A stretch of DNA of 64,000 bases, from the NCBI GenBank assembly GCA_963851265.1, contig CAWKNZ010000002.1:1504001-1568000 (forward strand), written 5' to 3'. Each line of letters begins with the position of its first letter. Position 1 is the stretch's first letter. Source of the DNA: an uncultured Gemmatimonadales bacterium (GTDB lineage: Bacteria; Gemmatimonadota; Gemmatimonadetes; Gemmatimonadales; Gemmatimonadaceae). Under the pieces are notes generated by a model that saw only the letters and a program-made list of their open reading frames with translations, was not told the origin of the DNA and made no database searches. The position numbers were made by a program, and so were the translations under genes. Positions 1-64,000 of the stretch are shown here, one piece after another.

Positions 1-453
1 TGAGGTCGTCGACGAGCCGCCCGAGGACGAAGAGCCGCTCGAGGAACCGCCGCCGGATGAGGTGCCCCCCGACGTGTTCGCCCCCGTGCTGCTCGACGAT
101 CCTCCGCCGCTGGTCGCCCCCCCGGTTGACGCGCCGCCCGTCGACCCGCCGCCCGTCGACCCGCTGCCGGTCGACCCGCTGCCGTCCTTCGTCCCGGAGC
201 TTTCGCCCTTGCCGCCCGACTCCCCTGCTTCGCCCTTCGTCGACGATGCGCCGCCGCTCGTGCGGTGCGCGTTCTTCCCGTAGTCGGTGAGGTAGAAACC
301 GCTGCCTTTGAAGACGAGCCCAGCGCCGCCCGAAATCGCGCGTTCCGCGACCGCGCCGCAGATCGGGCAGATCGCCGTGCTCGGCGCGTCGCTGATCTTG
401 TGCATCTGATCGAACGTGTGACCGTTGCTGCAGCGAAACTCGTAAGTCGGCAT
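1..453 (-). CDS. FmdB-family zinc-ribbon protein with long Gly/Ser-rich tail (3' end runs off window; missing from the ORF track)
   Basis: Manual translation from ATG at 453: MPTYEFRCSNGHTFDQMHKISDAPSTAICPICGAVAERAISGGAGLVFKGSGFYLTDYGK..., with the family-typical MPxYEYxC..H.F..CPxCG..FKGSGFYxTDY pattern; open to position 1. Confidence 0.9.
   Translation of the reverse strand, partial: MPTYEFRCSNGHTFDQMHKISDAPSTAICPICGAVAERAISGGAGLVFKGSGFYLTDYGKNAHRTSGGASSTKGEAGESGGKGESSGTKDGSGSTGSGSTGGGSTGGASTGGATSGGGSSSSTGANTSGGTSSGGGSSSGSSSSGGSSTTS
125..184. repeat. 15-bp tandem repeat, 4 imperfect units (GTCGACCCGCYGCCS) encoding G[SG]GST/GGAST units in the FmdB tail
   Basis: Units at 125, 140, 155 and 170 read directly. 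Confidence 0.75.
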
Positions 454-615
454 CGATTCGGTACTTATGGCGAGGGCTCGAACGCGCGAAGGATACCGGC
501 CGAATGCGTTGCCTACAAGCCGGAGACCGCGCTCGACGCGGCACGCGTCTTCCCATCGGGCGCGACACGTGACGGCGTTCCGCGGTCGCGCCCACGCCAT
601 CTGCCGACTCTCGTC

Positions 616-1542
616 ATGCCGACCGCGCCGCCACCGATCGCCCCGCCGCACCCGCCAGCCGACACCGACGACCGCCGCGATCCGACTGTGTCGGATTCGG
701 GCGAACACGCGTCGTCGTCGCAGACTCCGGCCGTGGGCACGCGCCTGTCCGCGGCCGAGATCCACGACAACGTGGTGGTCGCGGCCGACGAGGAAATGCG
801 GCGGTCGACGACGGAACTCGCGTTTTCGGCGTTCCAGGCCGGATTGATGATCGGCTTCAGCCTGCTCGCGGCGGCGTACCTGGCGTCGCTCGTCGGCCCG
901 GAGCACCGCGCCGCAGCCGCCGCAGCGGGCTACCCGCTCGGCTTCATCTTCGTCGTGCTCGCGCGCAACCAGCTGTTCACGGAAAACACGCTCGATCCGC
1001 TCCTCCCATTGCTGGAGCGCCGAGACCAGGAGACGCTCAACGGCGTCGTTCGCCTCTGGAGCATCGTCCTGCCCGGCAACCTGCTCGGCGCGCTCGCGTT
1101 CGCCCTGCTCGCGGCGCACACGCCGATGATCGACGGCCCGCTCCAGACGTCGCTGCACGACGTCGCCGAGCACGCGACCAGCGGCGGGTTCGGTATCGTA
1201 TTCTACCGCGCGATTTTCGGCGGGTGGCTGGTCGCGCTCATGGCGTGGCTGGTGGCCTCGACGTCGTTCACCGGCGCGCAGATCCTGTTCGTGTGGCTCA
1301 CGACGGCGCCGATCGCCGCGTTCGGGTTCCGCCACGCCATCGCAGGCGCGGCCGAAGCCTTTTACCAGGCCGCCTCCGGCCGCTCGACGTGGGCCGAGAT
1401 GTTAGGCGCGTTTCTCGTGCCGGCCATCCTCGGCAACATCGTCGGCGGCGGCGTGCTCGTCGCGTTGCTGAACCACGGACAGGTGTTCTCGCGGCTCGCG
1501 CGCCGCATGCGACGCAGGGAAGGCGACGCGAAGCGGACCTAG
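616..1542 (+). CDS. Formate/nitrite transporter (FNT) family channel, YfdC-like
   Basis: Multiple hydrophobic helices; motifs GYPLGFIFVVLARNQLFTENT, GNLLGA and GNIVGG; ATG at 616 preferred over the ORF-track start at 265. Confidence 0.85.
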   Translation: MPTAPPPIAPPHPPADTDDRRDPTVSDSGEHASSSQTPAVGTRLSAAEIHDNVVVAADEEMRRSTTELAFSAFQAGLMIGFSLLAAAYLASLVGPEHRAAAAAAGYPLGFIFVVLARNQLFTENTLDPLLPLLERRDQETLNGVVRLWSIVLPGNLLGALAFALLAAHTPMIDGPLQTSLHDVAEHATSGGFGIVFYRAIFGGWLVALMAWLVASTSFTGAQILFVWLTTAPIAAFGFRHAIAGAAEAFYQAASGRSTWAEMLGAFLVPAILGNIVGGGVLVALLNHGQVFSRLARRMRRREGDAKRT

Positions 1543-1834
1543 AGCGCCGAACGCGCCCTTTCGCGCCGAGGGTCACGCGTCGCGCGCGGCCCGCAGCCGG
1601 GCGAGTGCCGCGTCGACGGACCGCGGCAGTGCCGGCGCGTCCCCGCACGGTGCTACGCCCACTGCCGTCGTGAACGAGCATAGCGAACGCGAACCGGGCG
1701 GTCCAACTGAGTCCGCGATTCGCTCGCCCATCGTCACCGGCGTGTGTCGGTCGGCGCCGCTGTCGTCTGCGTCGTGCGCTCAACGACGCTCGAATGCAGA
1801 CTCTCTCCCAGCGTTCCTCGATCGACGTGAGGTT

Positions 1835-1972
1835 CTAGCGCCGGGAGGCTTGGCCGACGACCCACAGCCGCCCGCGTTCGGCATCGTATGCGAGCCGGCT
1901 CGTGACCGCGAATCCGTCGAGCGGCTCGTCGCACCCCAGATCCCAATTCCGCGACCCGCGTCGCGTATACAC
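1835..1972 (-). CDS. Possible 45-aa small protein or gene remnant
   Basis: GTG at 1972, 16 nt downstream of the mutase stop: (M)YTRRGSRNWDLGCDEPLDGFAVTSRLAYDAERGRLWVVGQASRR; composition is unlike the Arg/Ala/Pro-rich shadow ORFs. Confidence 0.3.
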   Translation of the reverse strand: MYTRRGSRNWDLGCDEPLDGFAVTSRLAYDAERGRLWVVGQASRR

Positions 1973-1988
1973 CGGCGCGGTCGCCGCG

Positions 1989-3626
1989 TCAGGCGCTCGG
2001 CCGGTAGCGCCCCCACGCGGCGGCGAGTGTGTCCGAGATCTCGCCCACCGACGCGCGGGCACGCACCGCGTCGACGACCAGCGGCATCAAGGGCGCGCGG
2101 GCCGCACCCGGAACCGCGTACGGCGGCGCGGCGGCGGCGAGGGCGCCCAACGTGCGCTCGACGGCGACGGCGTCGCGCCGACGGCGGACCGACGCGAGCG
2201 CGTCGACCTGCGCGCGTTCGAGCGCACTGAAGTCGGGAGCAGGGATGATCGGCGGCTCCTGCGCGTCCGCGAACTTGTTGACGCCGACGACGACCGTCTC
2301 GCCGGCCTCGACGCGGAGCTGGTGTTCGTACGCGCTCCGCGCGATCTCCTCCTGAAAGAAGCCGCGCGCGATCGCCTCCGCCGCTCCGCCCATCGCGTCC
2401 ACGCGCTCGAGCAACTCGCGCGCGCGCCGTTCCAACTCGTCGGTGAGCGACTCCACGTAATAGCTTCCCGCCAGCGGGTCAACCGTCTGGGCGGTGCCGC
2501 TCTCGTATCCGAGGATCTGCTGCGTGCGCAGCGCGAGCGTTGCCGCCTCGGCGGTCGGCAGCGCGAGCGCCTCGTCGTAACCGTTGGTGTGGAGCGACTG
2601 CGTGCCGCCCAACACGGCGGCGAGCGCCTGCACCGTCACCCGGACCACGTTGTTGAGCGGTTGCTGCGCCTGCAGCGTGACGCCGCCGGTCTGCGTGTGG
2701 AAGCGCAGCCGCGCGCTCGCGTCGGACGCGCCGAACCGCTCGCGCATCAGGCGCGCGTAAAGGCGACGCGCGGCGCGGAACTTCGCGGCCTCCTCGAACA
2801 GGTCGTTGTGCGCGGCGAAGAAGAAGGACAGGCGCGGCGCGAAGGCGTCGACCGGGAGTCCGGCGTCCACCGCGCGCCGCACGTACTCCATCGCGTTGGC
2901 GAACGTGAACGCGAGCTCCTGCACGGCCGTCGCGCCCGCCTCGCGGATGTGGTACCCGGAGATCGAGATCGGATTCCACAACGGCACCTCGGCCGCGCAG
3001 AACCGGAACGTCTCGGCCACGAGGTTGAGCGACGGCTCGGGCGGGAAGACGTAGGTGCCGCGCGCCGCGTACTCCTTGAGGATGTCGTTCTGCGTCGTGC
3101 CCGACAGCTTGTCGCGCGCGATCCCCCGCTCCTCTGCCACCACGACGTACATCGCGAGCAGGACCGACGCGGTGGCGTTGATCGTCATCGAGGTCGAGAC
3201 GCGGTCGAGCGGCAGGCCCGCCAGCAGCGCGTGCATGTCCTCGACGGTGTCGATCGCGACCCCCACCCGCCCGACCTCGCCTAACGCGCGCGGCGAGTCC
3301 GAATCGATGCCCATCTGCGTGGGGAGGTCGAACGCCGTCGAGAGTCCGGTCTGTCCGGCATCGAGGAGCAGCTTGAACCGCGCGTTCGTGTCGGCCGCGG
3401 TGCCGAAGCCGGCGTACTGGCGCATCGTCCACAGCCGGCCCCGGTACATCGAGGCCTGCACGCCGCGCGTGAACGGGAACGCGCCCGGGTCGCCGAGGTC
3501 GACCCGGTAATCGATGTGCGCCCCGCCCTCGCCCGCGTCGGCGGGTCGGTACACGGGCGCGACCGGGATGTCGGACGGCGAGCGCCGCTCGTCGCCCGAC
3601 GCGGCCGGCCTAACAGGAGCGGCCAC
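1989..3626 (-). CDS. Methylmalonyl-CoA mutase family, catalytic (substrate-binding) subunit without a B12-binding domain
   Basis: [60 protein letters not shown] and DPLAGSY motifs; no DxHxxG domain. Confidence 0.95.
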
Positions 3627-3635
3627 GATCCCGCC

Positions 3636-4748
<1,113 letters not shown>

Positions 4749-4770
4749 GGGACTGGGCCTCGGCAGGGGT

Positions 4771-5202
4771 TCAGCCGGGCAGCCGACGGGGAACAGACGG
4801 TCGGGCCGCGGCGGCCGTGCTCGCCCGTGCGAGTTGAGCACTCGCGAAGCGATCGGCCTCGGTCTCGAAACGGTTCCGGGCGTACCCGTGTCGCAGCGAC
4901 TCCCAGCAGTACAGCAGCGGGAACGCGCGCTGCCGGGCAAACTGACGGACGTGCGCGAGTTCGTGCAAGAGCAACGCGGCCGACGCACCCTCGGCATCCG
5001 CGAGGAAGATCGTTCCCCAGAGTGTGATGCCCGCCACGGTGGCCTGCCCCAGGCACCACCCGCCGACGCGCAGCGGCAGCCCGCCCGTGCGCCAGCGCGC
5101 GTCCGCGAGTTCGGGATGTCGCGCCAGCAAGGCCGTCGCGAGCGTGATCGGTCGGCCGACGAGCGCGACGCGCACGCGCGCGAGGAGGGACGCGCGCCTC
5201 AC
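4771..5202 (-). CDS. Small HEXXH zinc-metallopeptidase-like protein (DUF4157-like)
   Basis: [11 protein letters not shown]...[12 protein letters not shown]...Y..NRFETEA; GTG start overlaps the comEC stop (GTGA). Confidence 0.7.
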
Positions 5203-7589
5203 GGCGCCCCAGGCTCGACGGCAACGGAGCGACCGTCCGTGGTCACGACGAGGGTTCCATCGGCATCGGTGCGTCGCACCTCCGCGCCGCCCGCGCGGAG
5301 CCGGCCGACGACCTCCGGGCTCGGGTGTCCGTACATGTTGGCTGCACCCACGCTGACGAGCGCGAGTCGCGGTCGGACGGCACCGAGAAACGCCGCGGTC
5401 GAACTGGTCGCACTTCCGTGGTGGGCCACCTTGAGCACGTCTGCGGTAAGGCTCGCGTCCGGACCGCCGGTCGCGGCGCGCGCTACGAGCCACGCCTCCT
5501 CGGGACCTTCCGCGTCGCCGGTCAGCAGAAAGCGCACCGCGCCGTACTCGACGCGTACCACGACGCTCGAAAGGTTGGGGTCGTGCAGCTCGGCCGTCCA
5601 CGCCGAATCGGGCGCGAGCGCGGTCAACCGTACGCCGTCGATGGTGAGGACGTCGTCGGGCCGCACGCGGTGCCAGGTCGCGCCCGCGTCGCGCGTCGCG
5701 GCGAGCACGTCGCGGTACGTGGCGCTGCCGAGTGCGTAGCCGCCGTCCCACACGGTGGCGGGGCGCAGTCGCCGGATGACCGACGGCGCGCCGCCGACGT
5801 GATCGGCGTGCGGGTGCGACAGCACGAGGGCAGCCACGCGGCCGCCGCGGCGGCGCACGTAGGGCACGACGACGTGAGCCCCGGCATCCACGCCGATTCC
5901 GCCCGGGCCGGCGTCGAACAACACCCAATCGCCGTGCGGCGTCCGGAGTGCCACGGCGTCGCCCTGCCCGACGTCGAGCACGTGCAGTTCGAGTCGCCCG
6001 CTCCCACCCGGCCGGGCCCACGCGAGGGCCGCGCCGGCGAGCGCGATCACACCGGCGAGGGCGACGCGTGCGGACTGGCGGCGTCCGGTCGCCGCTCGCG
6101 CGACGAACGCCCCCGCCGCGATCGCCGCACACGCGGCGCCCAACAGCGTCGGCGCGACCGCGACGGTCGCGCCGGGAAACGCGCCCAGGTGTTCGGCAAG
6201 CGCCGTGAGCGCGCGCAGGAGGAGTCGCGTCCCGTCCGCGAGGAGCGTGGCGAGCGGCCGGAGCGGCGCGACGACGACGGTGAGGAACAGTGCCGGCTGC
6301 AGGAGTGCGAGCACCGGTTCGGCGGCGAGGTTCGCGACGATGCCCACGGTGCTCACGCGGCCGAAGTGCCACGCGACGAGCGGCGCGGTCGCGAGCGTCG
6401 CGACCGCGCCGACCAGCGTGTCGGTGGCGAGGCGCGCTCGCCACGCGACGCGCCCGTGCGCGGTCAGGCCGCCCCAGAGGCGCACCTGGGGCGAAGGAGC
6501 CGGAGGAGGCGCCGCATAGGGCGACGGACGGTGCGCGGCGCGCGCAGCGCGCGTCCACCGGGCCCCGAGCGCGCGAGAGGCGACGAGTGCCGCCATTCCC
6601 GACATCGATAGCTGATAGCCGAGATCGAGTACGACTCGCGGGTCGACCAGCGGGACGAGGCCGCCAGCGGCGAACGCGGTCCAAGGCGACGTCGGGCGCT
6701 GCGAGACGCGCGATGCGGCGCCCGCGGCGAGCATGACGGCGGCCCGCACCGCCGGCGCAGGCGCACCGATCAGCAGCACGTACGCCCCGACCGCCGCCGT
6801 GCTCGTGACGGCCACCGTGCCGGGCGCCAGGCGTCCCGCACGAAGCAGAAGCGTGAGCGCGCCGGCGACGATCGCGACGTGGAGTCCAGACACGCTGAGG
6901 GCGTGCACGAGCCCTGCATCGGCGTACGCGTCGCGGACCGCCGGCGGGATGTCGTCCTCGTCGGCGATCACGAGGGCCCGCGCGAGCGGCGCGTCGCGCG
7001 AACCGAACAAGGTGTCGAGCACCGCGCCGACGCGCGCGCGAGTGCGCACGAGGTGGTCGACGCCACCGATCGGCGTGATCACCGTCTCGGGCACCCGCAC
7101 GCCGCGCGGGGTCGGCCAGGCGATACCGCGCGCGGCGATGCGCGCGCCCGCGCTCGCGGAGCCCGCTGCGACGTGGAGCGAGGCGCGCGCGGCGCACGGC
7201 GCCTCGACGGCGACGCGGGCGCGGTCACCAGGCCCTGCGTCGGCGAGGATCACGCCTTGGAACGCGCCCTCCTGCACGAGTCGCGCGCGACAGGCCGTGT
7301 CGGCGCGCGTCGCGAGTGCGCCCGAGAGCAGGCCGCCCGCACCGCACGCGGCAGCGAACGCGGTGGCGCGCCAGCGTCGGGCGTGGCGGTCGCCCAGCGC
7401 GCGTGCGAAGCACGCGGCGGCGACTCCGGCCGAGGCCAGGGCGAGCGCGATCGCGGCGGCAGGCTGCCGGGCGGCCACGAGCAACCCGGCCGCGGCTCCG
7501 CCCGCGAGCGCGACGTAAGTTCGGAAGAGCGGCGACACGCGCGCAGCATACCGGCGGCGCGCTGGCCACCATCCATCACGGCCTTGCAT
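5199..7589 (-). CDS. comEC: DNA internalization competence protein ComEC/Rec2 (start uncertain, could be GTG near 7538)
   Basis: Competence domain GLVHALSVSGLHV and GYQLS; C-terminal metallo-beta-lactamase domain LDVGQGDA, SHPHADHVGG, LKVAHHGS, NMYGHP. Confidence 0.93.
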   Translation of the reverse strand: MQGRDGWWPARRRYAARVSPLFRTYVALAGGAAAGLLVAARQPAAAIALALASAGVAAACFARALGDRHARRWRATAFAAACGAGGLLSGALATRADTACRARLVQEGAFQGVILADAGPGDRARVAVEAPCAARASLHVAAGSASAGARIAARGIAWPTPRGVRVPETVITPIGGVDHLVRTRARVGAVLDTLFGSRDAPLARALVIADEDDIPPAVRDAYADAGLVHALSVSGLHVAIVAGALTLLLRAGRLAPGTVAVTSTAAVGAYVLLIGAPAPAVRAAVMLAAGAASRVSQRPTSPWTAFAAGGLVPLVDPRVVLDLGYQLSMSGMAALVASRALGARWTRAARAAHRPSPYAAPPPAPSPQVRLWGGLTAHGRVAWRARLATDTLVGAVATLATAPLVAWHFGRVSTVGIVANLAAEPVLALLQPALFLTVVVAPLRPLATLLADGTRLLLRALTALAEHLGAFPGATVAVAPTLLGAACAAIAAGAFVARAATGRRQSARVALAGVIALAGAALAWARPGGSGRLELHVLDVGQGDAVALRTPHGDWVLFDAGPGGIGVDAGAHVVVPYVRRRGGRVAALVLSHPHADHVGGAPSVIRRLRPATVWDGGYALGSATYRDVLAATRDAGATWHRVRPDDVLTIDGVRLTALAPDSAWTAELHDPNLSSVVVRVEYGAVRFLLTGDAEGPEEAWLVARAATGGPDASLTADVLKVAHHGSATSSTAAFLGAVRPRLALVSVGAANMYGHPSPEVVGRLRAGGAEVRRTDADGTLVVTTDGRSVAVEPGAP

Positions 7590-7633
7590 GGTGGGCTGAA
7601 ACGTCGCCCGCCCGACCGTTCACTCCGTCATCC

Positions 7634-8197
7634 GTGTCCGACCCGCGTCCCCGGTCCGAACTGCTCGACCGCGTCCTGTCCGCGTCGGCCGCCCTCGTCG
7701 CCGCGTCGGCGCTCGCCGTCTCCGTGTACCAGGCGAGGATCATGCGCGAACAGCAGGTGATGAGCGCGTGGCCGTACGTCGTTCAGGGCAACACGGGCGT
7801 CGACCCCTATGCTCGCATCGTCCAGAACGTCGGACTCGGCCCGGCGCTCGTGCGAAGTTTCATCGTGGAAGTCGACGGCCGCCCGGTCCACTACTGGGGC
7901 GAGCTGCGCGAGGCGGTCGAGCACGGCTCCAGGCCGGCACCCATCGCGACGCGCAGCACGAGTTCTACGCTTCGCCGGGGACTGGTACTGCTACCCGGCA
8001 CGCCGAGCGAGGTGCTGCACGTGGAGGGTGCCGACGCGGCGGCGCGCATGCGCGCCGTGCTCACCGACGAGCGCGTTCGGATGCGCGTGTGCTACTGCTC
8101 CCTGTACGAGGACTGCTGGACGTCCGACACGCGCGAGTACGAGCCCGTCCGCGTGGCCGCGTGCCCGTCCGACGCGACGCGCGAGTTCTACCGTTAG
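7634..8197 (+). CDS. Hypothetical membrane-anchored protein with C-terminal CYCS..CW..C motif
   Basis: N-terminal TM segment (SASAALVAASALAVSVYQ), NVGLGPA and CYCSLYEDCW; fills the gap between comEC and miaB. Confidence 0.7.
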   Translation: MSDPRPRSELLDRVLSASAALVAASALAVSVYQARIMREQQVMSAWPYVVQGNTGVDPYARIVQNVGLGPALVRSFIVEVDGRPVHYWGELREAVEHGSRPAPIATRSTSSTLRRGLVLLPGTPSEVLHVEGADAAARMRAVLTDERVRMRVCYCSLYEDCWTSDTREYEPVRVAACPSDATREFYR

Positions 8198-9546
8198 GCG
8201 AACGCGGCCATCGGCAGCGCCGCGCGACGCGGCTCCGCGTCGCGCACCACGCTCCCGGTGAACGTCGACCCTGTCGTTCCCGTCAGCTCCACCGTCACGT
8301 AGTCCCCGATCGCGGCGTGGTCCGACGGCAGCATCACCGTCTTGAAGTCCCGGGTCCGCGCTTGCAGCAGCCCGCCGCGCCGCGCTTCCTTCTCGACGAG
8401 CACCTCGTGCCGCGTGCCCAACAGCCGGAGATTGCGCTCTCGCGCCCCGCCGCGCACCGTCGCGATCAGCCGCTCGAGTCGCGCGCTGGCGACGTCGTCG
8501 GGTACGAAGGTTGACGCGTCCATGCGCGTCGCCGGCGTGCCGTCGCGCGGGGAGAACTTGAACGTGTACGCGTCCTCGAATCCCAGTTCCTCAACGAGCG
8601 ACAGCGTCTCGGCAAAGTCCTCCTCGGTTTCGCCCGGGAAGCCGACGATCACGTCCGTCGTGAGATTGACGCGCGGGATGGCCGCGCGCAGGCGCGCCAC
8701 GCAGTCGCGGTATCCCTCGCGCGTGTAGCGGCGCAGCATGCGCTTCAGCACCCGCGTCGACCCGCTCTGCATCGGCAGGTGGACGTGCTCGCACAGCTGC
8801 CGTACCTCGGCCATCGCCGCGAGGACGCGGTCGGTGAAGTCGTTGGGATGCGGGCTCGTGAAGCGAATGCGGCGCACGCCCTCGACCCCGCCCACGGCCC
8901 GGAGCAGGTCGGCAAAATCGTGCGTCCCGTCGTGGTACGAGTTCACCGTCTGGCCGAGCAGCACGACCTCGCCGATGCCGTCGCGGACGACCTGCTCCGT
9001 CTCGCGCACCACGTCGGCGAGCTTGCGGCTCCGCTCCGACCCGCGCGTGTACGGCACGATGCAGTACGTACATCGGTAGTCGCACCCGCGCTGCACCGGA
9101 ATCCACGCCTTCACGCCGTCGAACCGCCGCGGCGTGAAGTCCTCGTAGTGCTCCTCGAGGTCGAAGCTCGTCGCGGTCACGCGCTCGCCCGCGCGGGCGC
9201 TCTCGAGCATGAGCGGGAGCGCGCGGTAGCCGTCCGGCCCGACGACGAGCGACACGTGCCGCGCCTTCTCGAGCAGCGTCGGCCCGAGACGCTGCGCCAT
9301 GCACCCGGCGACGCCTAACACGCTCCCCGGCTTCATGTGCCGCTTGAGCTCGCCCAGGCGCCCCACCACACGCTGCTCCGCGTGGTCGCGGATCGCGCAC
9401 GTGTTCACGAGAATCACGTCTGCGCCGTCGGGCGCGTCGACCGCGTCGTAGCCGTTCGCGGCGAGGCTGCCGTACATGAGCTCCGAATCGCTCACGTTCA
9501 TCTGGCAGCCGTAGGTTTCGATGTAGACGGTCGGACGGGACATCAC
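8194..9546 (-). CDS. miaB: tRNA-2-methylthio-N6-dimethylallyladenosine synthase
   Basis: TYGCQMNVSDSE, NTCAIR, radical SAM CDYRCTYC, IVGFPGET, C-terminal TRAM domain. Confidence 0.95.
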   Translation of the reverse strand: MMSRPTVYIETYGCQMNVSDSELMYGSLAANGYDAVDAPDGADVILVNTCAIRDHAEQRVVGRLGELKRHMKPGSVLGVAGCMAQRLGPTLLEKARHVSLVVGPDGYRALPLMLESARAGERVTATSFDLEEHYEDFTPRRFDGVKAWIPVQRGCDYRCTYCIVPYTRGSERSRKLADVVRETEQVVRDGIGEVVLLGQTVNSYHDGTHDFADLLRAVGGVEGVRRIRFTSPHPNDFTDRVLAAMAEVRQLCEHVHLPMQSGSTRVLKRMLRRYTREGYRDCVARLRAAIPRVNLTTDVIVGFPGETEEDFAETLSLVEELGFEDAYTFKFSPRDGTPATRMDASTFVPDDVASARLERLIATVRGGARERNLRLLGTRHEVLVEKEARRGGLLQARTRDFKTVMLPSDHAAIGDYVTVELTGTTGSTFTGSVVRDAEPRRAALPMAAFA

Positions 9547-9592
9547 GCGCCTGAGGCAGAAGGCAGCGCCGACGGTGCGCCGGCTCCGGAAG

Positions 9593-10828
9593 CTACCCCG
9601 CCGTCCGCGCCTTCGTAACCGGTTGTCCCGTAACCGCTTGCGGCGTCGCCGACGGCGCGAGCGGGAGTAAGACGTGGAACGCTGCGCCCGGGAACTCGGC
9701 GTCGGGCGTCGCGCTCTGGACCCACACGCGCCCGCCGTGCGCCTCGACCGCGAGCTTGCAGAACGCCAGCCCGAGCCCGGAGCCGCGGCCGTGCGCGCGA
9801 TCCACCGGCGCGCCGGGCAGCCGTGCCGTCTGGAACTTGCGGAAGATCAACTCGCGATACTCGGGCGGCACGCCGGGCCCGCGGTCCTCGACGGTGAACA
9901 GCACGCCGTCCAACGCGGGCCGCGCACCCACGCGGACGGCGAGCCGCCCGTCGGCGCCGCCGCCGTGCACGAGCGCGTTCTGCAGCAGGTTGTTGAACAC
10001 GCGCCGTACGAGCGCCCGGTCCGCGGCCAACGTCGGCGTCCGGGCCGCGACATCGGTCGCGAGCGTCGCTTCCGCCGCGGCCAGTCGCACGGCCCAGTCG
10101 CGCCGCAGGTCGTCGAGCAGTTCGGCCGGCGCGATCGGTTCCGGGCGCAGCACCACCGACTCCTCCTCCACGCGCGCGACCTCGAGCAGGTCGTCGATCA
10201 GACCGAGCAGCTCCTCGGACTTCGACCTGGCGTCGCCGAGTGCGCCGCGCTGCACCGCCGACACGGTCCCATAGTCGCCATCCGACACCATCTCGAGCGT
10301 GGCGAGGACCGACGTGAGCGGCGACTTGAGGTCGTGCACCATCATCTTGAGCAGGTCGTCACGGACCTTTTCGAGCTCGCGCAGGCGGCGCACCGTATCC
10401 TCGAGCGCGTCGGTCGCGCGCTTGAGTCGCAGGAGGGACCGCACGCGCGCGCCGAGCACCTGGCGGTTGTGCGGCTTCGTGAGGAAATCGTCGCCGCCCG
10501 CCTCGATTGCGAGCACGCGGTCGTTCGTGTCGGTGAGCGCGGTGACGAAGATGACGGGAACGCGCGCGGTGCGCGCGTCCCGCTTGAGGCGGCGACACAC
10601 TTCGTAGCCGGCGGCGCGGTCCGGGACGCCGAGGTCTCCCGCCGGCATGGACACGTCGAGCAGGCAGATGTCGGGACGCGCCTCGAACGCGGTCGCGAGC
10701 GCGGACGGCGCGTCCGTCGCGGTCGCGGTCCGGTATCCCAGGATGTGCAACTGGTCGACGAGCAGCTCCACATTCGCGGGCACGTCGTCCGCGACGAGAA
10801 CAAGCGGGGCGTCGCTCCCGTCGGTCAC
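9593..10828 (-). CDS. Cytoplasmic hybrid kinase (N-terminal receiver + HisKA + HATPase)
   Basis: VLVADD...LLDVSMP...FLTKP receiver; MVHDLKSPL H-box; NLLQNA, DRGPG and GSGLGLAFC; GTG at 10828 overlaps the upstream stop. Confidence 0.9.
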   Translation of the reverse strand: MTDGSDAPLVLVADDVPANVELLVDQLHILGYRTATATDAPSALATAFEARPDICLLDVSMPAGDLGVPDRAAGYEVCRRLKRDARTARVPVIFVTALTDTNDRVLAIEAGGDDFLTKPHNRQVLGARVRSLLRLKRATDALEDTVRRLRELEKVRDDLLKMMVHDLKSPLTSVLATLEMVSDGDYGTVSAVQRGALGDARSKSEELLGLIDDLLEVARVEEESVVLRPEPIAPAELLDDLRRDWAVRLAAAEATLATDVAARTPTLAADRALVRRVFNNLLQNALVHGGGADGRLAVRVGARPALDGVLFTVEDRGPGVPPEYRELIFRKFQTARLPGAPVDRAHGRGSGLGLAFCKLAVEAHGGRVWVQSATPDAEFPGAAFHVLLPLAPSATPQAVTGQPVTKARTAG

Positions 10829-12015
10829 GGCCGCAGCGTGAACCCGAGACTCAGCGTCCACGCGCGCTCGCGGACCCCGCTCAGCGCCGTCGGCTCGTCC
10901 ACGGCGCTGCGCAGCGCGCGCTGGAGCGTGAGGTCCGTGACCGCGCGCCCCCCAGCTAACGGCAGCCCGAGCCCGCCCGTGTACGCCGTCTCCCGGATCT
11001 GCGCCCCGTCGATCGCGAACGGGAGCGTGCGCTGCCGCGCGCCGAGTCGCAGAATCACCGGCGCGGCGCCGACCGAGGGACCCAGGGCCTCGATCCCGCC
11101 CATCAGTTCGTGCGTATCGCGGGCGTCGAGGCGCGAGGAACCGAGCCCGTTCATGCTCGACCAAATGGTGCGCGCGTATGACGCAGCGATGGTCGCGCCC
11201 GTGATCCGGTCGACGCGGAGCCCGAGTCCGTAGCGGTTCGGCACGGTGCCGCGGCCGACCACGGTGTCGCCGAACTCGGCCCTCATGCTCCCCCCGCGAC
11301 GGACCGAACCGGCCAGACTCAGGCCCCGGACCGGCGAGACCAGCGCGCCCGCACTGAACGCCGACCCTGTGAAGCTGAGTGTCGTCGAATCGGTGATCGA
11401 GCCGAAATTCGTGGTGTCGTAGAACTGGCGACCCGTGACGAGGCGATTGTTGCCCGTGAGCCGGTGCACCGCGACGCCGACCTGCAGCCAGCGCGTGACG
11501 ACGGCCCCCACCCCGAGGCGCAGATCCGAGATGCTGCCGCGCGACTCGACCGTCTCACGCGCCGAGACGGTCGAATCGCCGACGCTCGTCGCCGTCGAAT
11601 CGGTCGTCGTGAAGGAGCGGTCGAGAAAGGTCGACGCGCTGAACCCGAACGTGAACCGCTGCCGGAACGGGACGCCGATCGCGACCACCGGGAAGCGCGC
11701 GATGGTGTTGCGCGCGACGGCCGATCCGACCGTCGTGGTGCGAAACTCGGGGTCGTACTGGAAGGCGAACGCCGTGCGACCGTAGAGCGTGAGCGACGCG
11801 GGGTTGAGCGGCGACACCGGGTCGAACTCGGCCAACCCGCCGCCCGTCCCGAGCGCGCGCGTACTGAGCTGACCGGTGGGGTACCCGTAGCCCTGGCCCG
11901 ACAGACTGCCCTGCGCGGCGGCAGTGCCGCCGAGAAGCCCGAGACACGTTCCGGCTACGACCGTCGCCCCGGCAGAAGTGCGCGCCGCTCGGCGCAGATG
12001 GAGCGATCGCATCAC
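10825..12015 (-). CDS. Outer-membrane beta-barrel protein (FadL/porin-like, function unknown)
   Basis: Signal peptide (...AAAQG), NPASL motif, alternating beta-strand pattern, C-terminal WTLSLGFTLRP. Confidence 0.65.
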   Translation of the reverse strand: MMRSLHLRRAARTSAGATVVAGTCLGLLGGTAAAQGSLSGQGYGYPTGQLSTRALGTGGGLAEFDPVSPLNPASLTLYGRTAFAFQYDPEFRTTTVGSAVARNTIARFPVVAIGVPFRQRFTFGFSASTFLDRSFTTTDSTATSVGDSTVSARETVESRGSISDLRLGVGAVVTRWLQVGVAVHRLTGNNRLVTGRQFYDTTNFGSITDSTTLSFTGSAFSAGALVSPVRGLSLAGSVRRGGSMRAEFGDTVVGRGTVPNRYGLGLRVDRITGATIAASYARTIWSSMNGLGSSRLDARDTHELMGGIEALGPSVGAAPVILRLGARQRTLPFAIDGAQIRETAYTGGLGLPLAGGRAVTDLTLQRALRSAVDEPTALSGVRERAWTLSLGFTLRP

Positions 12016-13364
12016 GGAACGCCGAACGAGGTGCGGGGAACGTACGTGAGCCGAAGCCGCGGGCGCACTGCGACCGGCGCTTCGTTCGAGAAGAAACGGA
12101 CCTCGCTCGCCTGCGCGCCCTCGAGTGGCACGCGCAGCGCGATCGCCCGCATCGTCGTCGCCGGAAGCGACCGGAACGCTCGCACCAGGGTGACGAGCGA
12201 GAGCGAGCGCACGCCGCTGTCGGCCGGCGAAAGGGTGAGCGAGTCGGCGCTGAGGCCCGCCGGCGCCGCGAGAAGCGCCGCCTGGAACGGATCGGTCACG
12301 CTCGTGGTCGCGAGCACGGCCTCGCTCCGAAGGCGTACGGAGTCGCGCGCCGCCGCGTATCGCACCGGTTTTTGGGTCAGCTCCAGCACGGCGCGCACGA
12401 CGTCGGTCGAGTCGGTGAGCTTCACCGGGATGTTGAACTGCATCAGCGCCCGGAGCCCCGGCGTGCCCCCGACGACCAGGTCGGTCCCGTTCGGCGTCCG
12501 CGGCGACACGACGACGAGCGTCTGGTCGACTGCCGCCCCCGACGCGGTCACGTCTGACGCGGGGATGGCCGAGCTCGGGTTCACGGGCACCGCCTTGTAG
12601 CCGGTGTCGGTCGCGGCGTCGAACGAGAGCGATGGGCTCAGGGCGGAGAGCGAGGTGCCGCTCCGCACGCCGCGAATGCGCAGCTGGGCCCGCCCGCTGC
12701 TGACGATGCGAAGCCCGATCCGGAGGCGAGCGCCGGCCTTCGCCTTGGCCGCGAACGCGCTATCGCTCAGCGCGATGCGAAGCGTGTCGGCATAGATCCG
12801 ACCCGCCGGCAGTGCGAGCGTCCCGATCCGCCGGTCGCGCGTGAACTGCGCCGCGAGCGTCGCGGTGAGCGTGTCGGCCCCGCTCGGCGTATCGACGTCG
12901 TACGCCTCCAGCGTCGCGGGGTTCGCCAGCGAGTCCACCGTCGTCGTGTCACGGATGAGGCGCAGAAACGTGCTGTCCACTGCGGTGATCGCCACCGAGT
13001 CGCCGCCCGCCGCCGGTCCGTACTTCGAGGGAATCGTGTCGAACCGGATCACCGCGCGCACGTCGACGGAGTCCGGCGCGGGCGCGGTCGCGACGAACAG
13101 CGAGCGCGTCGCGCCCGTGAGCGGAAATCCGCTCAGCGTCGTGTCCAGCGCGACGGGGTCGAGCACGGTATCGCGGAGTTGCTCGTTGGCGAGCGGACAG
13201 AGAGTCGCACACGCCTTGCCGCTGTCGAGTTGCTCCGAACACGCGGCCGCGACCACGAGCACGACGAGGGCGAGGACGCCCGCCACGCGGCCGCGTACGG
13301 TGCCGCGCCACGAAGGGAGTGCGCGCAGCCAGAGCACTGCGCGCCTGAAGTACGAGTTCGACAT
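12012..13364 (-). CDS. Putative lipoprotein, beta-rich, Thr/Asp/Ser-rich
   Basis: Hydrophobic stretch ending VAAAC (lipobox-like); C-terminal RPRLRLTY; stop overlaps the start of the barrel gene. Confidence 0.65.
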   Translation of the reverse strand: MSNSYFRRAVLWLRALPSWRGTVRGRVAGVLALVVLVVAAACSEQLDSGKACATLCPLANEQLRDTVLDPVALDTTLSGFPLTGATRSLFVATAPAPDSVDVRAVIRFDTIPSKYGPAAGGDSVAITAVDSTFLRLIRDTTTVDSLANPATLEAYDVDTPSGADTLTATLAAQFTRDRRIGTLALPAGRIYADTLRIALSDSAFAAKAKAGARLRIGLRIVSSGRAQLRIRGVRSGTSLSALSPSLSFDAATDTGYKAVPVNPSSAIPASDVTASGAAVDQTLVVVSPRTPNGTDLVVGGTPGLRALMQFNIPVKLTDSTDVVRAVLELTQKPVRYAAARDSVRLRSEAVLATTSVTDPFQAALLAAPAGLSADSLTLSPADSGVRSLSLVTLVRAFRSLPATTMRAIALRVPLEGAQASEVRFFSNEAPVAVRPRLRLTYVPRTSFGVP

Positions 13365-13425
13365 CACGAACGTGAAAGAGTCGGCGCCGCCCGCGATCTG
13401 GCGGGGACGCGAGGGCCGGCAGCCG

Positions 13426-13848
13426 TCACGCGACGCCGAGCGAGGCGGGAACGAAGGGGCGCGGCAGCAGGTCGGCGAGCGTCCAGTCCATCGCGCGCCC
13501 GTCGGCCGCGACGCTTCGGATGGGCAGACTGGGCGCGAATTCGACGAGCACCTGGCGGCACTGGCCGCACGGCGGCGTCGGGTCGGCACCGTCGGTCACC
13601 AGCACGAGACGCTGGAACGTGCGGTGCCCGGCCGCGACGGCCGCCATCACCGCGCCGCGCTCGGCGCACATCCCGGCCGGGAACGCCGCGTTCTCGACGT
13701 TGCAGCCGGCCGCGATGGTACCGTCGGTCGTGAGAAGCGCGGCTCCGACCCGGAACCGCGAGTACGGCGCGTACGCGTTGTTCATCGCGCCCCGCGCCGC
13801 GGCCTCGACTGGGTCAGCCGCGAGCGCATCCGATGGCTCGACCGTCAT
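13426..13848 (-). CDS. cdd: Cytidine deaminase (homotetrameric type)
   Basis: [25 protein letters not shown] and PCGQCRQ motifs; ATG overlaps the deoB stop. Confidence 0.95.
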
Positions 13849-15032
13849 CGGGCCGCGCCGCCGAGCAGCGTCGGCAGGAACGAGGTGCCGGCGCCCGTGA
13901 ACGGTACGCCGAACCACGCGGCCACCGTCGCCCCAAGATCGGCGAACGTCGCCCGCGTACCCAGCGGAACGGGACGGACGCGCGGCCCCCGCACGAGCAG
14001 CGGGACGAACTCGCGCGCGTGGTCGGTAGACGGCGTGGTCGGGTCGTTGCCGTGGTCGGCGGTTATGAACAGCAGGTCGTCCTCGCGGAGCGCGGCTTCG
14101 AGCGCGGGCACCGCGGCGTCGACCGCGCGGAGCGCATCGGCGAACCCGACCGGATCGTTCCGGTGCCCGTACAGAGTGTCGAAATCTACGAGGTTGGCGA
14201 AGAGCAGTCCGTCACCGCCGTTCGCGACCCACTCCTTCACGCGCGCGAGCCCTTCCGCGTTGCCGTCCGTATGGTGGGCGACGAGCGACCGACCGGCGAA
14301 CAGATCGTCGACCTTTCCGACGCCGCGGCGCGCGATCCCTGCGCTCGCGAGCGCGTCGAGCACCGTCTCGGCCGGCGGCGGGAGCGAGTAGTCCCGGCGA
14401 TTGGCCGTCCGCCGGTACGCCCCCGCCTCGCCGACGAACGGTCGCGCGATCACGCGCGACACGTCATGCGGCGCGACGAGCAGCGCGCGTGCGGTCTCGC
14501 ACGCCGCGTACAACTCGTCGAGCGGCACGACGTGCTCGTGCGCCGCGATCTGGAAGACCGAATCTGCGGACGTGTAGACGATCCACGCGCCGCGTGCGGC
14601 CTGCTCGGCGCCGAACGCGTCGAGCACCGCCGTTCCGCTCGCGACGACGTTACCGATCACTGGCCGGCCCGTGAGGCGCTCGAACTCGTGGATCAGCGAG
14701 ACCGGAAATCCACCCGGGTAGGTGGGGAACGGGCGAGCGAGTCGAATCCCGGCGATCTCCCAGTGTCCGGTCGTGCTGTCCTTGCCGGCGGACGCCGGTT
14801 GCATGCGCCCCCACGCCGCGGCCGGCGCTGCGACCGGCGGCACACCGCGCAGATGGGCGATGCACCCGAGGCCGAGCCGTTCGAAGTTCGGCAACGCGAG
14901 GCCGCCGACCGCGTCACAGACATGAGCGAGCGTGTCGCTGCCGACGTCACCGTACGCGGCGGCGTCGGGCGCGGCACCGATTCCGACGCCGTCGAGCACG
15001 AGGATGATCGCGCGGCGACTCGGCTTCGTCAC
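13845..15032 (-). CDS. deoB: Phosphopentomutase
   Basis: [47 protein letters not shown] and TADHGNDP motifs. Confidence 0.95.
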
Positions 15033-15056
15033 GCCGCCACCGTCACGTTCGCCACG

Positions 15057-16202
15057 TCACGACGCGGCGCCGACGTAGCGGCGCGGCACGCGCATCGCGA
15101 GCCCAGTCAGCAACTCGTACGGCGACAGCTCCGCACGCGCGGCCACGCCGGCCACGGTCAGCACGCCGCCGGCGGAGGTGCCGATGAGCGTGGCCACGTC
15201 GCCGATCGCGCACGGGATGTCAGTGACGTCGAGCATCGTCATGTCCATGGTCACGAGGCCGGCGACGCGGGCGAGCCGGCCGTTGAGCAACACCTCACCC
15301 CGGTTGGACAGGGCGCGGCGATAACCGTCCGCGTACCCCGCCGCGACGGTCGCGATCCGCCGCGCGTGCTCGGCACGCGACGTCGCGCCATAGCTGACGC
15401 CCTCCCCGGCCGGGAGCTCGCGCAGATCGACGACGCGCGCGCGCAGATGCGCGACGGGCGCGGGCTCGAGCAGATCGACGGCGCGACGCGCCGCGGTCGA
15501 AACGCCGTACACGAAGATTCCGGGCCGAACGAGGTCCCACGGCGAGGGCGCGACGGATTCCACCGCCGGCCCGTTCTCCGCATGCAGTAGTCGCGGTCGG
15601 GCCGGGAGTCGCGCGATCGCGCTCAGGAAGCGCGAGGTCTGCTCGTCGCGCGTGCCGTCCGCCCGGTCCGCGGAGTGGAAATGCGTGTACGCGCCCTCCG
15701 GGGGATGCGCCGCGATCGCGGCGATGAGGTCGTCGTCGAGCGCGTACCACGGCACGCCCGCGCGCGACATCCCGGTATCGATCCCGAGGTGCCACGGCGC
15801 GTCCAGCGCCGCGGCGGCCCACGCGCGGACGTCGCCCGCACGGTGGAGCGTCGGCGTCATGCCTAACGCATGCGCGTGCGCGAACTCGCACACGAGCAGC
15901 GGAGTCGTCACCAGCAGCCGAGCGGAGATCCGCGCGGCCCGCAACGCCGCGCCCTCGGCCACGCTCGCGACGCCGAATCCCCAGGGATCACCGGCCGCGC
16001 CGAGCGCGCGCGCGACCGCGACCGCGCCCAGGCCGTAGCCGTCGGCCTTGATCATCGGCACGAGCGGCACGCGCGCGCGCGCGCGCAGCGACCGCGCGTT
16101 CGCGACGAGGGCGTCGAGATCGACGTCGAGCCACGCCCGCGCCGTCGACGCATCGTCGAACCCGGCGCCCGAGCTCACGCGTCCGATAGATTCTGCGGCC
16201 AT
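15057..16202 (-). CDS. alr: Alanine racemase
   Basis: PMIKADGYGLGA (PLP Lys), IDTGMSRAG, THF, VRPGI, GYADG, GLVTMD and YELLT motifs; ATG at 16202. Confidence 0.92.
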   Translation of the reverse strand: MAAESIGRVSSGAGFDDASTARAWLDVDLDALVANARSLRARARVPLVPMIKADGYGLGAVAVARALGAAGDPWGFGVASVAEGAALRAARISARLLVTTPLLVCEFAHAHALGMTPTLHRAGDVRAWAAAALDAPWHLGIDTGMSRAGVPWYALDDDLIAAIAAHPPEGAYTHFHSADRADGTRDEQTSRFLSAIARLPARPRLLHAENGPAVESVAPSPWDLVRPGIFVYGVSTAARRAVDLLEPAPVAHLRARVVDLRELPAGEGVSYGATSRAEHARRIATVAAGYADGYRRALSNRGEVLLNGRLARVAGLVTMDMTMLDVTDIPCAIGDVATLIGTSAGGVLTVAGVAARAELSPYELLTGLAMRVPRRYVGAAS

Positions 16203-16250
16203 GGGCGCGCAACGTACCAACCGCTGAAGAGTTCGGGCAAGAACGAAGGC

Positions 16251-17033
16251 ATGCAACACAAGGCCACGCTTGCGGATACGCTCGCGCTGATGCGCGACCT
16301 GCGCGCGCGCTGCGAGTGGGACCGCGCGCAAACGCACAGCTCGCTGCGACCGTACCTGATCGAGGAAGCACACGAGGTCGACGACGCGATCCGCGAGGGC
16401 GACGACGCCGCCCTGCGCGAGGAGCTCGGCGACCTGCTGCTTCAGGTCGTCTTCCACGCCGTCGTCGCCGAGGAGCGAGGGGCGTTCGACCTCGGCGACG
16501 TCGCGCAGTCGCTCGTCACGAAGATGCGCGACCGGCACCCGCACCTGTACCCGACCGACGGCGCCGACGGCCCGACCGAGCGCCCGAGCTGGGAGGGGAT
16601 GAAGGCCCGCGCGCGCAAGGGCGGCATCGACCGCGGGCTGCCGGCCGCCCTCCCCGCCCTCCACCGCGCGCATCGGCTGCAGGACCGCGCCGCGGGCGTG
16701 GGCTTCGACTGGCCTAACGCGGACGGGCCGGCCGACAAGGTCGCCGAGGAACTCGGCGAGGTGCGCCAGGAGCTCGCGGCGGGCGGCGGAGCGGGCGGGC
16801 GCGACCACGGCGCGGTCGAAGCCGAACTCGGCGACCTGCTGTTCGCCGTCGTCAACCTGTGTCGCAAGAGCGGCGTGCACGCCTCGCTCGCGCTCGACCG
16901 CGCGAACGCCAAGTTCACGAGCCGGTTCAACGCCGTCGAGCGCCTCGCGGCCGAACGCGGAATCGACGTGGCCGACGCCGGGATCGAGGTCCTCGACGGG
17001 CTGTGGGACGAGGTGAAGGCCGCGGAGCGCTGA
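16251..17033 (+). CDS. mazG: Nucleoside triphosphate pyrophosphohydrolase MazG
   Basis: CEWDRAQTHSSLRPYLIEEAHEV, EELGDLLLQVVFH, GFDW and ELGDLLFAVVN; two MazG repeats. Confidence 0.93.
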   Translation: MQHKATLADTLALMRDLRARCEWDRAQTHSSLRPYLIEEAHEVDDAIREGDDAALREELGDLLLQVVFHAVVAEERGAFDLGDVAQSLVTKMRDRHPHLYPTDGADGPTERPSWEGMKARARKGGIDRGLPAALPALHRAHRLQDRAAGVGFDWPNADGPADKVAEELGEVRQELAAGGGAGGRDHGAVEAELGDLLFAVVNLCRKSGVHASLALDRANAKFTSRFNAVERLAAERGIDVADAGIEVLDGLWDEVKAAER

Positions 17034-17059
17034 CCGCGCGGCGGCCGGCCGAGCAGGTC

Positions 17060-18361
17060 CTACGGCCGGAGCCGCTCCATCATCCGCGGGAACGGGATCA
17101 CCTCGCGGATGTGCTCGATGCCGCAGATCCAGGCCACCGTCCGTTCGAGCCCGAGCCCGAAGCCCGAGTGGACGAAGCTGCCGTACTTCCGCAGGTCGAG
17201 GTACCACCCGTACGCGTCGAGGGGCAGCCCTTCCTCGATGATCCGCGCGCGCAGCTTGTCGTAGTCGTCCTCGCGCTGTGACCCGCCGACGATCTCGCCG
17301 CGGCCTTCGGGCGCGAGCAGGTCCGAGCATCGCACGGTCCGCGGGTCGGCCGGGTTCTCTTTCATGTAGAAGGCCTTCGCCTCCTTCGGGTAGTTCACGA
17401 CGAACACCGGCCGGTCGTACGCGTCGACGATCTTGGCCTCGTCGGGCGCGCCGAGGTCCTCGCCCCACACGGTCTCGCTCCCCTTGCTCCGCACCAGTTC
17501 GACCGCGTCGCCGTAATCGAGGCGCACGAAGGGCGGCGTGATCAGCGTAAGCCGCGCGGTGTCGCGCTCGAGCACCTTCAGCTCCTCGCCACGCCGCTCG
17601 AGCGTACGCTCGACGAGGTACGCGACGAGCTCCTCCTGCAGCCGCATGTTGTCGTCCTGATCGAACCACGCCATCTCGGGCTCGATCATCCAGAACTCGG
17701 TGAGGTGCCGCCGCGTCTTCGACTTCTCCGCGCGGAACGTCGGTCCGAACGTGTAGATCCGGCCTAACGCCGCGGCGAGCGCCTCGCCGTAGAGCTGCCC
17801 GGTCTGAGCGAGGTAGGCGGTGCCCTCGTCGAAGTACTCGGTCGAGAACAGCCCCGAGCGCTCGCCGATCGCGGCGGTGAGGATCGGCGTGTCGCAGCGG
17901 ACGAACTCGCGCGCGTAGAAGAAGTCGTGGATCGCCTGCTCGATCTCGTGCCGCACGCGCAGGATCGCGGCCTGCCGCTGGCTTCGCAGCCAGAGGTGGC
18001 GGTGGTCGAGCAGGAAGTCGACGCCGTGCTCCTTCGGCTGGATCGGGTAGTCCGGGTCGCTCGCGCCGAGCAACTCTACGCTGTCGGCGCCCATCTCGTA
18101 CCCGCCGGGCGCCCGCGCATCGGCCCGGACCTCGCCGGTGACCGCCACGGCGCTCTCGAGCGTGAGCGCGCCGAACGTGGCCCACGTCTCCGGGCTCACC
18201 GCATTCTTGACGAGCACGGCCTGCAGCACGCCCGTGCCGTCACGCACGACGAGGAAGGCCACCTTGCCCGACGATCGGACACGCGTGACCCATGCGCGTA
18301 CCGTGACGCGCGATCCGACATGGCGACCCAACTCGGCGATCCGGGCGAACGGAGATGTCAT
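17060..18361 (-). CDS. asnS: Asparagine--tRNA ligase
   Basis: OB-fold start, YLAQTGQLY, FGPTFRAEKSKTRRHLTEFWMIEPE, KAFYM, GGSQRED and HSGFGLGLER motifs. Confidence 0.96.
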   Translation of the reverse strand: MTSPFARIAELGRHVGSRVTVRAWVTRVRSSGKVAFLVVRDGTGVLQAVLVKNAVSPETWATFGALTLESAVAVTGEVRADARAPGGYEMGADSVELLGASDPDYPIQPKEHGVDFLLDHRHLWLRSQRQAAILRVRHEIEQAIHDFFYAREFVRCDTPILTAAIGERSGLFSTEYFDEGTAYLAQTGQLYGEALAAALGRIYTFGPTFRAEKSKTRRHLTEFWMIEPEMAWFDQDDNMRLQEELVAYLVERTLERRGEELKVLERDTARLTLITPPFVRLDYGDAVELVRSKGSETVWGEDLGAPDEAKIVDAYDRPVFVVNYPKEAKAFYMKENPADPRTVRCSDLLAPEGRGEIVGGSQREDDYDKLRARIIEEGLPLDAYGWYLDLRKYGSFVHSGFGLGLERTVAWICGIEHIREVIPFPRMMERLRP

Positions 18362-18410
18362 TGTCTGCAAAGGAGTTAGCTGGCGCGTCCGCGCCTGGAA
18401 CGGCCGTCGC

Positions 18411-18440
18411 AACCTACCCCGCGCAGGACGACCGCGTCAA
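18411..18440 (-). promoter_or_regulatory. Sigma70-like promoter candidate for asnS
   Basis: TTGACG (18440-18435), 18-nt spacer, TAGGTT (18416-18411) in the divergent intergenic region. Confidence 0.45.
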
Positions 18441-18529
18441 CGCGACGCGCGGCCACGCGGCGGGCACACCGCTCGCGTGCCCGCCGTGAGCGCTATCTTC
18501 GCCGGGACCGCTTTCCCGTCCGACCAACC

Positions 18530-20092
18530 GTGACGCTCCGACTCCGCCTCGTCCTCGGCCTCGCGGCCGTGGTCCTGTTGCTCGCGACACCGCTCGGCCT
18601 GGCGCTTCACGCGCTCCGCGGCGCGGAGTCGGCCGCGTCCAACCTCCGAACACAGGACGTGGCGGCGTCGCTGCTCCTCGGCCGCGTTCGCGCGACGACG
18701 CAGGCCCTCCGGGACAACGACCTGTCCGCGACCGCCGGCTGGCCCGGTGATCCGAGAACGCTGTCCGAGATCGACGCGAACGCGGCGACGTTGCACATGC
18801 TCGCGGACTCGACCCGTGCGTACGGGCTCAACGCCTTCGCCGCCCAGATCGCGACGACCGCCGCGATCGTCGCCGCGAACGGACCCGCGGAGTGGACGGC
18901 GTACGCCAACAAGCAGCCGCTGCTCGCCGACAGCATCTCCACCCATCGGGTGATTCCCGCTCTCGTCGACGTCGACCGCGCGCTCGCCGAGGCGACTCGC
19001 GAGATCGATGCGCGTGCGGAGCGGCACACCTCGGAGGTCGAGACGGCTGCCGGCCTCGCGCGCCAACAGGCGTTCTCGCTCTTCGTCGCGGCGCTCGCCG
19101 GCGCGCTCGCGGTCACGGTGTGGCTCACGCGAACGGTGAGCGGCTCGGTCCGCACCATCGAGCGCGGTCTCGCCGCGGTCGCCGCGGGCCGGTTCGACCA
19201 CACGCTCGGCGTGCGCGCCTCCGATCGCGACGAGTTCGGCCGCCTGGCGGGCAGCTTCGAGCAGATGGCGGCGAAGCTCGCCGAGCTCGACAAACTCAAG
19301 TCCGCGTTCGTCTCGGTCGCGTCGCACGAGCTCAAGACGCCGATCAACGTCATCCTGGGTTACCTCACCCTCCTGAACGACGGGATCTACGGGCCCGTCG
19401 CGGAATCGCAGTGCGACGTGCTCTCGACCATCGAACGGCAGACGCGGACGCTCTCCCGCCTCGTCCAACACTTGCTCGACGTGAGTCGATTCGAAGCCGG
19501 CGTGGCACGCCTCGAACTCCGCCCCGTGGCACTCCGCCCGATCCTCCACGAAACCGAACAGTCGCACGCGGTGCTCGCACACCAGCGCAACATCGCGTTT
19601 CACGCGCGCGTCGCGCCCGAGCTGCCAGACGTCGTCACGTGGGACGCGGACCGCGTGCGCGAGGTGCTCGACAACCTGCTCAGCAACGCGGTCAAGTTCA
19701 CCCCGCCCGGCGGATCGGTCGAACTCGAGGTCTCGTGCGACCGGCGTCAGCACCCGCCATCCGTCCGCCTCACCGTCTGCGATTCCGGCGTCGGCATCCC
19801 CGCGGAGCAGCTGCCGCGCGTGTTCGAAAAGTTCTACCAGGCGAACAACCAGGGCGGCGCCGCGGCAAAGGGCACCGGGCTGGGACTCGCGATCTCGAAG
19901 GAGATCGTCGAGGCGCACGGCGGCTTCATCGAGGTGTCGAGCACGCCGGGCGTGTGCACGGAGTTTGTCGTGACGCTGCCGGTCACGGCGCACGACGTGA
20001 CCGCGCTGGTCACCGCGGACGAGCGGCCGGAGCCCGATCACGAGACGGACGCGCTGCAACGCCGCGCATCGGCCGGGGCTACGATCGCGTGA
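18530..20092 (+). CDS. Membrane sensor histidine kinase (2 TM, HAMP, HisKA, HATPase)
   Basis: Two TM segments, DEFGRLA HAMP, ASHELKTP, NLLSNAVKFT, DSGVGI and GTGLGLAI. Confidence 0.93.
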   Translation: MTLRLRLVLGLAAVVLLLATPLGLALHALRGAESAASNLRTQDVAASLLLGRVRATTQALRDNDLSATAGWPGDPRTLSEIDANAATLHMLADSTRAYGLNAFAAQIATTAAIVAANGPAEWTAYANKQPLLADSISTHRVIPALVDVDRALAEATREIDARAERHTSEVETAAGLARQQAFSLFVAALAGALAVTVWLTRTVSGSVRTIERGLAAVAAGRFDHTLGVRASDRDEFGRLAGSFEQMAAKLAELDKLKSAFVSVASHELKTPINVILGYLTLLNDGIYGPVAESQCDVLSTIERQTRTLSRLVQHLLDVSRFEAGVARLELRPVALRPILHETEQSHAVLAHQRNIAFHARVAPELPDVVTWDADRVREVLDNLLSNAVKFTPPGGSVELEVSCDRRQHPPSVRLTVCDSGVGIPAEQLPRVFEKFYQANNQGGAAAKGTGLGLAISKEIVEAHGGFIEVSSTPGVCTEFVVTLPVTAHDVTALVTADERPEPDHETDALQRRASAGATIA

Positions 20093-20700
20093 GCCGCGAC
20101 GTGTCGATCGTGCCAACGACGGCGGGACGCACGTGGGCCGGCCCACGCACGCTGCTCGCGTGCGCGAGTGTCGTCGCAGCGGGTTGCGCCGGTCGACGCC
20201 CGCCGGTAGCGGCTCCGGTCGTCGACCCGGTCGTCGCGCTGTGGTCGACGACGCTCGATAGCGCTCGCGCCGCGATCGCGAACGGGCACGGACCGCACGC
20301 CGATACGCTGCTGACCACATTCCGGCAACGCTTCGCCGGTCGACCGGAAAGCGCCGAAGCGCTCTACTGGCGCGCCCTCGCGCGCGTCGACGCGCCGGCG
20401 CCCGCCGGGGGCGTCCGCCCGGCCGTGTCGGACCTCGACGCCTATCGCGCCACGCTCACGCCCGCGCACCGGGCCGAGGCGTCCGCTCTCCGCCGCGTCT
20501 TCGCGCAACTCGACTCGGCGCGCGCGGTGACGATCGTGGTCGACCGTCCAGCCGCGGCATCGCGCGCGGGACTCGTCTCGCGCGACAGCCTCCGCGCCCT
20601 CGAGGACGAGTTGCAACGCGTTCGCACCGACGCGGCGGCTACGCAGACAGAGCTCGACCGCGTCCGCCGCCGCCTCGCCGCGCCGAGCCGCCGCCCGTAG
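20089..20700 (+). CDS. Putative lipoprotein with TPR-like helices and C-terminal coiled coil (QseG/YfhG-like architecture)
   Basis: GTG overlaps the kinase stop; lipobox-like VAAGC; EALYWRALA helix; LRALEDELQRVR...ELDRVRRRL coiled coil. Confidence 0.65.
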   Translation: MSRDVSIVPTTAGRTWAGPRTLLACASVVAAGCAGRRPPVAAPVVDPVVALWSTTLDSARAAIANGHGPHADTLLTTFRQRFAGRPESAEALYWRALARVDAPAPAGGVRPAVSDLDAYRATLTPAHRAEASALRRVFAQLDSARAVTIVVDRPAAASRAGLVSRDSLRALEDELQRVRTDAAATQTELDRVRRRLAAPSRRP

Positions 20701-20726
20701 CGCCGGGTCGGGCTCGGCCGGGGCGT

Positions 20727-22817
20727 CTACCCGACGCGGAACAGCTCCATCGCGCGGGCGTACCGCGCGCCGAGGATCGCGCGGAACTCACGGTGCTCCG
20801 GGCGCGCCAGCTCCGGATCGCTCGCGAGCAGCAGGTCGGCCGACGCGCGCGCGCGGAGGTTGAGTTCCTCGTCGCGCACGGGGTCGGCGATGCGGAACGC
20901 GGGATCGCCGCTCTGCTGCTTGCCGAACAGGTCGCCCATTCCCCGCAGCTGCAGGTCGGCGCGCGCGATCTCGAACCCGTCCTCCGTGCCGACGAACACG
21001 CGCAGCCGTTCGGCCGCCTCGTTGCCGACGTCGCCGAGCAGCACGCAGTAGCTCTGCTCGCCGCCGCGCCCGACGCGCCCGCGCAGCTGGTGCAGCTGTG
21101 AGAGGCCGAAACGCTCAGGGTGCTCGATCAGCATCACCGTCGCGTTCGCGACGTCGATGCCGACCTCGATCACCGTCGTGGCCACGAGCACGTCGAGCTC
21201 GCCGTCGCGGAAGGCGCGCATCACTGCGTCCTTGTCGTCCCCCGGAAGCTTGCCGTGCAGCAACCCGAGCCTGCGGTGCGCGAGCGCGCCGCCGCGCAGC
21301 TCGTCGAAGGCCACGGTCGCGGCCTTGAGGTCGAGCTTTTCGCTCTCGGCGACCAGTGGGTAGACGATGTACGCCTGCCGCCCGGCCGCGACCTGCTGGT
21401 CGACGAAGGCGAGCACGCGGTCGCGCGCGTTCTCCGGGCGGAGCGCGCTCGTGATCGGACGGCGTCCCGGCGGCTTCTCGTCGAGGATGCTCACGTCGAG
21501 GTCGCCGTGCAGCGTGAGCGCGAGCGACCGCGGGATGGGGGTTGCCGTCATGAGCAGCACGTCGGGCGTGCGACCCTTCGCGCCTAACGCCTTCCGCTGC
21601 TCCACGCCGAACCGGTGCTGCTCGTCGATCGCGACGAAGCCGAGCCGCGCGAAGTGGGTCGCCTCCTGCACGAGCGCGTGCGTGCCGACCACGAGGAGCG
21701 GCTCGTCGCGCGCCATGCGCGCGGCCGCTTCGCGCCGCTCCCGCGCGCCGAGCCGGCCGGTGACGAGCACCGGTTCGATCCCGAGGGGCGCGAGGAGGCG
21801 CGCGAAGGTGCGCTGGTGCTGCTCGGCGAGCAGTTCGGTGGGCACCATCACGGCCGCCTGCGCGCCGTTCTCCATCGCGAGCAGCGAGGCGAACAGCGCG
21901 ACGATCGTCTTCCCGCTGCCGACGTCGCCCTGGAGCAACCGGTGCATCCGGCGCGCGCTCGTCATGTCGATCACGATCTCGCGGAGCGCGCGCGTCTGGG
22001 CGCCGGTCAGCTCGAACGGCAACGCGGCCTTCAGCTTGGACGTCAGGTCCCGCCGGTTGACGAGGGCCACCCCGTCGCGCCCCTCGCGCGCGATCGCGTT
22101 CGCGCGGCGGTGAAGGATCTGCCACGCGAGCAGTTCCTCGAACGCGAGCCGCGCGCGCCCGTCCAGCGCCTCGGCGATCGACGTCGGACGGTGCACCATG
22201 CGCAGCGCGTCGGGCAGGTCCGGGACGCCCGCGTCGCGCAGAATCGCCGCGGGTAGGTGCTCGCGAATTTGCGGCAGGAGCTCGTCGAGGTGCGCCTCGA
22301 TCAGCGCCCGGATCTGCTTGAAGCTGAGGCCCTCGGTCGCCGGGTACACCGACAGCACGCGACCGCCGACGGTGCCGGCGTCCTCGGGCCCGAGGTTGAC
22401 GAACTCGCGCGGCTGCAGCTGACGACCGTGGAAGAAGCGGACGCTACCACTCAGCAGGAGCATGTCGTTCTTCTGGATCACGCGGTCGAGGAACGGCTGG
22501 CCCGGCCAGCTCGCCTCGAGCATCCCGCTCGCGTCCTGCACCACCGCCTGGAAGATGCGGAGCCCCTTCCGCGTCGGCACCACGCCCTTGGAGATCACGC
22601 GCCCGATCACCGTGCCGTCCATCCCGGGTTCGAGCGCGGCGATCCGCGTGACGGTGCTCGCGTCCTCGTAGCGGTGCGGTACGTGGAGGAGGAGGTCGCG
22701 CGCGGTGTGAATTCCGAGGCGGCCGAGCGCTTCGGCGCGCGCCGGCCCCACGCCCTTGATGTAGGTGACCGGCGTGTCCAGCGTGAGGCGCGGGGCGGCG
22801 CTGCGCGACGCGGGCAC
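20727..22817 (-). CDS. recG: ATP-dependent DNA helicase RecG
   Basis: RLLQGDVGSGKT, DEQHRFGV, MTATPIPRSL, TTVIEVGID and QLHQLRGRVGRG motifs. Confidence 0.97.
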   Translation of the reverse strand: MPASRSAAPRLTLDTPVTYIKGVGPARAEALGRLGIHTARDLLLHVPHRYEDASTVTRIAALEPGMDGTVIGRVISKGVVPTRKGLRIFQAVVQDASGMLEASWPGQPFLDRVIQKNDMLLLSGSVRFFHGRQLQPREFVNLGPEDAGTVGGRVLSVYPATEGLSFKQIRALIEAHLDELLPQIREHLPAAILRDAGVPDLPDALRMVHRPTSIAEALDGRARLAFEELLAWQILHRRANAIAREGRDGVALVNRRDLTSKLKAALPFELTGAQTRALREIVIDMTSARRMHRLLQGDVGSGKTIVALFASLLAMENGAQAAVMVPTELLAEQHQRTFARLLAPLGIEPVLVTGRLGARERREAAARMARDEPLLVVGTHALVQEATHFARLGFVAIDEQHRFGVEQRKALGAKGRTPDVLLMTATPIPRSLALTLHGDLDVSILDEKPPGRRPITSALRPENARDRVLAFVDQQVAAGRQAYIVYPLVAESEKLDLKAATVAFDELRGGALAHRRLGLLHGKLPGDDKDAVMRAFRDGELDVLVATTVIEVGIDVANATVMLIEHPERFGLSQLHQLRGRVGRGGEQSYCVLLGDVGNEAAERLRVFVGTEDGFEIARADLQLRGMGDLFGKQQSGDPAFRIADPVRDEELNLRARASADLLLASDPELARPEHREFRAILGARYARAMELFRVG

Positions 22818-22826
22818 GGGTCCTCG

Positions 22827-23759
22827 CTACGCCTCGGCCAGCTCCCGCGCGAACGCGGCCGCGTCGAACGGCTCGAGATCGTCGGCCGCCTCGCCCGTCC
22901 CCACGAACTTGACCGGCAGGTCGAGCGCCTCGTGCACCGCGACCACCACACCACCCTTTGCGGTGCTGTCGAGTTTCGTCACCACGAGCCCGGTCACCGG
23001 CACGGCCTCGGCGAACTGCTTCGCCTGCTGCACCGCGTTCTGCCCGATGGTCCCGTCGAGCACGAGCAGCGTCTCGTGCGGCGCGCCCGGCAGGCGCTTC
23101 GCGATCACGCGATGCACCTTCTTCATCTCGTCCATCAGCCCGGCGCTCGTGTGCAGCCGCCCGGCGGTGTCGATGATCACCACGTCGACGCCGCGCGTGA
23201 CCGCGGCATCGACGGCGTCGAACGCGACCGCGGCCGGGTCGGTCCCGGCCTTCGCGCCGACGAAGTCCGCCCCGGAGCGCTCGGCCCACACGCGCAGCTG
23301 GTCGATGGCGCCCGCCCGGAACGTGTCGCCGGCGCCGACGAGCACGCGCTTACGCTCCTTCCGCAAGCGGGCGGCGAGCTTGCCGATGAAGGTCGTCTTC
23401 CCCGCCCCGTTCACACCGATGACGAGGATCACCGCCGGTCCGCTCGCCGGCATGTTCAGCGCGACGTCGCTATTCCCTTCCCGCAGTTCCGCTTCGACCA
23501 ACCGACGGAGCGCGTCCTGGAATTCGTGCTCGGTCCGGATGAACCCCTTCTGCGCGTAGCCACCGATCTTGTCGACGAGCGCGAGCGTCGTCGGCACGCC
23601 GAAGTCGGCGGCGAGCAGCCCTTCCTCCAGCTGTTCGAGCGATCCCTCGCGCACGCCGCCGCGCAGGATTACCCCGACGTCCGCATTCGCGATGTCCTTG
23701 AACCGCTGCCAGAGTGAGCGTTTCGGGGCGTCGCCTTCGCGACGAAAGAGCCGAGCCAT
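22827..23759 (-). CDS. ftsY: Signal recognition particle receptor FtsY (short NG-type form)
   Basis: GVNGAGKTT, DTFRAGA, DTAGRLH, TKLDSTAKGG and GTGE motifs. Confidence 0.96.
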   Translation of the reverse strand: MARLFRREGDAPKRSLWQRFKDIANADVGVILRGGVREGSLEQLEEGLLAADFGVPTTLALVDKIGGYAQKGFIRTEHEFQDALRRLVEAELREGNSDVALNMPASGPAVILVIGVNGAGKTTFIGKLAARLRKERKRVLVGAGDTFRAGAIDQLRVWAERSGADFVGAKAGTDPAAVAFDAVDAAVTRGVDVVIIDTAGRLHTSAGLMDEMKKVHRVIAKRLPGAPHETLLVLDGTIGQNAVQQAKQFAEAVPVTGLVVTKLDSTAKGGVVVAVHEALDLPVKFVGTGEAADDLEPFDAAAFARELAEA

Positions 23760-23823
23760 GAACGGAAGGTTTGCGGGCGAAGAAGAGCGCCGTGCCGAAG
23801 CACGTGCGAGATGCGCGGCCGTG

Positions 23824-25680
23824 CTAGCGGAGCCCGAGCCGGCGCCGCGCGCCCCACTCGGCGCACAGTAACAGCGTCGCCGCCGCGAGGGGCCAGCCCG
23901 GAGTGATGGGCGTGGTCGGCGCGCCGGTCGTCGCGCGGGCCACTCCGACCGGGCCCGATCGCACGGACGCTCGGCGTGGGAGCAGTTCGGCCGACGCGTT
24001 CACGACGAGCAGTCCGCCACCCGCCACGTCGTACACCCCGGGCGCCGGAGAGTCGCTCCGCAGCTCGCCCGTCGCCGGATCGCGGCGCGCCGTGAGCGAG
24101 AGCGTGTCGCGCGTGTCGCGGCGCACCAGCCGAACGCGCGCGATACTGTCGGCCGGCCGTACGCCGCGCCAGCGGATCGCCGCGCCCGAGCGCACCGCCA
24201 GTTCGGCGGGTGTGACGTTCGGCGTCGCGGCCGCGGGCGCATCTGCGAGCCAGTCGAACAGCGCGCCCCAGAGGGCCGGGGCGGCGACTGCGCCCGCGCC
24301 GCCGCGAAACGACCAGCGCCAGAATCCGGCGCCCGAGACGATCGCGACCCGCCGCCCCGACGCCTCCGTTCCACCCCCGACGACCGCGCGCGGCGGGCCA
24401 CGCCGCCCGGCGCGCGCGACGACGCCCGTCCATCGTTGCGCGAGGCCGCGGGTCGCCGCGAGCGCATCTCCGCCGCCCGGCGCCAGATTGAGCGGCGGGA
24501 GACTGTCCCACGACAGGTCGCTGATCGCAGCGAGCGGGCCCGAGGCGCCCGACGGTCCGGCATACCAGTCCGTCGTGGTGTCTACGGCATCGACTGCCGG
24601 GAGGAGGGCGAGCGCCCCGCGTCCGAGCGCGCGGGGGCTGCCGAGTGCGGCGGTGTCCCCATGCAACACGAGGAGACCCGCCCCGGCCGCCGCGGCACGG
24701 ACGTCCGCCTCGCGAGCCGGTGCGAGCGTGCCCGCAACGCGCCACTCGCCCGGCGCCACGCGGTAGTACGCCCGCACCGGTACGGCGAGCGCGCCTCGGA
24801 GGACCGAGAGCGCCTGCCCGACGTCGTAGTCCGGCGCGGTGCTGACCACGACGGCGCGAGGCGCAGACGTCACGCCGATCGCGCGCGACGCGGTGTCGTT
24901 TCGGGGATCGCGGTCACCCCGTCCGGCGACGAAGGCCGCGAGAACGCCGGTGTGCGCGCGCACGTCGGCGCCAATCGGGACGCGAACCGTCACCGTCGCG
25001 CGGGCGAAGGCGCCCAACGCGGACAGCGGCCGCTCGATTGGCGCGCCGCCGTCGAGGCGAACACCGACGCGACCCGGCATCGCGCCCGCCGAATCGGCCG
25101 CGACGGTGACGGTGACGGTCGCGGTGTCGCCGGGCGCGACGTCCGTGGGGGCGTCGACGTCGACGACGGCCGCGTCCGCCGCGCGTGCCGGGCGCAGGAC
25201 GAGCACGCGCGATCCCGCCGGAGCGCGAGCGAGCGCTTCGGGGTCGTCGACCTCGCCGTCGCTCACGAGCACCAACGCCCGTCCGGCCGCCGCCGCCGAG
25301 TCGGCGGCCCCGGCGACGCGGCTGGCGCGGTCGCGCGGTACGCGCACGCTGGCCCCGGGCGCGACGCGCAACGACTCCCCGACGGCTACGACGGGCGCAC
25401 CACCGGTGGACGCGATGCGCGCCGCGCTGTCGCGGGCCGCACCGATCGCGCTCGCGTCGGTCGCCCGGGTCCAACTGGCCGAGGCGTCGAGCGCGACGAG
25501 CGGCGTGTCACGCTGCGCGTTGGGCACTGGTGCGCCGAGCGCGACGGCGGTAACGAGTGTCGTTGCCAAGGCGCGCGCGGCGGCGAGCCAGCCGAACGCG
25601 GCGCGGCGTCGGGCGGCCGGCAGGTAGCCGAGCAGCGCGACCGCGATCCCGACGGTCGCTGCCGCGAGCCAAGCCGTCAC
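23824..25680 (-). CDS. Hypothetical membrane protein with degenerate vWA-like, Ig/CARDB-like and glutamine-amidotransferase-like regions
   Basis: N-terminal TMs, LDASAS and LVSDG MIDAS-like elements, DPRND, GFWRW, C-terminal LLCAEWGARRRLGLR; start approximate. Confidence 0.65.
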   Translation of the reverse strand: MTAWLAAATVGIAVALLGYLPAARRRAAFGWLAAARALATTLVTAVALGAPVPNAQRDTPLVALDASASWTRATDASAIGAARDSAARIASTGGAPVVAVGESLRVAPGASVRVPRDRASRVAGAADSAAAAGRALVLVSDGEVDDPEALARAPAGSRVLVLRPARAADAAVVDVDAPTDVAPGDTATVTVTVAADSAGAMPGRVGVRLDGGAPIERPLSALGAFARATVTVRVPIGADVRAHTGVLAAFVAGRGDRDPRNDTASRAIGVTSAPRAVVVSTAPDYDVGQALSVLRGALAVPVRAYYRVAPGEWRVAGTLAPAREADVRAAAAGAGLLVLHGDTAALGSPRALGRGALALLPAVDAVDTTTDWYAGPSGASGPLAAISDLSWDSLPPLNLAPGGGDALAATRGLAQRWTGVVARAGRRGPPRAVVGGGTEASGRRVAIVSGAGFWRWSFRGGAGAVAAPALWGALFDWLADAPAAATPNVTPAELAVRSGAAIRWRGVRPADSIARVRLVRRDTRDTLSLTARRDPATGELRSDSPAPGVYDVAGGGLLVVNASAELLPRRASVRSGPVGVARATTGAPTTPITPGWPLAAATLLLCAEWGARRRLGLR

Positions 25681-25786
25681 TCGGCTCGAGAGTTCGAGTC
25701 GCGCTGCGTCGTCGGCTCGCCACGAAGCCGCGCGGGCGACCGGTCGCGGCACGCCCGCCACGACCGCGGCAGGCGCACCGCGCGGC

Positions 25787-27118
25787 TCACCCGCCGGCGG
25801 CTGCGGCGGTGCGCACCGCGGCCACCGTCGCCGGCCGGTCCGGGCCGAGGAGCCGCGCACGCAGCGCGTCGAACGCCGCTCGGTCACGCGCCGGAAGCAT
25901 CGCGGCCGCGCCATCCTGGAGCGCCGACCGCGGATCGCGCTGCGCGCCGCCGAGAAGCATCTCGAAGTGCAGGTGCGGTGCGGTGGCGAGCCCCGTCATG
26001 CCGACGAAACCAATCGTGCGCCCCATCGCCACCGGGGTGCCGGCCCGCACGCCGCGCGCGAACGCCCGCAAGTGACCGTACCGGCTCACGTATCCGTTCG
26101 CGTGGCGCACCTCGAGCACGTTGCCGTAGCCACCGTGTCGGCCGGCGAACACGACGGTGCCGTCACCGACCGCGCGGACCGGCGTGCCCGCGGCGGCGGC
26201 GTAGTCGGTCCCCGTGTGCATTTTCCAGATTCCGAGGATCGGGTGCTCGCGCATCCCGAAGGTGCTCGACACGCGTCGGAACGCGAGTGGCGCGCGCAGG
26301 AACGGCGCACGCAGCGACTTTCCGAACTGGTCGAAGTACTGCCCGGTCGTGTCGGAACGGGAGCCCGGGACGGGGCGAAAACGTACCGCCTGCACGGCCT
26401 CACCGCCGACGGTGAGCGCGACGGCGACGACGTGACCCGCGCGCGGCGTTCCGGCCGGGTCGATCTCGCGTTCGACGAGCACGCGCAACGAGTCGCCGCG
26501 CTCGAGGTCGCGTTCGACGTCGACGCGGTGTTCGAAGATGTGCGCGAGGTTGTCCACCAAGTGTGAACGCGCGTCGTGCGGCAGGCGTTCGCCGACCGCG
26601 GCATGGATGGCGTCGTAGAGCGTCGAGGCGACCGTGGCGCGCACGCTGATGGTGTCCGTGTGCCACGGCAGGCGTTCCTCGCGTGCGCGCCAGGCACCGG
26701 CGAGGAAGTCGAGGTGCACCAGGCGGTCGACGGCGGTCCGCGCGATGACTTCGGCCGCGGTCGAGTCGGCCCCGACCCGGCGCGTGGTGACCGCGACGCC
26801 GGAGGGCAACGCGCCTAGGGTCTGCGTCGCGCCGTGTGCCGCGGCCGCCGCGGCGACGCGGCTGAGGCCAGCGCGCACCAGGAGGTCGGCGAGGGTTTCT
26901 CGCTGGCCGAGGGTGTCGACGCGCTCGCGGACGAGCGGGAGCGCGAGGCGGCCCGCAGTCGGCGGCGCGGGCGCGAAGGCGGGGTGCGTGCGCGCGGGCG
27001 CGCGGCCGGTTTGCGCGACGATCGCCGCGGCCGCGAGCACGACCGTCAGGGTCACGGACGCGGTCGGGCGGCGCGGGAGCGGGGCGTTCGACGACGTGCG
27101 GCGATCAGGGTGGGACAA
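25787..27118 (-). CDS. M23 family peptidoglycan DD-metalloendopeptidase (MepM-like)
   Basis: HPILG..MHTGTDYAA..GTPV, GYGN, YGHL and TGLATAPHLHFE motifs. Confidence 0.9.
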   Translation of the reverse strand: MSHPDRRTSSNAPLPRRPTASVTLTVVLAAAAIVAQTGRAPARTHPAFAPAPPTAGRLALPLVRERVDTLGQRETLADLLVRAGLSRVAAAAAAHGATQTLGALPSGVAVTTRRVGADSTAAEVIARTAVDRLVHLDFLAGAWRAREERLPWHTDTISVRATVASTLYDAIHAAVGERLPHDARSHLVDNLAHIFEHRVDVERDLERGDSLRVLVEREIDPAGTPRAGHVVAVALTVGGEAVQAVRFRPVPGSRSDTTGQYFDQFGKSLRAPFLRAPLAFRRVSSTFGMREHPILGIWKMHTGTDYAAAAGTPVRAVGDGTVVFAGRHGGYGNVLEVRHANGYVSRYGHLRAFARGVRAGTPVAMGRTIGFVGMTGLATAPHLHFEMLLGGAQRDPRSALQDGAAAMLPARDRAAFDALRARLLGPDRPATVAAVRTAAAAGG

Positions 27119-27169
27119 CGAGCGGCGGGATGGGCCGCCGTGCGAGCGGCCGGGGCTGGGCCCGGGCCG

Positions 27170-28375
27170 TCAGTCCATCTGGCGGCGGATGAACGTGGGG
27201 ATCTCCATGTCGCTGAGATCCTGCGCCGGAAGGCGCTCGGGGGGAACGTACGGCGTCGCGCGCGCGCGCGGGGCCTCGGCGGCCGGGGCGGCGCGCGGCG
27301 CCGGGGAGATGACGCGCGAACCGCCGAGCGGGGTACGGTCGCGGCTGTCACGGTTGAACGGCAGGACGTTGGGCCCCTTCACCGCGTCGCCGGCCGACGA
27401 CCCGCCGAGCGCGAGCACCTTGTCGAACCCGGTCGCGATCACCGTCACGCGGATCTCGCCCTGCATCGCGGGCTCGTGCACCGCGCCGAAGATGATCTCG
27501 GCGTCATCCCCGACGGCGTCGTGGACGATCTCGTTGATCTGGTGCACTTCGCCTAACGTCAGGTCGGCGCCGCCGGTGATGTTGACGAGCACGCCCGTCG
27601 CGCCCGACACGCTCACGTTGTCGAGCAGCGGCGACGAGATCGCCTGCTGCGCGGCCTCCATGGCGCGGTTCTCGCCGCGACCCATCCCCGTGCCCATGAG
27701 TGCCGAGCCGCCGTTCTGCATGACGGTGCGCACGTCGGCGAAGTCGACGTTCACGAGGCCGGTCACCGAGATGAGCGACGAGATGCCCTGCGTCGCGTGC
27801 AGCAGGACCTCGTCGGCCTTCTTGAGCGCGTCCTGGAACGGGATCCCCTTTCCGACGACGGCGAGCAGGCGCTCGTTAGGCACGACGATCATCGTGTCCA
27901 CGTGCTTGCGCATCTCGCTGATCCCCTGCTCCGCCTGGCGCATGCGCTTGCGCCCCTCGAACAGGAACGGCTTGGTGACGATGCCGACGGTGAGCGAGCC
28001 CGCCTCGCGGGCGAGCTCCGCCACCACCGGCGCCGCGCCCGTGCCCGTCCCGCCGCCCATCCCGCACGTGATGAACACGAGGTCGGTGTTCGCGACGACG
28101 CGACTCACCTCGTCGCGGTTCTCGTCCACGGCCTGACGCCCGATCTCGGGGCGCGCGCCCGCGCCGAGCCCGCGCGTGAGCTTCTTCCCGATCTGGATCT
28201 TCACGTCGCTCTTCGATCCGAGGAGCGCTTGCGCGTCCGTGTTGACCGAGATGAACTCGACACCTTCCAGGTGCTCCTCGATCATGCGGTTGACGGCGTT
28301 GCCGCCGCCGCCGCCAACGCCCACGACTTTCATGCGGGCGTTTTGCGCGGCGCTCTCCTCGAACTCGAAGATCAT
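27170..28375 (-). CDS. ftsZ: Cell division protein FtsZ
   Basis: [33 protein letters not shown] and C-terminal [11 protein letters not shown]. Confidence 0.98.
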
Positions 28376-28766
28376 TCGGACGCGACTCCGGAAAACTGCA
28401 GGGGTGGTGGATGCGGCGCACAGTGGCGTCGCGATGACCGGGGTGACCGGGCGTCGATCGCGCGCGCCGCGCGTCTCACGCGCGCGGCGTCCGGCGTGTC
28501 AAGCCGCGCCTGGGAGGGGGAGGGCGGCGCGCCGGCGGTAACGGAACCGAGGCCGAATATAACGAGCGCCGTCCGCGCTGCCACCGCGGCAAGTTGTGCC
28601 CGGCACGACGTGCCGAACGGCACACACGACTGCACTCAGAACGACACGCCGGAGCTCGCGTCGCGTGGTAGTCTGTGCGCTACGCCACACGCGCCACGCG
28701 CGCGGCACCGACACACGTGCGTCGGTCGCGCGTGAACGCTGGCGCAACGCGCGCGCCGCGGTAACG

Positions 28767-30032
28767 TCAGAAAAAATCCTGCAGCCAAAGCTTCGCGCGC
28801 TCGCGCCACTTGTCGACGGACGGCGCGCCCGGGGACGCGCGCCGCGGGGCGACGCCGGCGGTCGTGGTGCCCAACGCCGCGCGCGACGCGCCGTAGAGCG
28901 CGAGTCCCGCGACCGTCGCCTCGCGCGGCGTGTCGAGCGTCTCGCGCAACCCCGTCACGGCGTCGAGCGGACGGCCGACGCGCACCGTCGCGCCGAAGAC
29001 GTCGCGCGCGAGCTCCGCCGTTCCTGGAAGCTCCGCACCACCGCCGGTCAGGACGTACCCGCCGCCCACCTTGGCGCCAAAGCCGGCGTCGTGCACGCCT
29101 CGCACGACGAGGTCGAAGATCTCGTCGAGGCGCTGGTGGATGATGTGCGCGAGCAACTCGCGCGGCACCTCGCGGCTCGCGTGGGTCGCCGAGCCGGGAA
29201 GCGCGATCACCTCGTCGCCCGAGACCAACGTCTCGAGCGCGGCCCCGTACTGCTCCTTCAACTGCTCGGCGTCCGAGTGCGACACGTTGACGCCGTGCAC
29301 GAGATCGCTCGTCACGTGCGCGCCGCCGTAGGGGACGGTCGCGAGGTGGCGGATCTTTCCCTCGTGGAACACCGCGACGTCGGTGGCCGACGCGCCCATC
29401 TCGACGAGGGTGACGCCGAGTTCTTTCTCGTCCTCCGTCAACACGGCGAGCGCGCTCGCGAGCGGCTCGAGGACGAGCTCGCGCACGCGGTGGCCCGCGC
29501 GCTCCACCGCCTTGCGGACGTTGGCCGCCGGCTGACTGCCGATGGTCACGAGATACATCTCGGTCTCGAGCCGCATGCCGTTCATCCCGACCGGATCCTG
29601 GATGCCCGCGGTGCGGTCGACGGTGTACTCCTGCGGGATCGCGTGCAGCAACTCGCGGTCCGGCGGGATGGCGAGCGCGCGCGCGACGCCGTTCACGCGG
29701 TCGACGTCGGCGCGCGTGATCTCGTCGCCGGCCACCGCGACGATGCCCTGACTGGTCACCGCGCGCACGTGCTCGCCGGCGATGCCGCAGTACACGCCGT
29801 CCGGGCGCGCGCCGGCCATCCGCTCCGCCTCATCGAGCGCGGTCCGCACGGAGCGCGTCGCCTCCTCGATGTCGGCGATCGCGCCGCGGCGCAGCCCGGT
29901 GGTGCGCGCCTGGCCGACGCCTAACACGCGCACGCCGGGGCGGCGCGGCAGCTCGCCGACGACCTCGGCGATCACGGCCGTGGTGCGCGCCGACCCGATG
30001 TCGAGTCCGGCGACGATGCGTTCCTGCTTCAT
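28767..30032 (-). CDS. ftsA: Cell division protein FtsA
   Basis: GLDIGS, DPVGM, LEPLASALAVLTEDEKELG, LTGGGA and C-terminal amphipathic WLQDFF. Confidence 0.96.
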   Translation of the reverse strand: MKQERIVAGLDIGSARTTAVIAEVVGELPRRPGVRVLGVGQARTTGLRRGAIADIEEATRSVRTALDEAERMAGARPDGVYCGIAGEHVRAVTSQGIVAVAGDEITRADVDRVNGVARALAIPPDRELLHAIPQEYTVDRTAGIQDPVGMNGMRLETEMYLVTIGSQPAANVRKAVERAGHRVRELVLEPLASALAVLTEDEKELGVTLVEMGASATDVAVFHEGKIRHLATVPYGGAHVTSDLVHGVNVSHSDAEQLKEQYGAALETLVSGDEVIALPGSATHASREVPRELLAHIIHQRLDEIFDLVVRGVHDAGFGAKVGGGYVLTGGGAELPGTAELARDVFGATVRVGRPLDAVTGLRETLDTPREATVAGLALYGASRAALGTTTAGVAPRRASPGAPSVDKWRERAKLWLQDFF

Positions 30033-30092
30033 GCGAAGGGGCGTGCGGGGAGGGCGCTGCTGGTACGGCGCAAGGAAGGGGGCCGCCGGGCG

Positions 30093-31082
30093 CTACGGCA
30101 GGCGCGCGACGACCTGGTCGCGAAAGCGGAGGTCCAGCTCGGCCGCGCGCACGCCGCGGCGCGCGAGGTCGCGCTCGACGGGGTCGAGCTCGGCGAAGCG
30201 AGCCGCGTCGACGTCGACCGCGGCTCGGACGAGCACGGGGGCGGCCGGCGCGGCGTCCGCGTTAGGCGCTGCGCCGGGCGCGGCCACCGCCGGAGGTGCG
30301 GCGGCGAGCACGAAATCGAGCTCGTCGTGCTCCCGAGCGGGAGCGCCCGGCGCGGCGCGTCGCGCGCCGAACCCGAGCGGCGTCGCCGACGGCGGCGCGG
30401 CCCTCGGCGCGCGTGCCGCCTCGAGCACCCGCGCGTACACGCGGGGCGCGTCGGCGCGCAACGCGCCGAGCGCGCGCAGCAAAGACGGGTCCGCACTGGC
30501 CGCGAGCGGCACGTCGAGCCCGCCGACCCGCGACGGGGCGAGCGGGAGCGCCGCTCCGGTCGCGTCGTACACGACCAGCGCGCCGCGCGCCCCCGTCACG
30601 ACCGCCACGGGCACGCGCTCGCGCACCACGACGCGCAGCACGCCGGGCAGCCGGCGTTCGACGCGCGCCTCCGCGACGAGCGGGTCGGCCGCGATGCGGC
30701 GGGTCATCGCGTCGAGGTCGGCCCAGACCGACACCGACGTGTCGACGGCCAGTCGCGCGACGAGCGCGCGCGGCGAGGCGTAGCGCGCGCCCTCGATCTC
30801 CACACGCCGGACGCGGAAGAACGCGAGCCGCGACAGCGCGCGCGGCCCCCACCACCCCGCCGACGCGATCGCGCCGAGCGCGCCGGCCACGGCGGCCGTC
30901 CAGACCGCACGTCGCACGCGGGCGCGGCGCCGCGAGGCGGGGGCCACCGCGTCCGCGGGCGTCGGCTCCGCGCCCGCGCCGCCCTCGCGGCCCGGTGCGT
31001 TAGGCGGTGCGGCCGCGCCGCGGCGCGCCCGCGTGCTCGCCGGGGCGGGCGCGGCGTCGGGCGGCGACAACAGGCCGTTCAC
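30093..31082 (-). CDS. ftsQ: Cell division protein FtsQ/DivIB
   Basis: Single TM, POTRA region (FRVRRVEIEG...VERRLPG...ERVP), C-terminal DLRFRDQVV; position between murC and ftsA. Confidence 0.85.
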   Translation of the reverse strand: MNGLLSPPDAAPAPASTRARRGAAAPPNAPGREGGAGAEPTPADAVAPASRRRARVRRAVWTAAVAGALGAIASAGWWGPRALSRLAFFRVRRVEIEGARYASPRALVARLAVDTSVSVWADLDAMTRRIAADPLVAEARVERRLPGVLRVVVRERVPVAVVTGARGALVVYDATGAALPLAPSRVGGLDVPLAASADPSLLRALGALRADAPRVYARVLEAARAPRAAPPSATPLGFGARRAAPGAPAREHDELDFVLAAAPPAVAAPGAAPNADAAPAAPVLVRAAVDVDAARFAELDPVERDLARRGVRAAELDLRFRDQVVARLP

Positions 31083-32527
31083 GCGTCCACCGACGCGCGC
31101 GTGCGCGCGGCCGCACCAGCGCGGTCGTCCGACGCCGCCGAGAGCGCGTCGAGCAGCTCGGGACCGGTGCGCGTGACGTCACCCGCGCCGATCGTGAGCA
31201 CGACGTCGCCCGGGCGCACGCGGTCGGCCAGCGCACGCGCGAGCGCGTCGCGCGGCCCGCGCCACGCGGCTGGCGCGCCCGCCGCGCGCATCGCATCGCT
31301 GACCAGGTCCGCGGTCACGCCCGCGATGGGCTGCTCGCGCGCGGGGTACAGATCGGCGACGAGCGCGACGTCCGCCCCGGCGAGGGCCCGGGCGAAGTCG
31401 GGGGCGAAATCGCGCGTGCGCGTGTACAGGTGCGGCTGGAAGGCCGCCACGATCCGTCGACCCGGGTACGCGGCGCGGGCCGCGGCAAGCGTCGCGTCGA
31501 GCTCCGTCGGGTGGTGCGCGTAGTCGTCGATCACGAGCACGCCGGCGGCGTCGCCGAGGCGCTGGAACCGCCGCTCGACCCCGCCGAAGCCCTCGAGCCC
31601 GGGCCGGAGCGCCGCGAACGGCGCGCCGAGCAGCAGCCCGACCGCGACCGCCGCGAGCGCGTTCCGGACGTTGTGCAGTCCGGGAACGGCGAGCGCGAGC
31701 GTGCCTAACGTACGCCCGTCCCACACGACCTCGCACGCCGACCCGCCGGCGGCCGTCGGACGCACGTCGCGCGCGACGAGGCGCGCGTCGGAGTGCGCGT
31801 CCGCCCCGGCCGCGGCCGCGCTGTAGCGCACCACCTCCGAGTCGGCACGCGTCGGCAGCGTCGTCGCGCCCGCGTCGTCGGCGCACAGTACGACCAGCCG
31901 CGCGCGGCCGACGAACTCCGCGAACGCGGCACGGATCGCGGCCAGGTCGGCGTAGATGTCGAGGTGGTCGGCTTCGACGTTCGTGACGACCGCCACGCCA
32001 GGCGCCAGCGCGAGGAACGACCGGTCGTACTCGTCCGCCTCGACGACGAAGCGCTCGTGCCCCCCGAGGCGCAGGTTGCCGCCCCACGCGCCCACGCGCC
32101 CGCCCACGACCCCGGTCGGGTCCAGACCGGCTGCCGCGAGTGCTTCGGTGGTCATCACGGTCGTCGTCGTCTTGCCGTGTGTCCCCGCGATGCCGATGGT
32201 GAGCCCGCCCGCGACCGCCTCGGCCAGCGCCTCGGCACGACGGATCACCGGGATGCCCGCGTCGCGGGCCGCCGCGAGCTCGGGGTGCGCGCGCGGGACT
32301 GCGGAGGTGACCACGACGGCCCGGGCGCCCGCGACGTGCGCCGGATCGTGTCCGGCCGCGACCGCGACGCCGAGCGCGCGCAGGTCGCCCGCGGCTTCGG
32401 GGTGGGCGTCACAGCCCGTGACCGTGGCGCCCCGCCGCACGAACAGCTCGGCGAGGGCGCTCATGCCCGCGCCGGCGATGCCGACGAAGTGCACCGGGCG
32501 GGGATCGGTCGTGAGGAGCAGCGGCAT
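31079..32527 (-). CDS. murC: UDP-N-acetylmuramate--L-alanine ligase
   Basis: HFVGIAGAGMS, GTHGKTTTT, EADEYD, DDYAHHPTE and FQPHLYTRT motifs. Confidence 0.96.
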   Translation of the reverse strand: MPLLLTTDPRPVHFVGIAGAGMSALAELFVRRGATVTGCDAHPEAAGDLRALGVAVAAGHDPAHVAGARAVVVTSAVPRAHPELAAARDAGIPVIRRAEALAEAVAGGLTIGIAGTHGKTTTTVMTTEALAAAGLDPTGVVGGRVGAWGGNLRLGGHERFVVEADEYDRSFLALAPGVAVVTNVEADHLDIYADLAAIRAAFAEFVGRARLVVLCADDAGATTLPTRADSEVVRYSAAAAGADAHSDARLVARDVRPTAAGGSACEVVWDGRTLGTLALAVPGLHNVRNALAAVAVGLLLGAPFAALRPGLEGFGGVERRFQRLGDAAGVLVIDDYAHHPTELDATLAAARAAYPGRRIVAAFQPHLYTRTRDFAPDFARALAGADVALVADLYPAREQPIAGVTADLVSDAMRAAGAPAAWRGPRDALARALADRVRPGDVVLTIGAGDVTRTGPELLDALSAASDDRAGAAARTRASVDA

Positions 32528-32537
32528 CGGGCGGCGC

Positions 32538-32566
32538 AATATGCAGGCACCCCCGGAACCCCTCAA
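32538..32566 (-). promoter_or_regulatory. Internal dcw promoter candidate directly upstream of murC
   Basis: TTGAGG, 17-nt spacer, CATATT, then 10 nt to the ATG; no Shine-Dalgarno. Confidence 0.45.
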
Positions 32567-32619
32567 GACGCGCGCGACCCGCCGGATCGCAAGTCCACCC
32601 GCAGCCCGCCCGGTGTCCG

Positions 32620-33765
32620 TTACGTGCGCGACCGATCCGCCGAGGCGCGCACCACGTCGACCACGCGGCGAGCAATCCGGGCCGCCGCGTCGGGCCGTCC
32701 GCGGGCCGACGCGGCAACCCGCATCGCGGCGGAACGCGCGACGTCACCCCGAAGCGACGCGATGCATTCGGCAAGCCGCGGCGCGCTCAACTCGCGCTGC
32801 GGCAGCTGGACCGCCGCACCCGCGTCCGCCAGCGTTCGCGCGTTGCGCGTCTGATGGTCCGCAGCGGCGGTCGGCAGCGGCACGAGCACGCTCGGCAAGC
32901 CCCACGCGCACAGTTCAGCGATCGTCATCGCGCCGGCTCGCGTGACGGCGAGATCGGCAGCCTCATACGCGCGAGCCATCGGCGCGAGGTACGGGAGCGC
33001 GCGTACCCGCCCACCGTGCGCTCCGTCGAGCGCGGCGTACGGCTCGAACTGCGTCCGTCCGGTAGCCCAGATCAGCGCCACACCGTCGGGCAGGCCGCCG
33101 CGCACCCACGCCGCGATCGCCTCGTTGACCGCGCGTGCACCCTGACTGCCGCCGAACGCGAGCACGACGTACGCGTCGGACGCGAACCCCCACGCGCGCC
33201 TCGCGTCCGCTGGCGCCGCGCGCCGCACGGGCGGGGGTTCGATGGGATTGCCGAACGCGTGCACGTGCGTACCCCGCCCCGGGGTCAGGCGCGCCGCGGC
33301 CTCCGGGAAGCCGAGGAACACCTCGGCGGCGCGCCGCGCGACAATGCGCGTGGTCGCGCCGGGGAAGCTATCGGCCTCCTGCAGCATTGCTGGCACACCG
33401 TGCACCACGGCATACGCGAGCGCCGCGCCCGCGGCGTACCCGCCCGTTCCGAGCACCGCGCGCGGCCGCTCCCGCGCGAACAGCACGCCCAACGCACGCC
33501 ACGCCGCCAGGCCGCCGGCGGCCGTCCGCCAGTTCTCCCACGGACGCTGCCGGTAGAGCGGGTGGAGGTCGAGCAGCAGATGCCGGAACTCCGTGGTCGG
33601 CAGCACGTCTCGCTCGATCCCGCGCCGCGCGCCCACGAACACGGGCTCGATGTCGCGGTCGAGCGCGACCACCGCGCGCGCGACGGCGAGCCCGGGGTAC
33701 AGGTGCCCGCCCGTGCCGCCGCCGGTCACGACGAGGCGGACCGGACCGGCGCCCGCGCCTAACAT
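32620..33765 (-). CDS. murG: Undecaprenyldiphospho-muramoylpentapeptide beta-N-acetylglucosaminyltransferase
   Basis: GGGTGGHLYP, GTGGY, GNP, GGSQGA, RAGA and DHQTRNA motifs. Confidence 0.96.
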   Translation of the reverse strand: MLGAGAGPVRLVVTGGGTGGHLYPGLAVARAVVALDRDIEPVFVGARRGIERDVLPTTEFRHLLLDLHPLYRQRPWENWRTAAGGLAAWRALGVLFARERPRAVLGTGGYAAGAALAYAVVHGVPAMLQEADSFPGATTRIVARRAAEVFLGFPEAAARLTPGRGTHVHAFGNPIEPPPVRRAAPADARRAWGFASDAYVVLAFGGSQGARAVNEAIAAWVRGGLPDGVALIWATGRTQFEPYAALDGAHGGRVRALPYLAPMARAYEAADLAVTRAGAMTIAELCAWGLPSVLVPLPTAAADHQTRNARTLADAGAAVQLPQRELSAPRLAECIASLRGDVARSAAMRVAASARGRPDAAARIARRVVDVVRASADRSRT

Positions 33766-33781
33766 CCGGCCGCCGCGGTGC

Positions 33782-35068
33782 TCACGCCGCGGGCGTCGGC
33801 CTGGCGAGCGGGTTCGTCGCGCCCTCGCCGACCACGCGCTGCCGCTCGCTCCCGATGTTGACGAGGATCGCGGTCATCAACATCGACAGGATCAGGTTGG
33901 ACCGGCCGTACGAGATGAAGGGCAGCGTCAGCCCCGTCGTCGGCAGCAGTCCGATCACCACGCCGATGTGCAGATACGCCGTGAGCGACGTCATCGTCGT
34001 GAGTCCGACGGCGACGAGCTGCTGGAACCGCGTCGTCGCCTGCCGCGCGATGCGGAACCCGAGCCACGTGTACGCCGAGTACGCGAGCGTCAGGACGACC
34101 AGTCCGACGAACCCCCACTCCTCGCCGACGTTGCTGCCGACGAAGTCCGAGTATGGGAACGGGAGGAACCCGTACTGCTGCCGCCCCTGGGCGTACCCGA
34201 CGCCGAACAGCCCGCCCGACCCGACGGCGAGCAGCGACTGCTTGAGCTGGTAGTTCACCTCCGCACGCGCGTCCCCCGTGCCGAGGAACGCGAAGATCCG
34301 CAGCATCACGTACTGCAGCTTCTCGACCTCGCGCCAGAGGACGGGGACGCTGAGCACGCCGAGCGCGATGAAATGCCCGATGCGCACCCCGCCCGCGAAT
34401 AGGATGATGGCCATGATGAGCACGAACGTCATCGCGATCGACAGGTCCGGTTCGAGCGCGCCCATGACCGCGAGCCCGCCGACGACGACGAGGAACGGGA
34501 ACAGGCCCTTCGTGAGCCGGCGAAGCTGCCCGGTCTCGAGCTTCTTGACGAGCAGCATCGCCGTCCACACGATCACGGCGAGCTTCGCGAACTCCGACGG
34601 CTGAATCGATCCCCCGAGCAGGAACCGGCGCGACCCGTGGATCGGCGGTGCGATGCGGCGCGTGAACGGCAGCACCGTCAGCATCATCGTGACGTACGCC
34701 GCGCCCATGAGCGGCCACGCCCAACGCTTCCAGCGCTCGGCGTCGGTCTTCGCGATGACGGCGAACACCACGGCGCCCGCCGCGATCCCCTGCAGCTGAC
34801 GCCACAGGTAGTGCGCACTCGGCCGTCCCTCCTGCATTGCGACGATCGCACTCGCGCTGTACAGCACGACGAGGCCGAACGCGAGCAGCGTCGCCGTCAC
34901 GAGGACGAGCGCGCGCGCCTCGACGCCCATCTTCCAGCGCTCGCGTACGTCCGCCCGCGGCGCCGGGCGCGCCTCCGCGGCCCCGGGCGTCTCGTCGGCA
35001 CGCTGCGTCGAGCGTCGGTCGTACGCGCCGCTGGTGGCGGGCGCGAGCGGGGTGGCAATGGCGGGCAT
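33782..35068 (-). CDS. ftsW: Peptidoglycan glycosyltransferase FtsW (SEDS family)
   Basis: IQPSEFAK, EPDL, YQLKQSL, LPFPYSDF, GEEWGF and PTTGLTLPFISYG; about 10 TMs. Confidence 0.93.
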   Translation of the reverse strand: MPAIATPLAPATSGAYDRRSTQRADETPGAAEARPAPRADVRERWKMGVEARALVLVTATLLAFGLVVLYSASAIVAMQEGRPSAHYLWRQLQGIAAGAVVFAVIAKTDAERWKRWAWPLMGAAYVTMMLTVLPFTRRIAPPIHGSRRFLLGGSIQPSEFAKLAVIVWTAMLLVKKLETGQLRRLTKGLFPFLVVVGGLAVMGALEPDLSIAMTFVLIMAIILFAGGVRIGHFIALGVLSVPVLWREVEKLQYVMLRIFAFLGTGDARAEVNYQLKQSLLAVGSGGLFGVGYAQGRQQYGFLPFPYSDFVGSNVGEEWGFVGLVVLTLAYSAYTWLGFRIARQATTRFQQLVAVGLTTMTSLTAYLHIGVVIGLLPTTGLTLPFISYGRSNLILSMLMTAILVNIGSERQRVVGEGATNPLARPTPAA

Positions 35069-35106
35069 CGGAGGGCGGGGTGCGGCGGGGACGGGCGTGC
35101 GGCGGG

Positions 35107-36510
35107 TCAGACCGGCGAGGCGGCGAGCGCGCGGAACGCCGCGCCGCGCGCCTCGTAGTTCGCGAACATGTCGAAGCTGGAACAGGCCGGCGAGAGGAGT
35201 ACGGCGTCGCCGGGCGCCGCGAGTGCGCGCGCACGCGCACACACGGCCTCGAAGTCGTCTCCGTGCAGCTCGACGGGCGCGACGTCGGCGAGGTCGCGCG
35301 CGACGATCGGCGCGGCCTCGCCGTACGCGAGGATCGCGCGCCCGTGGCGCGCGAACGGCTCGGCGAGCGCGGTGTACGGCTCGCCCTTGTGCCGACCACC
35401 CAGGAGCAGCACGTACGGCTGCCGCATCCCCTCGAGCGCGACACGAGTCGAACTCACGTTCGTCGCCTTGGAATCGTTGATCCACGTCACGCCTCCGAAC
35501 GTCCCGACGACCTCCATCCGGTTCGGAAGTGCGCGGAACGTTCGCACGGCGGCCGCGATGCGCGCCCGCGCCTCCGGCGTGCGGTGCGCGAGGTCGGCCA
35601 CACTCACCGCGAGCGCAGCGGCCAGCGCGTTCGCGACGTTGTGATCACCCAGCAGCGCGAACTCGTCGCGGCCGAGCAGCGGCTCACCATCGAGAGAGAG
35701 GACGCCGCGGCCCCGGTCGTAATACGCGGCGGACGACGCGTCCCGCAGCGAGAACCTGAACGTCTCGCCCGCGAAGCCCTCGCCCCGCGGAAACATCCGG
35801 AGGTGCAGTCGCGACACCTCGGCGTCGTCCGCGTTCTCGACCCAGCGCGACTCCGGAGAGGCGTTGGCGTAGATCCGCGCCTTGTCGCCGTAGTATTCGT
35901 CGACCGATGCGTACCGGTCGAGATGGTCCGGCGCGAGGTTGGTCACGACGCCAACCGTCGGCCGTATCCTCGGCGTGTCATGCAGTTGGAAGGACGACAA
36001 CTCGAGCGCGGCCCACGCTGGGGGAACGGCGCGGAGCGCGAGCTCCGCGAGCGGCGTCCCGATGTTCCCGGCGTCGACGGCGTCCAAACCCAACGCCCGG
36101 AGGATGTGGCCGGCGAGCGCGGTCGTGGTGGTCTTGCCGTTGGTCCCGGTGACCGCGATGTAGCGGAGGCCGGGCAGATAGTACAGCGCGACCTCGATCT
36201 CGCCCACGATGGGGACGCCCGCGCCCCGCGCCGCGGCGAGCGCCGCCGCGTCGGGCGGCACGCCGGGACTCGCGACCACGAACGCCGCGCGCGAGATGCG
36301 GGTGAGATCGTGCCCGCCGGTCTGCACGTCGACGCCGAGTGTGCGGAGCGCGTCGGCGGCGACGCGCGTACGCTCGCCCGCGCCGGCGTCGGAGGCGTAT
36401 ACGCGATGGCCGTCGCGCGCGAGTAGTTCGGCGGCGGCGCGCCCGCTCTTCCCGAGACCGATGACTGCGATTTCGCCCGGCGCTCGACCGCGAAACACGA
36501 GACCGTTCAT
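35107..36510 (-). CDS. murD: UDP-N-acetylmuramoyl-L-alanine--D-glutamate ligase
   Basis: GLGKSG, TGTNGKTTT, GNIG, ELSSFQL, NDSKATN and LSPACSSFD motifs. Confidence 0.96.
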   Translation of the reverse strand: MNGLVFRGRAPGEIAVIGLGKSGRAAAELLARDGHRVYASDAGAGERTRVAADALRTLGVDVQTGGHDLTRISRAAFVVASPGVPPDAAALAAARGAGVPIVGEIEVALYYLPGLRYIAVTGTNGKTTTTALAGHILRALGLDAVDAGNIGTPLAELALRAVPPAWAALELSSFQLHDTPRIRPTVGVVTNLAPDHLDRYASVDEYYGDKARIYANASPESRWVENADDAEVSRLHLRMFPRGEGFAGETFRFSLRDASSAAYYDRGRGVLSLDGEPLLGRDEFALLGDHNVANALAAALAVSVADLAHRTPEARARIAAAVRTFRALPNRMEVVGTFGGVTWINDSKATNVSSTRVALEGMRQPYVLLLGGRHKGEPYTALAEPFARHGRAILAYGEAAPIVARDLADVAPVELHGDDFEAVCARARALAAPGDAVLLSPACSSFDMFANYEARGAAFRALAASPV

Positions 36511-36529
36511 GCGCGACGCCGCAGCCGCG

Positions 36530-37681
36530 TCAGCGGAGCTTGAGCGTGCTGAGCGCGAGGATCGCGCACAGGATGCCGATGATCCAGAACCGCACGACGA
36601 CCTGCGTCTCGGGCCACCCCTTCAGTTCGAAGTGGTGGTGCAGCGGCGCACGCAGAAAAACGCGGTGCGTCTTGGCGTACTCCAGCCCTTGCTTCCGCTT
36701 GCGGTACTTGAAGACGAACCGCTGGATGATGACGCTCACCATCTCGCCGACGAACACGCCGCCGATCATCAGCAGCAGGAACTCGCTCTTCAACAGAATC
36801 GAGACCGCGCCGAGCGCGCCGCCGAGCGCGAGCGACCCGGTGTCGCCCATGAAGACCTGCGCGGGAAACGTGTTGAACCAGAGGAAGCCGATGCACGCGC
36901 CGAGGATCGCCGCGCAGAACACCGTCAGCTCCCCCGCCCCGCGTACGTAGAAGATGAGCAGGTGCGCGCTCGTGTCGATGCGGCCGAACAGGTATGCGAA
37001 GATGCCCAACGTGCCGGCGGCGATCGCGACGAGACCCGTGGCGAGGCCGTCGAGTCCGTCGGTGATGTTGACCGCGTTGCTCGCGCCGGTCAGCACGAAC
37101 GTCACCCACGGCACGTATAGCCACGCGAGCGCGGCCGTGGCCGGCGCGATCAGCACGTACTTGAAGAACGGCAGCGTCGTCGACGCTCCCGGGAGCGTCG
37201 ACAGCGGGACGAGCCACAGATACAGCGCGAGCGCGACTCCGGCGCTCACCTGCCCGGCGAGCTTGTAGCGCTCGACCAGCCCTTCGTTCTTCAGCCCGAG
37301 CCGCTTCTGTCGCAGCTTGAGGTAGTCGTCGAGGAACCCGATGCCGCCCATCCAGGCGGTCACGAGCGTAACGATGACCATGTACGCGCCGCCCCGGGAG
37401 TTGAACCGGCCCCACAGCATGACGGGCACGAGCGTCGCCGCGAGGATGATCAGGCCCCCCATCGTCGGCGTCGAGCCCTTGCCGGCGTGCGTCACCGGCG
37501 TGCCTTCCCGGACCACCTGGTTCACCGACAGATCGTGCAGGCGCCGGATGATGATCGGGCCGACGACGAACGCCACGAGCAGCGCGGTGACGAACGCACC
37601 CGCCGCCCGGAACGTGATGTAATTGAGCAGGTTGAACACCGTCGCGACGCGCGCGAGCGGCTGGAGCAGGTAGTAGAGCAC
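36530..37681 (-). CDS. mraY: Phospho-N-acetylmuramoyl-pentapeptide transferase
   Basis: TPTMGG, DDYLK, NAVNITDGLDGLA, FMGDTGS and APLHHHFE motifs. Confidence 0.97.
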   Translation of the reverse strand: MLYYLLQPLARVATVFNLLNYITFRAAGAFVTALLVAFVVGPIIIRRLHDLSVNQVVREGTPVTHAGKGSTPTMGGLIILAATLVPVMLWGRFNSRGGAYMVIVTLVTAWMGGIGFLDDYLKLRQKRLGLKNEGLVERYKLAGQVSAGVALALYLWLVPLSTLPGASTTLPFFKYVLIAPATAALAWLYVPWVTFVLTGASNAVNITDGLDGLATGLVAIAAGTLGIFAYLFGRIDTSAHLLIFYVRGAGELTVFCAAILGACIGFLWFNTFPAQVFMGDTGSLALGGALGAVSILLKSEFLLLMIGGVFVGEMVSVIIQRFVFKYRKRKQGLEYAKTHRVFLRAPLHHHFELKGWPETQVVVRFWIIGILCAILALSTLKLR

Positions 37682-37709
37682 GGCGTCGAGCGGTCGGTCG
37701 TGGGGCGCG

Positions 37710-39134
37710 TCAGGCGCGCGTCGCGCCGGCGGTCGCCCACGCTTCGAGAAAGGGAACGAGCTGCTCGAGCCGCACGCCGCGCGAGCCCTTGAGAAGGATC
37801 ACCGCGTCGGCCGCAAGTCGCGATTCGAGCTGCGGCCAGAGCGCGACCGGATCGGCCGCGGCGATCACGCGCGTGTCGTCGGGAGCCACGCGCGCGAGCG
37901 CGTCCGCGAACTCGCCGACCCCGGCCACCACGTCGACCTCGCGCGCGAGCGCGTAACGCGCGATCTCGTCGTGGAGCGCGACGCCGGACGCGCCGAGTTC
38001 GCGCATCGTGCCGAGCACCGCGACGCGCTGCCTCGGGGTCGCGCCGGCACGCCCCGCCGACGCGAGCAGGTCGAGCGCGGCGCGCGTCGACGGCGGGTTC
38101 GCGTTGTACGCGTCGTTGATCAGCGTCGCCTCGCCGAGCGCCGTCCACGCCGTCCGCATGCTCGGCACCGGCATGGTCGCGAGCCCGCGTGCGGCGTCCG
38201 GGAGCGGCACTTCGAGCGCGCGCGCCGCCGCGACGGCCAACATCGTGTTCCGCAGGTTGTGCGCGCCCCGCAGCGGCGAGCGCAGCTCGACGCCGTCGAC
38301 GACGATCGCGCCCGTCCCGTCATCCGCGAGCGACCACGCGTCGGCGCGAACGTCGCCCGCGTCGAGCCCCGCGGTGATCACGTCGCGCGCGCGCCCGCGG
38401 GCGGCGTGCGCGATCTCGGGCTGGTTCGCCGGGACGATCGCGAGCCGCGCCCCGTCGAACGCGTCGCTCTCCTCGCGGAGCACACCGGCGAGATCGCCCA
38501 GACCTTCGAGGTGCTCCTCGCCAATCGAGGTCATCACGACGACGTCGGGCTCGGCGATCGCGCGCAGCGCGGCGATCTCGCCCGGGGCGTTGGTCCCGAG
38601 TTCGACGACGGCCACGTCGGCGGTGTCGGGAAGCGCGAGGAGCGTGAGCGGCACGCCGACGAGGTTGTTCAGGTTACCCGCCGTCGCGTGCACCGCCCGC
38701 GCGGCGCCCAACGCGGCGCGCAGCAACTCCTTCGTGCTGGTCTTGCCGTTCGAACCCGCGACCCCGACCACGACGCGGCCGGGCCGCGCCCAGGCGCGGC
38801 GGCGGTACCGGGCGAGCGCGCCTAACGCCTCGCGCGTGTCGCGCACGGGGTACACGGGAACCGGCAGCGCAGCCGCGCGCGCGGCGTCGTGCACGACGAG
38901 CGCGCGCGCTCCGCGTGCCACGGCGTCGGCGAGCAAGTCGTGCGCGTCGTAGCGCTCGCCCACGAGCGCGACGAACAGATCGCCGTCCGCGACGGCGCGG
39001 GTGTCGGTCGCGACCGCGCGCAGGGTGCCGTCGCCGCGGGGCGGCGACGCCGTCGCGACGTCGGCGAGCGCCTCGCCAGCGCGGTCCAGCGTCCAGAACG
39101 CGAACGCCTCCGGCGGCGCCGATCCCCCGCTCAC
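37710..39134 (-). CDS. murF: UDP-N-acetylmuramoyl-tripeptide--D-alanyl-D-alanine ligase
   Basis: GSNGKTSTKE, NLNNLVGVPLTL, NDAYNANP, GTMRELG and KGSRG motifs. Confidence 0.95.
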   Translation of the reverse strand: MSGGSAPPEAFAFWTLDRAGEALADVATASPPRGDGTLRAVATDTRAVADGDLFVALVGERYDAHDLLADAVARGARALVVHDAARAAALPVPVYPVRDTREALGALARYRRRAWARPGRVVVGVAGSNGKTSTKELLRAALGAARAVHATAGNLNNLVGVPLTLLALPDTADVAVVELGTNAPGEIAALRAIAEPDVVVMTSIGEEHLEGLGDLAGVLREESDAFDGARLAIVPANQPEIAHAARGRARDVITAGLDAGDVRADAWSLADDGTGAIVVDGVELRSPLRGAHNLRNTMLAVAAARALEVPLPDAARGLATMPVPSMRTAWTALGEATLINDAYNANPPSTRAALDLLASAGRAGATPRQRVAVLGTMRELGASGVALHDEIARYALAREVDVVAGVGEFADALARVAPDDTRVIAAADPVALWPQLESRLAADAVILLKGSRGVRLEQLVPFLEAWATAGATRA

Positions 39135-40651
39135 GCAGGCACCGCCGAGAGTTCGCGAACGATCGCGGCCTCGTCGAACGGCAGCGACGTCGTACCGCGA
39201 ATCTGGTAGGTCTCGTGTCCCTTGCCCGCGAGGAGGACGACGTCATCGGGCGCCGCGATCGCGAGCGCGCGCGCGATCGCGGCGCGTCGGTCCTCGATGC
39301 GCTCGTGCGGGCGCGCGAGCCCCGCCGCCACGTCGTCGAGAATCCGCTCCGGGTCCTCGGTGCGCGGGTTGTCGCTGGTGATCACGACCACGTCGGCCCC
39401 GGCCTCGGCGGCGCGCGCCATCTCCGGCCGCTTGCCGCGGTCGCGGTCGCCGCCGGCCCCGAACACGACGATCACGCGGCCGCGCGCGAACGGCCGAACT
39501 GCCGCGAGCGCACGTGCGAGCGAATCGGGCGTGTGCGCGTAGTCCCGCAACACGACCGGCCGCGCGCGCAACAACTCGAGCCGCCCCGGCACCTGCGGCA
39601 GCGTCGTGAGCCGCTCCGCGCACGCAGCCGGGTCCATGCCTAACGTCCACGCCGCCGCCGCCGCGCCGAGCGCGTTCGCGACGTTGTAGTCGCCGACGAG
39701 CGGCACGCACGCCGCGTGCGACGCGCCGGCGGCGCGCAGCGCGAAGCGCGTCGCCGCGCCGTCCGCACGCACCGAAACCGCCGCGACGTCGAGTCCGCGT
39801 GCGGCCGCGCCCGCATCGTCTGCCGCGACGCCCCAGCGCACGAGGAGCGGCGCCGCGGGCAGGGCCGTCCACGCGGGGTCGTCAGCGTTCACCACCGCGG
39901 CGCCACCGGGTGCGATCGCGCCGATCAGGCGCGCCTTCGCGGCGAAGTACGCCTCCATCGAGCCATGGTAGTCGAGGTGGTCACGCGTGAAGTTCGTGAA
40001 CACCGCCGCCGCGAACTGCACCCCGTCCACGCGCCGCTGCTCGAGCGCGTGCGACGAGACCTCCATCGCCACCGCGCGCACGCCCGCGTCGGCCAGCGCG
40101 CGGAGCACCCGCTGCAGCTCGACGGGTCCAGGAGTCGTGAGGCCGGCCCCCCCGCCCAACGCGTCGCCCACCGAGCCGACCAGGACACCGAGGGTGCCGA
40201 CGGACGCCGCGCGCGCGCCCGGCGCGTCCAGCAGATGGCGGAGCATCGCGACCGTGGTCGTCTTCCCGTTGGTCCCGGTCACGCCCACGAGCGTGAGACG
40301 AGACGCGGGTTCGCCGTAGAACGCGGCGGCCGCGATCGCGGCCGCGCGTCGTCCGTCACGCACGACGAGCGTGGGGAGCGTCGTCGCGTCCTCACGCTCG
40401 ACGAGTGCGAGCGCCGCGCCGCCCGCCGCGGCCGACGCGAGGTGGCGGTGGCCGTCGTCCTGCGCCCCCTGGACGGCGATGAACAGGCCACCCGAGATCA
40501 CGCGACGGCTGTCGTCGGCGATCCCGGTAACCACGTCCGGCACCGCGCCCGTCGTCCCCACCAGCACACCGGCGCGCGCGAGCGCGTCCGCGATCACGGC
40601 CGTCCCGACCGGCACGGGCGCGCCGTGACCTTCCACCACGGCTTCGGACAT
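39131..40651 (-). CDS. murE: UDP-N-acetylmuramoyl-L-alanyl-D-glutamate--2,6-diaminopimelate ligase
   Basis: TGTNGKTT, MEVSSHAL, RDHLDYH, DYAHTPD, DNPR (mDAP-specific) and GKGHETYQ; ATG at 40651. Confidence 0.95.
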   Translation of the reverse strand: MSEAVVEGHGAPVPVGTAVIADALARAGVLVGTTGAVPDVVTGIADDSRRVISGGLFIAVQGAQDDGHRHLASAAAGGAALALVEREDATTLPTLVVRDGRRAAAIAAAAFYGEPASRLTLVGVTGTNGKTTTVAMLRHLLDAPGARAASVGTLGVLVGSVGDALGGGAGLTTPGPVELQRVLRALADAGVRAVAMEVSSHALEQRRVDGVQFAAAVFTNFTRDHLDYHGSMEAYFAAKARLIGAIAPGGAAVVNADDPAWTALPAAPLLVRWGVAADDAGAAARGLDVAAVSVRADGAATRFALRAAGASHAACVPLVGDYNVANALGAAAAAWTLGMDPAACAERLTTLPQVPGRLELLRARPVVLRDYAHTPDSLARALAAVRPFARGRVIVVFGAGGDRDRGKRPEMARAAEAGADVVVITSDNPRTEDPERILDDVAAGLARPHERIEDRRAAIARALAIAAPDDVVLLAGKGHETYQIRGTTSLPFDEAAIVRELSAVPA

Positions 40652-42771
40652 CAGGGCTGCCGGTAGAGCGTGACCACCGCGCCGGCCGCCGCGAGCGCGC
40701 CGGCCGCGGGGACCGTGCGCAACGCCGCGCGCCCGAGTGTGCGCGCCGCGCCCGGGACCGCGCCCGGCATCCCCGGCGCGACCCGTGCGTCGAAGCCGGC
40801 GCGCTCCAGCGCGAACAGCGCGTCCCGGAGCGGAAGCCCATGTACCGGCGGTACGGTCCGCGGCGGCGCGGCGAATGCGGTCGTGTCGTGCGACGCGACT
40901 CGCGCCGTGCGCGCGGGCAGGTCGAGCACCACGCGGACGGGCGCGGGATCGACCGCCGGCGCGTCGGCGTCGCGCCGCAACTCGGCCGGTACGAGCGTCG
41001 TCGGCGCGGGCGCGGCCGAGTCGCGCACAGCCGTCGCCTTCGCATCCGTCACGGTCCACGGACGCGCCGGCGTCGGGTGAGGGCGGTACGCCTCGCGCGC
41101 GCGCGGCAGCACGTCGGGCGCGAGCGACGCGCGGTCGAGCGCCGCGTCGCGAGCCGCCAGCGCGGCTTCGAGCACGACCTTCGACACAGGCGCCGCCGTC
41201 TTCCCCCCGAAATACACGCCCGCCGGGTTATCGAGCTTCACGACAATCACGAACTGCGGCGACTCGACGGGGAAGATCCCGGCGAACACCGCGTTGTAGT
41301 GGCCGGCCGCGTACCCCACCCCGCGTTCGATGCGTCGCACCGTGCCGCTCTTCCCGCCTAACGCAAAGCTCTTCAGGTCCGCGTCGGTCGCGGTGCCGCT
41401 GTCGACCACGCTCTTGAGCATCGCGCGTACGTCCGCCGCGACCGCGGGCGGCATCACGCGACGCACCACGCGCGGCCGGTGCCGGAACTCGACCGTCCCG
41501 TCCGCGTCGCGCACCTCACGCACGAGCGCCGGCTCGAGCAGTTCGCCGCCGTTCGCGATCGCGCCATACGCCGCGGCGAGCTGCAGGGGCGTCGCGGCGA
41601 TCTCGTAGCCCATTGCGAGCGACGCAGGGGACTGCTTGGTCCACTTGTCCGGCGCGCGCAGGGTCCCCGACGCCTCGGCCGGGTACGGCACGCCGGTCGG
41701 CGTCCCGAAACCGACGTCGCGCAGCGCCTCGTACTGTTCGTGAGGCGTGAGGCGGCTCGAGAACTTCACGATCCCGATGTTGCTCGAAAACCGGATCACG
41801 TCGCGCAACGTCAGCGCGGCCGCCTTGTGGATGTCGTGGATCGTGCGCCCGTTCGTGGTCCACGCGCCGTCCTCGGTGTTCACGACATCGTCGAGCCGGG
41901 CCTTGCCCAACCGTAACAGCGCCGCCGCCATGAACGGCTTCGCCGTCGACCCGGGCTCGAACGGCTCCGCGATCGTCGTCGCCGCGGTCGTGCGCGCGTC
42001 GGCCCGCTGACTCGCGAGCGCGAGCACCTCGCCCGTCTTCGGGTCGAGGACGACGATGTCGCCGCCCGACGCCGACATGCGGGACACCGCGTCGGCGAGC
42101 GCGCGCTCGCAGATGTCCTGCAGCGTCCAGTTGAGCGTGAGCGCGACCGTGCGCCCCGGGCGCGCGGCCACCGACTGCACGCTCGGCGACTCGAAGCGGC
42201 CGCCGCGCGCGTCGCGCAGCAGCAGCGCCGTCCCGCGTTCGCCGCGCAGCACGCTGTCCAGCGCGAGCTCGACGCCGTCGAGGGGCTCCCCCGAGGGATC
42301 CACGCGGCCGACGATCCGCCGCACTCCCTCGGTCGCGTTCGACAGCCGGTCGACGACGGGAACCGGGTGCACTCCGCGCAGCGCGGTGGCCGCGGCAGCG
42401 TCGCTCGGCAGGTAGCGCCCCGGCAACTCGACCCACGCGCGTCCCGTGTCGGCGGCGCGCGCCACCCAGGGCGCGGGAACGCCCGCGGCCGTGAGCGCCC
42501 GGCGCAGCGCGACGCGGTCCTGCACCTCGCGCGGCGCCACCCGCAGCTGCACCAGCTGACGGCTCTCGACGAGCACCCGCCCGCTCGCGTCGGTGACGGC
42601 GCCGCGCGGCGCGGGCAGCGACGCGTCGGCCACCTGCTGCCGCGCCGCGCTCGTCCGCCAGCGCTCGGCCTGGAACAGCTGCACCTGCGCGGCTTTGACG
42701 ACGATCGCGCCGACGAACAGGACGAGCGCGCCGTGGACCACGGCGGGGCGGTCGAATCGCGGAAGTCGCAC
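40651..42771 (-). CDS. ftsI: Class B penicillin-binding protein FtsI with C-terminal PASTA-like domain
   Basis: FEPGSTAK (SxxK), SSN and KSG motifs; PBP dimerisation domain; GTG near 42771. Confidence 0.92.
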   Translation of the reverse strand: MRLPRFDRPAVVHGALVLFVGAIVVKAAQVQLFQAERWRTSAARQQVADASLPAPRGAVTDASGRVLVESRQLVQLRVAPREVQDRVALRRALTAAGVPAPWVARAADTGRAWVELPGRYLPSDAAAATALRGVHPVPVVDRLSNATEGVRRIVGRVDPSGEPLDGVELALDSVLRGERGTALLLRDARGGRFESPSVQSVAARPGRTVALTLNWTLQDICERALADAVSRMSASGGDIVVLDPKTGEVLALASQRADARTTAATTIAEPFEPGSTAKPFMAAALLRLGKARLDDVVNTEDGAWTTNGRTIHDIHKAAALTLRDVIRFSSNIGIVKFSSRLTPHEQYEALRDVGFGTPTGVPYPAEASGTLRAPDKWTKQSPASLAMGYEIAATPLQLAAAYGAIANGGELLEPALVREVRDADGTVEFRHRPRVVRRVMPPAVAADVRAMLKSVVDSGTATDADLKSFALGGKSGTVRRIERGVGYAAGHYNAVFAGIFPVESPQFVIVVKLDNPAGVYFGGKTAAPVSKVVLEAALAARDAALDRASLAPDVLPRAREAYRPHPTPARPWTVTDAKATAVRDSAAPAPTTLVPAELRRDADAPAVDPAPVRVVLDLPARTARVASHDTTAFAAPPRTVPPVHGLPLRDALFALERAGFDARVAPGMPGAVPGAARTLGRAALRTVPAAGALAAAGAVVTLYRQP

Positions 42772-42793
42772 GGGACGTGAAATGCCTAACTGT

Positions 42794-43147
42794 CTAACGT
42801 GAGCCCGGCGCCGCCGCGCCGCCGCCCGCGCGCGAGACGAGCACGAGCTGCGTGTCGCTGGGCACGCGCATGCCGAGCCGCTCCTCCGCGACGCTGCCCA
42901 CGCGCGCCCGGGCCGCCGCGAGGCGCACGGCGGCGTCGAGCGACGCGCGCTCCGCGGCGAGCTGTCCCTCGCGCGCGACGAGCGTGCGGATCGCGCGCGC
43001 CCGCGCGATTCCGACGCTCCGCCGCCACACGGCCGAGGCGCCGACGACCACGAAGAAGAACAGCGCGAGCGCCACGATGGTGCGCCCCCGCCCGGGCCGC
43101 GGCGCACGCGACGACCCGCGCTCGCGCGCCGGCGCTCGGCGGCTCAC
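42794..43147 (-). CDS. ftsL: Cell division protein FtsL-like
   Basis: Basic N-terminus, single TM, coiled coil, AEERLGM; lies between rsmH and ftsI; GTG overlaps the rsmH stop. Confidence 0.75.
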   Translation of the reverse strand: MSRRAPARERGSSRAPRPGRGRTIVALALFFFVVVGASAVWRRSVGIARARAIRTLVAREGQLAAERASLDAAVRLAAARARVGSVAEERLGMRVPSDTQLVLVSRAGGGAAAPGSR

Positions 43148-44130
43148 GACGCGCGCTCCCACGCGCGCAGCTTCGCACTGCGCGCGCGCGGGTTGCGCGC
43201 GACCTCGGCCGCGTCCGGGACCGCGGCCTTACGCGTCACGAGCCGTCCGAGCGCCGCATGCCCGCAGTCGCACACCGGATGGCGTGGGGGACACACGCAC
43301 GCGGTGCTCCAGTCGCGGAACGCGTGCTTCACCGCGCGGTCCTCGCCCGAGTGGTAGGCGAGGACCGCCATCCGCCCGCCCGCGTGCAGCAGGTCGCGAA
43401 GCGCAGGCAGCGCACGCGCGAGCGAAGCCGCCTCGTCGTTGACGGCGATCCGCACGGCCTGGAAGAGCCGCGCGAAGTCGGCGGGCCCCGTGCGCGGCCC
43501 GAACGCGCCGCGAATGGCGCCGACGAGGTCGTCGCTCGTGGCCAGCGGCGCGCGCGCGCGTCGGCGGACGATCTCGCGCGCGAGACGCCCGGCACGCGGC
43601 TCGCCGCCGTGCTCGCGAAACATCGTCGCGAGCGTGTGCTCGTCCGCCTCGTTCAGCACCGTGGCCGCGTCGGCGCTCGCCGGCTCGGCCTCGCCGCCCA
43701 TCCGCATGTCGAGCGGCGCGCCCTGCCGAAACGAAAAGCCGCGCTCGGGCATGTCGATCTGGTGGGAGGAAATTCCGAGGTCGAGTAGAACGCCGTCGAG
43801 CGACTCCGTCGCGCCGAGCGACGCGAGCGCGTCCGCCGCGTCGGCGTAGTTCGCACGCGCGGTACGCAGGCGCCCCGATGCGGTCCATTCGTGCAGCCGC
43901 GCGGTCGCGGACGCCAAGGCGTCCGGATCGCGATCGAGCGCCACGACGCGACATCCGGCTTCGAGCAGGGCCAACGTGTGCCCTCCACCGCCGAGCGTGC
44001 CGTCGAGCACCAGCGGACCGGCCGCGGCCGCGGAGCGCGCAACCGATGGCGCGTCGGCCAACAATTGCACGATTTCGGACGCCATGACCGGCGCGTGATA
44101 CGGAGCGTCCCATCGTGCGCCGTCGTCCAT
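43144..44130 (-). CDS. rsmH: 16S rRNA (cytosine1402-N4)-methyltransferase
   Basis: HAPVM, DGTLGGGGH, LDLGISSHQID..RGFSF, PLDMRM, FQAVRIAVN, YHSGEDR and NPRARSAKLR. Confidence 0.96.
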   Translation of the reverse strand: MDDGARWDAPYHAPVMASEIVQLLADAPSVARSAAAAGPLVLDGTLGGGGHTLALLEAGCRVVALDRDPDALASATARLHEWTASGRLRTARANYADAADALASLGATESLDGVLLDLGISSHQIDMPERGFSFRQGAPLDMRMGGEAEPASADAATVLNEADEHTLATMFREHGGEPRAGRLAREIVRRRARAPLATSDDLVGAIRGAFGPRTGPADFARLFQAVRIAVNDEAASLARALPALRDLLHAGGRMAVLAYHSGEDRAVKHAFRDWSTACVCPPRHPVCDCGHAALGRLVTRKAAVPDAAEVARNPRARSAKLRAWERAS

Positions 44131-44140
44131 CGGGCCGGAG

Positions 44141-44169
44141 AAGGTACGCCCGCTGCCCCCGTCGAGCAA
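44141..44169 (-). promoter_or_regulatory. Promoter candidate heading the dcw cluster
   Basis: TTGCTC, 17-nt spacer, TACCTT, then 10 nt to the rsmH ATG. Confidence 0.45.
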
Positions 44170-44242
44170 CCACGCGTCGCTTGCCCGAGGCGTCGGACGT
44201 GGGTTGACACGGGTGAACGCGACCGCATCGGTCAGCGAACGA

Positions 44243-44277
44243 CGAACGCCCCCGCCCGTGATGGGCGGGGGCGTTCG
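44243..44277 (-). terminator. Perfect 15-bp stem-loop downstream of the TPR gene (probable terminator)
   Basis: CGAACGCCCCCGCCC-GTGAT-GGGCGGGGGCGTTCG; U-tract is weak. Confidence 0.65.
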
Positions 44278-44323
44278 CGCGTGCTACGGCGCGCGACCGC
44301 GCGGTCGACGACCGCCGGTCGAA

Positions 44324-46093
44324 CTACCGACCGCTACGTGCCGACGACGCGCTGCACTTCAGCGCGGCGCCGAGCTGGTCGGGATACGGCGAGTACTGCG
44401 CGAGCGCGGCGAGCGCCTGCTGCGCTCCTTGCGGGTTGACGCGACCGCCGGCCGGGAGGTTCAGCTGCGCGGCAGTGAACGCGGTGCGCGCGCCCGCCAC
44501 CGCCTCACAGCTCCGGTTCTTCTGCGCGTCCTGCAGCAGCTGGCCGCCAAGACCGAGCGAGGCCACACCGAGGAAGAACTGGCCGCGGTCGGTGCGGTTG
44601 GTCTTGTTCGCGAATTCGAGAATCGAGATCGCGCGCTGGTAGTCGGCGACGGACTTCGAAGCGCTCGCCGCCTGGTACGCACTCGCACCGAGGTTGACCG
44701 CAGCATCGCCGATCGTGCTCGCGCTGTCGCCGTTCGCCGCGGCTTGCTGGAGCGCCTTGAAGGCGTCGTCAGGCCGCTTGAGCTGCGTGTAGAGATTCGC
44801 CATCGCCGTGTAGAGCCCCGGCGTCTTCGGATTCGCCTGCGCGGTCCGGTTCAGCAGGTCGAGTGCCTGCTGCGTCTGCCCCGAAGCCGCGAGCGCGTCG
44901 GCGTAGTCGGAGAGCAGGCCACCGTTGTTCGGGTAACGCTTGACCGCCTCGGCGAGTAGCTGCGACGCTACCTGCGGCTGGCTGTCGATGCGCGCACCGA
45001 TCGCGACGCGCGAGTACAGGTCGGCGGTTGCGGACGTCGTGTCCTCCTTCGCCAGCTCCTGGAACGACGTCACCGCGCCCTTGTAGTCCTTCGCCGCGAG
45101 CTGCACGCGCGTCTGGAGCTGCAAGTAGCTGGGGTCGCCCGGGTTGTCGGTGACGAGCTGCTTCACGAGCGGAAGCGCGCTCGCGGCCTGCCCGTTCGCG
45201 GCGTACTCGTTGATGACCTGCTCACGCAGGCGCGTGTTCGTCGGGTCGGCGGCAACGAGGCGCAGCAGCACGTTGGTCGCCGAGTCACGCTGGCCGGCTG
45301 CCTGAAGCCCGGCGTACTGGATTCGCAGCGCCGGGAGGCTGTTCGCGTCCAGCGTGAGGATCTGACGTGCGACGCCCAGCGCGGAATCGTTGTAGGTCTT
45401 GACCCGCGCCGCCTTCGTCGTGTCCTGGTCGCGCTGCGCGACGTAGATGTTCGCCAGGCAGACGCGGGCGAGTGTCGACTTCGGGTACGCCGCGATGCCG
45501 CGCTGGGCGGCGGCTTCGGCCTCGGCGTACTTCTTGTCACGCGCGTTGTTGACGCAGTCGCGCTCCGCCGTGAACGCGCGCTGCGCGGCTTCGAACTCCC
45601 GCGAAATCTGCTGCGCGGCCTGATCGGGCTTGCCGACCTGATACGAGCCGAGCGGCTGCGTGAGCGAGTTGTCGCGGGTGAGCACCATCACCGCGTCGAC
45701 CCTCGTCTGTCCGCCCGCGTTGCTCACCGTTCCGGTGAGGTACTCGTCGGCGCGCAACTGCTGCGCGAGCGCACGCGCATCGTGTGGCGCCAGCGCTTCG
45801 TTAGTCGGGAAGCCCGAGGCCTCGAGATTCGCGTTGACGTCCGCCTTCGGCAGCACGTACAGCTGCTTCAGGTTGAAGTCGTTGATGAGCCGATCGCGGA
45901 CGGCGTCCGCCGCACGCACGCCCGAACTCTTGTCGGCGCTGCGGAACACCGCGACCATCACGCGCGGCGCATTGGCGTCCGGCGTCCCGCGCTGCTGTGC
46001 GCGTCCGGACGCAAGGGGAAGGAGAGCCGCGAGGGCGCCGAGCCCGGCGGCGGTCACTGCGGCTCGACGCGGCATTTTGATGCGACCGTTCAA
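44324..46093 (-). CDS. Secreted TPR-repeat protein with N-terminal alpha/beta (CsgG/TolB_N-like) domain
   Basis: GGAGG RBS 8 nt before TTG at 46093; signal peptide ending ..GRAQ; many TPR-like helical repeats. Confidence 0.75.
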   Translation of the reverse strand: MNGRIKMPRRAAVTAAGLGALAALLPLASGRAQQRGTPDANAPRVMVAVFRSADKSSGVRAADAVRDRLINDFNLKQLYVLPKADVNANLEASGFPTNEALAPHDARALAQQLRADEYLTGTVSNAGGQTRVDAVMVLTRDNSLTQPLGSYQVGKPDQAAQQISREFEAAQRAFTAERDCVNNARDKKYAEAEAAAQRGIAAYPKSTLARVCLANIYVAQRDQDTTKAARVKTYNDSALGVARQILTLDANSLPALRIQYAGLQAAGQRDSATNVLLRLVAADPTNTRLREQVINEYAANGQAASALPLVKQLVTDNPGDPSYLQLQTRVQLAAKDYKGAVTSFQELAKEDTTSATADLYSRVAIGARIDSQPQVASQLLAEAVKRYPNNGGLLSDYADALAASGQTQQALDLLNRTAQANPKTPGLYTAMANLYTQLKRPDDAFKALQQAAANGDSASTIGDAAVNLGASAYQAASASKSVADYQRAISILEFANKTNRTDRGQFFLGVASLGLGGQLLQDAQKNRSCEAVAGARTAFTAAQLNLPAGGRVNPQGAQQALAALAQYSPYPDQLGAALKCSASSARSGR

Positions 46094-46259
46094 AGGGGTA
46101 ACCTCCAGAGCGTTAAACATCCGTACCCATCATGCCCCTGCCCCGTTCCGGCGTCTCGCCACCAGATGGCGTGAGCCACAAACGCACGGCGCGGACCGAA
46201 CTCCCCGACGTTTCCAGGCACCCGGCGTGCCGCGCGATCGGCGTGCCGGTCCCGTGATG

Positions 46260-46333
46260 TGGGCGAAGAGGGACTCGAACCCCCGACATCCTGTGTGTAA
46301 GACAGGCGCTCTAACCAACTGAGCTATTCGCCC
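46260..46333 (-). tRNA. tRNA-Val (anticodon TAC), CCA not encoded
   Basis: GGGCGAATAGCTCAGTTGGTTAGAGCGCCTGTCTTACACACAGGATGTCGGGGGTTCGAGTCCCTCTTCGCCCA folds as a full cloverleaf; followed by CAT. Confidence 0.97.
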
Positions 46334-46396
46334 CGTGTGTCCTTCCGTCGTGTCAGCCGGCCGCGTGCCTCGGCAACCTCGCGCGCGTCGGCAGGG

Positions 46397-46567
46397 TCAG
46401 CGCAGGATCGCGAGGGGCACGAGCACGCAGTAGCCGAGCACGAGCAGGATCGGCGCGATCACGTCGCCACCCCGCGCCAGGTCGGCATAGCCGGCGATCA
46501 ACGCGACCGCCGCGAGCAGCCACCACCGATAGTCCTGGACGCGACGTGCGCGGTTGGTTTCGGTCAT
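46397..46567 (-). CDS. 56-aa two-TM small membrane protein (DUF3098-like; below the ORF-track cutoff)
   Basis: MTETNRARRVQDYRWWLLAAVALIAGYADLARGGDVIAPILLVLGYCVLVPLAILR*; strong promoter directly upstream. Confidence 0.75.
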   Translation of the reverse strand: MTETNRARRVQDYRWWLLAAVALIAGYADLARGGDVIAPILLVLGYCVLVPLAILR

Positions 46568-46575
46568 GGGTCGTC

Positions 46576-46604
46576 ACGTTAGATGCCGTGGGAGAGACTG
46601 TCAA
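46576..46604 (-). promoter_or_regulatory. Near-consensus sigma70 promoter for the small protein and tRNA-Val
   Basis: TTGACA, 17-nt spacer, TAACGT, then 8 nt to the ATG. Confidence 0.65.
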
Positions 46605-46653
46605 CGCGGCGGACCGTCCTCGCACGGCATTGCGCGTGCCGCGGCGACTCCCG

Positions 46654-47601
46654 TTACGGCGCGTCCAAAAATGCCGCGAGCGGATCCGCCGCCGCCTCGG
46701 CCGCTTTCGCCGCAGCGCGAGCGTCGTCCGCCGCGTCGGCCGCCCGCATCGCCGCGAGGCGAGCCTGGTCCCGCCGACGCCGCGCCAACCAGAATGGTGC
46801 GAACAGCACGAGGCTGACGGCCGTGACGAGCGACACGTTGGCGCCAACGGCGAGGGCGCCGTACCGCCGACGCGTCCGCGCGCGCCACGCGGCTTCGAAC
46901 TGCGTCGCGGTCATCCCGTACGCCGCGCGTACCGCCGCGTCGAATCGCCCCGTGGTTCGCCAGGCCGAGAATAGCCCGGCCAGCCCCCGCGCCGGGTCGA
47001 GCGCGGCGAGGTCCGCCACGGCGCGGTACGACAACGCGTAGGCATCCTGCGCGACGGCGCTTCCCTCCTCGAACAGCGCGTCGAGCGAATCGAGCGCCGG
47101 CACCCCTCGCGTGAGCAACGCGACGTTCGCCGCGAGCACCTCGTCGCGGCCCCATTCACCCGCCGCATAGCCGGCATAGCCCTCGTCGAACCAGCGCGGT
47201 GGCAGGTCGTCGAGCGCCTCGTGCAGCGCCACGTGTGCGAGCTCGTGGCGGAAGACGGCGCTCGGGTCGCCGGCGTCGGAGCCGGCACGCCGGCCCTGCA
47301 TGAGCACGCGACCGGTCGCCGGGAAGGCAAGTGCGCTCCCCCAATCGGGCGCGCTGGGCCCGCCCCACGCGCGGAAGTGCGCCGCGTCAGGAGCGATGAC
47401 GAGCACCACGTGCCGTACGGGACGCGGCAACCCCGGGAACGTGTCGTGCGCGACCGCGTCGGCGAGCAACGCCCGAGCGAGCGGCAGATCACCGGGAAAC
47501 GCGACGGCCGTGAACCGGCCGCGATCGACGCGAACGGCTCCCGAGAGTTCCGCGCTCGCCGCAGCCACGACGGGTTGCGCATGCAGGTTCGTCGCGAGCA
47601 C
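46654..47601 (-). CDS. Peptidase MA-like zinc metallohydrolase with C-terminal membrane anchor (start uncertain, coding frame extends to about 47640)
   Basis: FRHELAHVAL...PRWFDEGYA gluzincin-like motif; C-terminal TM followed by RRRRD. Confidence 0.8.
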   Translation of the reverse strand: MLATNLHAQPVVAAASAELSGAVRVDRGRFTAVAFPGDLPLARALLADAVAHDTFPGLPRPVRHVVLVIAPDAAHFRAWGGPSAPDWGSALAFPATGRVLMQGRRAGSDAGDPSAVFRHELAHVALHEALDDLPPRWFDEGYAGYAAGEWGRDEVLAANVALLTRGVPALDSLDALFEEGSAVAQDAYALSYRAVADLAALDPARGLAGLFSAWRTTGRFDAAVRAAYGMTATQFEAAWRARTRRRYGALAVGANVSLVTAVSLVLFAPFWLARRRRDQARLAAMRAADAADDARAAAKAAEAAADPLAAFLDAP

Positions 47602-47641
47602 GACACCCGCGAGGGCCGCCGCCCAGTGCGCAGCGATCGTG

Positions 47642-48547
47642 CTACGCGCCCGCCGCGACGGCGGCCTCGCTCGCGTCCAGCCGCTCGCGACAGCGCGCGG
47701 CCCAGGGACTGAACGTGCCCGAGGCGCCGATCCGCCACTCGACGCATGCCGCCTCGCGCGCGCCGGCGCGCCAAAGCGTGCACCCCAGCTCGTAGCGCGC
47801 CTCGACGAGGTTCGGCCCGAGCGCCAGCGCGCGGCGAAGAAATGCCGCCGAGTCGTCGTACATCTCGCGCCGTTGGTAGGCCACACCGAGATAGAACGTC
47901 GCGTACAGCGTCGCGCGACGGTCGTCGCCGTCGCGCACGACGCGCGAGAGGTGTTCGATCGCCTCGCCCACGATCTGCTTCGTGAGACACACGCGCCCGA
48001 CCGCCACCCGCGCGAGCGACGCGGCGGCGCCGCGCGCGTTGGCGACGAGGACGCGCTGCGCCGCCAGGAGCGCGTCGTCGGCGGCGCCGCGCGCGGCGCG
48101 CGCCCAAGCCACGAGGGCCACCGCCTCGAGCTCGTCGGGAGCGAGTGCGAGCGCGCGATCGAACGCCGCTTCGGCCGTCGCGAAATCTGCCGCGGCGAAC
48201 GCACTCCAGCCTTTCGCGAGGAACGTCGACGCGCCGAGGTGATCGCTGCGCGCGGACGTCGGCGCCGTCGCGATGGCGGCACCCCGTACGGCGACGGACG
48301 GCGAGGCGGCCGCGACATCGGGCAGCCGCTTCCACAGCTCCGGCAGCGCGCGCGCCGCGTCCGCGACCGCCTGCCACGCGTGTGCCTCGGCGTCCGCCAT
48401 GCGGATGAGCGCGACGATCTCGGCGCGCAGCTCCGCCCGCGCACTCGTGTCGAGGTCGCCATGCACGGCGTGCGCGGTCAGTCGTTCGCGCAACGCCTCG
48501 CACCGCCTGGCCGCGTCGCCACGGAGCCCGTCCGTCGAGTCGCTCAT
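47642..48547 (-). CDS. TPR-repeat protein with N-terminal helical domain
   Basis: TPR consensus such as FYLGVAY and EARYELG; ATG overlaps the cheR stop. Confidence 0.75.
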   Translation of the reverse strand: MSDSTDGLRGDAARRCEALRERLTAHAVHGDLDTSARAELRAEIVALIRMADAEAHAWQAVADAARALPELWKRLPDVAAASPSVAVRGAAIATAPTSARSDHLGASTFLAKGWSAFAAADFATAEAAFDRALALAPDELEAVALVAWARAARGAADDALLAAQRVLVANARGAAASLARVAVGRVCLTKQIVGEAIEHLSRVVRDGDDRRATLYATFYLGVAYQRREMYDDSAAFLRRALALGPNLVEARYELGCTLWRAGAREAACVEWRIGASGTFSPWAARCRERLDASEAAVAAGA

Positions 48548-49413
48548 ACGCGTCGGAAGATCCGCTCGCGATAGTCGACCGGCGTGTACTGCGCGCGCAC
48601 GCGGCCCAGCAGCGTCTCGACCTTGCCGAGGAACAGCGCCCCGCCGGGCGCGAGCACGTCGTGGAACCGCGCGAACAACTGCTCCTGCGAATCGCGGTCG
48701 AAGTAGATCACGACGTTGCGACAGATGATCAGGTCCCACGGCCCCGGTGGCGCGGTCCCGCGAAGCAGGTCGTGGTGCGCGAACCGCGTGATCGCGCGCA
48801 GTTCGGGGCGCACCGCGGCTGGCGAGCCCGGCGCGAAGTAGCGGTCGCGCAACGCGGGTGGCACCTCGTCGAATGCGGCGGGCCCATACACGCCTTCGCT
48901 CGCCGTCGCGAGACTCGCCCGGTCGACATCCGTCCCGACCACCTCGGCGCGGGCCGCCGCAAGTTCACCGTGCGCGGCAAACTCCGCATGCAACAGCGCC
49001 GCGACCGAGTACGCCTCCTCGCCCGTCGCGGTGCCCGCGCTCCACACCCGCACCGGTCGACCCGAGCCCGCGATCCGGGGGCGCACGACGCGTTCGAGCA
49101 GCACCTGCCACGCGTCCCAGTTCCGGAACAGCTTGGTGACGTTGATCGTGAGCGCGTCGATCAGGCGGTCGTACTCCGGCGTGTCGTCGTCGAGAACCCG
49201 CGCGTAGTCCGCGAACGTGTGCACGCCCACCGCGCGCATCCGCACCGCGATACGCCGGCGGAGACACCGCTGCTTGTAGCTGCTGCACTGAAACAAACGG
49301 TCGCGCTCGACCTTCCCGAGGAGCGCGTCAAAACCGGCCGGATCGTCGAGCGTGTCGTCGGGCGGAGCGAAGCGACCGGCGGGCGAGGAAAACTCGGACA
49401 CGCGCGGGGTCAC
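48544..49413 (-). CDS. cheR: CheR-family protein-glutamate O-methyltransferase
   Basis: YKQRCLRRRI, LTINVTKLFRN, VWSAGTATGEEAYS, GTDVD, DLIICRNVVIYFD and LAPGGALFLG. Confidence 0.9.
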   Translation of the reverse strand: MTPRVSEFSSPAGRFAPPDDTLDDPAGFDALLGKVERDRLFQCSSYKQRCLRRRIAVRMRAVGVHTFADYARVLDDDTPEYDRLIDALTINVTKLFRNWDAWQVLLERVVRPRIAGSGRPVRVWSAGTATGEEAYSVAALLHAEFAAHGELAAARAEVVGTDVDRASLATASEGVYGPAAFDEVPPALRDRYFAPGSPAAVRPELRAITRFAHHDLLRGTAPPGPWDLIICRNVVIYFDRDSQEQLFARFHDVLAPGGALFLGKVETLLGRVRAQYTPVDYRERIFRRV

Positions 49414-51080
49414 GAGACGGACGGCACGTCGGCGCCGGATCGGCCGAGCGCCTCCAGGTTGGCGCGCGCGGTCGGGTGGTCGGGTCGCAAGTTACACGCG
49501 CGCTGCCACGCGTGGCGCGCGGCGTCCCGGTCGCCGGCCCGCAGCGCCAGCGTTCCGAGGCGCGCCCAGGCCGTCGAGGAACCGTCGGGTGCGAGGCGCG
49601 TCGCTGCCGCGTACGCGTTCCGTGCGCGGTCGAACTGCCCGGCGCGGTAGAGCAGGTCGCCCAGGAGCCGTTGCGCGGGCGCGAGATCGGGCCGTTCGGC
49701 GAGTGCCTGCATCACGCCGCCCAACGGCTCGCCCGCGCCGCGCCCCTCAACGCGCGCGCCCGCGCCACCCGCGCGCAGCGCCGCGTCGTTGGCGAGAAGC
49801 GCCGCCGCGCGTGGGTGCGCGGCCACACCCTCCCGGGCGAGCGCGGACGCGCCGTCGATGTCTCGCACGCCAAGCGCCGCGAGCACGGCGTAGTGGTACC
49901 ACACCGCGGCCGGCTGCGGCCAGTGCGCGCGCGCTCGGTCCAGGAGGTGCCGTGCGGCGACCCAGTCGCGTCGGTCGAGCGCGAGTGCACCGCGTGCGGT
50001 GAGGTGTCGCGGGTCGTCACCGAGCCCGAGTCTCGCGGCGCGCGCGTATGCCTCGTGGGCGAGTTCGAACTGTCCAAGTCGGTGAAGTGTGACCCCGAAC
50101 GCATGCACCGTCGCGGCGCTCGCACCCGGAGTTGCCGCAGCTTCGCCGAGCACGGCCGCGGCCTCGTCGACACGCCCGGCCCGCAACGCCGCCGCGCCGA
50201 GATGCGCGCGGGCTGTCGCGTCCGTGGGCCGCAGTTCGAGCACGCGCCGCAACTCTCGGAGCGCCTCGTCGAGCAGGCCCGCCCGCGCGAACGCGATGCC
50301 AAGGTTGAGGTGCTCGTCGGCCCGCGCCCCCGCAAGTCGCAGCGGCGCGACGCTGGCGTCCGTCGCGACGCGCCGCGCACGCCCGTCGCGGACGAGCGCA
50401 TAGATCGCGCGTGAGACGGCGTACGTCGAGAGCCCGCTCGCGTCGGCCACGCTCTGCACGTCGCGCTGGCCATCGAGCAGCGCGGTGACGCGCCCGATCT
50501 CGTCGGCGGCTACGTCAACGGCGGGGGACGCGGACCAACGCTCGCCACGTGGAACCGTCGCGAACACGCTGCCCACGCCGGGCACCTCGGTCGCGATCAG
50601 CACGCCCTCGTCGGCGCGGCGCGCGGATTCCAAGAGGAGCGATCCGACATCGAGTTGGACGGCCAGTTCGGCGGCAAACGGCGGTACGTCCGAATCGAAG
50701 CTGAACGTACCTCGCGTCCAGCCCAGCAACTCGTACGCGGCCTCGGCAGACTGCGTACGCAAGAGCGCGAGCAGGGCCGCGTGCGGGACGGCACCGCGAC
50801 GGACGAGCAGCAGCCCCAAGGGGCTGTCGGGTTCGGCGGCCTGGGCGACGAGCGCGGCACGCAATTCCGAATCGGGGAGTAGTCCGGCGCGGACGAGCGC
50901 GCCGCCGAGCGGATCGCGACGGTGGGCGAGCGCCGCGTGCGCGACCGCGCCGTCGACGAAGCTGAGCGTGCCGAGCTCGCCGTCGCGCGCGACGCTGAGC
51001 CGGCCCGTCCGCCGGCCTAACGCGAGCAGTTGCACGACGTCGGGGAGCGCCGCCTCGGCGAGATTCCCGCGGAGCGCCAT
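49410..51080 (-). CDS. DUF4388 (PATAN-like) domain plus C-terminal TPR repeats
   Basis: MALRGNLAEAALPDVVQLL..GRRTGRL, W.RGTFSF and LLLESARRADE; HLNLGIAF TPR array. Confidence 0.8.
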   Translation of the reverse strand: MALRGNLAEAALPDVVQLLALGRRTGRLSVARDGELGTLSFVDGAVAHAALAHRRDPLGGALVRAGLLPDSELRAALVAQAAEPDSPLGLLLVRRGAVPHAALLALLRTQSAEAAYELLGWTRGTFSFDSDVPPFAAELAVQLDVGSLLLESARRADEGVLIATEVPGVGSVFATVPRGERWSASPAVDVAADEIGRVTALLDGQRDVQSVADASGLSTYAVSRAIYALVRDGRARRVATDASVAPLRLAGARADEHLNLGIAFARAGLLDEALRELRRVLELRPTDATARAHLGAAALRAGRVDEAAAVLGEAAATPGASAATVHAFGVTLHRLGQFELAHEAYARAARLGLGDDPRHLTARGALALDRRDWVAARHLLDRARAHWPQPAAVWYHYAVLAALGVRDIDGASALAREGVAAHPRAAALLANDAALRAGGAGARVEGRGAGEPLGGVMQALAERPDLAPAQRLLGDLLYRAGQFDRARNAYAAATRLAPDGSSTAWARLGTLALRAGDRDAARHAWQRACNLRPDHPTARANLEALGRSGADVPSVS

Positions 51081-51096
51081 CAGTCGCGCGCCGCGC

Positions 51097-51540
51097 TCAC
51101 GCGAGCTCGCCCGCGAGCAGGTCGCCCGCCTCGGGCCACTGCAACACCCAGTGTTCACCGTCCGGGTACGCGGTCGTCGCAGCCGCCGCACGCGCGCGGC
51201 GGGCGGCGACGAGTGCCGCGGCCTCGCGCACCCGCGCGGGATCGCGGAACTCGCGCGCGGCGGCAAGGCCCGGGTCGACGGCGAGCGCCTCGGCTTCGAG
51301 CGCCGCAAGCTGACGGACGGCGCGCTCGAACGTCGCGAGCAGCGCGTCGACGTCAGGCGCGACGTCGAGCGCGACGGCACGTTCGAGGAGCGACGCGTCG
51401 ACGCCGCGGGCACGCCAGTCCGCTGCGGCCGCACTCACTCGCGCCCGCCACGGCGGTATGGCGTCGTCGAGCGCCGACGCGACGTCCGCAACGAGACTCG
51501 CGAAAGCGTCCGCGCCGACGTCTGTCCTGGCGGTGCTCAC
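51097..51540 (-). CDS. Hypothetical all-helical protein
   Basis: GTG overlaps the upstream stop; protein-like composition (WRARV..W..GVD..LLERA..FRDP..WVLQWP); fills the operon gap. Confidence 0.65.
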   Translation of the reverse strand: MSTARTDVGADAFASLVADVASALDDAIPPWRARVSAAAADWRARGVDASLLERAVALDVAPDVDALLATFERAVRQLAALEAEALAVDPGLAAAREFRDPARVREAAALVAARRARAAAATTAYPDGEHWVLQWPEAGDLLAGELA

Positions 51541-52190
51541 GGCTTCGGCCCCGTCGTCTCCGGCGTCTCGCACGCGCACACGATTCCGAGTCGACGCAGC
51601 GTCTCGATCGAGTCGCGTACGCGCGGCTCGTCGCGCCGGACGGCGCGCGCTATCGCTCCCGTGTCGCGCGTTCCGTCGACCGCGGCCAGGACGGCGAGAT
51701 CGAAGGCAGTGAGGCTCGCTCCCTCGCTGTCGTCGTTCGGCACGTCGGTCGCCAGCCGCGGAACGTCGCACTGCTCACCCACGGCCGCACGAACGCGCTC
51801 GTCGCGCCGGCGCGCGGCGTCGACCAGGATGGCCGAGACGCGCACGCCCTCGAATCTGCCCACGGCCGCGTGACTGTTGCCGGCGTCTCCCGCGCCCGCG
51901 GCGTGAAACGCCCAACGTCCGGCCCCGACCGCGAGTAGCCCGGCGAACGCCTCGGCCAGGTCTTCCGGAGCGGCCGACGTGTGCGCGCCGTAGGCCGCGG
52001 ACACGACGCGGCCGTCGCGCAATCGCACGCGGCCGCCCCCGAGCGGCCCGCCGTCGACCACGAGCACGCCAGTTCGCGCGCCGAGTTCGAGCAACTGCAG
52101 GACGTCGGCGAGCGCGAAACCACTCAGTTCGCCTGCCAGCAGCGGGGTTGCAGTGTCACGCGACGCGAAAGTCGCCACGGGAGCGGTCAC
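51537..52190 (-). CDS. DUF4388 (PATAN-like) domain protein with winged-helix-like C-terminus
   Basis: LAGELSGFALADVLQLLELGARTGVL, ILVDAARRRDE and VLAAVDGTR..GAIA. Confidence 0.75.
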   Translation of the reverse strand: MTAPVATFASRDTATPLLAGELSGFALADVLQLLELGARTGVLVVDGGPLGGGRVRLRDGRVVSAAYGAHTSAAPEDLAEAFAGLLAVGAGRWAFHAAGAGDAGNSHAAVGRFEGVRVSAILVDAARRRDERVRAAVGEQCDVPRLATDVPNDDSEGASLTAFDLAVLAAVDGTRDTGAIARAVRRDEPRVRDSIETLRRLGIVCACETPETTGPKP

Positions 52191-54967
52191 CGCCCGGCTC
52201 GGGGTGGCGCGTTGCCCACCCGCGTGTTCGCGGCGGGTAGTCCGGCGTCCGACGCGTGCCGAGCGCCGTCCGCCGTCGCCCGACGACGGAGTCCCGCGCG
52301 GGCCCGCGCCGCGCCGGCCCCGACGGGCGCGACGCCGAGCGCGCGGCGCCACGCGTCGCGCGCGCCCGGAACGTCGCCGGACGCGGCAGCGCAGTCGCCG
52401 TACACCGCCAGCGCGAGCGGATGCTCGGCGTCGATCGCGAGCGCCTGCAATGCACTCGCCCGGGCGTCGTCGAGCCGGTCCGCGTCGACGTACGCGGCCG
52501 CGATCGTGGCGAGCGCGTCAACGTCACCGGCATCCTGGTCGACGACGCGCGCGAGGTGGGCGCGGGCTGCGGGCAGCTCGCCCTTCGCGATCGCCACCTC
52601 GGCGCGGGCGCGCCAGAGGTCGGGGAGGTCTGGCGTGCGTTCGGCGAGCGTTTGCAGGATCGCGTCGGCGGCGTCCGCCTGGCCGGCGCGCTCGAGCGCC
52701 CGCGCCAGCGCGATGGCCGGACGCGGCAAGGCAGGGACGGCGCGCGACGCCTCGGCCCATGCCTCGGCCGCGGCGTCCCAGGCGCCTAACGCTTCCCATG
52801 CGCACGCGACGTCGGCCCAGTACGCCGCGGGATCGCCGGCCGCGATGTGCTCGCGCCGCGCGTCCGCGCAGCGGGACAGCGCGGCCGCGGAGTCGTCGAC
52901 GGCGCCGCGGTCCGCCGCGGCACGCGCCAGGATCGCGGCGAAGCCCGGAACCGCCGGCCACCGACGACCCGCCGCCTGCGCGCGCTCGCACACCTCGCCC
53001 AGGCGCCCCAGACGGTACAGCGCGCGTAGCACGTGGACTTCCGGCTCCGACTCGGCCGGCGCTACCGCCGCCGCGGCGCGATAGCGCTCGAGCGCGAGCG
53101 CGACGTGCCCGCTCCCCGCGAGCGCGTGGCCCGCGCGCAACAACCCGTCGACACGCGGCGCGCCGCGCGCCATCGCCGCGTCGGCCGCCGCGAGGGCTCG
53201 TTCGTACTCGCCCGACGCGAGCCGCGCGTCGACGTGCGCGTAATCGCGCGCGAATTCCATACGCGTCGCGTCCTGGTCACGCGCGGTCTCGCGCGAGGAC
53301 TCGGCGACGGCGACGCGTACGGCCGAGCCGTCACTCGGCAGGAGCAGCGGCGGATCGACGACGAGCAGGAGACGCGGCGTGGGGAAGCGGACGACGGGGC
53401 TCAGCGCGGCCGCCCGCGCCAGTTCCGCACGCGCCGCGGCCGCGTCGCCGCACGCGCCGGCAGCGAATGCGAGCCCGTACCGGGCCGCCGCGTCGTGCGG
53501 AACGAGTGCGCACGCGCGTTCGTACGCGGCGCGAGCTGCCGCGTGTTCACCGACGAGCGCCAGGGCGCGACCGTGCGCCGCGTGAGCCCCGGGGTCGGTC
53601 GGGGCGAGGCGGACGCCCGCCGCGCCCGCGCTCACCGCCGGTGCGGCGGCACCGGCGTCCGCCAGCAGCAACGCGAGATCGGCGGCGACTGCGGCGCGCA
53701 CGCCGTGCTCGAGCCCGCGGCCCTCGGCCGCCGCGTCGAGCAGGGTCGCGCGCGCGGTCGGGAAGTCCCCCCGGCGCCACGCGACGAGCGCACGGACGAT
53801 CGTCGCCGCGCACCGCGCGAGCGGCGGTGCGCCGCTGTGCGCGACCCCGCGCGCGAGCGTATCGGCTGCGGTCGCGTCGCCGACGAGAAGGCGAGCAGCC
53901 GCGAGCGCGACGGTTTCAGCATCGGCCGGGACGCCCGCGCGCCGCGCGGATTCATACGCGTCGGTGAGCACCCGCTCGGCCGCGACGATGTCGCCACGCG
54001 CGAGATGCACGATGCCCGTCGCGTGCGCGATCGTGGCGCGTTCCCGGTCGCTCGGCGCGGTTCCGGTTTCCGCGGCCCGCGCCACCGCGTACCCGTCCAA
54101 CGTCGCGAGCGCCTCGTCGTAATAGCCCTTGTGCCGGAGCGCGGTCGCGACCGCGATGGCGTGCGCCGCTGAATCCGGCGCGGCGACGGCGTCGTGATCC
54201 ATCGGTCGCTCCGCCGCCGAAGCCACGCTGGAACTCGCGTCGGAGCCGACCAACACCACGCCCGGGTCCAAGCGGGTCAGTACAGGATCCAGCGCCGACG
54301 CGCGGGACCGACTCGCCGCCGCTGCTTCGTCGGCCCCGAGTTCGCCGAGCACGAAGCTTCGCAGCAACTCGGCCTCGGCGTCGTCGGGTGTGACGGCGCG
54401 GACGCGTTCGACGGCCGCGAGCGCGCCCGCGGCATCGCCACGCTGGTACGCGGCACGCGCCTCGAGGAGGTCGAGCATCGCGAACAGCGCGACGTCGCCG
54501 GCGCGTGCGTGAGCGCCCGCACCGGCCCGCGCCCGCGCGACCGCGGTGAGCGCCTCTTCCGGCTGTCCGGTGTCGAGTGCCCAACGCGCGCGCTCGACCG
54601 ACGGCGCGATACCGCCGGCGTCCGCGGCGTCCCACCGCGCGAGCGCACCCGCGGCGGCGGCGAGCTCTCCGCGTGCGGCGTGGTGACGGACGAGTGCGCG
54701 CCACGCGTCCACGTCGGTCGCGTCGGCGCGCACCCGGGCGCGCAGGATCGCGACCTTGGCCTCCGCGGCTTCCGCGGGCAGCGCGCGCAAGTTCCGCCGC
54801 GCGACCGTCATCCCGGCATCGAGCGCGACCGCGCGGCCGAACGCGCGTTCCGCCTCGGCGCTGCATCCCCCACGCTGGAGGACGACGCCGAGGTTGTTCT
54901 GCGCCACGGCGTCGGCTGCGTCGGTGAGCGCGACGAGGCGCGACGCGGCGGCTTCGCCGATGCGCAC
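52187..54967 (-). CDS. Large Ala-rich TPR-repeat protein
   Basis: AQNNLGVVL, HKGYYDEAL and many degenerate TPR units. Confidence 0.75.
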   Translation of the reverse strand: MRIGEAAASRLVALTDAADAVAQNNLGVVLQRGGCSAEAERAFGRAVALDAGMTVARRNLRALPAEAAEAKVAILRARVRADATDVDAWRALVRHHAARGELAAAAGALARWDAADAGGIAPSVERARWALDTGQPEEALTAVARARAGAGAHARAGDVALFAMLDLLEARAAYQRGDAAGALAAVERVRAVTPDDAEAELLRSFVLGELGADEAAAASRSRASALDPVLTRLDPGVVLVGSDASSSVASAAERPMDHDAVAAPDSAAHAIAVATALRHKGYYDEALATLDGYAVARAAETGTAPSDRERATIAHATGIVHLARGDIVAAERVLTDAYESARRAGVPADAETVALAAARLLVGDATAADTLARGVAHSGAPPLARCAATIVRALVAWRRGDFPTARATLLDAAAEGRGLEHGVRAAVAADLALLLADAGAAAPAVSAGAAGVRLAPTDPGAHAAHGRALALVGEHAAARAAYERACALVPHDAAARYGLAFAAGACGDAAAARAELARAAALSPVVRFPTPRLLLVVDPPLLLPSDGSAVRVAVAESSRETARDQDATRMEFARDYAHVDARLASGEYERALAAADAAMARGAPRVDGLLRAGHALAGSGHVALALERYRAAAAVAPAESEPEVHVLRALYRLGRLGEVCERAQAAGRRWPAVPGFAAILARAAADRGAVDDSAAALSRCADARREHIAAGDPAAYWADVACAWEALGAWDAAAEAWAEASRAVPALPRPAIALARALERAGQADAADAILQTLAERTPDLPDLWRARAEVAIAKGELPAARAHLARVVDQDAGDVDALATIAAAYVDADRLDDARASALQALAIDAEHPLALAVYGDCAAASGDVPGARDAWRRALGVAPVGAGAARARAGLRRRATADGARHASDAGLPAANTRVGNAPPRAGR

Positions 54968-54998
54968 GGGACGTGGGACGCGGGGGCCGCGTGGCGCG

Positions 54999-55661
54999 CT
55001 AGACGACGCGCGCGGCCTGCAGGATCAGCTGCAGCGACGCGGGATCGGGCAGGAGCAGGAAGAACCCGCGCAGCCGGTCGGCGACGTCCTGCACGACGAA
55101 CTCGGTCTCGACGACGAACACGTACTCCGCCGTCGTGGTGAGGCGAAGGAATTCCGGCGTCAGCACCGCGGCGAGCTGGTCGATGGCAAGCGTCGGCGGC
55201 GACGGCATCACGACGATGCTCATGAAATCACTGAGCGCGTTGAGGTACGCGCCGCTCAGGATGTTCCCTGCCTCCTTCAGCGCGGACCGCTCCATCTCGC
55301 CGAGCGCGACCGACGCGCCCAGGGGCCGACGGAGCATGCGTTCCGCGAGCCGAAGCACGGTCGGCTTCGGCAACACGAGGAGCGTGCGGCCGGTCAGGTC
55401 GCCCATCACGTCCATGAGCACGGCCGCGACGAGCTCGCTCCCGGGCGCGAGTTGTGGCGCGATCTCGGGCAACGGCGCGACGTGCACAGTCGGCACGCTG
55501 ATCATGATCGGGCTGCCGGTCATCTGCGACAGCGCGGTCGCGGCGTGGCCGGCGCCGATGTTCGCGACTTCGCGCAGCGCGTCGCGCTGCACGGCGTTCA
55601 GCGTGCGCGGGTCGTCGGCGCGGAAGCTGCTGCCGGTCGGAGCGGTGGGTGCGAAGGGCAC
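54999..55661 (-). CDS. cheC: Chemotaxis phosphatase CheC
   Basis: Two active-site motifs DALREVANIGAGHAATALS and SALKEAGNIL; start approximate. Confidence 0.92.
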   Translation of the reverse strand: MPFAPTAPTGSSFRADDPRTLNAVQRDALREVANIGAGHAATALSQMTGSPIMISVPTVHVAPLPEIAPQLAPGSELVAAVLMDVMGDLTGRTLLVLPKPTVLRLAERMLRRPLGASVALGEMERSALKEAGNILSGAYLNALSDFMSIVVMPSPPTLAIDQLAAVLTPEFLRLTTTAEYVFVVETEFVVQDVADRLRGFFLLLPDPASLQLILQAARVV

Positions 55662-57331
55662 GAACGAGGGGGCGTGTCGTCGAAGGCGGGAATCGCGGCG
55701 CGCGCCGCGACTGCGGGGACGTCCAGTACCAAGACGACTTCCCCGCCTTCAAGTATCGTCGCGCCCGCGGCGATCCGCGGAGCGCCGCGCGGCGTCACGA
55801 CGGGCTTGAGTACGCAGTCTCGGGCGCCGATCAACTCGTCCACGCGGACGGCGAACGGCGGCGCATCCGGACCGGGCGAAAGCAGCACGACCTCGGCGCC
55901 GTGCTCGGCAACATGCCCGCGCGCCGAGCAGCCCAGCACCGCGCCGAGCGATGGCGAGCCCTCGTCGCCGGCGCCGCCGTCGCGCGTACCGCGGACGTGC
56001 GCGAGCGGGATCGCGTACGCCGCCGCACCGGCACGGACGACGAGCGCGGGTACGACCGCCCACGAAAGGGGCATGTGCAGCGTGAAGGACGTACCCACCC
56101 CCGCTGTGGTGTGCAGGGTGAGCGCACCGCCTAACGCCCGCACGCGCGCGAGCGCGGCGTCGACGCCGACGCCGCGCCCTGACACTCGGCCGACCTCGCG
56201 CGCGGTCGACAGGCCCGGCATCGCGAGACACGCGAGGAGCGTGGCGTCGTCGACCGTTCCGGCGTCGCCGCCGACGTCGAGGGACGGAGGTAGTCCGCGG
56301 GCGCGCGCGCGTGCGAGCACCGCGGCGCGATCGACGCCGCGGCCGTCATCCTCGACGCGGACGACGAGCGAGTTGCCGTCGCGCGTCACGCGGACGGCGA
56401 CGCGCCCGTCCGCCAGCTTGCCACGCCGTGCGCGCTCGTCGGGCGGCTCGATGCCGTGGTCGACGGCGTTGCGCAGGAGGTGCGTGAGCGGTTCGGCGAG
56501 CGCGTCGATCACGGCGCGGTCGGCCACGACGTCGCCGCCGCTGGTCTCGAGCGTGACACGCTTCCCGGTGGCGCGCGCCGCCTGGCGGACGATTCGAGGC
56601 AGTTCCGCGAGCAGTTCGGCGAGGGCGACCAGGCGGGACGTTCGCACTTCCTCGACGAGTGCGCCCGACACGCGCCCCAGATCGGCAACCGCGCGAGCGA
56701 GCGGCGCGTCGCCCGTGTGCGCCGCCGCGCGTGCGAGGCGGTCGCGCACGTTCGTCAGCTCGCCCGCGAGTTCGAGTAGTCGGTCGAGCGTTTCGGCGTC
56801 GACTCGCACCGTGCGCGTCACGGCGGGCGCTGCCGCGCCGGCGGGGTCGGAGGGGTCGGCCGCCGACTCGACGCGGTTCGTGGGCGACGATCCCGTACCG
56901 GCAGACCTGGCCGCGGCCGCCGCCGACACTCGGTCGAGGCATGCGCGAACGTGTGGCGCCACCTCGGGGCTTTCGGTGGATGCACCGGGCGCGAGTGACG
57001 CCTCGACCGCGTCGTCGAGCGCGTCGATGGCCGCTGGCAGGTGCGGGAAGGCCGCGATGCGCCCGGCGCGCGGGGCGTCGCGCAGGCGGCCGAGCGCGTC
57101 TTCGAGCGCGTGGGCGATGGACTCGACCGCCGAGAAGCCCATCGCGGCGGACATGCCCTTGATCGTGTGCACGCTCCGGAACAGCACGTCGATCTCGTCG
57201 GCCGCCGCATCAGCGTGCATGAGGCGGACGGCGTCGCGAGCGGCGCGGAGCTGCTCGCCGGCCTCACGCGCGAAGAGCGCGGTGTACTTCGCGCTCGACA
57301 GGCCGGGCGCGAGGCCCGCGCCGTCGCTCAG
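55598..57331 (-). CDS. cheA: CheA-like histidine kinase (Hpt, dimerisation, HATPase, short CheW-like domain; no P2); start uncertain
   Basis: LFRSVHTIKGMS, TVRVDAETLDRLL, HLLRNAVDHGIE, DDGRG and SGRGVG; in-frame CTG at 57331 overlaps the cheY stop. Confidence 0.85.
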   Translation of the reverse strand: MSDGAGLAPGLSSAKYTALFAREAGEQLRAARDAVRLMHADAAADEIDVLFRSVHTIKGMSAAMGFSAVESIAHALEDALGRLRDAPRAGRIAAFPHLPAAIDALDDAVEASLAPGASTESPEVAPHVRACLDRVSAAAAARSAGTGSSPTNRVESAADPSDPAGAAAPAVTRTVRVDAETLDRLLELAGELTNVRDRLARAAAHTGDAPLARAVADLGRVSGALVEEVRTSRLVALAELLAELPRIVRQAARATGKRVTLETSGGDVVADRAVIDALAEPLTHLLRNAVDHGIEPPDERARRGKLADGRVAVRVTRDGNSLVVRVEDDGRGVDRAAVLARARARGLPPSLDVGGDAGTVDDATLLACLAMPGLSTAREVGRVSGRGVGVDAALARVRALGGALTLHTTAGVGTSFTLHMPLSWAVVPALVVRAGAAAYAIPLAHVRGTRDGGAGDEGSPSLGAVLGCSARGHVAEHGAEVVLLSPGPDAPPFAVRVDELIGARDCVLKPVVTPRGAPRIAAGATILEGGEVVLVLDVPAVAARAAIPAFDDTPPRSCPSHPPLRPAAASAPTTRAR

Positions 57332-57693
57332 GTCAGGGCCCGCTCGGCCGCTTCGATGACGCGGCCCGGTTGGAACGGCTTCACGACGAAATCGCGCGCG
57401 CCGGCCTGAATCGCCTCGACGACGAGCGCCTGCTGACCCATCGCGCTGCACATCACCACACGCGCGGCCGGGTCGTGCGCGCGGATGGCCCGGACCGCAT
57501 CGACGCCGCCCATGTCGGGCATCACGATGTCCATGGTGACGAGGTCGGGGCGCAGCTCCTGATAGCGCGAGACGGCTTCCGCGCCGGTGCTCGCCTCGCC
57601 CACGACTTCGTAGCCGGCCTGTTGCAGGATGTCGCTGACCATCGCGCGCATGAACAGCGCGTCGTCGCAAACCAGAACCGTGTGCGCCATCAT
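57328..57693 (-). CDS. cheY: CheY-like single-domain response regulator
   Basis: VLVCDDALFMR, PDLVTMDIVMPDMGG, CSAMGQQ and DFVVKPF; GAGGGAGG RBS upstream. Confidence 0.93.
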   Translation of the reverse strand: MMAHTVLVCDDALFMRAMVSDILQQAGYEVVGEASTGAEAVSRYQELRPDLVTMDIVMPDMGGVDAVRAIRAHDPAARVVMCSAMGQQALVVEAIQAGARDFVVKPFQPGRVIEAAERALT

Positions 57694-58175
57694 CGTCCTC
57701 CCTCGGACTCGTCGACCACGTCGCGGATGAGTGCCGCCGCGTCGAGGAGGGGCAGCACCGGGCCGTCGGCGGCGTCGGGCCGCGAGGCATCGTGGAGACG
57801 CACGGCGCCGGCGACCGGCAACACGCGTCCCGACCACACGCGGAGTGGGGCCGTGTTGGACGCATCGTCCGCCCCGAGCGCCGCCGTGATGCGGAGCGGC
57901 GCGCCACCCGCGAGAGCGAGCGTGAGCGGGCCCGCCACCAGCAGGACGACCGCGCGAGGGCCGCCCGCGTGGGGTGCGAGGTCGAGCACGGGGACGATCT
58001 GGCCTCGCACGGCCGCGATGCCCGGGACGTCGGCCGGTGCGCCCGGATACTCCGTGACGCGGTCGATGCGCGCCACCTCACGGACGTTCGCAGCGGGTAC
58101 CGCGATCTGGGTCGTCGCGTCAGCACCGCGTGCGACGGCGAGGACGAGCACGTCGAACGCGGCGTCGGCCGTCAT
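57690..58175 (-). CDS. cheW: CheW-like scaffold (divergent)
   Basis: AVPAANVREV, TEYPGAPADVPGIAAVRGQIVPVLDL and LLDAAALI. Confidence 0.75.
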   Translation of the reverse strand: MTADAAFDVLVLAVARGADATTQIAVPAANVREVARIDRVTEYPGAPADVPGIAAVRGQIVPVLDLAPHAGGPRAVVLLVAGPLTLALAGGAPLRITAALGADDASNTAPLRVWSGRVLPVAGAVRLHDASRPDAADGPVLPLLDAAALIRDVVDESEGGR

Positions 58176-58193
58176 CCGGCGGACCGCGCCGGC

Positions 58194-59169
58194 TCAGTCG
58201 TCGGCGTAGAAGCCAAAGTGGTCGAGTGGGTCCGCGAGGTCCGCGAGCCCGGGGTCGTGCACGAGCGCGCCGAGTGCGCGGCGGAGGTCGTCCGGCGGTG
58301 GCGCGCGGAAGAGCATCTCGCGCCCGTCCGCCGGGTGGCGAAAGCGGAGTTCGGCCGCGTGCAGGAAATGCCGGCGCGGCGGCAGAGAGACGAGGCGCCG
58401 TCCGCCGCCGCCGCCGTACAGGTCGTCGCCGAGTACCGGGTGGCCGATGCTCGCGAGGTGGACGCGGATCTGGTGCGTGCGTCCCGTGTGCAGGCGCGCA
58501 CGGAGGAGATCGCCCGCGTCGCCCCGGGCGAGGCGTGTGAAGTCGGTGCGCGCCGACTTCCCGCCGGCGACGACCGCCATGCGTTGCCGGTTCCGCGGAT
58601 CACGCGCGACGGGCTTCTCGACCGTGAACCGCTCGGTGCTGACGTGGCCCCAACATGCCGCCGCGTACCGGCGTGACACCTGGCGCGCGGCGATCGCCGC
58701 CGAAAGGATGCGGTGCGCGCGCTCGTTTTTCGCGACCGACGAGAAGTCCAGACGTGTCCTTGTCGATACGATGCACCAGACCGGGCCGGTCGTCGTCGCC
58801 GCCCGCATCGCGCGACTGGCCACGGCCGACCAGCGCGTTCACGAGCGTGCCGGTCCAGTTGCCCGGCGCGGGGTGCACGACCATCCCGGCGGGTTTGTCG
58901 ATCACGACGAGGTCGTCGTCCTCGTAAACGATCGAGAGCGGGATGTCCTCGCCGATGACCTCGCGGCCGACCGGCGGCGGAACGTCGACCGCCACGATCT
59001 CGCCCGCGCGCAGGCGCCAGCTCGCCTTCTCGCGCCGGCCGTCGACGGCCACGTGTGCGTTCGCGACGAGCGTCGCGGCCTGCGTGCGCGACACGGCAAG
59101 TCGTCGGGCGACGAAGAGGTCGAGGCGCTCGCCGGCTTCCTCATCGGTCACGGCGAGGCGGTCGGTCAC
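58194..59169 (-). pseudogene. rluD: RluA-family pseudouridine synthase (RluD-like) interrupted by a +1 frameshift near 58737 (pseudogene or sequence error)
   Basis: 5' frame has the S4 domain, DKPAGMVVHP and HRIDKDTSGLLV; one extra G (CTC GTC G GTC GCG AAA); 3' frame continues VAKNERAH...TGRTHQIRVH...GDDLYG...LHA. Confidence 0.88.
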
Positions 59170-59193
59170 GGGCGCTCGAGCACGCGCGGGGCG

Positions 59194-59769
59194 TCAGCGT
59201 GGCGCAACTTCGGCCGGTTCGACGGTCGCGTCGGCGTCGGGCGCGCCCTGCATGCGGGACTCGAATCGCCAGAGCAGCAGCACGAGCAGAATCGCGCCGA
59301 CGCTCACGGCCGAATCGGCCACGTTGAACGTCCAGAAGCGGACGTCTCCGGCACCGACGTCAATGAAGTCGACGACGCCCGCGGGCGACCGGAACCGGTC
59401 GATGAGGTTGCCGAGCGCTCCACCCATCACCGCCGCGATCGCGATGCGCAGGGCGTGTTCGGAGATCGGCAGACTGCGGTAGAGGCGGACGAGGAACCCG
59501 AGGATGAGGACCGTGAGCGCCGGAAAGGCCCACCACGACGCGGGCCCCAGGTGCATCCCGAACGCGGCGCCCGGGTTGAACGTGAGGGTGAACCGGACTG
59601 CGTCTCCGACGACGTTTCGCGGAACGTGCGGCGTCAGACTCGCGACCGCGAGGTGCTTGGTGAACTGGTCGGCGGCGACGATCGCGACGATCAGCGCGCC
59701 GGCGAGCGCGACGCTGAACGGTCGCGCGGATTCGCGCCCGGGCGTCGGCACGTGCTCAGCGGCGCTCAC
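59194..59769 (-). CDS. lspA: Lipoprotein signal peptidase II, downstream copy
   Basis: DQFTK, NPGAAFG, GNLIDR, VVDFID and FNVADS; GTG overlaps the stop of the upstream copy. Confidence 0.9.
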   Translation of the reverse strand: MSAAEHVPTPGRESARPFSVALAGALIVAIVAADQFTKHLAVASLTPHVPRNVVGDAVRFTLTFNPGAAFGMHLGPASWWAFPALTVLILGFLVRLYRSLPISEHALRIAIAAVMGGALGNLIDRFRSPAGVVDFIDVGAGDVRFWTFNVADSAVSVGAILLVLLLWRFESRMQGAPDADATVEPAEVAPR

Positions 59770-60350
59770 GCGAGCCCCGCCGGCGTGCGGCCTAACGGCA
59801 TTTCGGCGCGCGAGGTGCGGCGGTCGTCGGCTCCCCACAGGACGCGGCAGAGCATGACCACGCCCAGCGTGACCGCGACGTCCGCGACGTTGAAGGTCGG
59901 CCACCGGTGCTGGCCGACCCCGACGTCGAGGAAGTCGACGACGCCGTCTTCCGAGATCACGCGCGTGAGCGCGTTTCCGAGCGCGCCCGCGGCGAGCAAC
60001 GCGAGCGCGACCACGCGGGAGTTCGCACGGTCCGGCGTCGCGCGGTACAACCGCCAGACGACGCGCAGCACGACGACCGTGAGCACCAGGAAAATCGCGC
60101 GCGACCACGGTCCGAGGTGGAGCCCGAACGCCGCGCCCGGGTTGTAGACGAGCGTCAGCCGCAGCCACTCGCCGGCGACCGCGTGCGGGAAGCCTGCCGG
60201 CGAGAGGGCGTAGGCGGCGATCGCCTTCGTCAGCAGGTCCACGAGCACGACGAGCACGACGACGGGCCAGAAGACCACGCCGTTCGTGTTCGCCGCGTCC
60301 GCGCGCGCCGACGCCGGACCGGCCGGCAGGTCAGCCGCCCTTCTTGCCAT
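59766..60350 (-). CDS. lspA: Lipoprotein signal peptidase II, upstream copy (GNALTR variant)
   Basis: DLLTK, NPGAAFG, GNALTR, VVDFLD and FNVADV; ATG at 60350 preceded by GAGG. Confidence 0.85.
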   Translation of the reverse strand: MARRAADLPAGPASARADAANTNGVVFWPVVVLVVLVDLLTKAIAAYALSPAGFPHAVAGEWLRLTLVYNPGAAFGLHLGPWSRAIFLVLTVVVLRVVWRLYRATPDRANSRVVALALLAAGALGNALTRVISEDGVVDFLDVGVGQHRWPTFNVADVAVTLGVVMLCRVLWGADDRRTSRAEMPLGRTPAGLA

Positions 60351-60789
60351 CTTCCTCGCGCTGCTTGCAGTCGATGCAGAAGCGCGCGTGCGGCAGCGCG
60401 TCGAGGCGCTCGAACGCGATGTTGCGGCCGCACGAATGGCAGCGGCCGAACGTTTCGGGTGACCGGTACAGGCGCCGGAGCGCCTCGTCGAGGTGCCACA
60501 AGAACCGGCCCTCCTGGCTCGCGAAGAGGAACGCCTTCTCACGCTCCATCGCGTCCGTGCCCTGGTCGGCCATGTGGAACGTGTAGGAGCTGAGCTCCCC
60601 GGCCGACTCCTGCTGGCTCGCGCCGAACGTCTCGCCGTGGTGGCCGAGCTCTTTCAGCACGCGCTTGCGCTCTTCGAGCAAGCGCTTCTCGAAGTACGCG
60701 ACGTCCTTGGTCTCGAGCGGCGTGAAGGTCGCGGGCGACTCCTGGTCGCCCGCAGCCGTCGGCGCCGCCGTCGGGCCCGAATTGGCCAT
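60331..60789 (-). CDS. TraR/DksA family C4 zinc-finger protein
   Basis: Coiled coil with HMADQGTD tip; FGRCHSCG..I..ERLDALP.ARFCIDCK. Confidence 0.9.
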   Translation of the reverse strand: MANSGPTAAPTAAGDQESPATFTPLETKDVAYFEKRLLEERKRVLKELGHHGETFGASQQESAGELSSYTFHMADQGTDAMEREKAFLFASQEGRFLWHLDEALRRLYRSPETFGRCHSCGRNIAFERLDALPHARFCIDCKQREEDGKKGG

Positions 60790-60794
60790 GCTGT

Positions 60795-63700
60795 TCAGTC
60801 CTCGCTGGGGGTCTTGCGGAGACTCACGTACACGGCCGCGCCGTCGACGTCCAGAGTCCGCGAAACCGCGGAAGTTAGCGGGTCCGAGCTGACGTCGTCG
60901 CCGCCGACGTCGAGCGCGGTGGCGAGTACCTCGCCCGCCACGTACGTGGCGTGTCCGCGAACGGCGGCCTCGACTTCCGCGTTCCCCGAAACCCGAAGCG
61001 CGATCCGGTCGCTGACCTCGAGGCCGATCTCCTTCCGCAACCGTTGCACGCGACTGACCACCTCGCGCGCGACGCCTTCGGCGCGCAGCTCGGGTGACAC
61101 GGTAACGTCGAGCGCCGCGACGTACCCGCCCTCCTCCTGCACGGCGTACGCACCCGCCGTCCGTCGGAGGATCGTGAGGTCGCCGGGTTCGAGCGGGTGA
61201 TCGACGCCGTCGACGGCGATCGAAACCGACTCGCCGCGCTCGAACGCGTGGAGGGTGTCCGGCCCGAGCGCGGCGACCGCCTGTGCCGCGAGCGGCGTCG
61301 ACTTGCCGAAGCGCTTCCCGAGCGCGCGAAAGTTGGCCTTCGCTTCGAGCGTCACCAGCGCGTCGCCGCTCGTCGCCCACTGGACGGCCTTCACGTTCAG
61401 TTCGGCGGCCAGCAGCGGGGCGAGCGCGTGCAGCGCCTCGACCGCACGCGATTCGTGCAGCGGTGCTACCGCGACCAGCGCGCCGAGCGGCTGACGGACA
61501 CCGATGCCGACCTCCGTCCGCGCCGCGCGGCCGAGGTTCACGATTCGGCGAATCGCGTCCATCGCCACGGCGAGCGCGTGCGCGGCGCCCGCATCGTGAG
61601 CCGTCGCGGGCGGGTCGGGACGGACGTAATCGGCGAGGTGGACGCTCGCGCCGGTATCCAGGCCGCCGGTGAGTGCGCGGTGCAACCAGTCGGCGACGAA
61701 CGGCGCGAACGGCGCGAGGAGGCGCGCGGTCACGAGCAGCACTTCGTGCAGCGTCGCGAAGGCGGCGCGCTGGTCGTCGGTCGTGACGTCGTAGAAGCGG
61801 GCCCGCGAGAGGCGCAGGTACCACTTGCTGACGTCCGCGTCGAAGAATTCGACGACGCGGCGCGCCGCCGCCGTCGGGTCGAGCGCGTCGAGCAGCGCGT
61901 CGGCCTCGCGCTCGACGTCGGCGAGGCGGCCGAGCACCCAGCGGTCGAGCGCGGGGCGGTCGGCCGCGCGCGGGTCGGCTTCGGATGGCGTCCAGCCAAA
62001 GTTCGCGTACAGCGCGAAGAACGCGTAAACGTTCTTGAGCGTGATCAGGAAATTGCCCGCGGTCTGACGGATTTGTGCCTCGTCGAACGCGAGCGGCTTC
62101 CAGACCTCGCTGGAGCTGACCAGGAACAGCCGCGCCGCATCTGCCCCGTGCCGCTCCATCACGGCCCACGGGTCGACCGTGTTGCCGCGACTCTTGGACA
62201 TCTTCTGCCCGTCGGCGTCGTTGACGAGGCCGTTGACGATGACCGCGCGGTACGGCGCGGGCGCCGTGCCGGCGTTGTTCGGCAGCGCGTCGCCGAGCCC
62301 GGTCGCGATCGCGAGCAGCGAGTAGAACCACCCGCGCGTCTGGTCCTGCCCTTCGGCGATGAAGTCGGCCGGAAACTGTCGCGCGACGACCTCTTGGTTC
62401 TCGAACGGGTAGTGCCACTGCGCGAACGGCATCGAACCCGAGTCGAACCACGCGTCGACCACCTGCGACACGCGGCGCATGGTCCCGCGGCCGCTCGGGG
62501 CCGGCCACGTGTACTCGTCGATGAACGGCTTGTGTGGATCGAACTCGCCGGGGAGTGCGCGGCCGACCTTCTCGGCCAACTCGGCGAACGAACCGACTAC
62601 CTCCACCTCGTTCGGGTCGGCGTCGTTGACCCAGATCGGGAGCGGCGTGCCCCAGTACCGGTCCCGCGAGACCGCCCAATCGATGTTGCCTTCCAGCCAC
62701 TGGCCGAAGCGACCGGTGCCGACGCTCTCGGGGTGCCAGTCGACCTCGGCGTTGCGCGCGAGCATCGCGTCCTTGTACGCGGTCGTGCGGACGAACCACG
62801 ACGAGCGGGCGTAGTACAGGAGCGGCGTGCCGCAGCGCCAGCAGTGCGGGTAGCTGTGCAGGAAAGCCGACGCCTTCCAGAGCACGTCGCGGCGGCGCAA
62901 TTCCTCGATGATCGCCGCGTCGGCGCGCTTGACGAAGGTGCCGCCGACCACCGGGATGCCCGCGTCGAACTCGCCGCGGGCGTTCACCGGCTGCACGAAA
63001 GCGAGCGCGTGCCGCTGCCCCGCCCCGTAGTCGTCGGCGCCGAACGCGGGCGCCATGTGCACCACGCCCGAGCCGTCGTCGGCCGAGACGAACTCCTCGG
63101 CGACGATGACCTCGTGCGCGCCGGCGCCGGGCGCGCCGTCCGCCGGGTAGGCGACCCAGTCGAGCGGCCGGCGGTACCGCCGGCCGGCGAGCTCGCTCCC
63201 GCGCAGCCGGGCGACGACGTCCCAGCGGTCCGCCCAGTCGGCGCCTAACACGCCCGCGGCACGCGCCTCGGCGAGCAGGATCGTCCACCCGTCGTCGGCC
63301 GCCGCGTCGCGCCCGCGCTTCCGCAGCTCCACGTACTCGAGCGCCGGGTTGACGGCGAGCGCCGTGTTGGAAACGAGCGTCCAGGGCGTGGTCGTCCAGA
63401 CCAGGATGCGCCTGCGGCCAGCCGGCGCAGCGCCGTCCGCCGGGACGAGGTCGAGCGCGACGTACACGCTCGGGTCCTCGACGTCCTTGTAGCCCTGGGC
63501 GACCTCGTGACTCGAAAGCGTCGTCTCGCAGCGCGGGCAGTACGGCAGGACCTTGTGCCCCTGCAGGAGCAGGCCGCGCCGGTGCAGCGTCGCGAGCGCC
63601 CACCAGACGCTCTCGACGTAGTCGTTGGTGTACGTGACGTACGGGCGGTCGTAGTCGAGCCAGTACGCCATGCGGGCGGACAGCTGCTCCCACTCGCCGC

Positions 63701-64000
63701 GGTAGCGGAACACGCTCTCGCGGCAGAGTCGGTTGAACTCCGCCACGCCGACGCGCTCGATGTCCTGCTTGCCGCTGATGCCTAACGCCTTCTCGATCTC
63801 GATCTCGACGGGGAGGCCGTGGGTGTCCCACCCGGCCTTGCGGGGCACGTCGTACCCGCGCATCGCGCGGTGGCGGCAGACGAGGTCCTTGACCGTGCGG
63901 GCGAACACGTGGTGGATGCCGGGGCGCCCATTGGCGGTCGGCGGACCCTCGTAGAAGACGAACGGCGGCCCGCCCGCCCGGGACGCCCGCGCCCGCTCGA
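60795..64000 (-). CDS. ileS: Isoleucine--tRNA ligase, type 2 (5' end outside window)
   Basis: FYEGPPTANGRPGIHH, WTTTPWTL, EGQDQTRGWF and KMSKS; type-2 C-terminus EGVAREVVSRVQRLRK..DRI without a zinc finger. Confidence 0.97.
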   Translation of the reverse strand, partial: ERARASRAGGPPFVFYEGPPTANGRPGIHHVFARTVKDLVCRHRAMRGYDVPRKAGWDTHGLPVEIEIEKALGISGKQDIERVGVAEFNRLCRESVFRYRGEWEQLSARMAYWLDYDRPYVTYTNDYVESVWWALATLHRRGLLLQGHKVLPYCPRCETTLSSHEVAQGYKDVEDPSVYVALDLVPADGAAPAGRRRILVWTTTPWTLVSNTALAVNPALEYVELRKRGRDAAADDGWTILLAEARAAGVLGADWADRWDVVARLRGSELAGRRYRRPLDWVAYPADGAPGAGAHEVIVAEEFVSADDGSGVVHMAPAFGADDYGAGQRHALAFVQPVNARGEFDAGIPVVGGTFVKRADAAIIEELRRRDVLWKASAFLHSYPHCWRCGTPLLYYARSSWFVRTTAYKDAMLARNAEVDWHPESVGTGRFGQWLEGNIDWAVSRDRYWGTPLPIWVNDADPNEVEVVGSFAELAEKVGRALPGEFDPHKPFIDEYTWPAPSGRGTMRRVSQVVDAWFDSGSMPFAQWHYPFENQEVVARQFPADFIAEGQDQTRGWFYSLLAIATGLGDALPNNAGTAPAPYRAVIVNGLVNDADGQKMSKSRGNTVDPWAVMERHGADAARLFLVSSSEVWKPLAFDEAQIRQTAGNFLITLKNVYAFFALYANFGWTPSEADPRAADRPALDRWVLGRLADVEREADALLDALDPTAAARRVVEFFDADVSKWYLRLSRARFYDVTTDDQRAAFATLHEVLLVTARLLAPFAPFVADWLHRALTGGLDTGASVHLADYVRPDPPATAHDAGAAHALAVAMDAIRRIVNLGRAARTEVGIGVRQPLGALVAVAPLHESRAVEALHALAPLLAAELNVKAVQWATSGDALVTLEAKANFRALGKRFGKSTPLAAQAVAALGPDTLHAFERGESVSIAVDGVDHPLEPGDLTILRRTAGAYAVQEEGGYVAALDVTVSPELRAEGVAREVVSRVQRLRKEIGLEVSDRIALRVSGNAEVEAAVRGHATYVAGEVLATALDVGGDDVSSDPLTSAVSRTLDVDGAAVYVSLRKTPSED

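What the first reader, a model, noticed from the sequence alone, without database searches (positions are those of the whole stretch)
1401..63786. Iterated non-palindromic heptamer GTTAGGC/GCCTAAC written into essential genes: candidate undescribed DNA signal
Seen: at least 26 exact copies, about one per 2.5 kb. A rough base-composition estimate at ~73% GC gives only about 5-6, and CTAA/TTAG is otherwise scarce here. Nineteen copies read N-TTA-GGC (Leu-Gly with the rare TTA codon) in ftsZ, ftsA, murC/E/F/G, ftsI, ileS, asnS, recG, miaB, alr and others. Four read in the reverse orientation as CCT-AAC (Pro-Asn; mazG, ftsZ, ftsQ twice), one as GTT-AGG, one forms stop codons, and one lies at the ftsL-ftsI junction beside a near copy (GTTAGAC-A-GTTAGGC). 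21 of 26 share one orientation, but most genes do too. Inference: use of several frames and both orientations against codon bias means the motif is maintained at the DNA level. Known precedents are Neisseria DUS and Pasteurellaceae USS, cyanobacterial HIP1, Chi and KOPS sites; this sequence matches none that I know. comEC in the window makes an uptake role possible but does not demonstrate it.
Basis: partly seen in the sequence, partly recalled or inferred. Interest (0 to 1): 0.85.

Follow-up and report, generated by a model that had tools for sequence, protein, structure and literature searches.

The report
Genome-wide GTTAGGC word in Gemmatimonadaceae
This soil bacterium and about a third of the genera in its family write the exact DNA word (C)GTTAGGC into their genes, stop codons and spacers about eighteen times more often than their proteins and codon habits allow, which means some unknown protein reads the DNA itself, most likely as a "self" tag for DNA exchange.

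Summary
The window holds 26 exact copies, against 1.5 expected from dinucleotide shuffles. Its called genes hold 21, against 1.05 under a shuffle that keeps every protein and every gene's codon counts. The window is typical of its genome, which has 1762 copies in 4.6 Mb on all 12 contigs. 79% of TTA codons lie inside G-TTA-GGC.

New results here:
- The bias towards the coding strand comes entirely from coding opportunity. The antisense Pro-Asn frame is filled as often as the sense Leu-Gly frame.
- There is no replichore skew.
- The word is an exact heptamer with a preferred C before it.
- On a 79-genome tree the trait needs at least 11 gains or losses.
- The sister genus has 0 copies in 400 kb and no substitute word.
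- None of these tracks the trait: integron integrase, five DNA methyltransferase families, RecBCD/AddAB, ComEC, PilT, DprA, secretin, one minor pilin.
- Megaplasmids of the cultured Gemmatirosa kalamazoonensis KBS708 carry the word.

My best reading, at about 0.4, is an uptake or transformation "self tag" like DUS, USS or HIP1. The reader protein is unknown. The word is identical to the integron attC core, and that is unexplained.

This scan had already reported the same word in other windows of this genome and in other genomes.

The parts
1401..1407 (+). GTTAGGC copy, sense, read G-TTA-GGC in the formate/nitrite transporter gene (658-1539 +)
3279..3285 (-). Copy, sense TTA-GGC, in the methylmalonyl-CoA mutase gene
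3608..3614 (-). Copy (TGTTAGGC) in the 33-bp gap between the FBPase stop and the mutase gene. It reads GTT-AGG if the mutase starts at GTG 3626.
8193..8199 (+). Copy that supplies both stop codons of two convergent genes: CGT-TAG for the 179-aa ORF on + and GCC-TAA for the miaB-like gene on -
9313..9319 (-). Copy, sense TTA-GGC, in the miaB-like radical SAM gene
15861..15867 (-). Copy, sense TTA-GGC, in the alanine racemase gene
16712..16718 (-). Copy, sense GTT-AGG-C (Val-Arg), in the N-terminal part of the alanine racemase ORF
17762..17768 (-). Copy, sense TTA-GGC, in the asnS-type class II tRNA synthetase gene
21582..21588 (-). Copy, sense TTA-GGC, in recG
27551..27557 (-). Copy, sense TTA-GGC, in ftsZ
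27875..27881 (+). Copy, antisense to ftsZ, read G-CCT-AAC (Pro-Asn)
29919..29925 (-). Copy, sense TTA-GGC, in ftsA
30261..30267 (+). Copy, antisense to ftsQ, read CCT-AAC
30999..31005 (+). Copy, antisense to ftsQ, read CCT-AAC
31703..31709 (-). Copy, sense TTA-GGC, in murC
33757..33763 (-). Copy, sense TTA-GGC, in murG
38820..38826 (-). Copy, sense TTA-GGC, in murF (named from Mur ligase domains and gene order)
39638..39644 (-). Copy, sense TTA-GGC, in murE (named from Mur ligase domains and gene order)
41356..41362 (-). Copy, sense TTA-GGC, in ftsI
42784..42790 (-). Copy at the ftsL-ftsI junction, preceded by the near copy CGTTAGAC and one A
51015..51021 (-). Copy, sense TTA-GGC, in the DUF4388/TPR protein gene
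52784..52790 (-). Copy, sense TTA-GGC, in the 926-aa TPR protein gene
56129..56135 (-). Copy, sense TTA-GGC, in the cheA-type kinase gene
59790..59796 (-). Copy, sense TTA-GGC, in a signal peptidase II (lspA) paralogue
63243..63249 (-). Copy, sense TTA-GGC, in ileS (frame worked out from ORF 60795-63908)
63780..63786 (-). Copy, sense TTA-GGC, in ileS

Best explanation
(C)GTTAGGC is a DNA-level signal. A sequence-specific reader, still unidentified, favours DNA that carries the exact heptamer, with C > T > A > G at the base before it. This has driven the word into every place the proteins tolerate: synonymous sites, stop codons, spacers and some tolerant amino-acid positions.

The most likely mechanism is the one known for DUS and USS, and recently argued for HIP1. 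Cells competent for natural transformation take up or recombine tagged DNA of their own kind in preference to other DNA. Each exchange then spreads alleles that carry the word (molecular drive).

Shown: the DNA-level drive, its strand symmetry, its exactness and its lineage distribution. Inferred: the link to uptake or transformation, and the existence of a dedicated reader that has been gained or lost many times in the family.
For: Enrichment:
- 18-fold under a null that keeps proteins and codon counts: 1283 against 69.3 +/- 8.3.
- 14-fold in spacers and gene edges: 494 against 35.

Filling of coding opportunities:
- 29% of all xCG-Leu-GGC sites use the rarest Leu codon, TTA, against 0.1% in control contexts.
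- The frames are filled in proportion to opportunity, not to strand: X-L-G 10.2% (677 of 6627) and the antisense X-P-N 16.1% (147 of 912).
- 199 of 3539 genes end in the word.
- At tolerant sites, residues are replaced so that the word fits.

Symmetry and exactness:
- 885 copies on + and 877 on -.
- No regional strand heterogeneity after correcting for opportunity: chi2 30.8, df 31, p 0.48. This is as for DUS and USS, and unlike Chi or KOPS.
- All 21 one-letter neighbours stay at 0.2-1.9 times expectation in spacers.

Resident DNA carries more copies. Genes in the least codon-typical tenth convert 4.0% of Leu-Gly sites, against about 10% in typical genes.

Competence parts are present in G000: ComEC, PilT paralogues, DprA, two secretins and a minor-pilin operon.

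Three genera in which ComEC was not found in any sampled genome (g25 2 of 2, g48 5 of 5, g67 4 of 4) are all word-poor.

Precedents in print:
- DUS with its ComP receptor (PMC3630211 and PMC3868556; search listings and starts of abstracts seen).
- HIP1 raising transformation efficiency (10.1101/2024.09.10.611283; abstract read).
- HIP1 correlating with type IV pilus genes (PMC13756078; abstract, section 9 and passages read).
Against: - No uptake or transformation experiment exists for this family. Two searches found no paper linking Gemmatimonadota to uptake sequences or competence.
- The competence genes tested are just as present in word-poor genomes: ComEC 186 of 201, PilT 73 of 73, DprA 28 of 31, secretin 5 of 5. 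They therefore explain nothing about who has the word.
- No ComEC residue tracks the trait beyond what control proteins show.
- Spacing is exponential, not even: median 1805 against 1797 expected, CV 1.07.
- Inverted pairs in terminator-like hairpins are few. Only 19 pairs lie within 45 bp, which is no more than chance.
- The distribution is unlike DUS. The same word appears in scattered lineages, needing at least 11 changes on the tree. The sister genus has no dialect: 0 copies and no other hyper-abundant word in 400 kb.
- The word equals the integron attC/attI core. An uptake reading does not predict that.
Confidence: 0.4

Rival explanations
1. Intracellular binding site under selection. A nucleoid-associated, segregation or other chromosome-handling protein binds the heptamer as a monomer, and cells are selected to keep many evenly available sites on every replicon.
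For: - The word is on all 12 contigs at 0.33-0.55 per kb.
- It is on two 1-Mb megaplasmids of Gemmatirosa at 0.5-0.78 per kb.
- Spacing is Poisson-like, as expected if each site is kept on its own.
- Recognition is exact.
- The trait is present or absent without dialects.
Against: - Known site-specific nucleoid or segregation signals are palindromic, few, regionally confined or skewed. This word is none of these.
- Sister genera do without it altogether, so it cannot be an essential architecture.
- The 45-kb gap in G000 is not conserved in 5 other rich genomes, so there is no regional logic.
Confidence: 0.15
2. By-product of methylation-directed repair, as in Elhai's model for HIP1. A methyltransferase marks the word, and a methyl-dependent mismatch nuclease corrects near-copies towards it.
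For: - HIP abundance goes with cognate orphan methyltransferases in cyanobacteria (PMC4390886; start of abstract seen, the rest recalled).
- Non-palindromic 6-7-bp sites are typical of Eco57I/MmeI-type enzymes (recalled). One intact protein of about 1100 aa with an Eco57I domain exists in G000.
- The second choice at the base before the word is T (13%), the deamination product of C.
Against: Tested in 3 rich genomes (G000, G061, G012) and 2 poor sisters (G045, G114):
- PF01555: none in G000 or G061.
- PF00145: none in any of the 3 rich genomes, present in both poor ones.
- PF02086: none in G000 or G012.
- PF02384: only frameshifted pieces in G000.
- The Eco57I-type protein is in all 5. Its identities follow the species tree (G000-G045 59.9%, G061-G114 57.9%, the rest about 50%), and no segment is shared by the rich genomes.

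Repair bias in known cases gives weak enrichment, not 18-fold (recalled).
Confidence: 0.12
3. Linked to integrons. The word is the R-box core (GTTRRRY / RYYYAAC) that integron integrases bind. An IntI-type recombinase, or the traffic of gene cassettes, creates or selects genomic copies.
For: - The letters are identical, including the C before the word. In the word-poor genome G021 the 8-mer occurs every 500-650 bp on one strand. It is there the 3' core of classical attC sites (CTAAC ... CGTTAGGC, 4 in 9 kb, with inner inverted boxes).
- Integron integrases are common in the order: 18 of 31 genomes score over the curated cut-off.
- Chance identity of a 7-8-mer with one particular known signal is small.
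Against: - IntI does not track the trait. It is present in many poor genomes (G005, G006, G007, G009, G010, G014, G019, G020, G024-G026, G028, G029). It is missing or degraded in rich G001, G008, G012 and G018, and G000's own copy is split.
- The genomic word shows none of the GTTRRRY degeneracy in spacers.
- attC-like pairs (GCCTAAC, then 40-130 bp, then GTTAGGC) are very rare in G000.
- Many functional recombination sites inside essential genes should be harmful (inference).
Confidence: 0.1
4. Chi-like recombination hotspot read by a RecBCD/AddAB-type helicase-nuclease.
For: - It is a short, exact, non-palindromic, over-represented word in the resident genome.
- G000 has an AddAB-like gene pair.
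- HIP1 was suggested to act partly like Chi (10.1101/2024.09.10.611283, abstract).
Against: - There is no strand skew in any of 31 regions. A 60:40 skew would have been detected (my estimate).
- The enrichment overrides codon usage far more than for known Chi sites (recalled).
- RecC was found in 0 of 3 rich genomes, and PDDEXK_1 nuclease domains in only 1 of 3. G061 (96% complete) and G012 (92% complete) have neither.
Confidence: 0.03
5. Translation-level signal: the TTA-GGC codon pair is selected for decoding reasons.
For: 75% of the copies in long ORFs (677 of 902) are in the Leu-Gly frame, and a tRNA-Leu(UAA) gene exists.
Against: - The antisense frames are filled as much or more: 16.1% of X-P-N sites.
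- Spacers are enriched 14-fold.
- Stop codons are used.
- G-TTA-GG[A/G/T] is almost absent: 14 against 677.
Confidence: 0.01

Closest known systems
DUS of Neisseriaceae (10-12 bp, read by the minor pilin ComP) and USS of Pasteurellaceae (9-bp core); together called DUES
   Same: - A short, exact, non-palindromic word at about one per 0.8-2.6 kb.
- Equal on both strands.
- Written into coding frames that encode common peptides, altering some residues.
- Poorer in atypical genes.
- The competence machinery is present.
   Different: - It lies in another phylum and is a different, shorter word (7+1 bp).
- No flanking AT-tracts were seen.
- Spacing is random, not even, and there are few terminator pairs.
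- The distribution is scattered (at least 11 changes) with the same word everywhere, and the sister genus has no dialect.
- No receptor has been identified and no uptake experiment exists.
HIP1 (GCGATCGC) of cyanobacteria
   Same: - A hyper-abundant octamer, 15- to 300-fold over-represented (PMC5861425, start of abstract).
- It lies inside genes against codon use.
- Some lineages have lost it.
- Its function was unknown for decades and is now tied to natural transformation (10.1101/2024.09.10.611283; PMC13756078).
   Different: - HIP1 is a palindrome with cognate methyltransferases and quasi-periodic spacing.
- This word is asymmetric, no methyltransferase tracks it, and its spacing is exponential.
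Integron attC/attI core site (GTTRRRY, inverse RYYYAAC), bound by IntI
   Same: The letters are identical, CGTTAGGC / GCCTAACG. The attC sites of this order's own cassette arrays end in exactly this 8-mer.
   Different: - The genomic copies are single, not paired into hairpins.
- They show no R/Y degeneracy.
- They lie in-frame in housekeeping genes.
- They do not co-occur with IntI.
Chi sites and FtsK-orienting KOPS/AIMS
   Same: Short, asymmetric, over-represented words in the core genome.
   Different: - Those are skewed with replication and largely ride on common codons.
- This word is unskewed and is built on the rarest codons.
- RecBCD/AddAB was not found in 2 of 3 rich genomes.

Membership tests
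DNA uptake enhancing sequences (DUS/USS) | Genome-wide hyper-abundance of one short word beyond composition and coding constraints | tested here: met
   1283 against 69.3 +/- 8.3 under a synonymous shuffle. 1762 against 96-160 under Markov orders 1-3.
DNA uptake enhancing sequences (DUS/USS) | Both orientations equally frequent, with no replication-linked skew | tested here: met
   885 against 877. chi2 30.8, df 31, p 0.48 after correcting for opportunity.
DNA uptake enhancing sequences (DUS/USS) | Scarcer in recently acquired or mobile DNA than in resident genes | tested here: inconclusive
   The conversion rate is 4.0% in the least codon-typical tenth of genes against about 10% in typical genes. 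No prophage was available to test: the HK97 capsid family was found in 0 of 5 rich genomes. The megaplasmids do carry the word.
DNA uptake enhancing sequences (DUS/USS) | The host has the machinery of natural transformation | tested here: met
   ComEC, PilT, DprA, secretins and a minor-pilin operon. All of these are equally present in word-poor relatives.
DNA uptake enhancing sequences (DUS/USS) | The word raises uptake or transformation of DNA that carries it | not testable with these tools
   This needs uptake and transformation assays. No report was found.
DNA uptake enhancing sequences (DUS/USS) | A cognate surface receptor (a ComP-type minor pilin) co-occurs with the word | tested here: inconclusive
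   One FimT-like minor pilin of G000 matched in 26 of 73 genomes, rich and poor alike. It was not even found in same-genus G001, so the query is too weak. The other pilins were not tested.
DNA uptake enhancing sequences (DUS/USS) | Shared by a whole clade, with related dialects in sister groups | tested here: not met
   24 of 68 genera are rich, by my reading. At least 11 changes are needed on the tree. The sister genus has 0 copies and no other top word in 400 kb.
HIP-type iterated palindromes | Palindromic word | tested here: not met
   CGTTAGGC is not its own reverse complement (read directly from the sequence).
HIP-type iterated palindromes | A cognate DNA methyltransferase is present wherever the word is abundant | tested here: not met
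   Five methyltransferase families were searched in 3 rich and 2 poor genomes. None is specific to the rich ones.
Chi sites | Orientation bias with replication | tested here: not met
Chi sites | A RecBCD or AddAB reader is present | tested here: not met
   RecC in 0 of 3 rich genomes and PDDEXK_1 in 1 of 3.
Integron recombination sites (attC/attI) | Core GTTRRRY paired with RYYYAAC in an imperfect hairpin of 50-140 bp | tested here: not met
   The core letters match. But only about 6 pairs in the GCCTAAC-then-GTTAGGC orientation lie within 100 bp, out of 1762 copies. True attC sites were seen only in arrays.
Integron recombination sites (attC/attI) | Co-occurrence with an integron integrase | tested here: not met
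   IntI is present in many poor genomes and missing or degraded in 4 rich ones.

The most novel reading that the evidence does not exclude
A reader that has been repeatedly gained or lost uses the universal integron recombination core, CGTTAGGC, as its "take me up" tag. The host chromosome would gradually become tagged with the same word by molecular drive. That would couple natural transformation to the integron cassette pool. It would also explain why the word is the same in at least 11 separate lineages and why there are no dialects: the word is fixed from outside by the integrase's requirement.
Probability: 0.1. Interest if true: 0.9.

Novelty: new variant of a known kind. Interest (0 to 1): 0.78.

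Why it matters
Genome-wide "self words" are known from only three bacterial groups: Neisseriaceae, Pasteurellaceae and cyanobacteria. Their readers took decades to find, or are still debated.

This is a fourth case, in an abundant and little-studied soil phylum, and it has a feature the others lack. The trait switches on and off at least 11 times within one family, with zero background in the "off" genomes.

It also offers natural replicates for measuring how fast such a drive writes and erases a genome.

The identity with the integron core site may connect two major routes of gene exchange.

On the practical side, the word is a lineage marker for binning. It is also a likely requirement for genetic tools in Gemmatimonadota, because the cultured Gemmatirosa kalamazoonensis KBS708 carries it.

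Tried and rejected
- Maximum-order Markov ranking of 7-mers did not flag the word, because its sub-words are enriched too. Lower orders and codon-aware nulls were used instead.
- GC skew is too weak and noisy to place the origin, so a heterogeneity test over 31 regions was used instead.
- Reader candidates that did not track the trait:
  - IntI
  - ComEC presence and ComEC residues
  - five methyltransferase families, plus a segment-wise comparison of the one shared Eco57I-type protein
  - secretin
  - PilT
  - RecC and PDDEXK_1
  - DprA
  - one FimT-like pilin
- Methylation could not be read from systematic base-calling errors. Only Logan contigs of three soil metagenome runs were offered, with a best share of 0.13 and no raw long reads.
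- Prophage test: the HK97 capsid family was found in 0 of 5 rich genomes, so phage DNA could not be compared with host DNA.
- Origin-desert idea. The largest gap (45 kb, holding gidA-parAB-mnmE) suggested exclusion around the origin. The gap is absent in 5 other rich genomes, so I dropped the idea.
- Import of that 45 kb from outside the genus is not supported. GidA is 84-85% identical to its genus mates, and the nucleotide identity of 75-82% equals that of other regions.
- The profile search of named genomes returned only MAG titles, and 1 of 70 loci longer than 8 kb was rich. It gave no cultured carrier.
- A literature search by the bare letters is swamped by primers.
- The DtxR/IdeR iron box contains the heptamer (listing plus recall). 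But the genomic copies have no extended palindrome, and they prefer C, not G, before the word.

Full report
**What is there.** The window is G000:C2:1504001-1568000, from a 4.60-Mb assembly of 12 contigs at 73% G+C. Public titles of related records and earlier notes place it in the Gemmatimonadaceae.

It holds 26 exact copies of GTTAGGC/GCCTAAC at the coordinates given. Dinucleotide shuffles expect 1.53, and 0 of 100 reach 26.

No MazG was found.

- 19 copies read G-TTA-GGC.
- 3 read CCT-AAC on the antisense strand (one in ftsZ, two in ftsQ).
- One or two read GTT-AGG.
- One supplies the stop codons of two convergent genes.
- One sits at the ftsL-ftsI junction beside CGTTAGAC.

**It is more than chance and more than coding.** I shuffled synonymous codons within each gene. 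This keeps every protein, every dipeptide and each gene's codon counts, including the TTA codons that the word itself contributes.

- Genome: 69.3 +/- 8.3 copies, against 1283 observed.
- Window genes: 1.05 +/- 1.0, against 21 observed.

Genome-wide there are 1762 copies (885 +, 877 -), against 96-160 from Markov orders 1-3. That is one per 2.6 kb on all 12 contigs, so the window's 26 is average (24.5 expected).

- 79% of copies have C before the word.
- TTAGGC is preceded by G in 1762 of 1794 cases, and 71% of all TTAG lies inside the word.
- In 1655 long ORFs, 677 of 861 TTA codons are G-TTA-GGC.
- In the context xCG-Leu-GGC, TTA makes up 29.4% of Leu codons, against 0.1% in control contexts.
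- 199 of 3539 genes end in the word: 117 of 406 TAA stops and 82 of 705 TAG stops.
- Spacers and gene edges carry 494 copies against 35 expected. All 21 one-letter neighbours stay between 0.2 and 1.9 times expectation, so the signal is an exact heptamer.

**Orientation.** Copies are mostly co-oriented with genes, but this reflects opportunity.

- 10.2% of X-Leu-Gly sites are converted (677 of 6627).
- 16.1% of X-Pro-Asn sites, the antisense frame, are converted (147 of 912).
- 3.9% of [SGRC]-Leu-Thr sites and 1.4% of Val-Arg-[LPHQR] sites are converted.

After this correction, the share of copies on the + strand departs from expectation in none of 31 regions of 150 kb (chi2 30.8, df 31, p 0.48). 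The word is therefore read on duplex DNA without regard to transcription or replication direction. Spacing is exponential (median 1805 against 1797, CV 1.07), and close or inverted pairs are not in excess.

**Who has it.** Across 201 family genomes the count of the 8-mer is bimodal and consistent within genera. By my reading of the table, 24 of 68 genera have more than twice the reversed-word control, up to 7821 copies in 6.1 Mb. The rest hold 2-60 copies, far below the control.

Three unpublished genomes (G011, G047, G093) are among those counted. No conclusion depends on them.

I fetched the syntenic FBPase-ComEC-MiaB-mutase block from 80 genomes and built a concatenated tree of 79 of them (FastTree, 2093 columns).

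- The rich state needs 13 changes, at least 11 of them forced by well-supported branches.
- In those four orthologous genes, rich genomes carry 106 copies in 239 kb and poor genomes 1 in 214 kb.
- The same conserved Ala-Leu-Gly site is written GCG-TTA-GGC in 13 rich genomes of 6 genera and in none of the poor ones.
- At tolerant sites, residues are changed to fit the word (Asp to Ser/Ala/Thr, Ala/Asp to Gly).
- The sister genus of the window's genus has 0 copies in 400 kb and no other outstanding word, while the same method ranks the word first in G000. So "poor" means no system, not another dialect.

The word also occurs at 0.5-0.78 per kb in 150 kb sampled from two megaplasmids of the cultured Gemmatirosa kalamazoonensis KBS708 (I recalled the accessions and the tool confirmed them).

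**What reads it: tests.**

- *Integrons.* In word-poor relatives, the few copies of the 8-mer sit 500-650 bp apart on one strand. In G021 they are the 3' core of classical attC sites. The word is therefore exactly this order's integron core, as earlier agents of this scan noted. But IntI is over its cut-off in 18 of 31 genomes without regard to the trait, and it is degraded or not found in four rich ones.
- *Methyltransferases.* In three rich genomes and two poor sisters, none of five families is specific to the rich ones. G000 has no PF01555, PF00145 or PF02086 match and only frameshifted PF02384 remnants. The single intact Eco57I-type protein is in all five genomes and diverges as the species do.
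- *Chi.* No skew. RecC was found in 0 of 3 rich genomes and AddAB-type nuclease domains in 1 of 3.
- *Competence.* ComEC (186 of 201), PilT (73 of 73), DprA (28 of 31) and secretin (5 of 5) are near-universal, so transformation is plausible but these genes do not discriminate. The three genera without any ComEC match are all poor. No ComEC residue tracks the trait. One minor pilin gave no signal, and the query was too weak.
- *Reads.* No raw long reads were on offer for a look at methylation.

**Reading.** The DNA-level drive is shown. By elimination and by precedent, the best mechanism is a self tag acting in DNA uptake or recombination during natural transformation. DUS and USS work this way, and HIP1 is now argued to as well (10.1101/2024.09.10.611283, abstract; PMC13756078, abstract, section 9 and passages).

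I put this at about 0.4. Against it stand the random spacing, the scattered distribution with one invariant word, and the unexplained identity with the integron core. The rivals are:

- an intracellular binding site, 0.15
- methylation-directed repair, 0.12
- an integrase-linked process, 0.10
- Chi, 0.03
- translation, 0.01

The remainder is unknown.

**Novelty.**

- No paper in the library joins Gemmatimonadota with uptake sequences.
- A search on Gemmatirosa with competence, transformation or methylome terms gave nothing relevant.
- A search on uptake sequences with k-mer and phylum terms gave nothing on this family.

Supplements of the HIP1 papers were not opened. The kind of signal is known. 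This case differs in its phylum, its word, its on/off distribution and its coincidence with attC.

This scan had already reported the word in several other windows of this genome and in other genomes. New here are:

- the correction for coding opportunity
- the skew test
- the tree
- the no-dialect result
- the negative candidate screen
- the cultured carrier

**Left unexplained.** G000 has one 45-kb stretch without a single copy (C1:182876-227962), holding gidA, parA, parB and mnmE.

- It has 65 xxG-Leu-GGC sites with 0 TTA (12.2 expected) and background TTG.
- The stretch is syntenic with genus mates at ordinary divergence.
- The same region carries the word at normal density in 5 other rich genomes.

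Noticed in passing
G000:C1:182876-227962 (loci L092-L094), outside the window: This is the largest word-free gap in the genome (45 kb, Poisson chance about 5e-5). It covers gidA, parA, parB, mnmE and ordinary housekeeping genes. It has 65 Leu-Gly opportunity sites and no TTA. The gap is not conserved in 5 other rich genomes, and its divergence from genus mates is ordinary. It may be an import from an unsampled word-poor relative.
   Followed up: partly
window 8193-8199: Two convergent genes (a 179-aa ORF on + and the miaB-like gene on -) overlap by four bases. Both take their stop codon (TAG and TAA) from one copy of the word. The 179-aa ORF has no Pfam match. tblastn found it in only 3 of the 80 syntenic loci.
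   Followed up: partly
G000:C6:3005-6044: The genome's integron integrase is split. Profile positions 2-265 lie at 5244-6044 and positions 260-313 at 3005-3166, about 2 kb apart on the same strand. Two attC-like GCCTAACG...CGTTAGGC pairs lie at about 1.0-2.2 kb on the same contig.
   Followed up: partly
G000:C7:771474-772495 and G000:C9:923-1858: Two N6_Mtase (PF02384) genes are broken into several frames. They may be decayed restriction-modification systems or indel errors of the assembly.
   Followed up: no
L087 (G000:C7:582088-585523) and its orthologues L088-L091: A protein of about 1100 aa with an Eco57I-type adenine methyltransferase domain (NPPW motif) is conserved in all five genomes examined, rich and poor, at 50-60% identity. 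Its function and target are unknown.
   Followed up: partly
L221 (G021:C95:1-9000): A cassette array of at least 24 kb in a word-poor relative. Its attC sites are near-identical, about 88 bp long, with conserved inner boxes (GCGCTTGAAGCTG / CAGCTTAAGCGC).
   Followed up: partly
window 15060-17030: The alanine racemase ORF is 657 aa long. The racemase domains start only at residue 303. The first 300 residues have no Pfam match and carry one copy of the word.
   Followed up: no
window 59197-60332: Two signal peptidase II (lspA) paralogues lie in tandem.
   Followed up: no
L126 (a MAG contig titled Gemmatimonadaceae, 8.9 kb): 13 copies in 8.9 kb at only 64.6% G+C, so the word is not tied to extreme G+C content.
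   Followed up: no
G000:C8:248137-269544 (L096): A 21-kb word-free gap holds a ParA-type ATPase next to a 630-aa protein with a weak DnaA_N match. It may be the maintenance region of an integrated or secondary replicon.
   Followed up: no
L215 (G000:C9:33278-36397): A minor-pilin operon of four genes with prepilin-type N-termini (FimT/PilV/PilW/PilX-like). These are natural candidates for a DNA receptor but too divergent for single-sequence profiling.
   Followed up: partly
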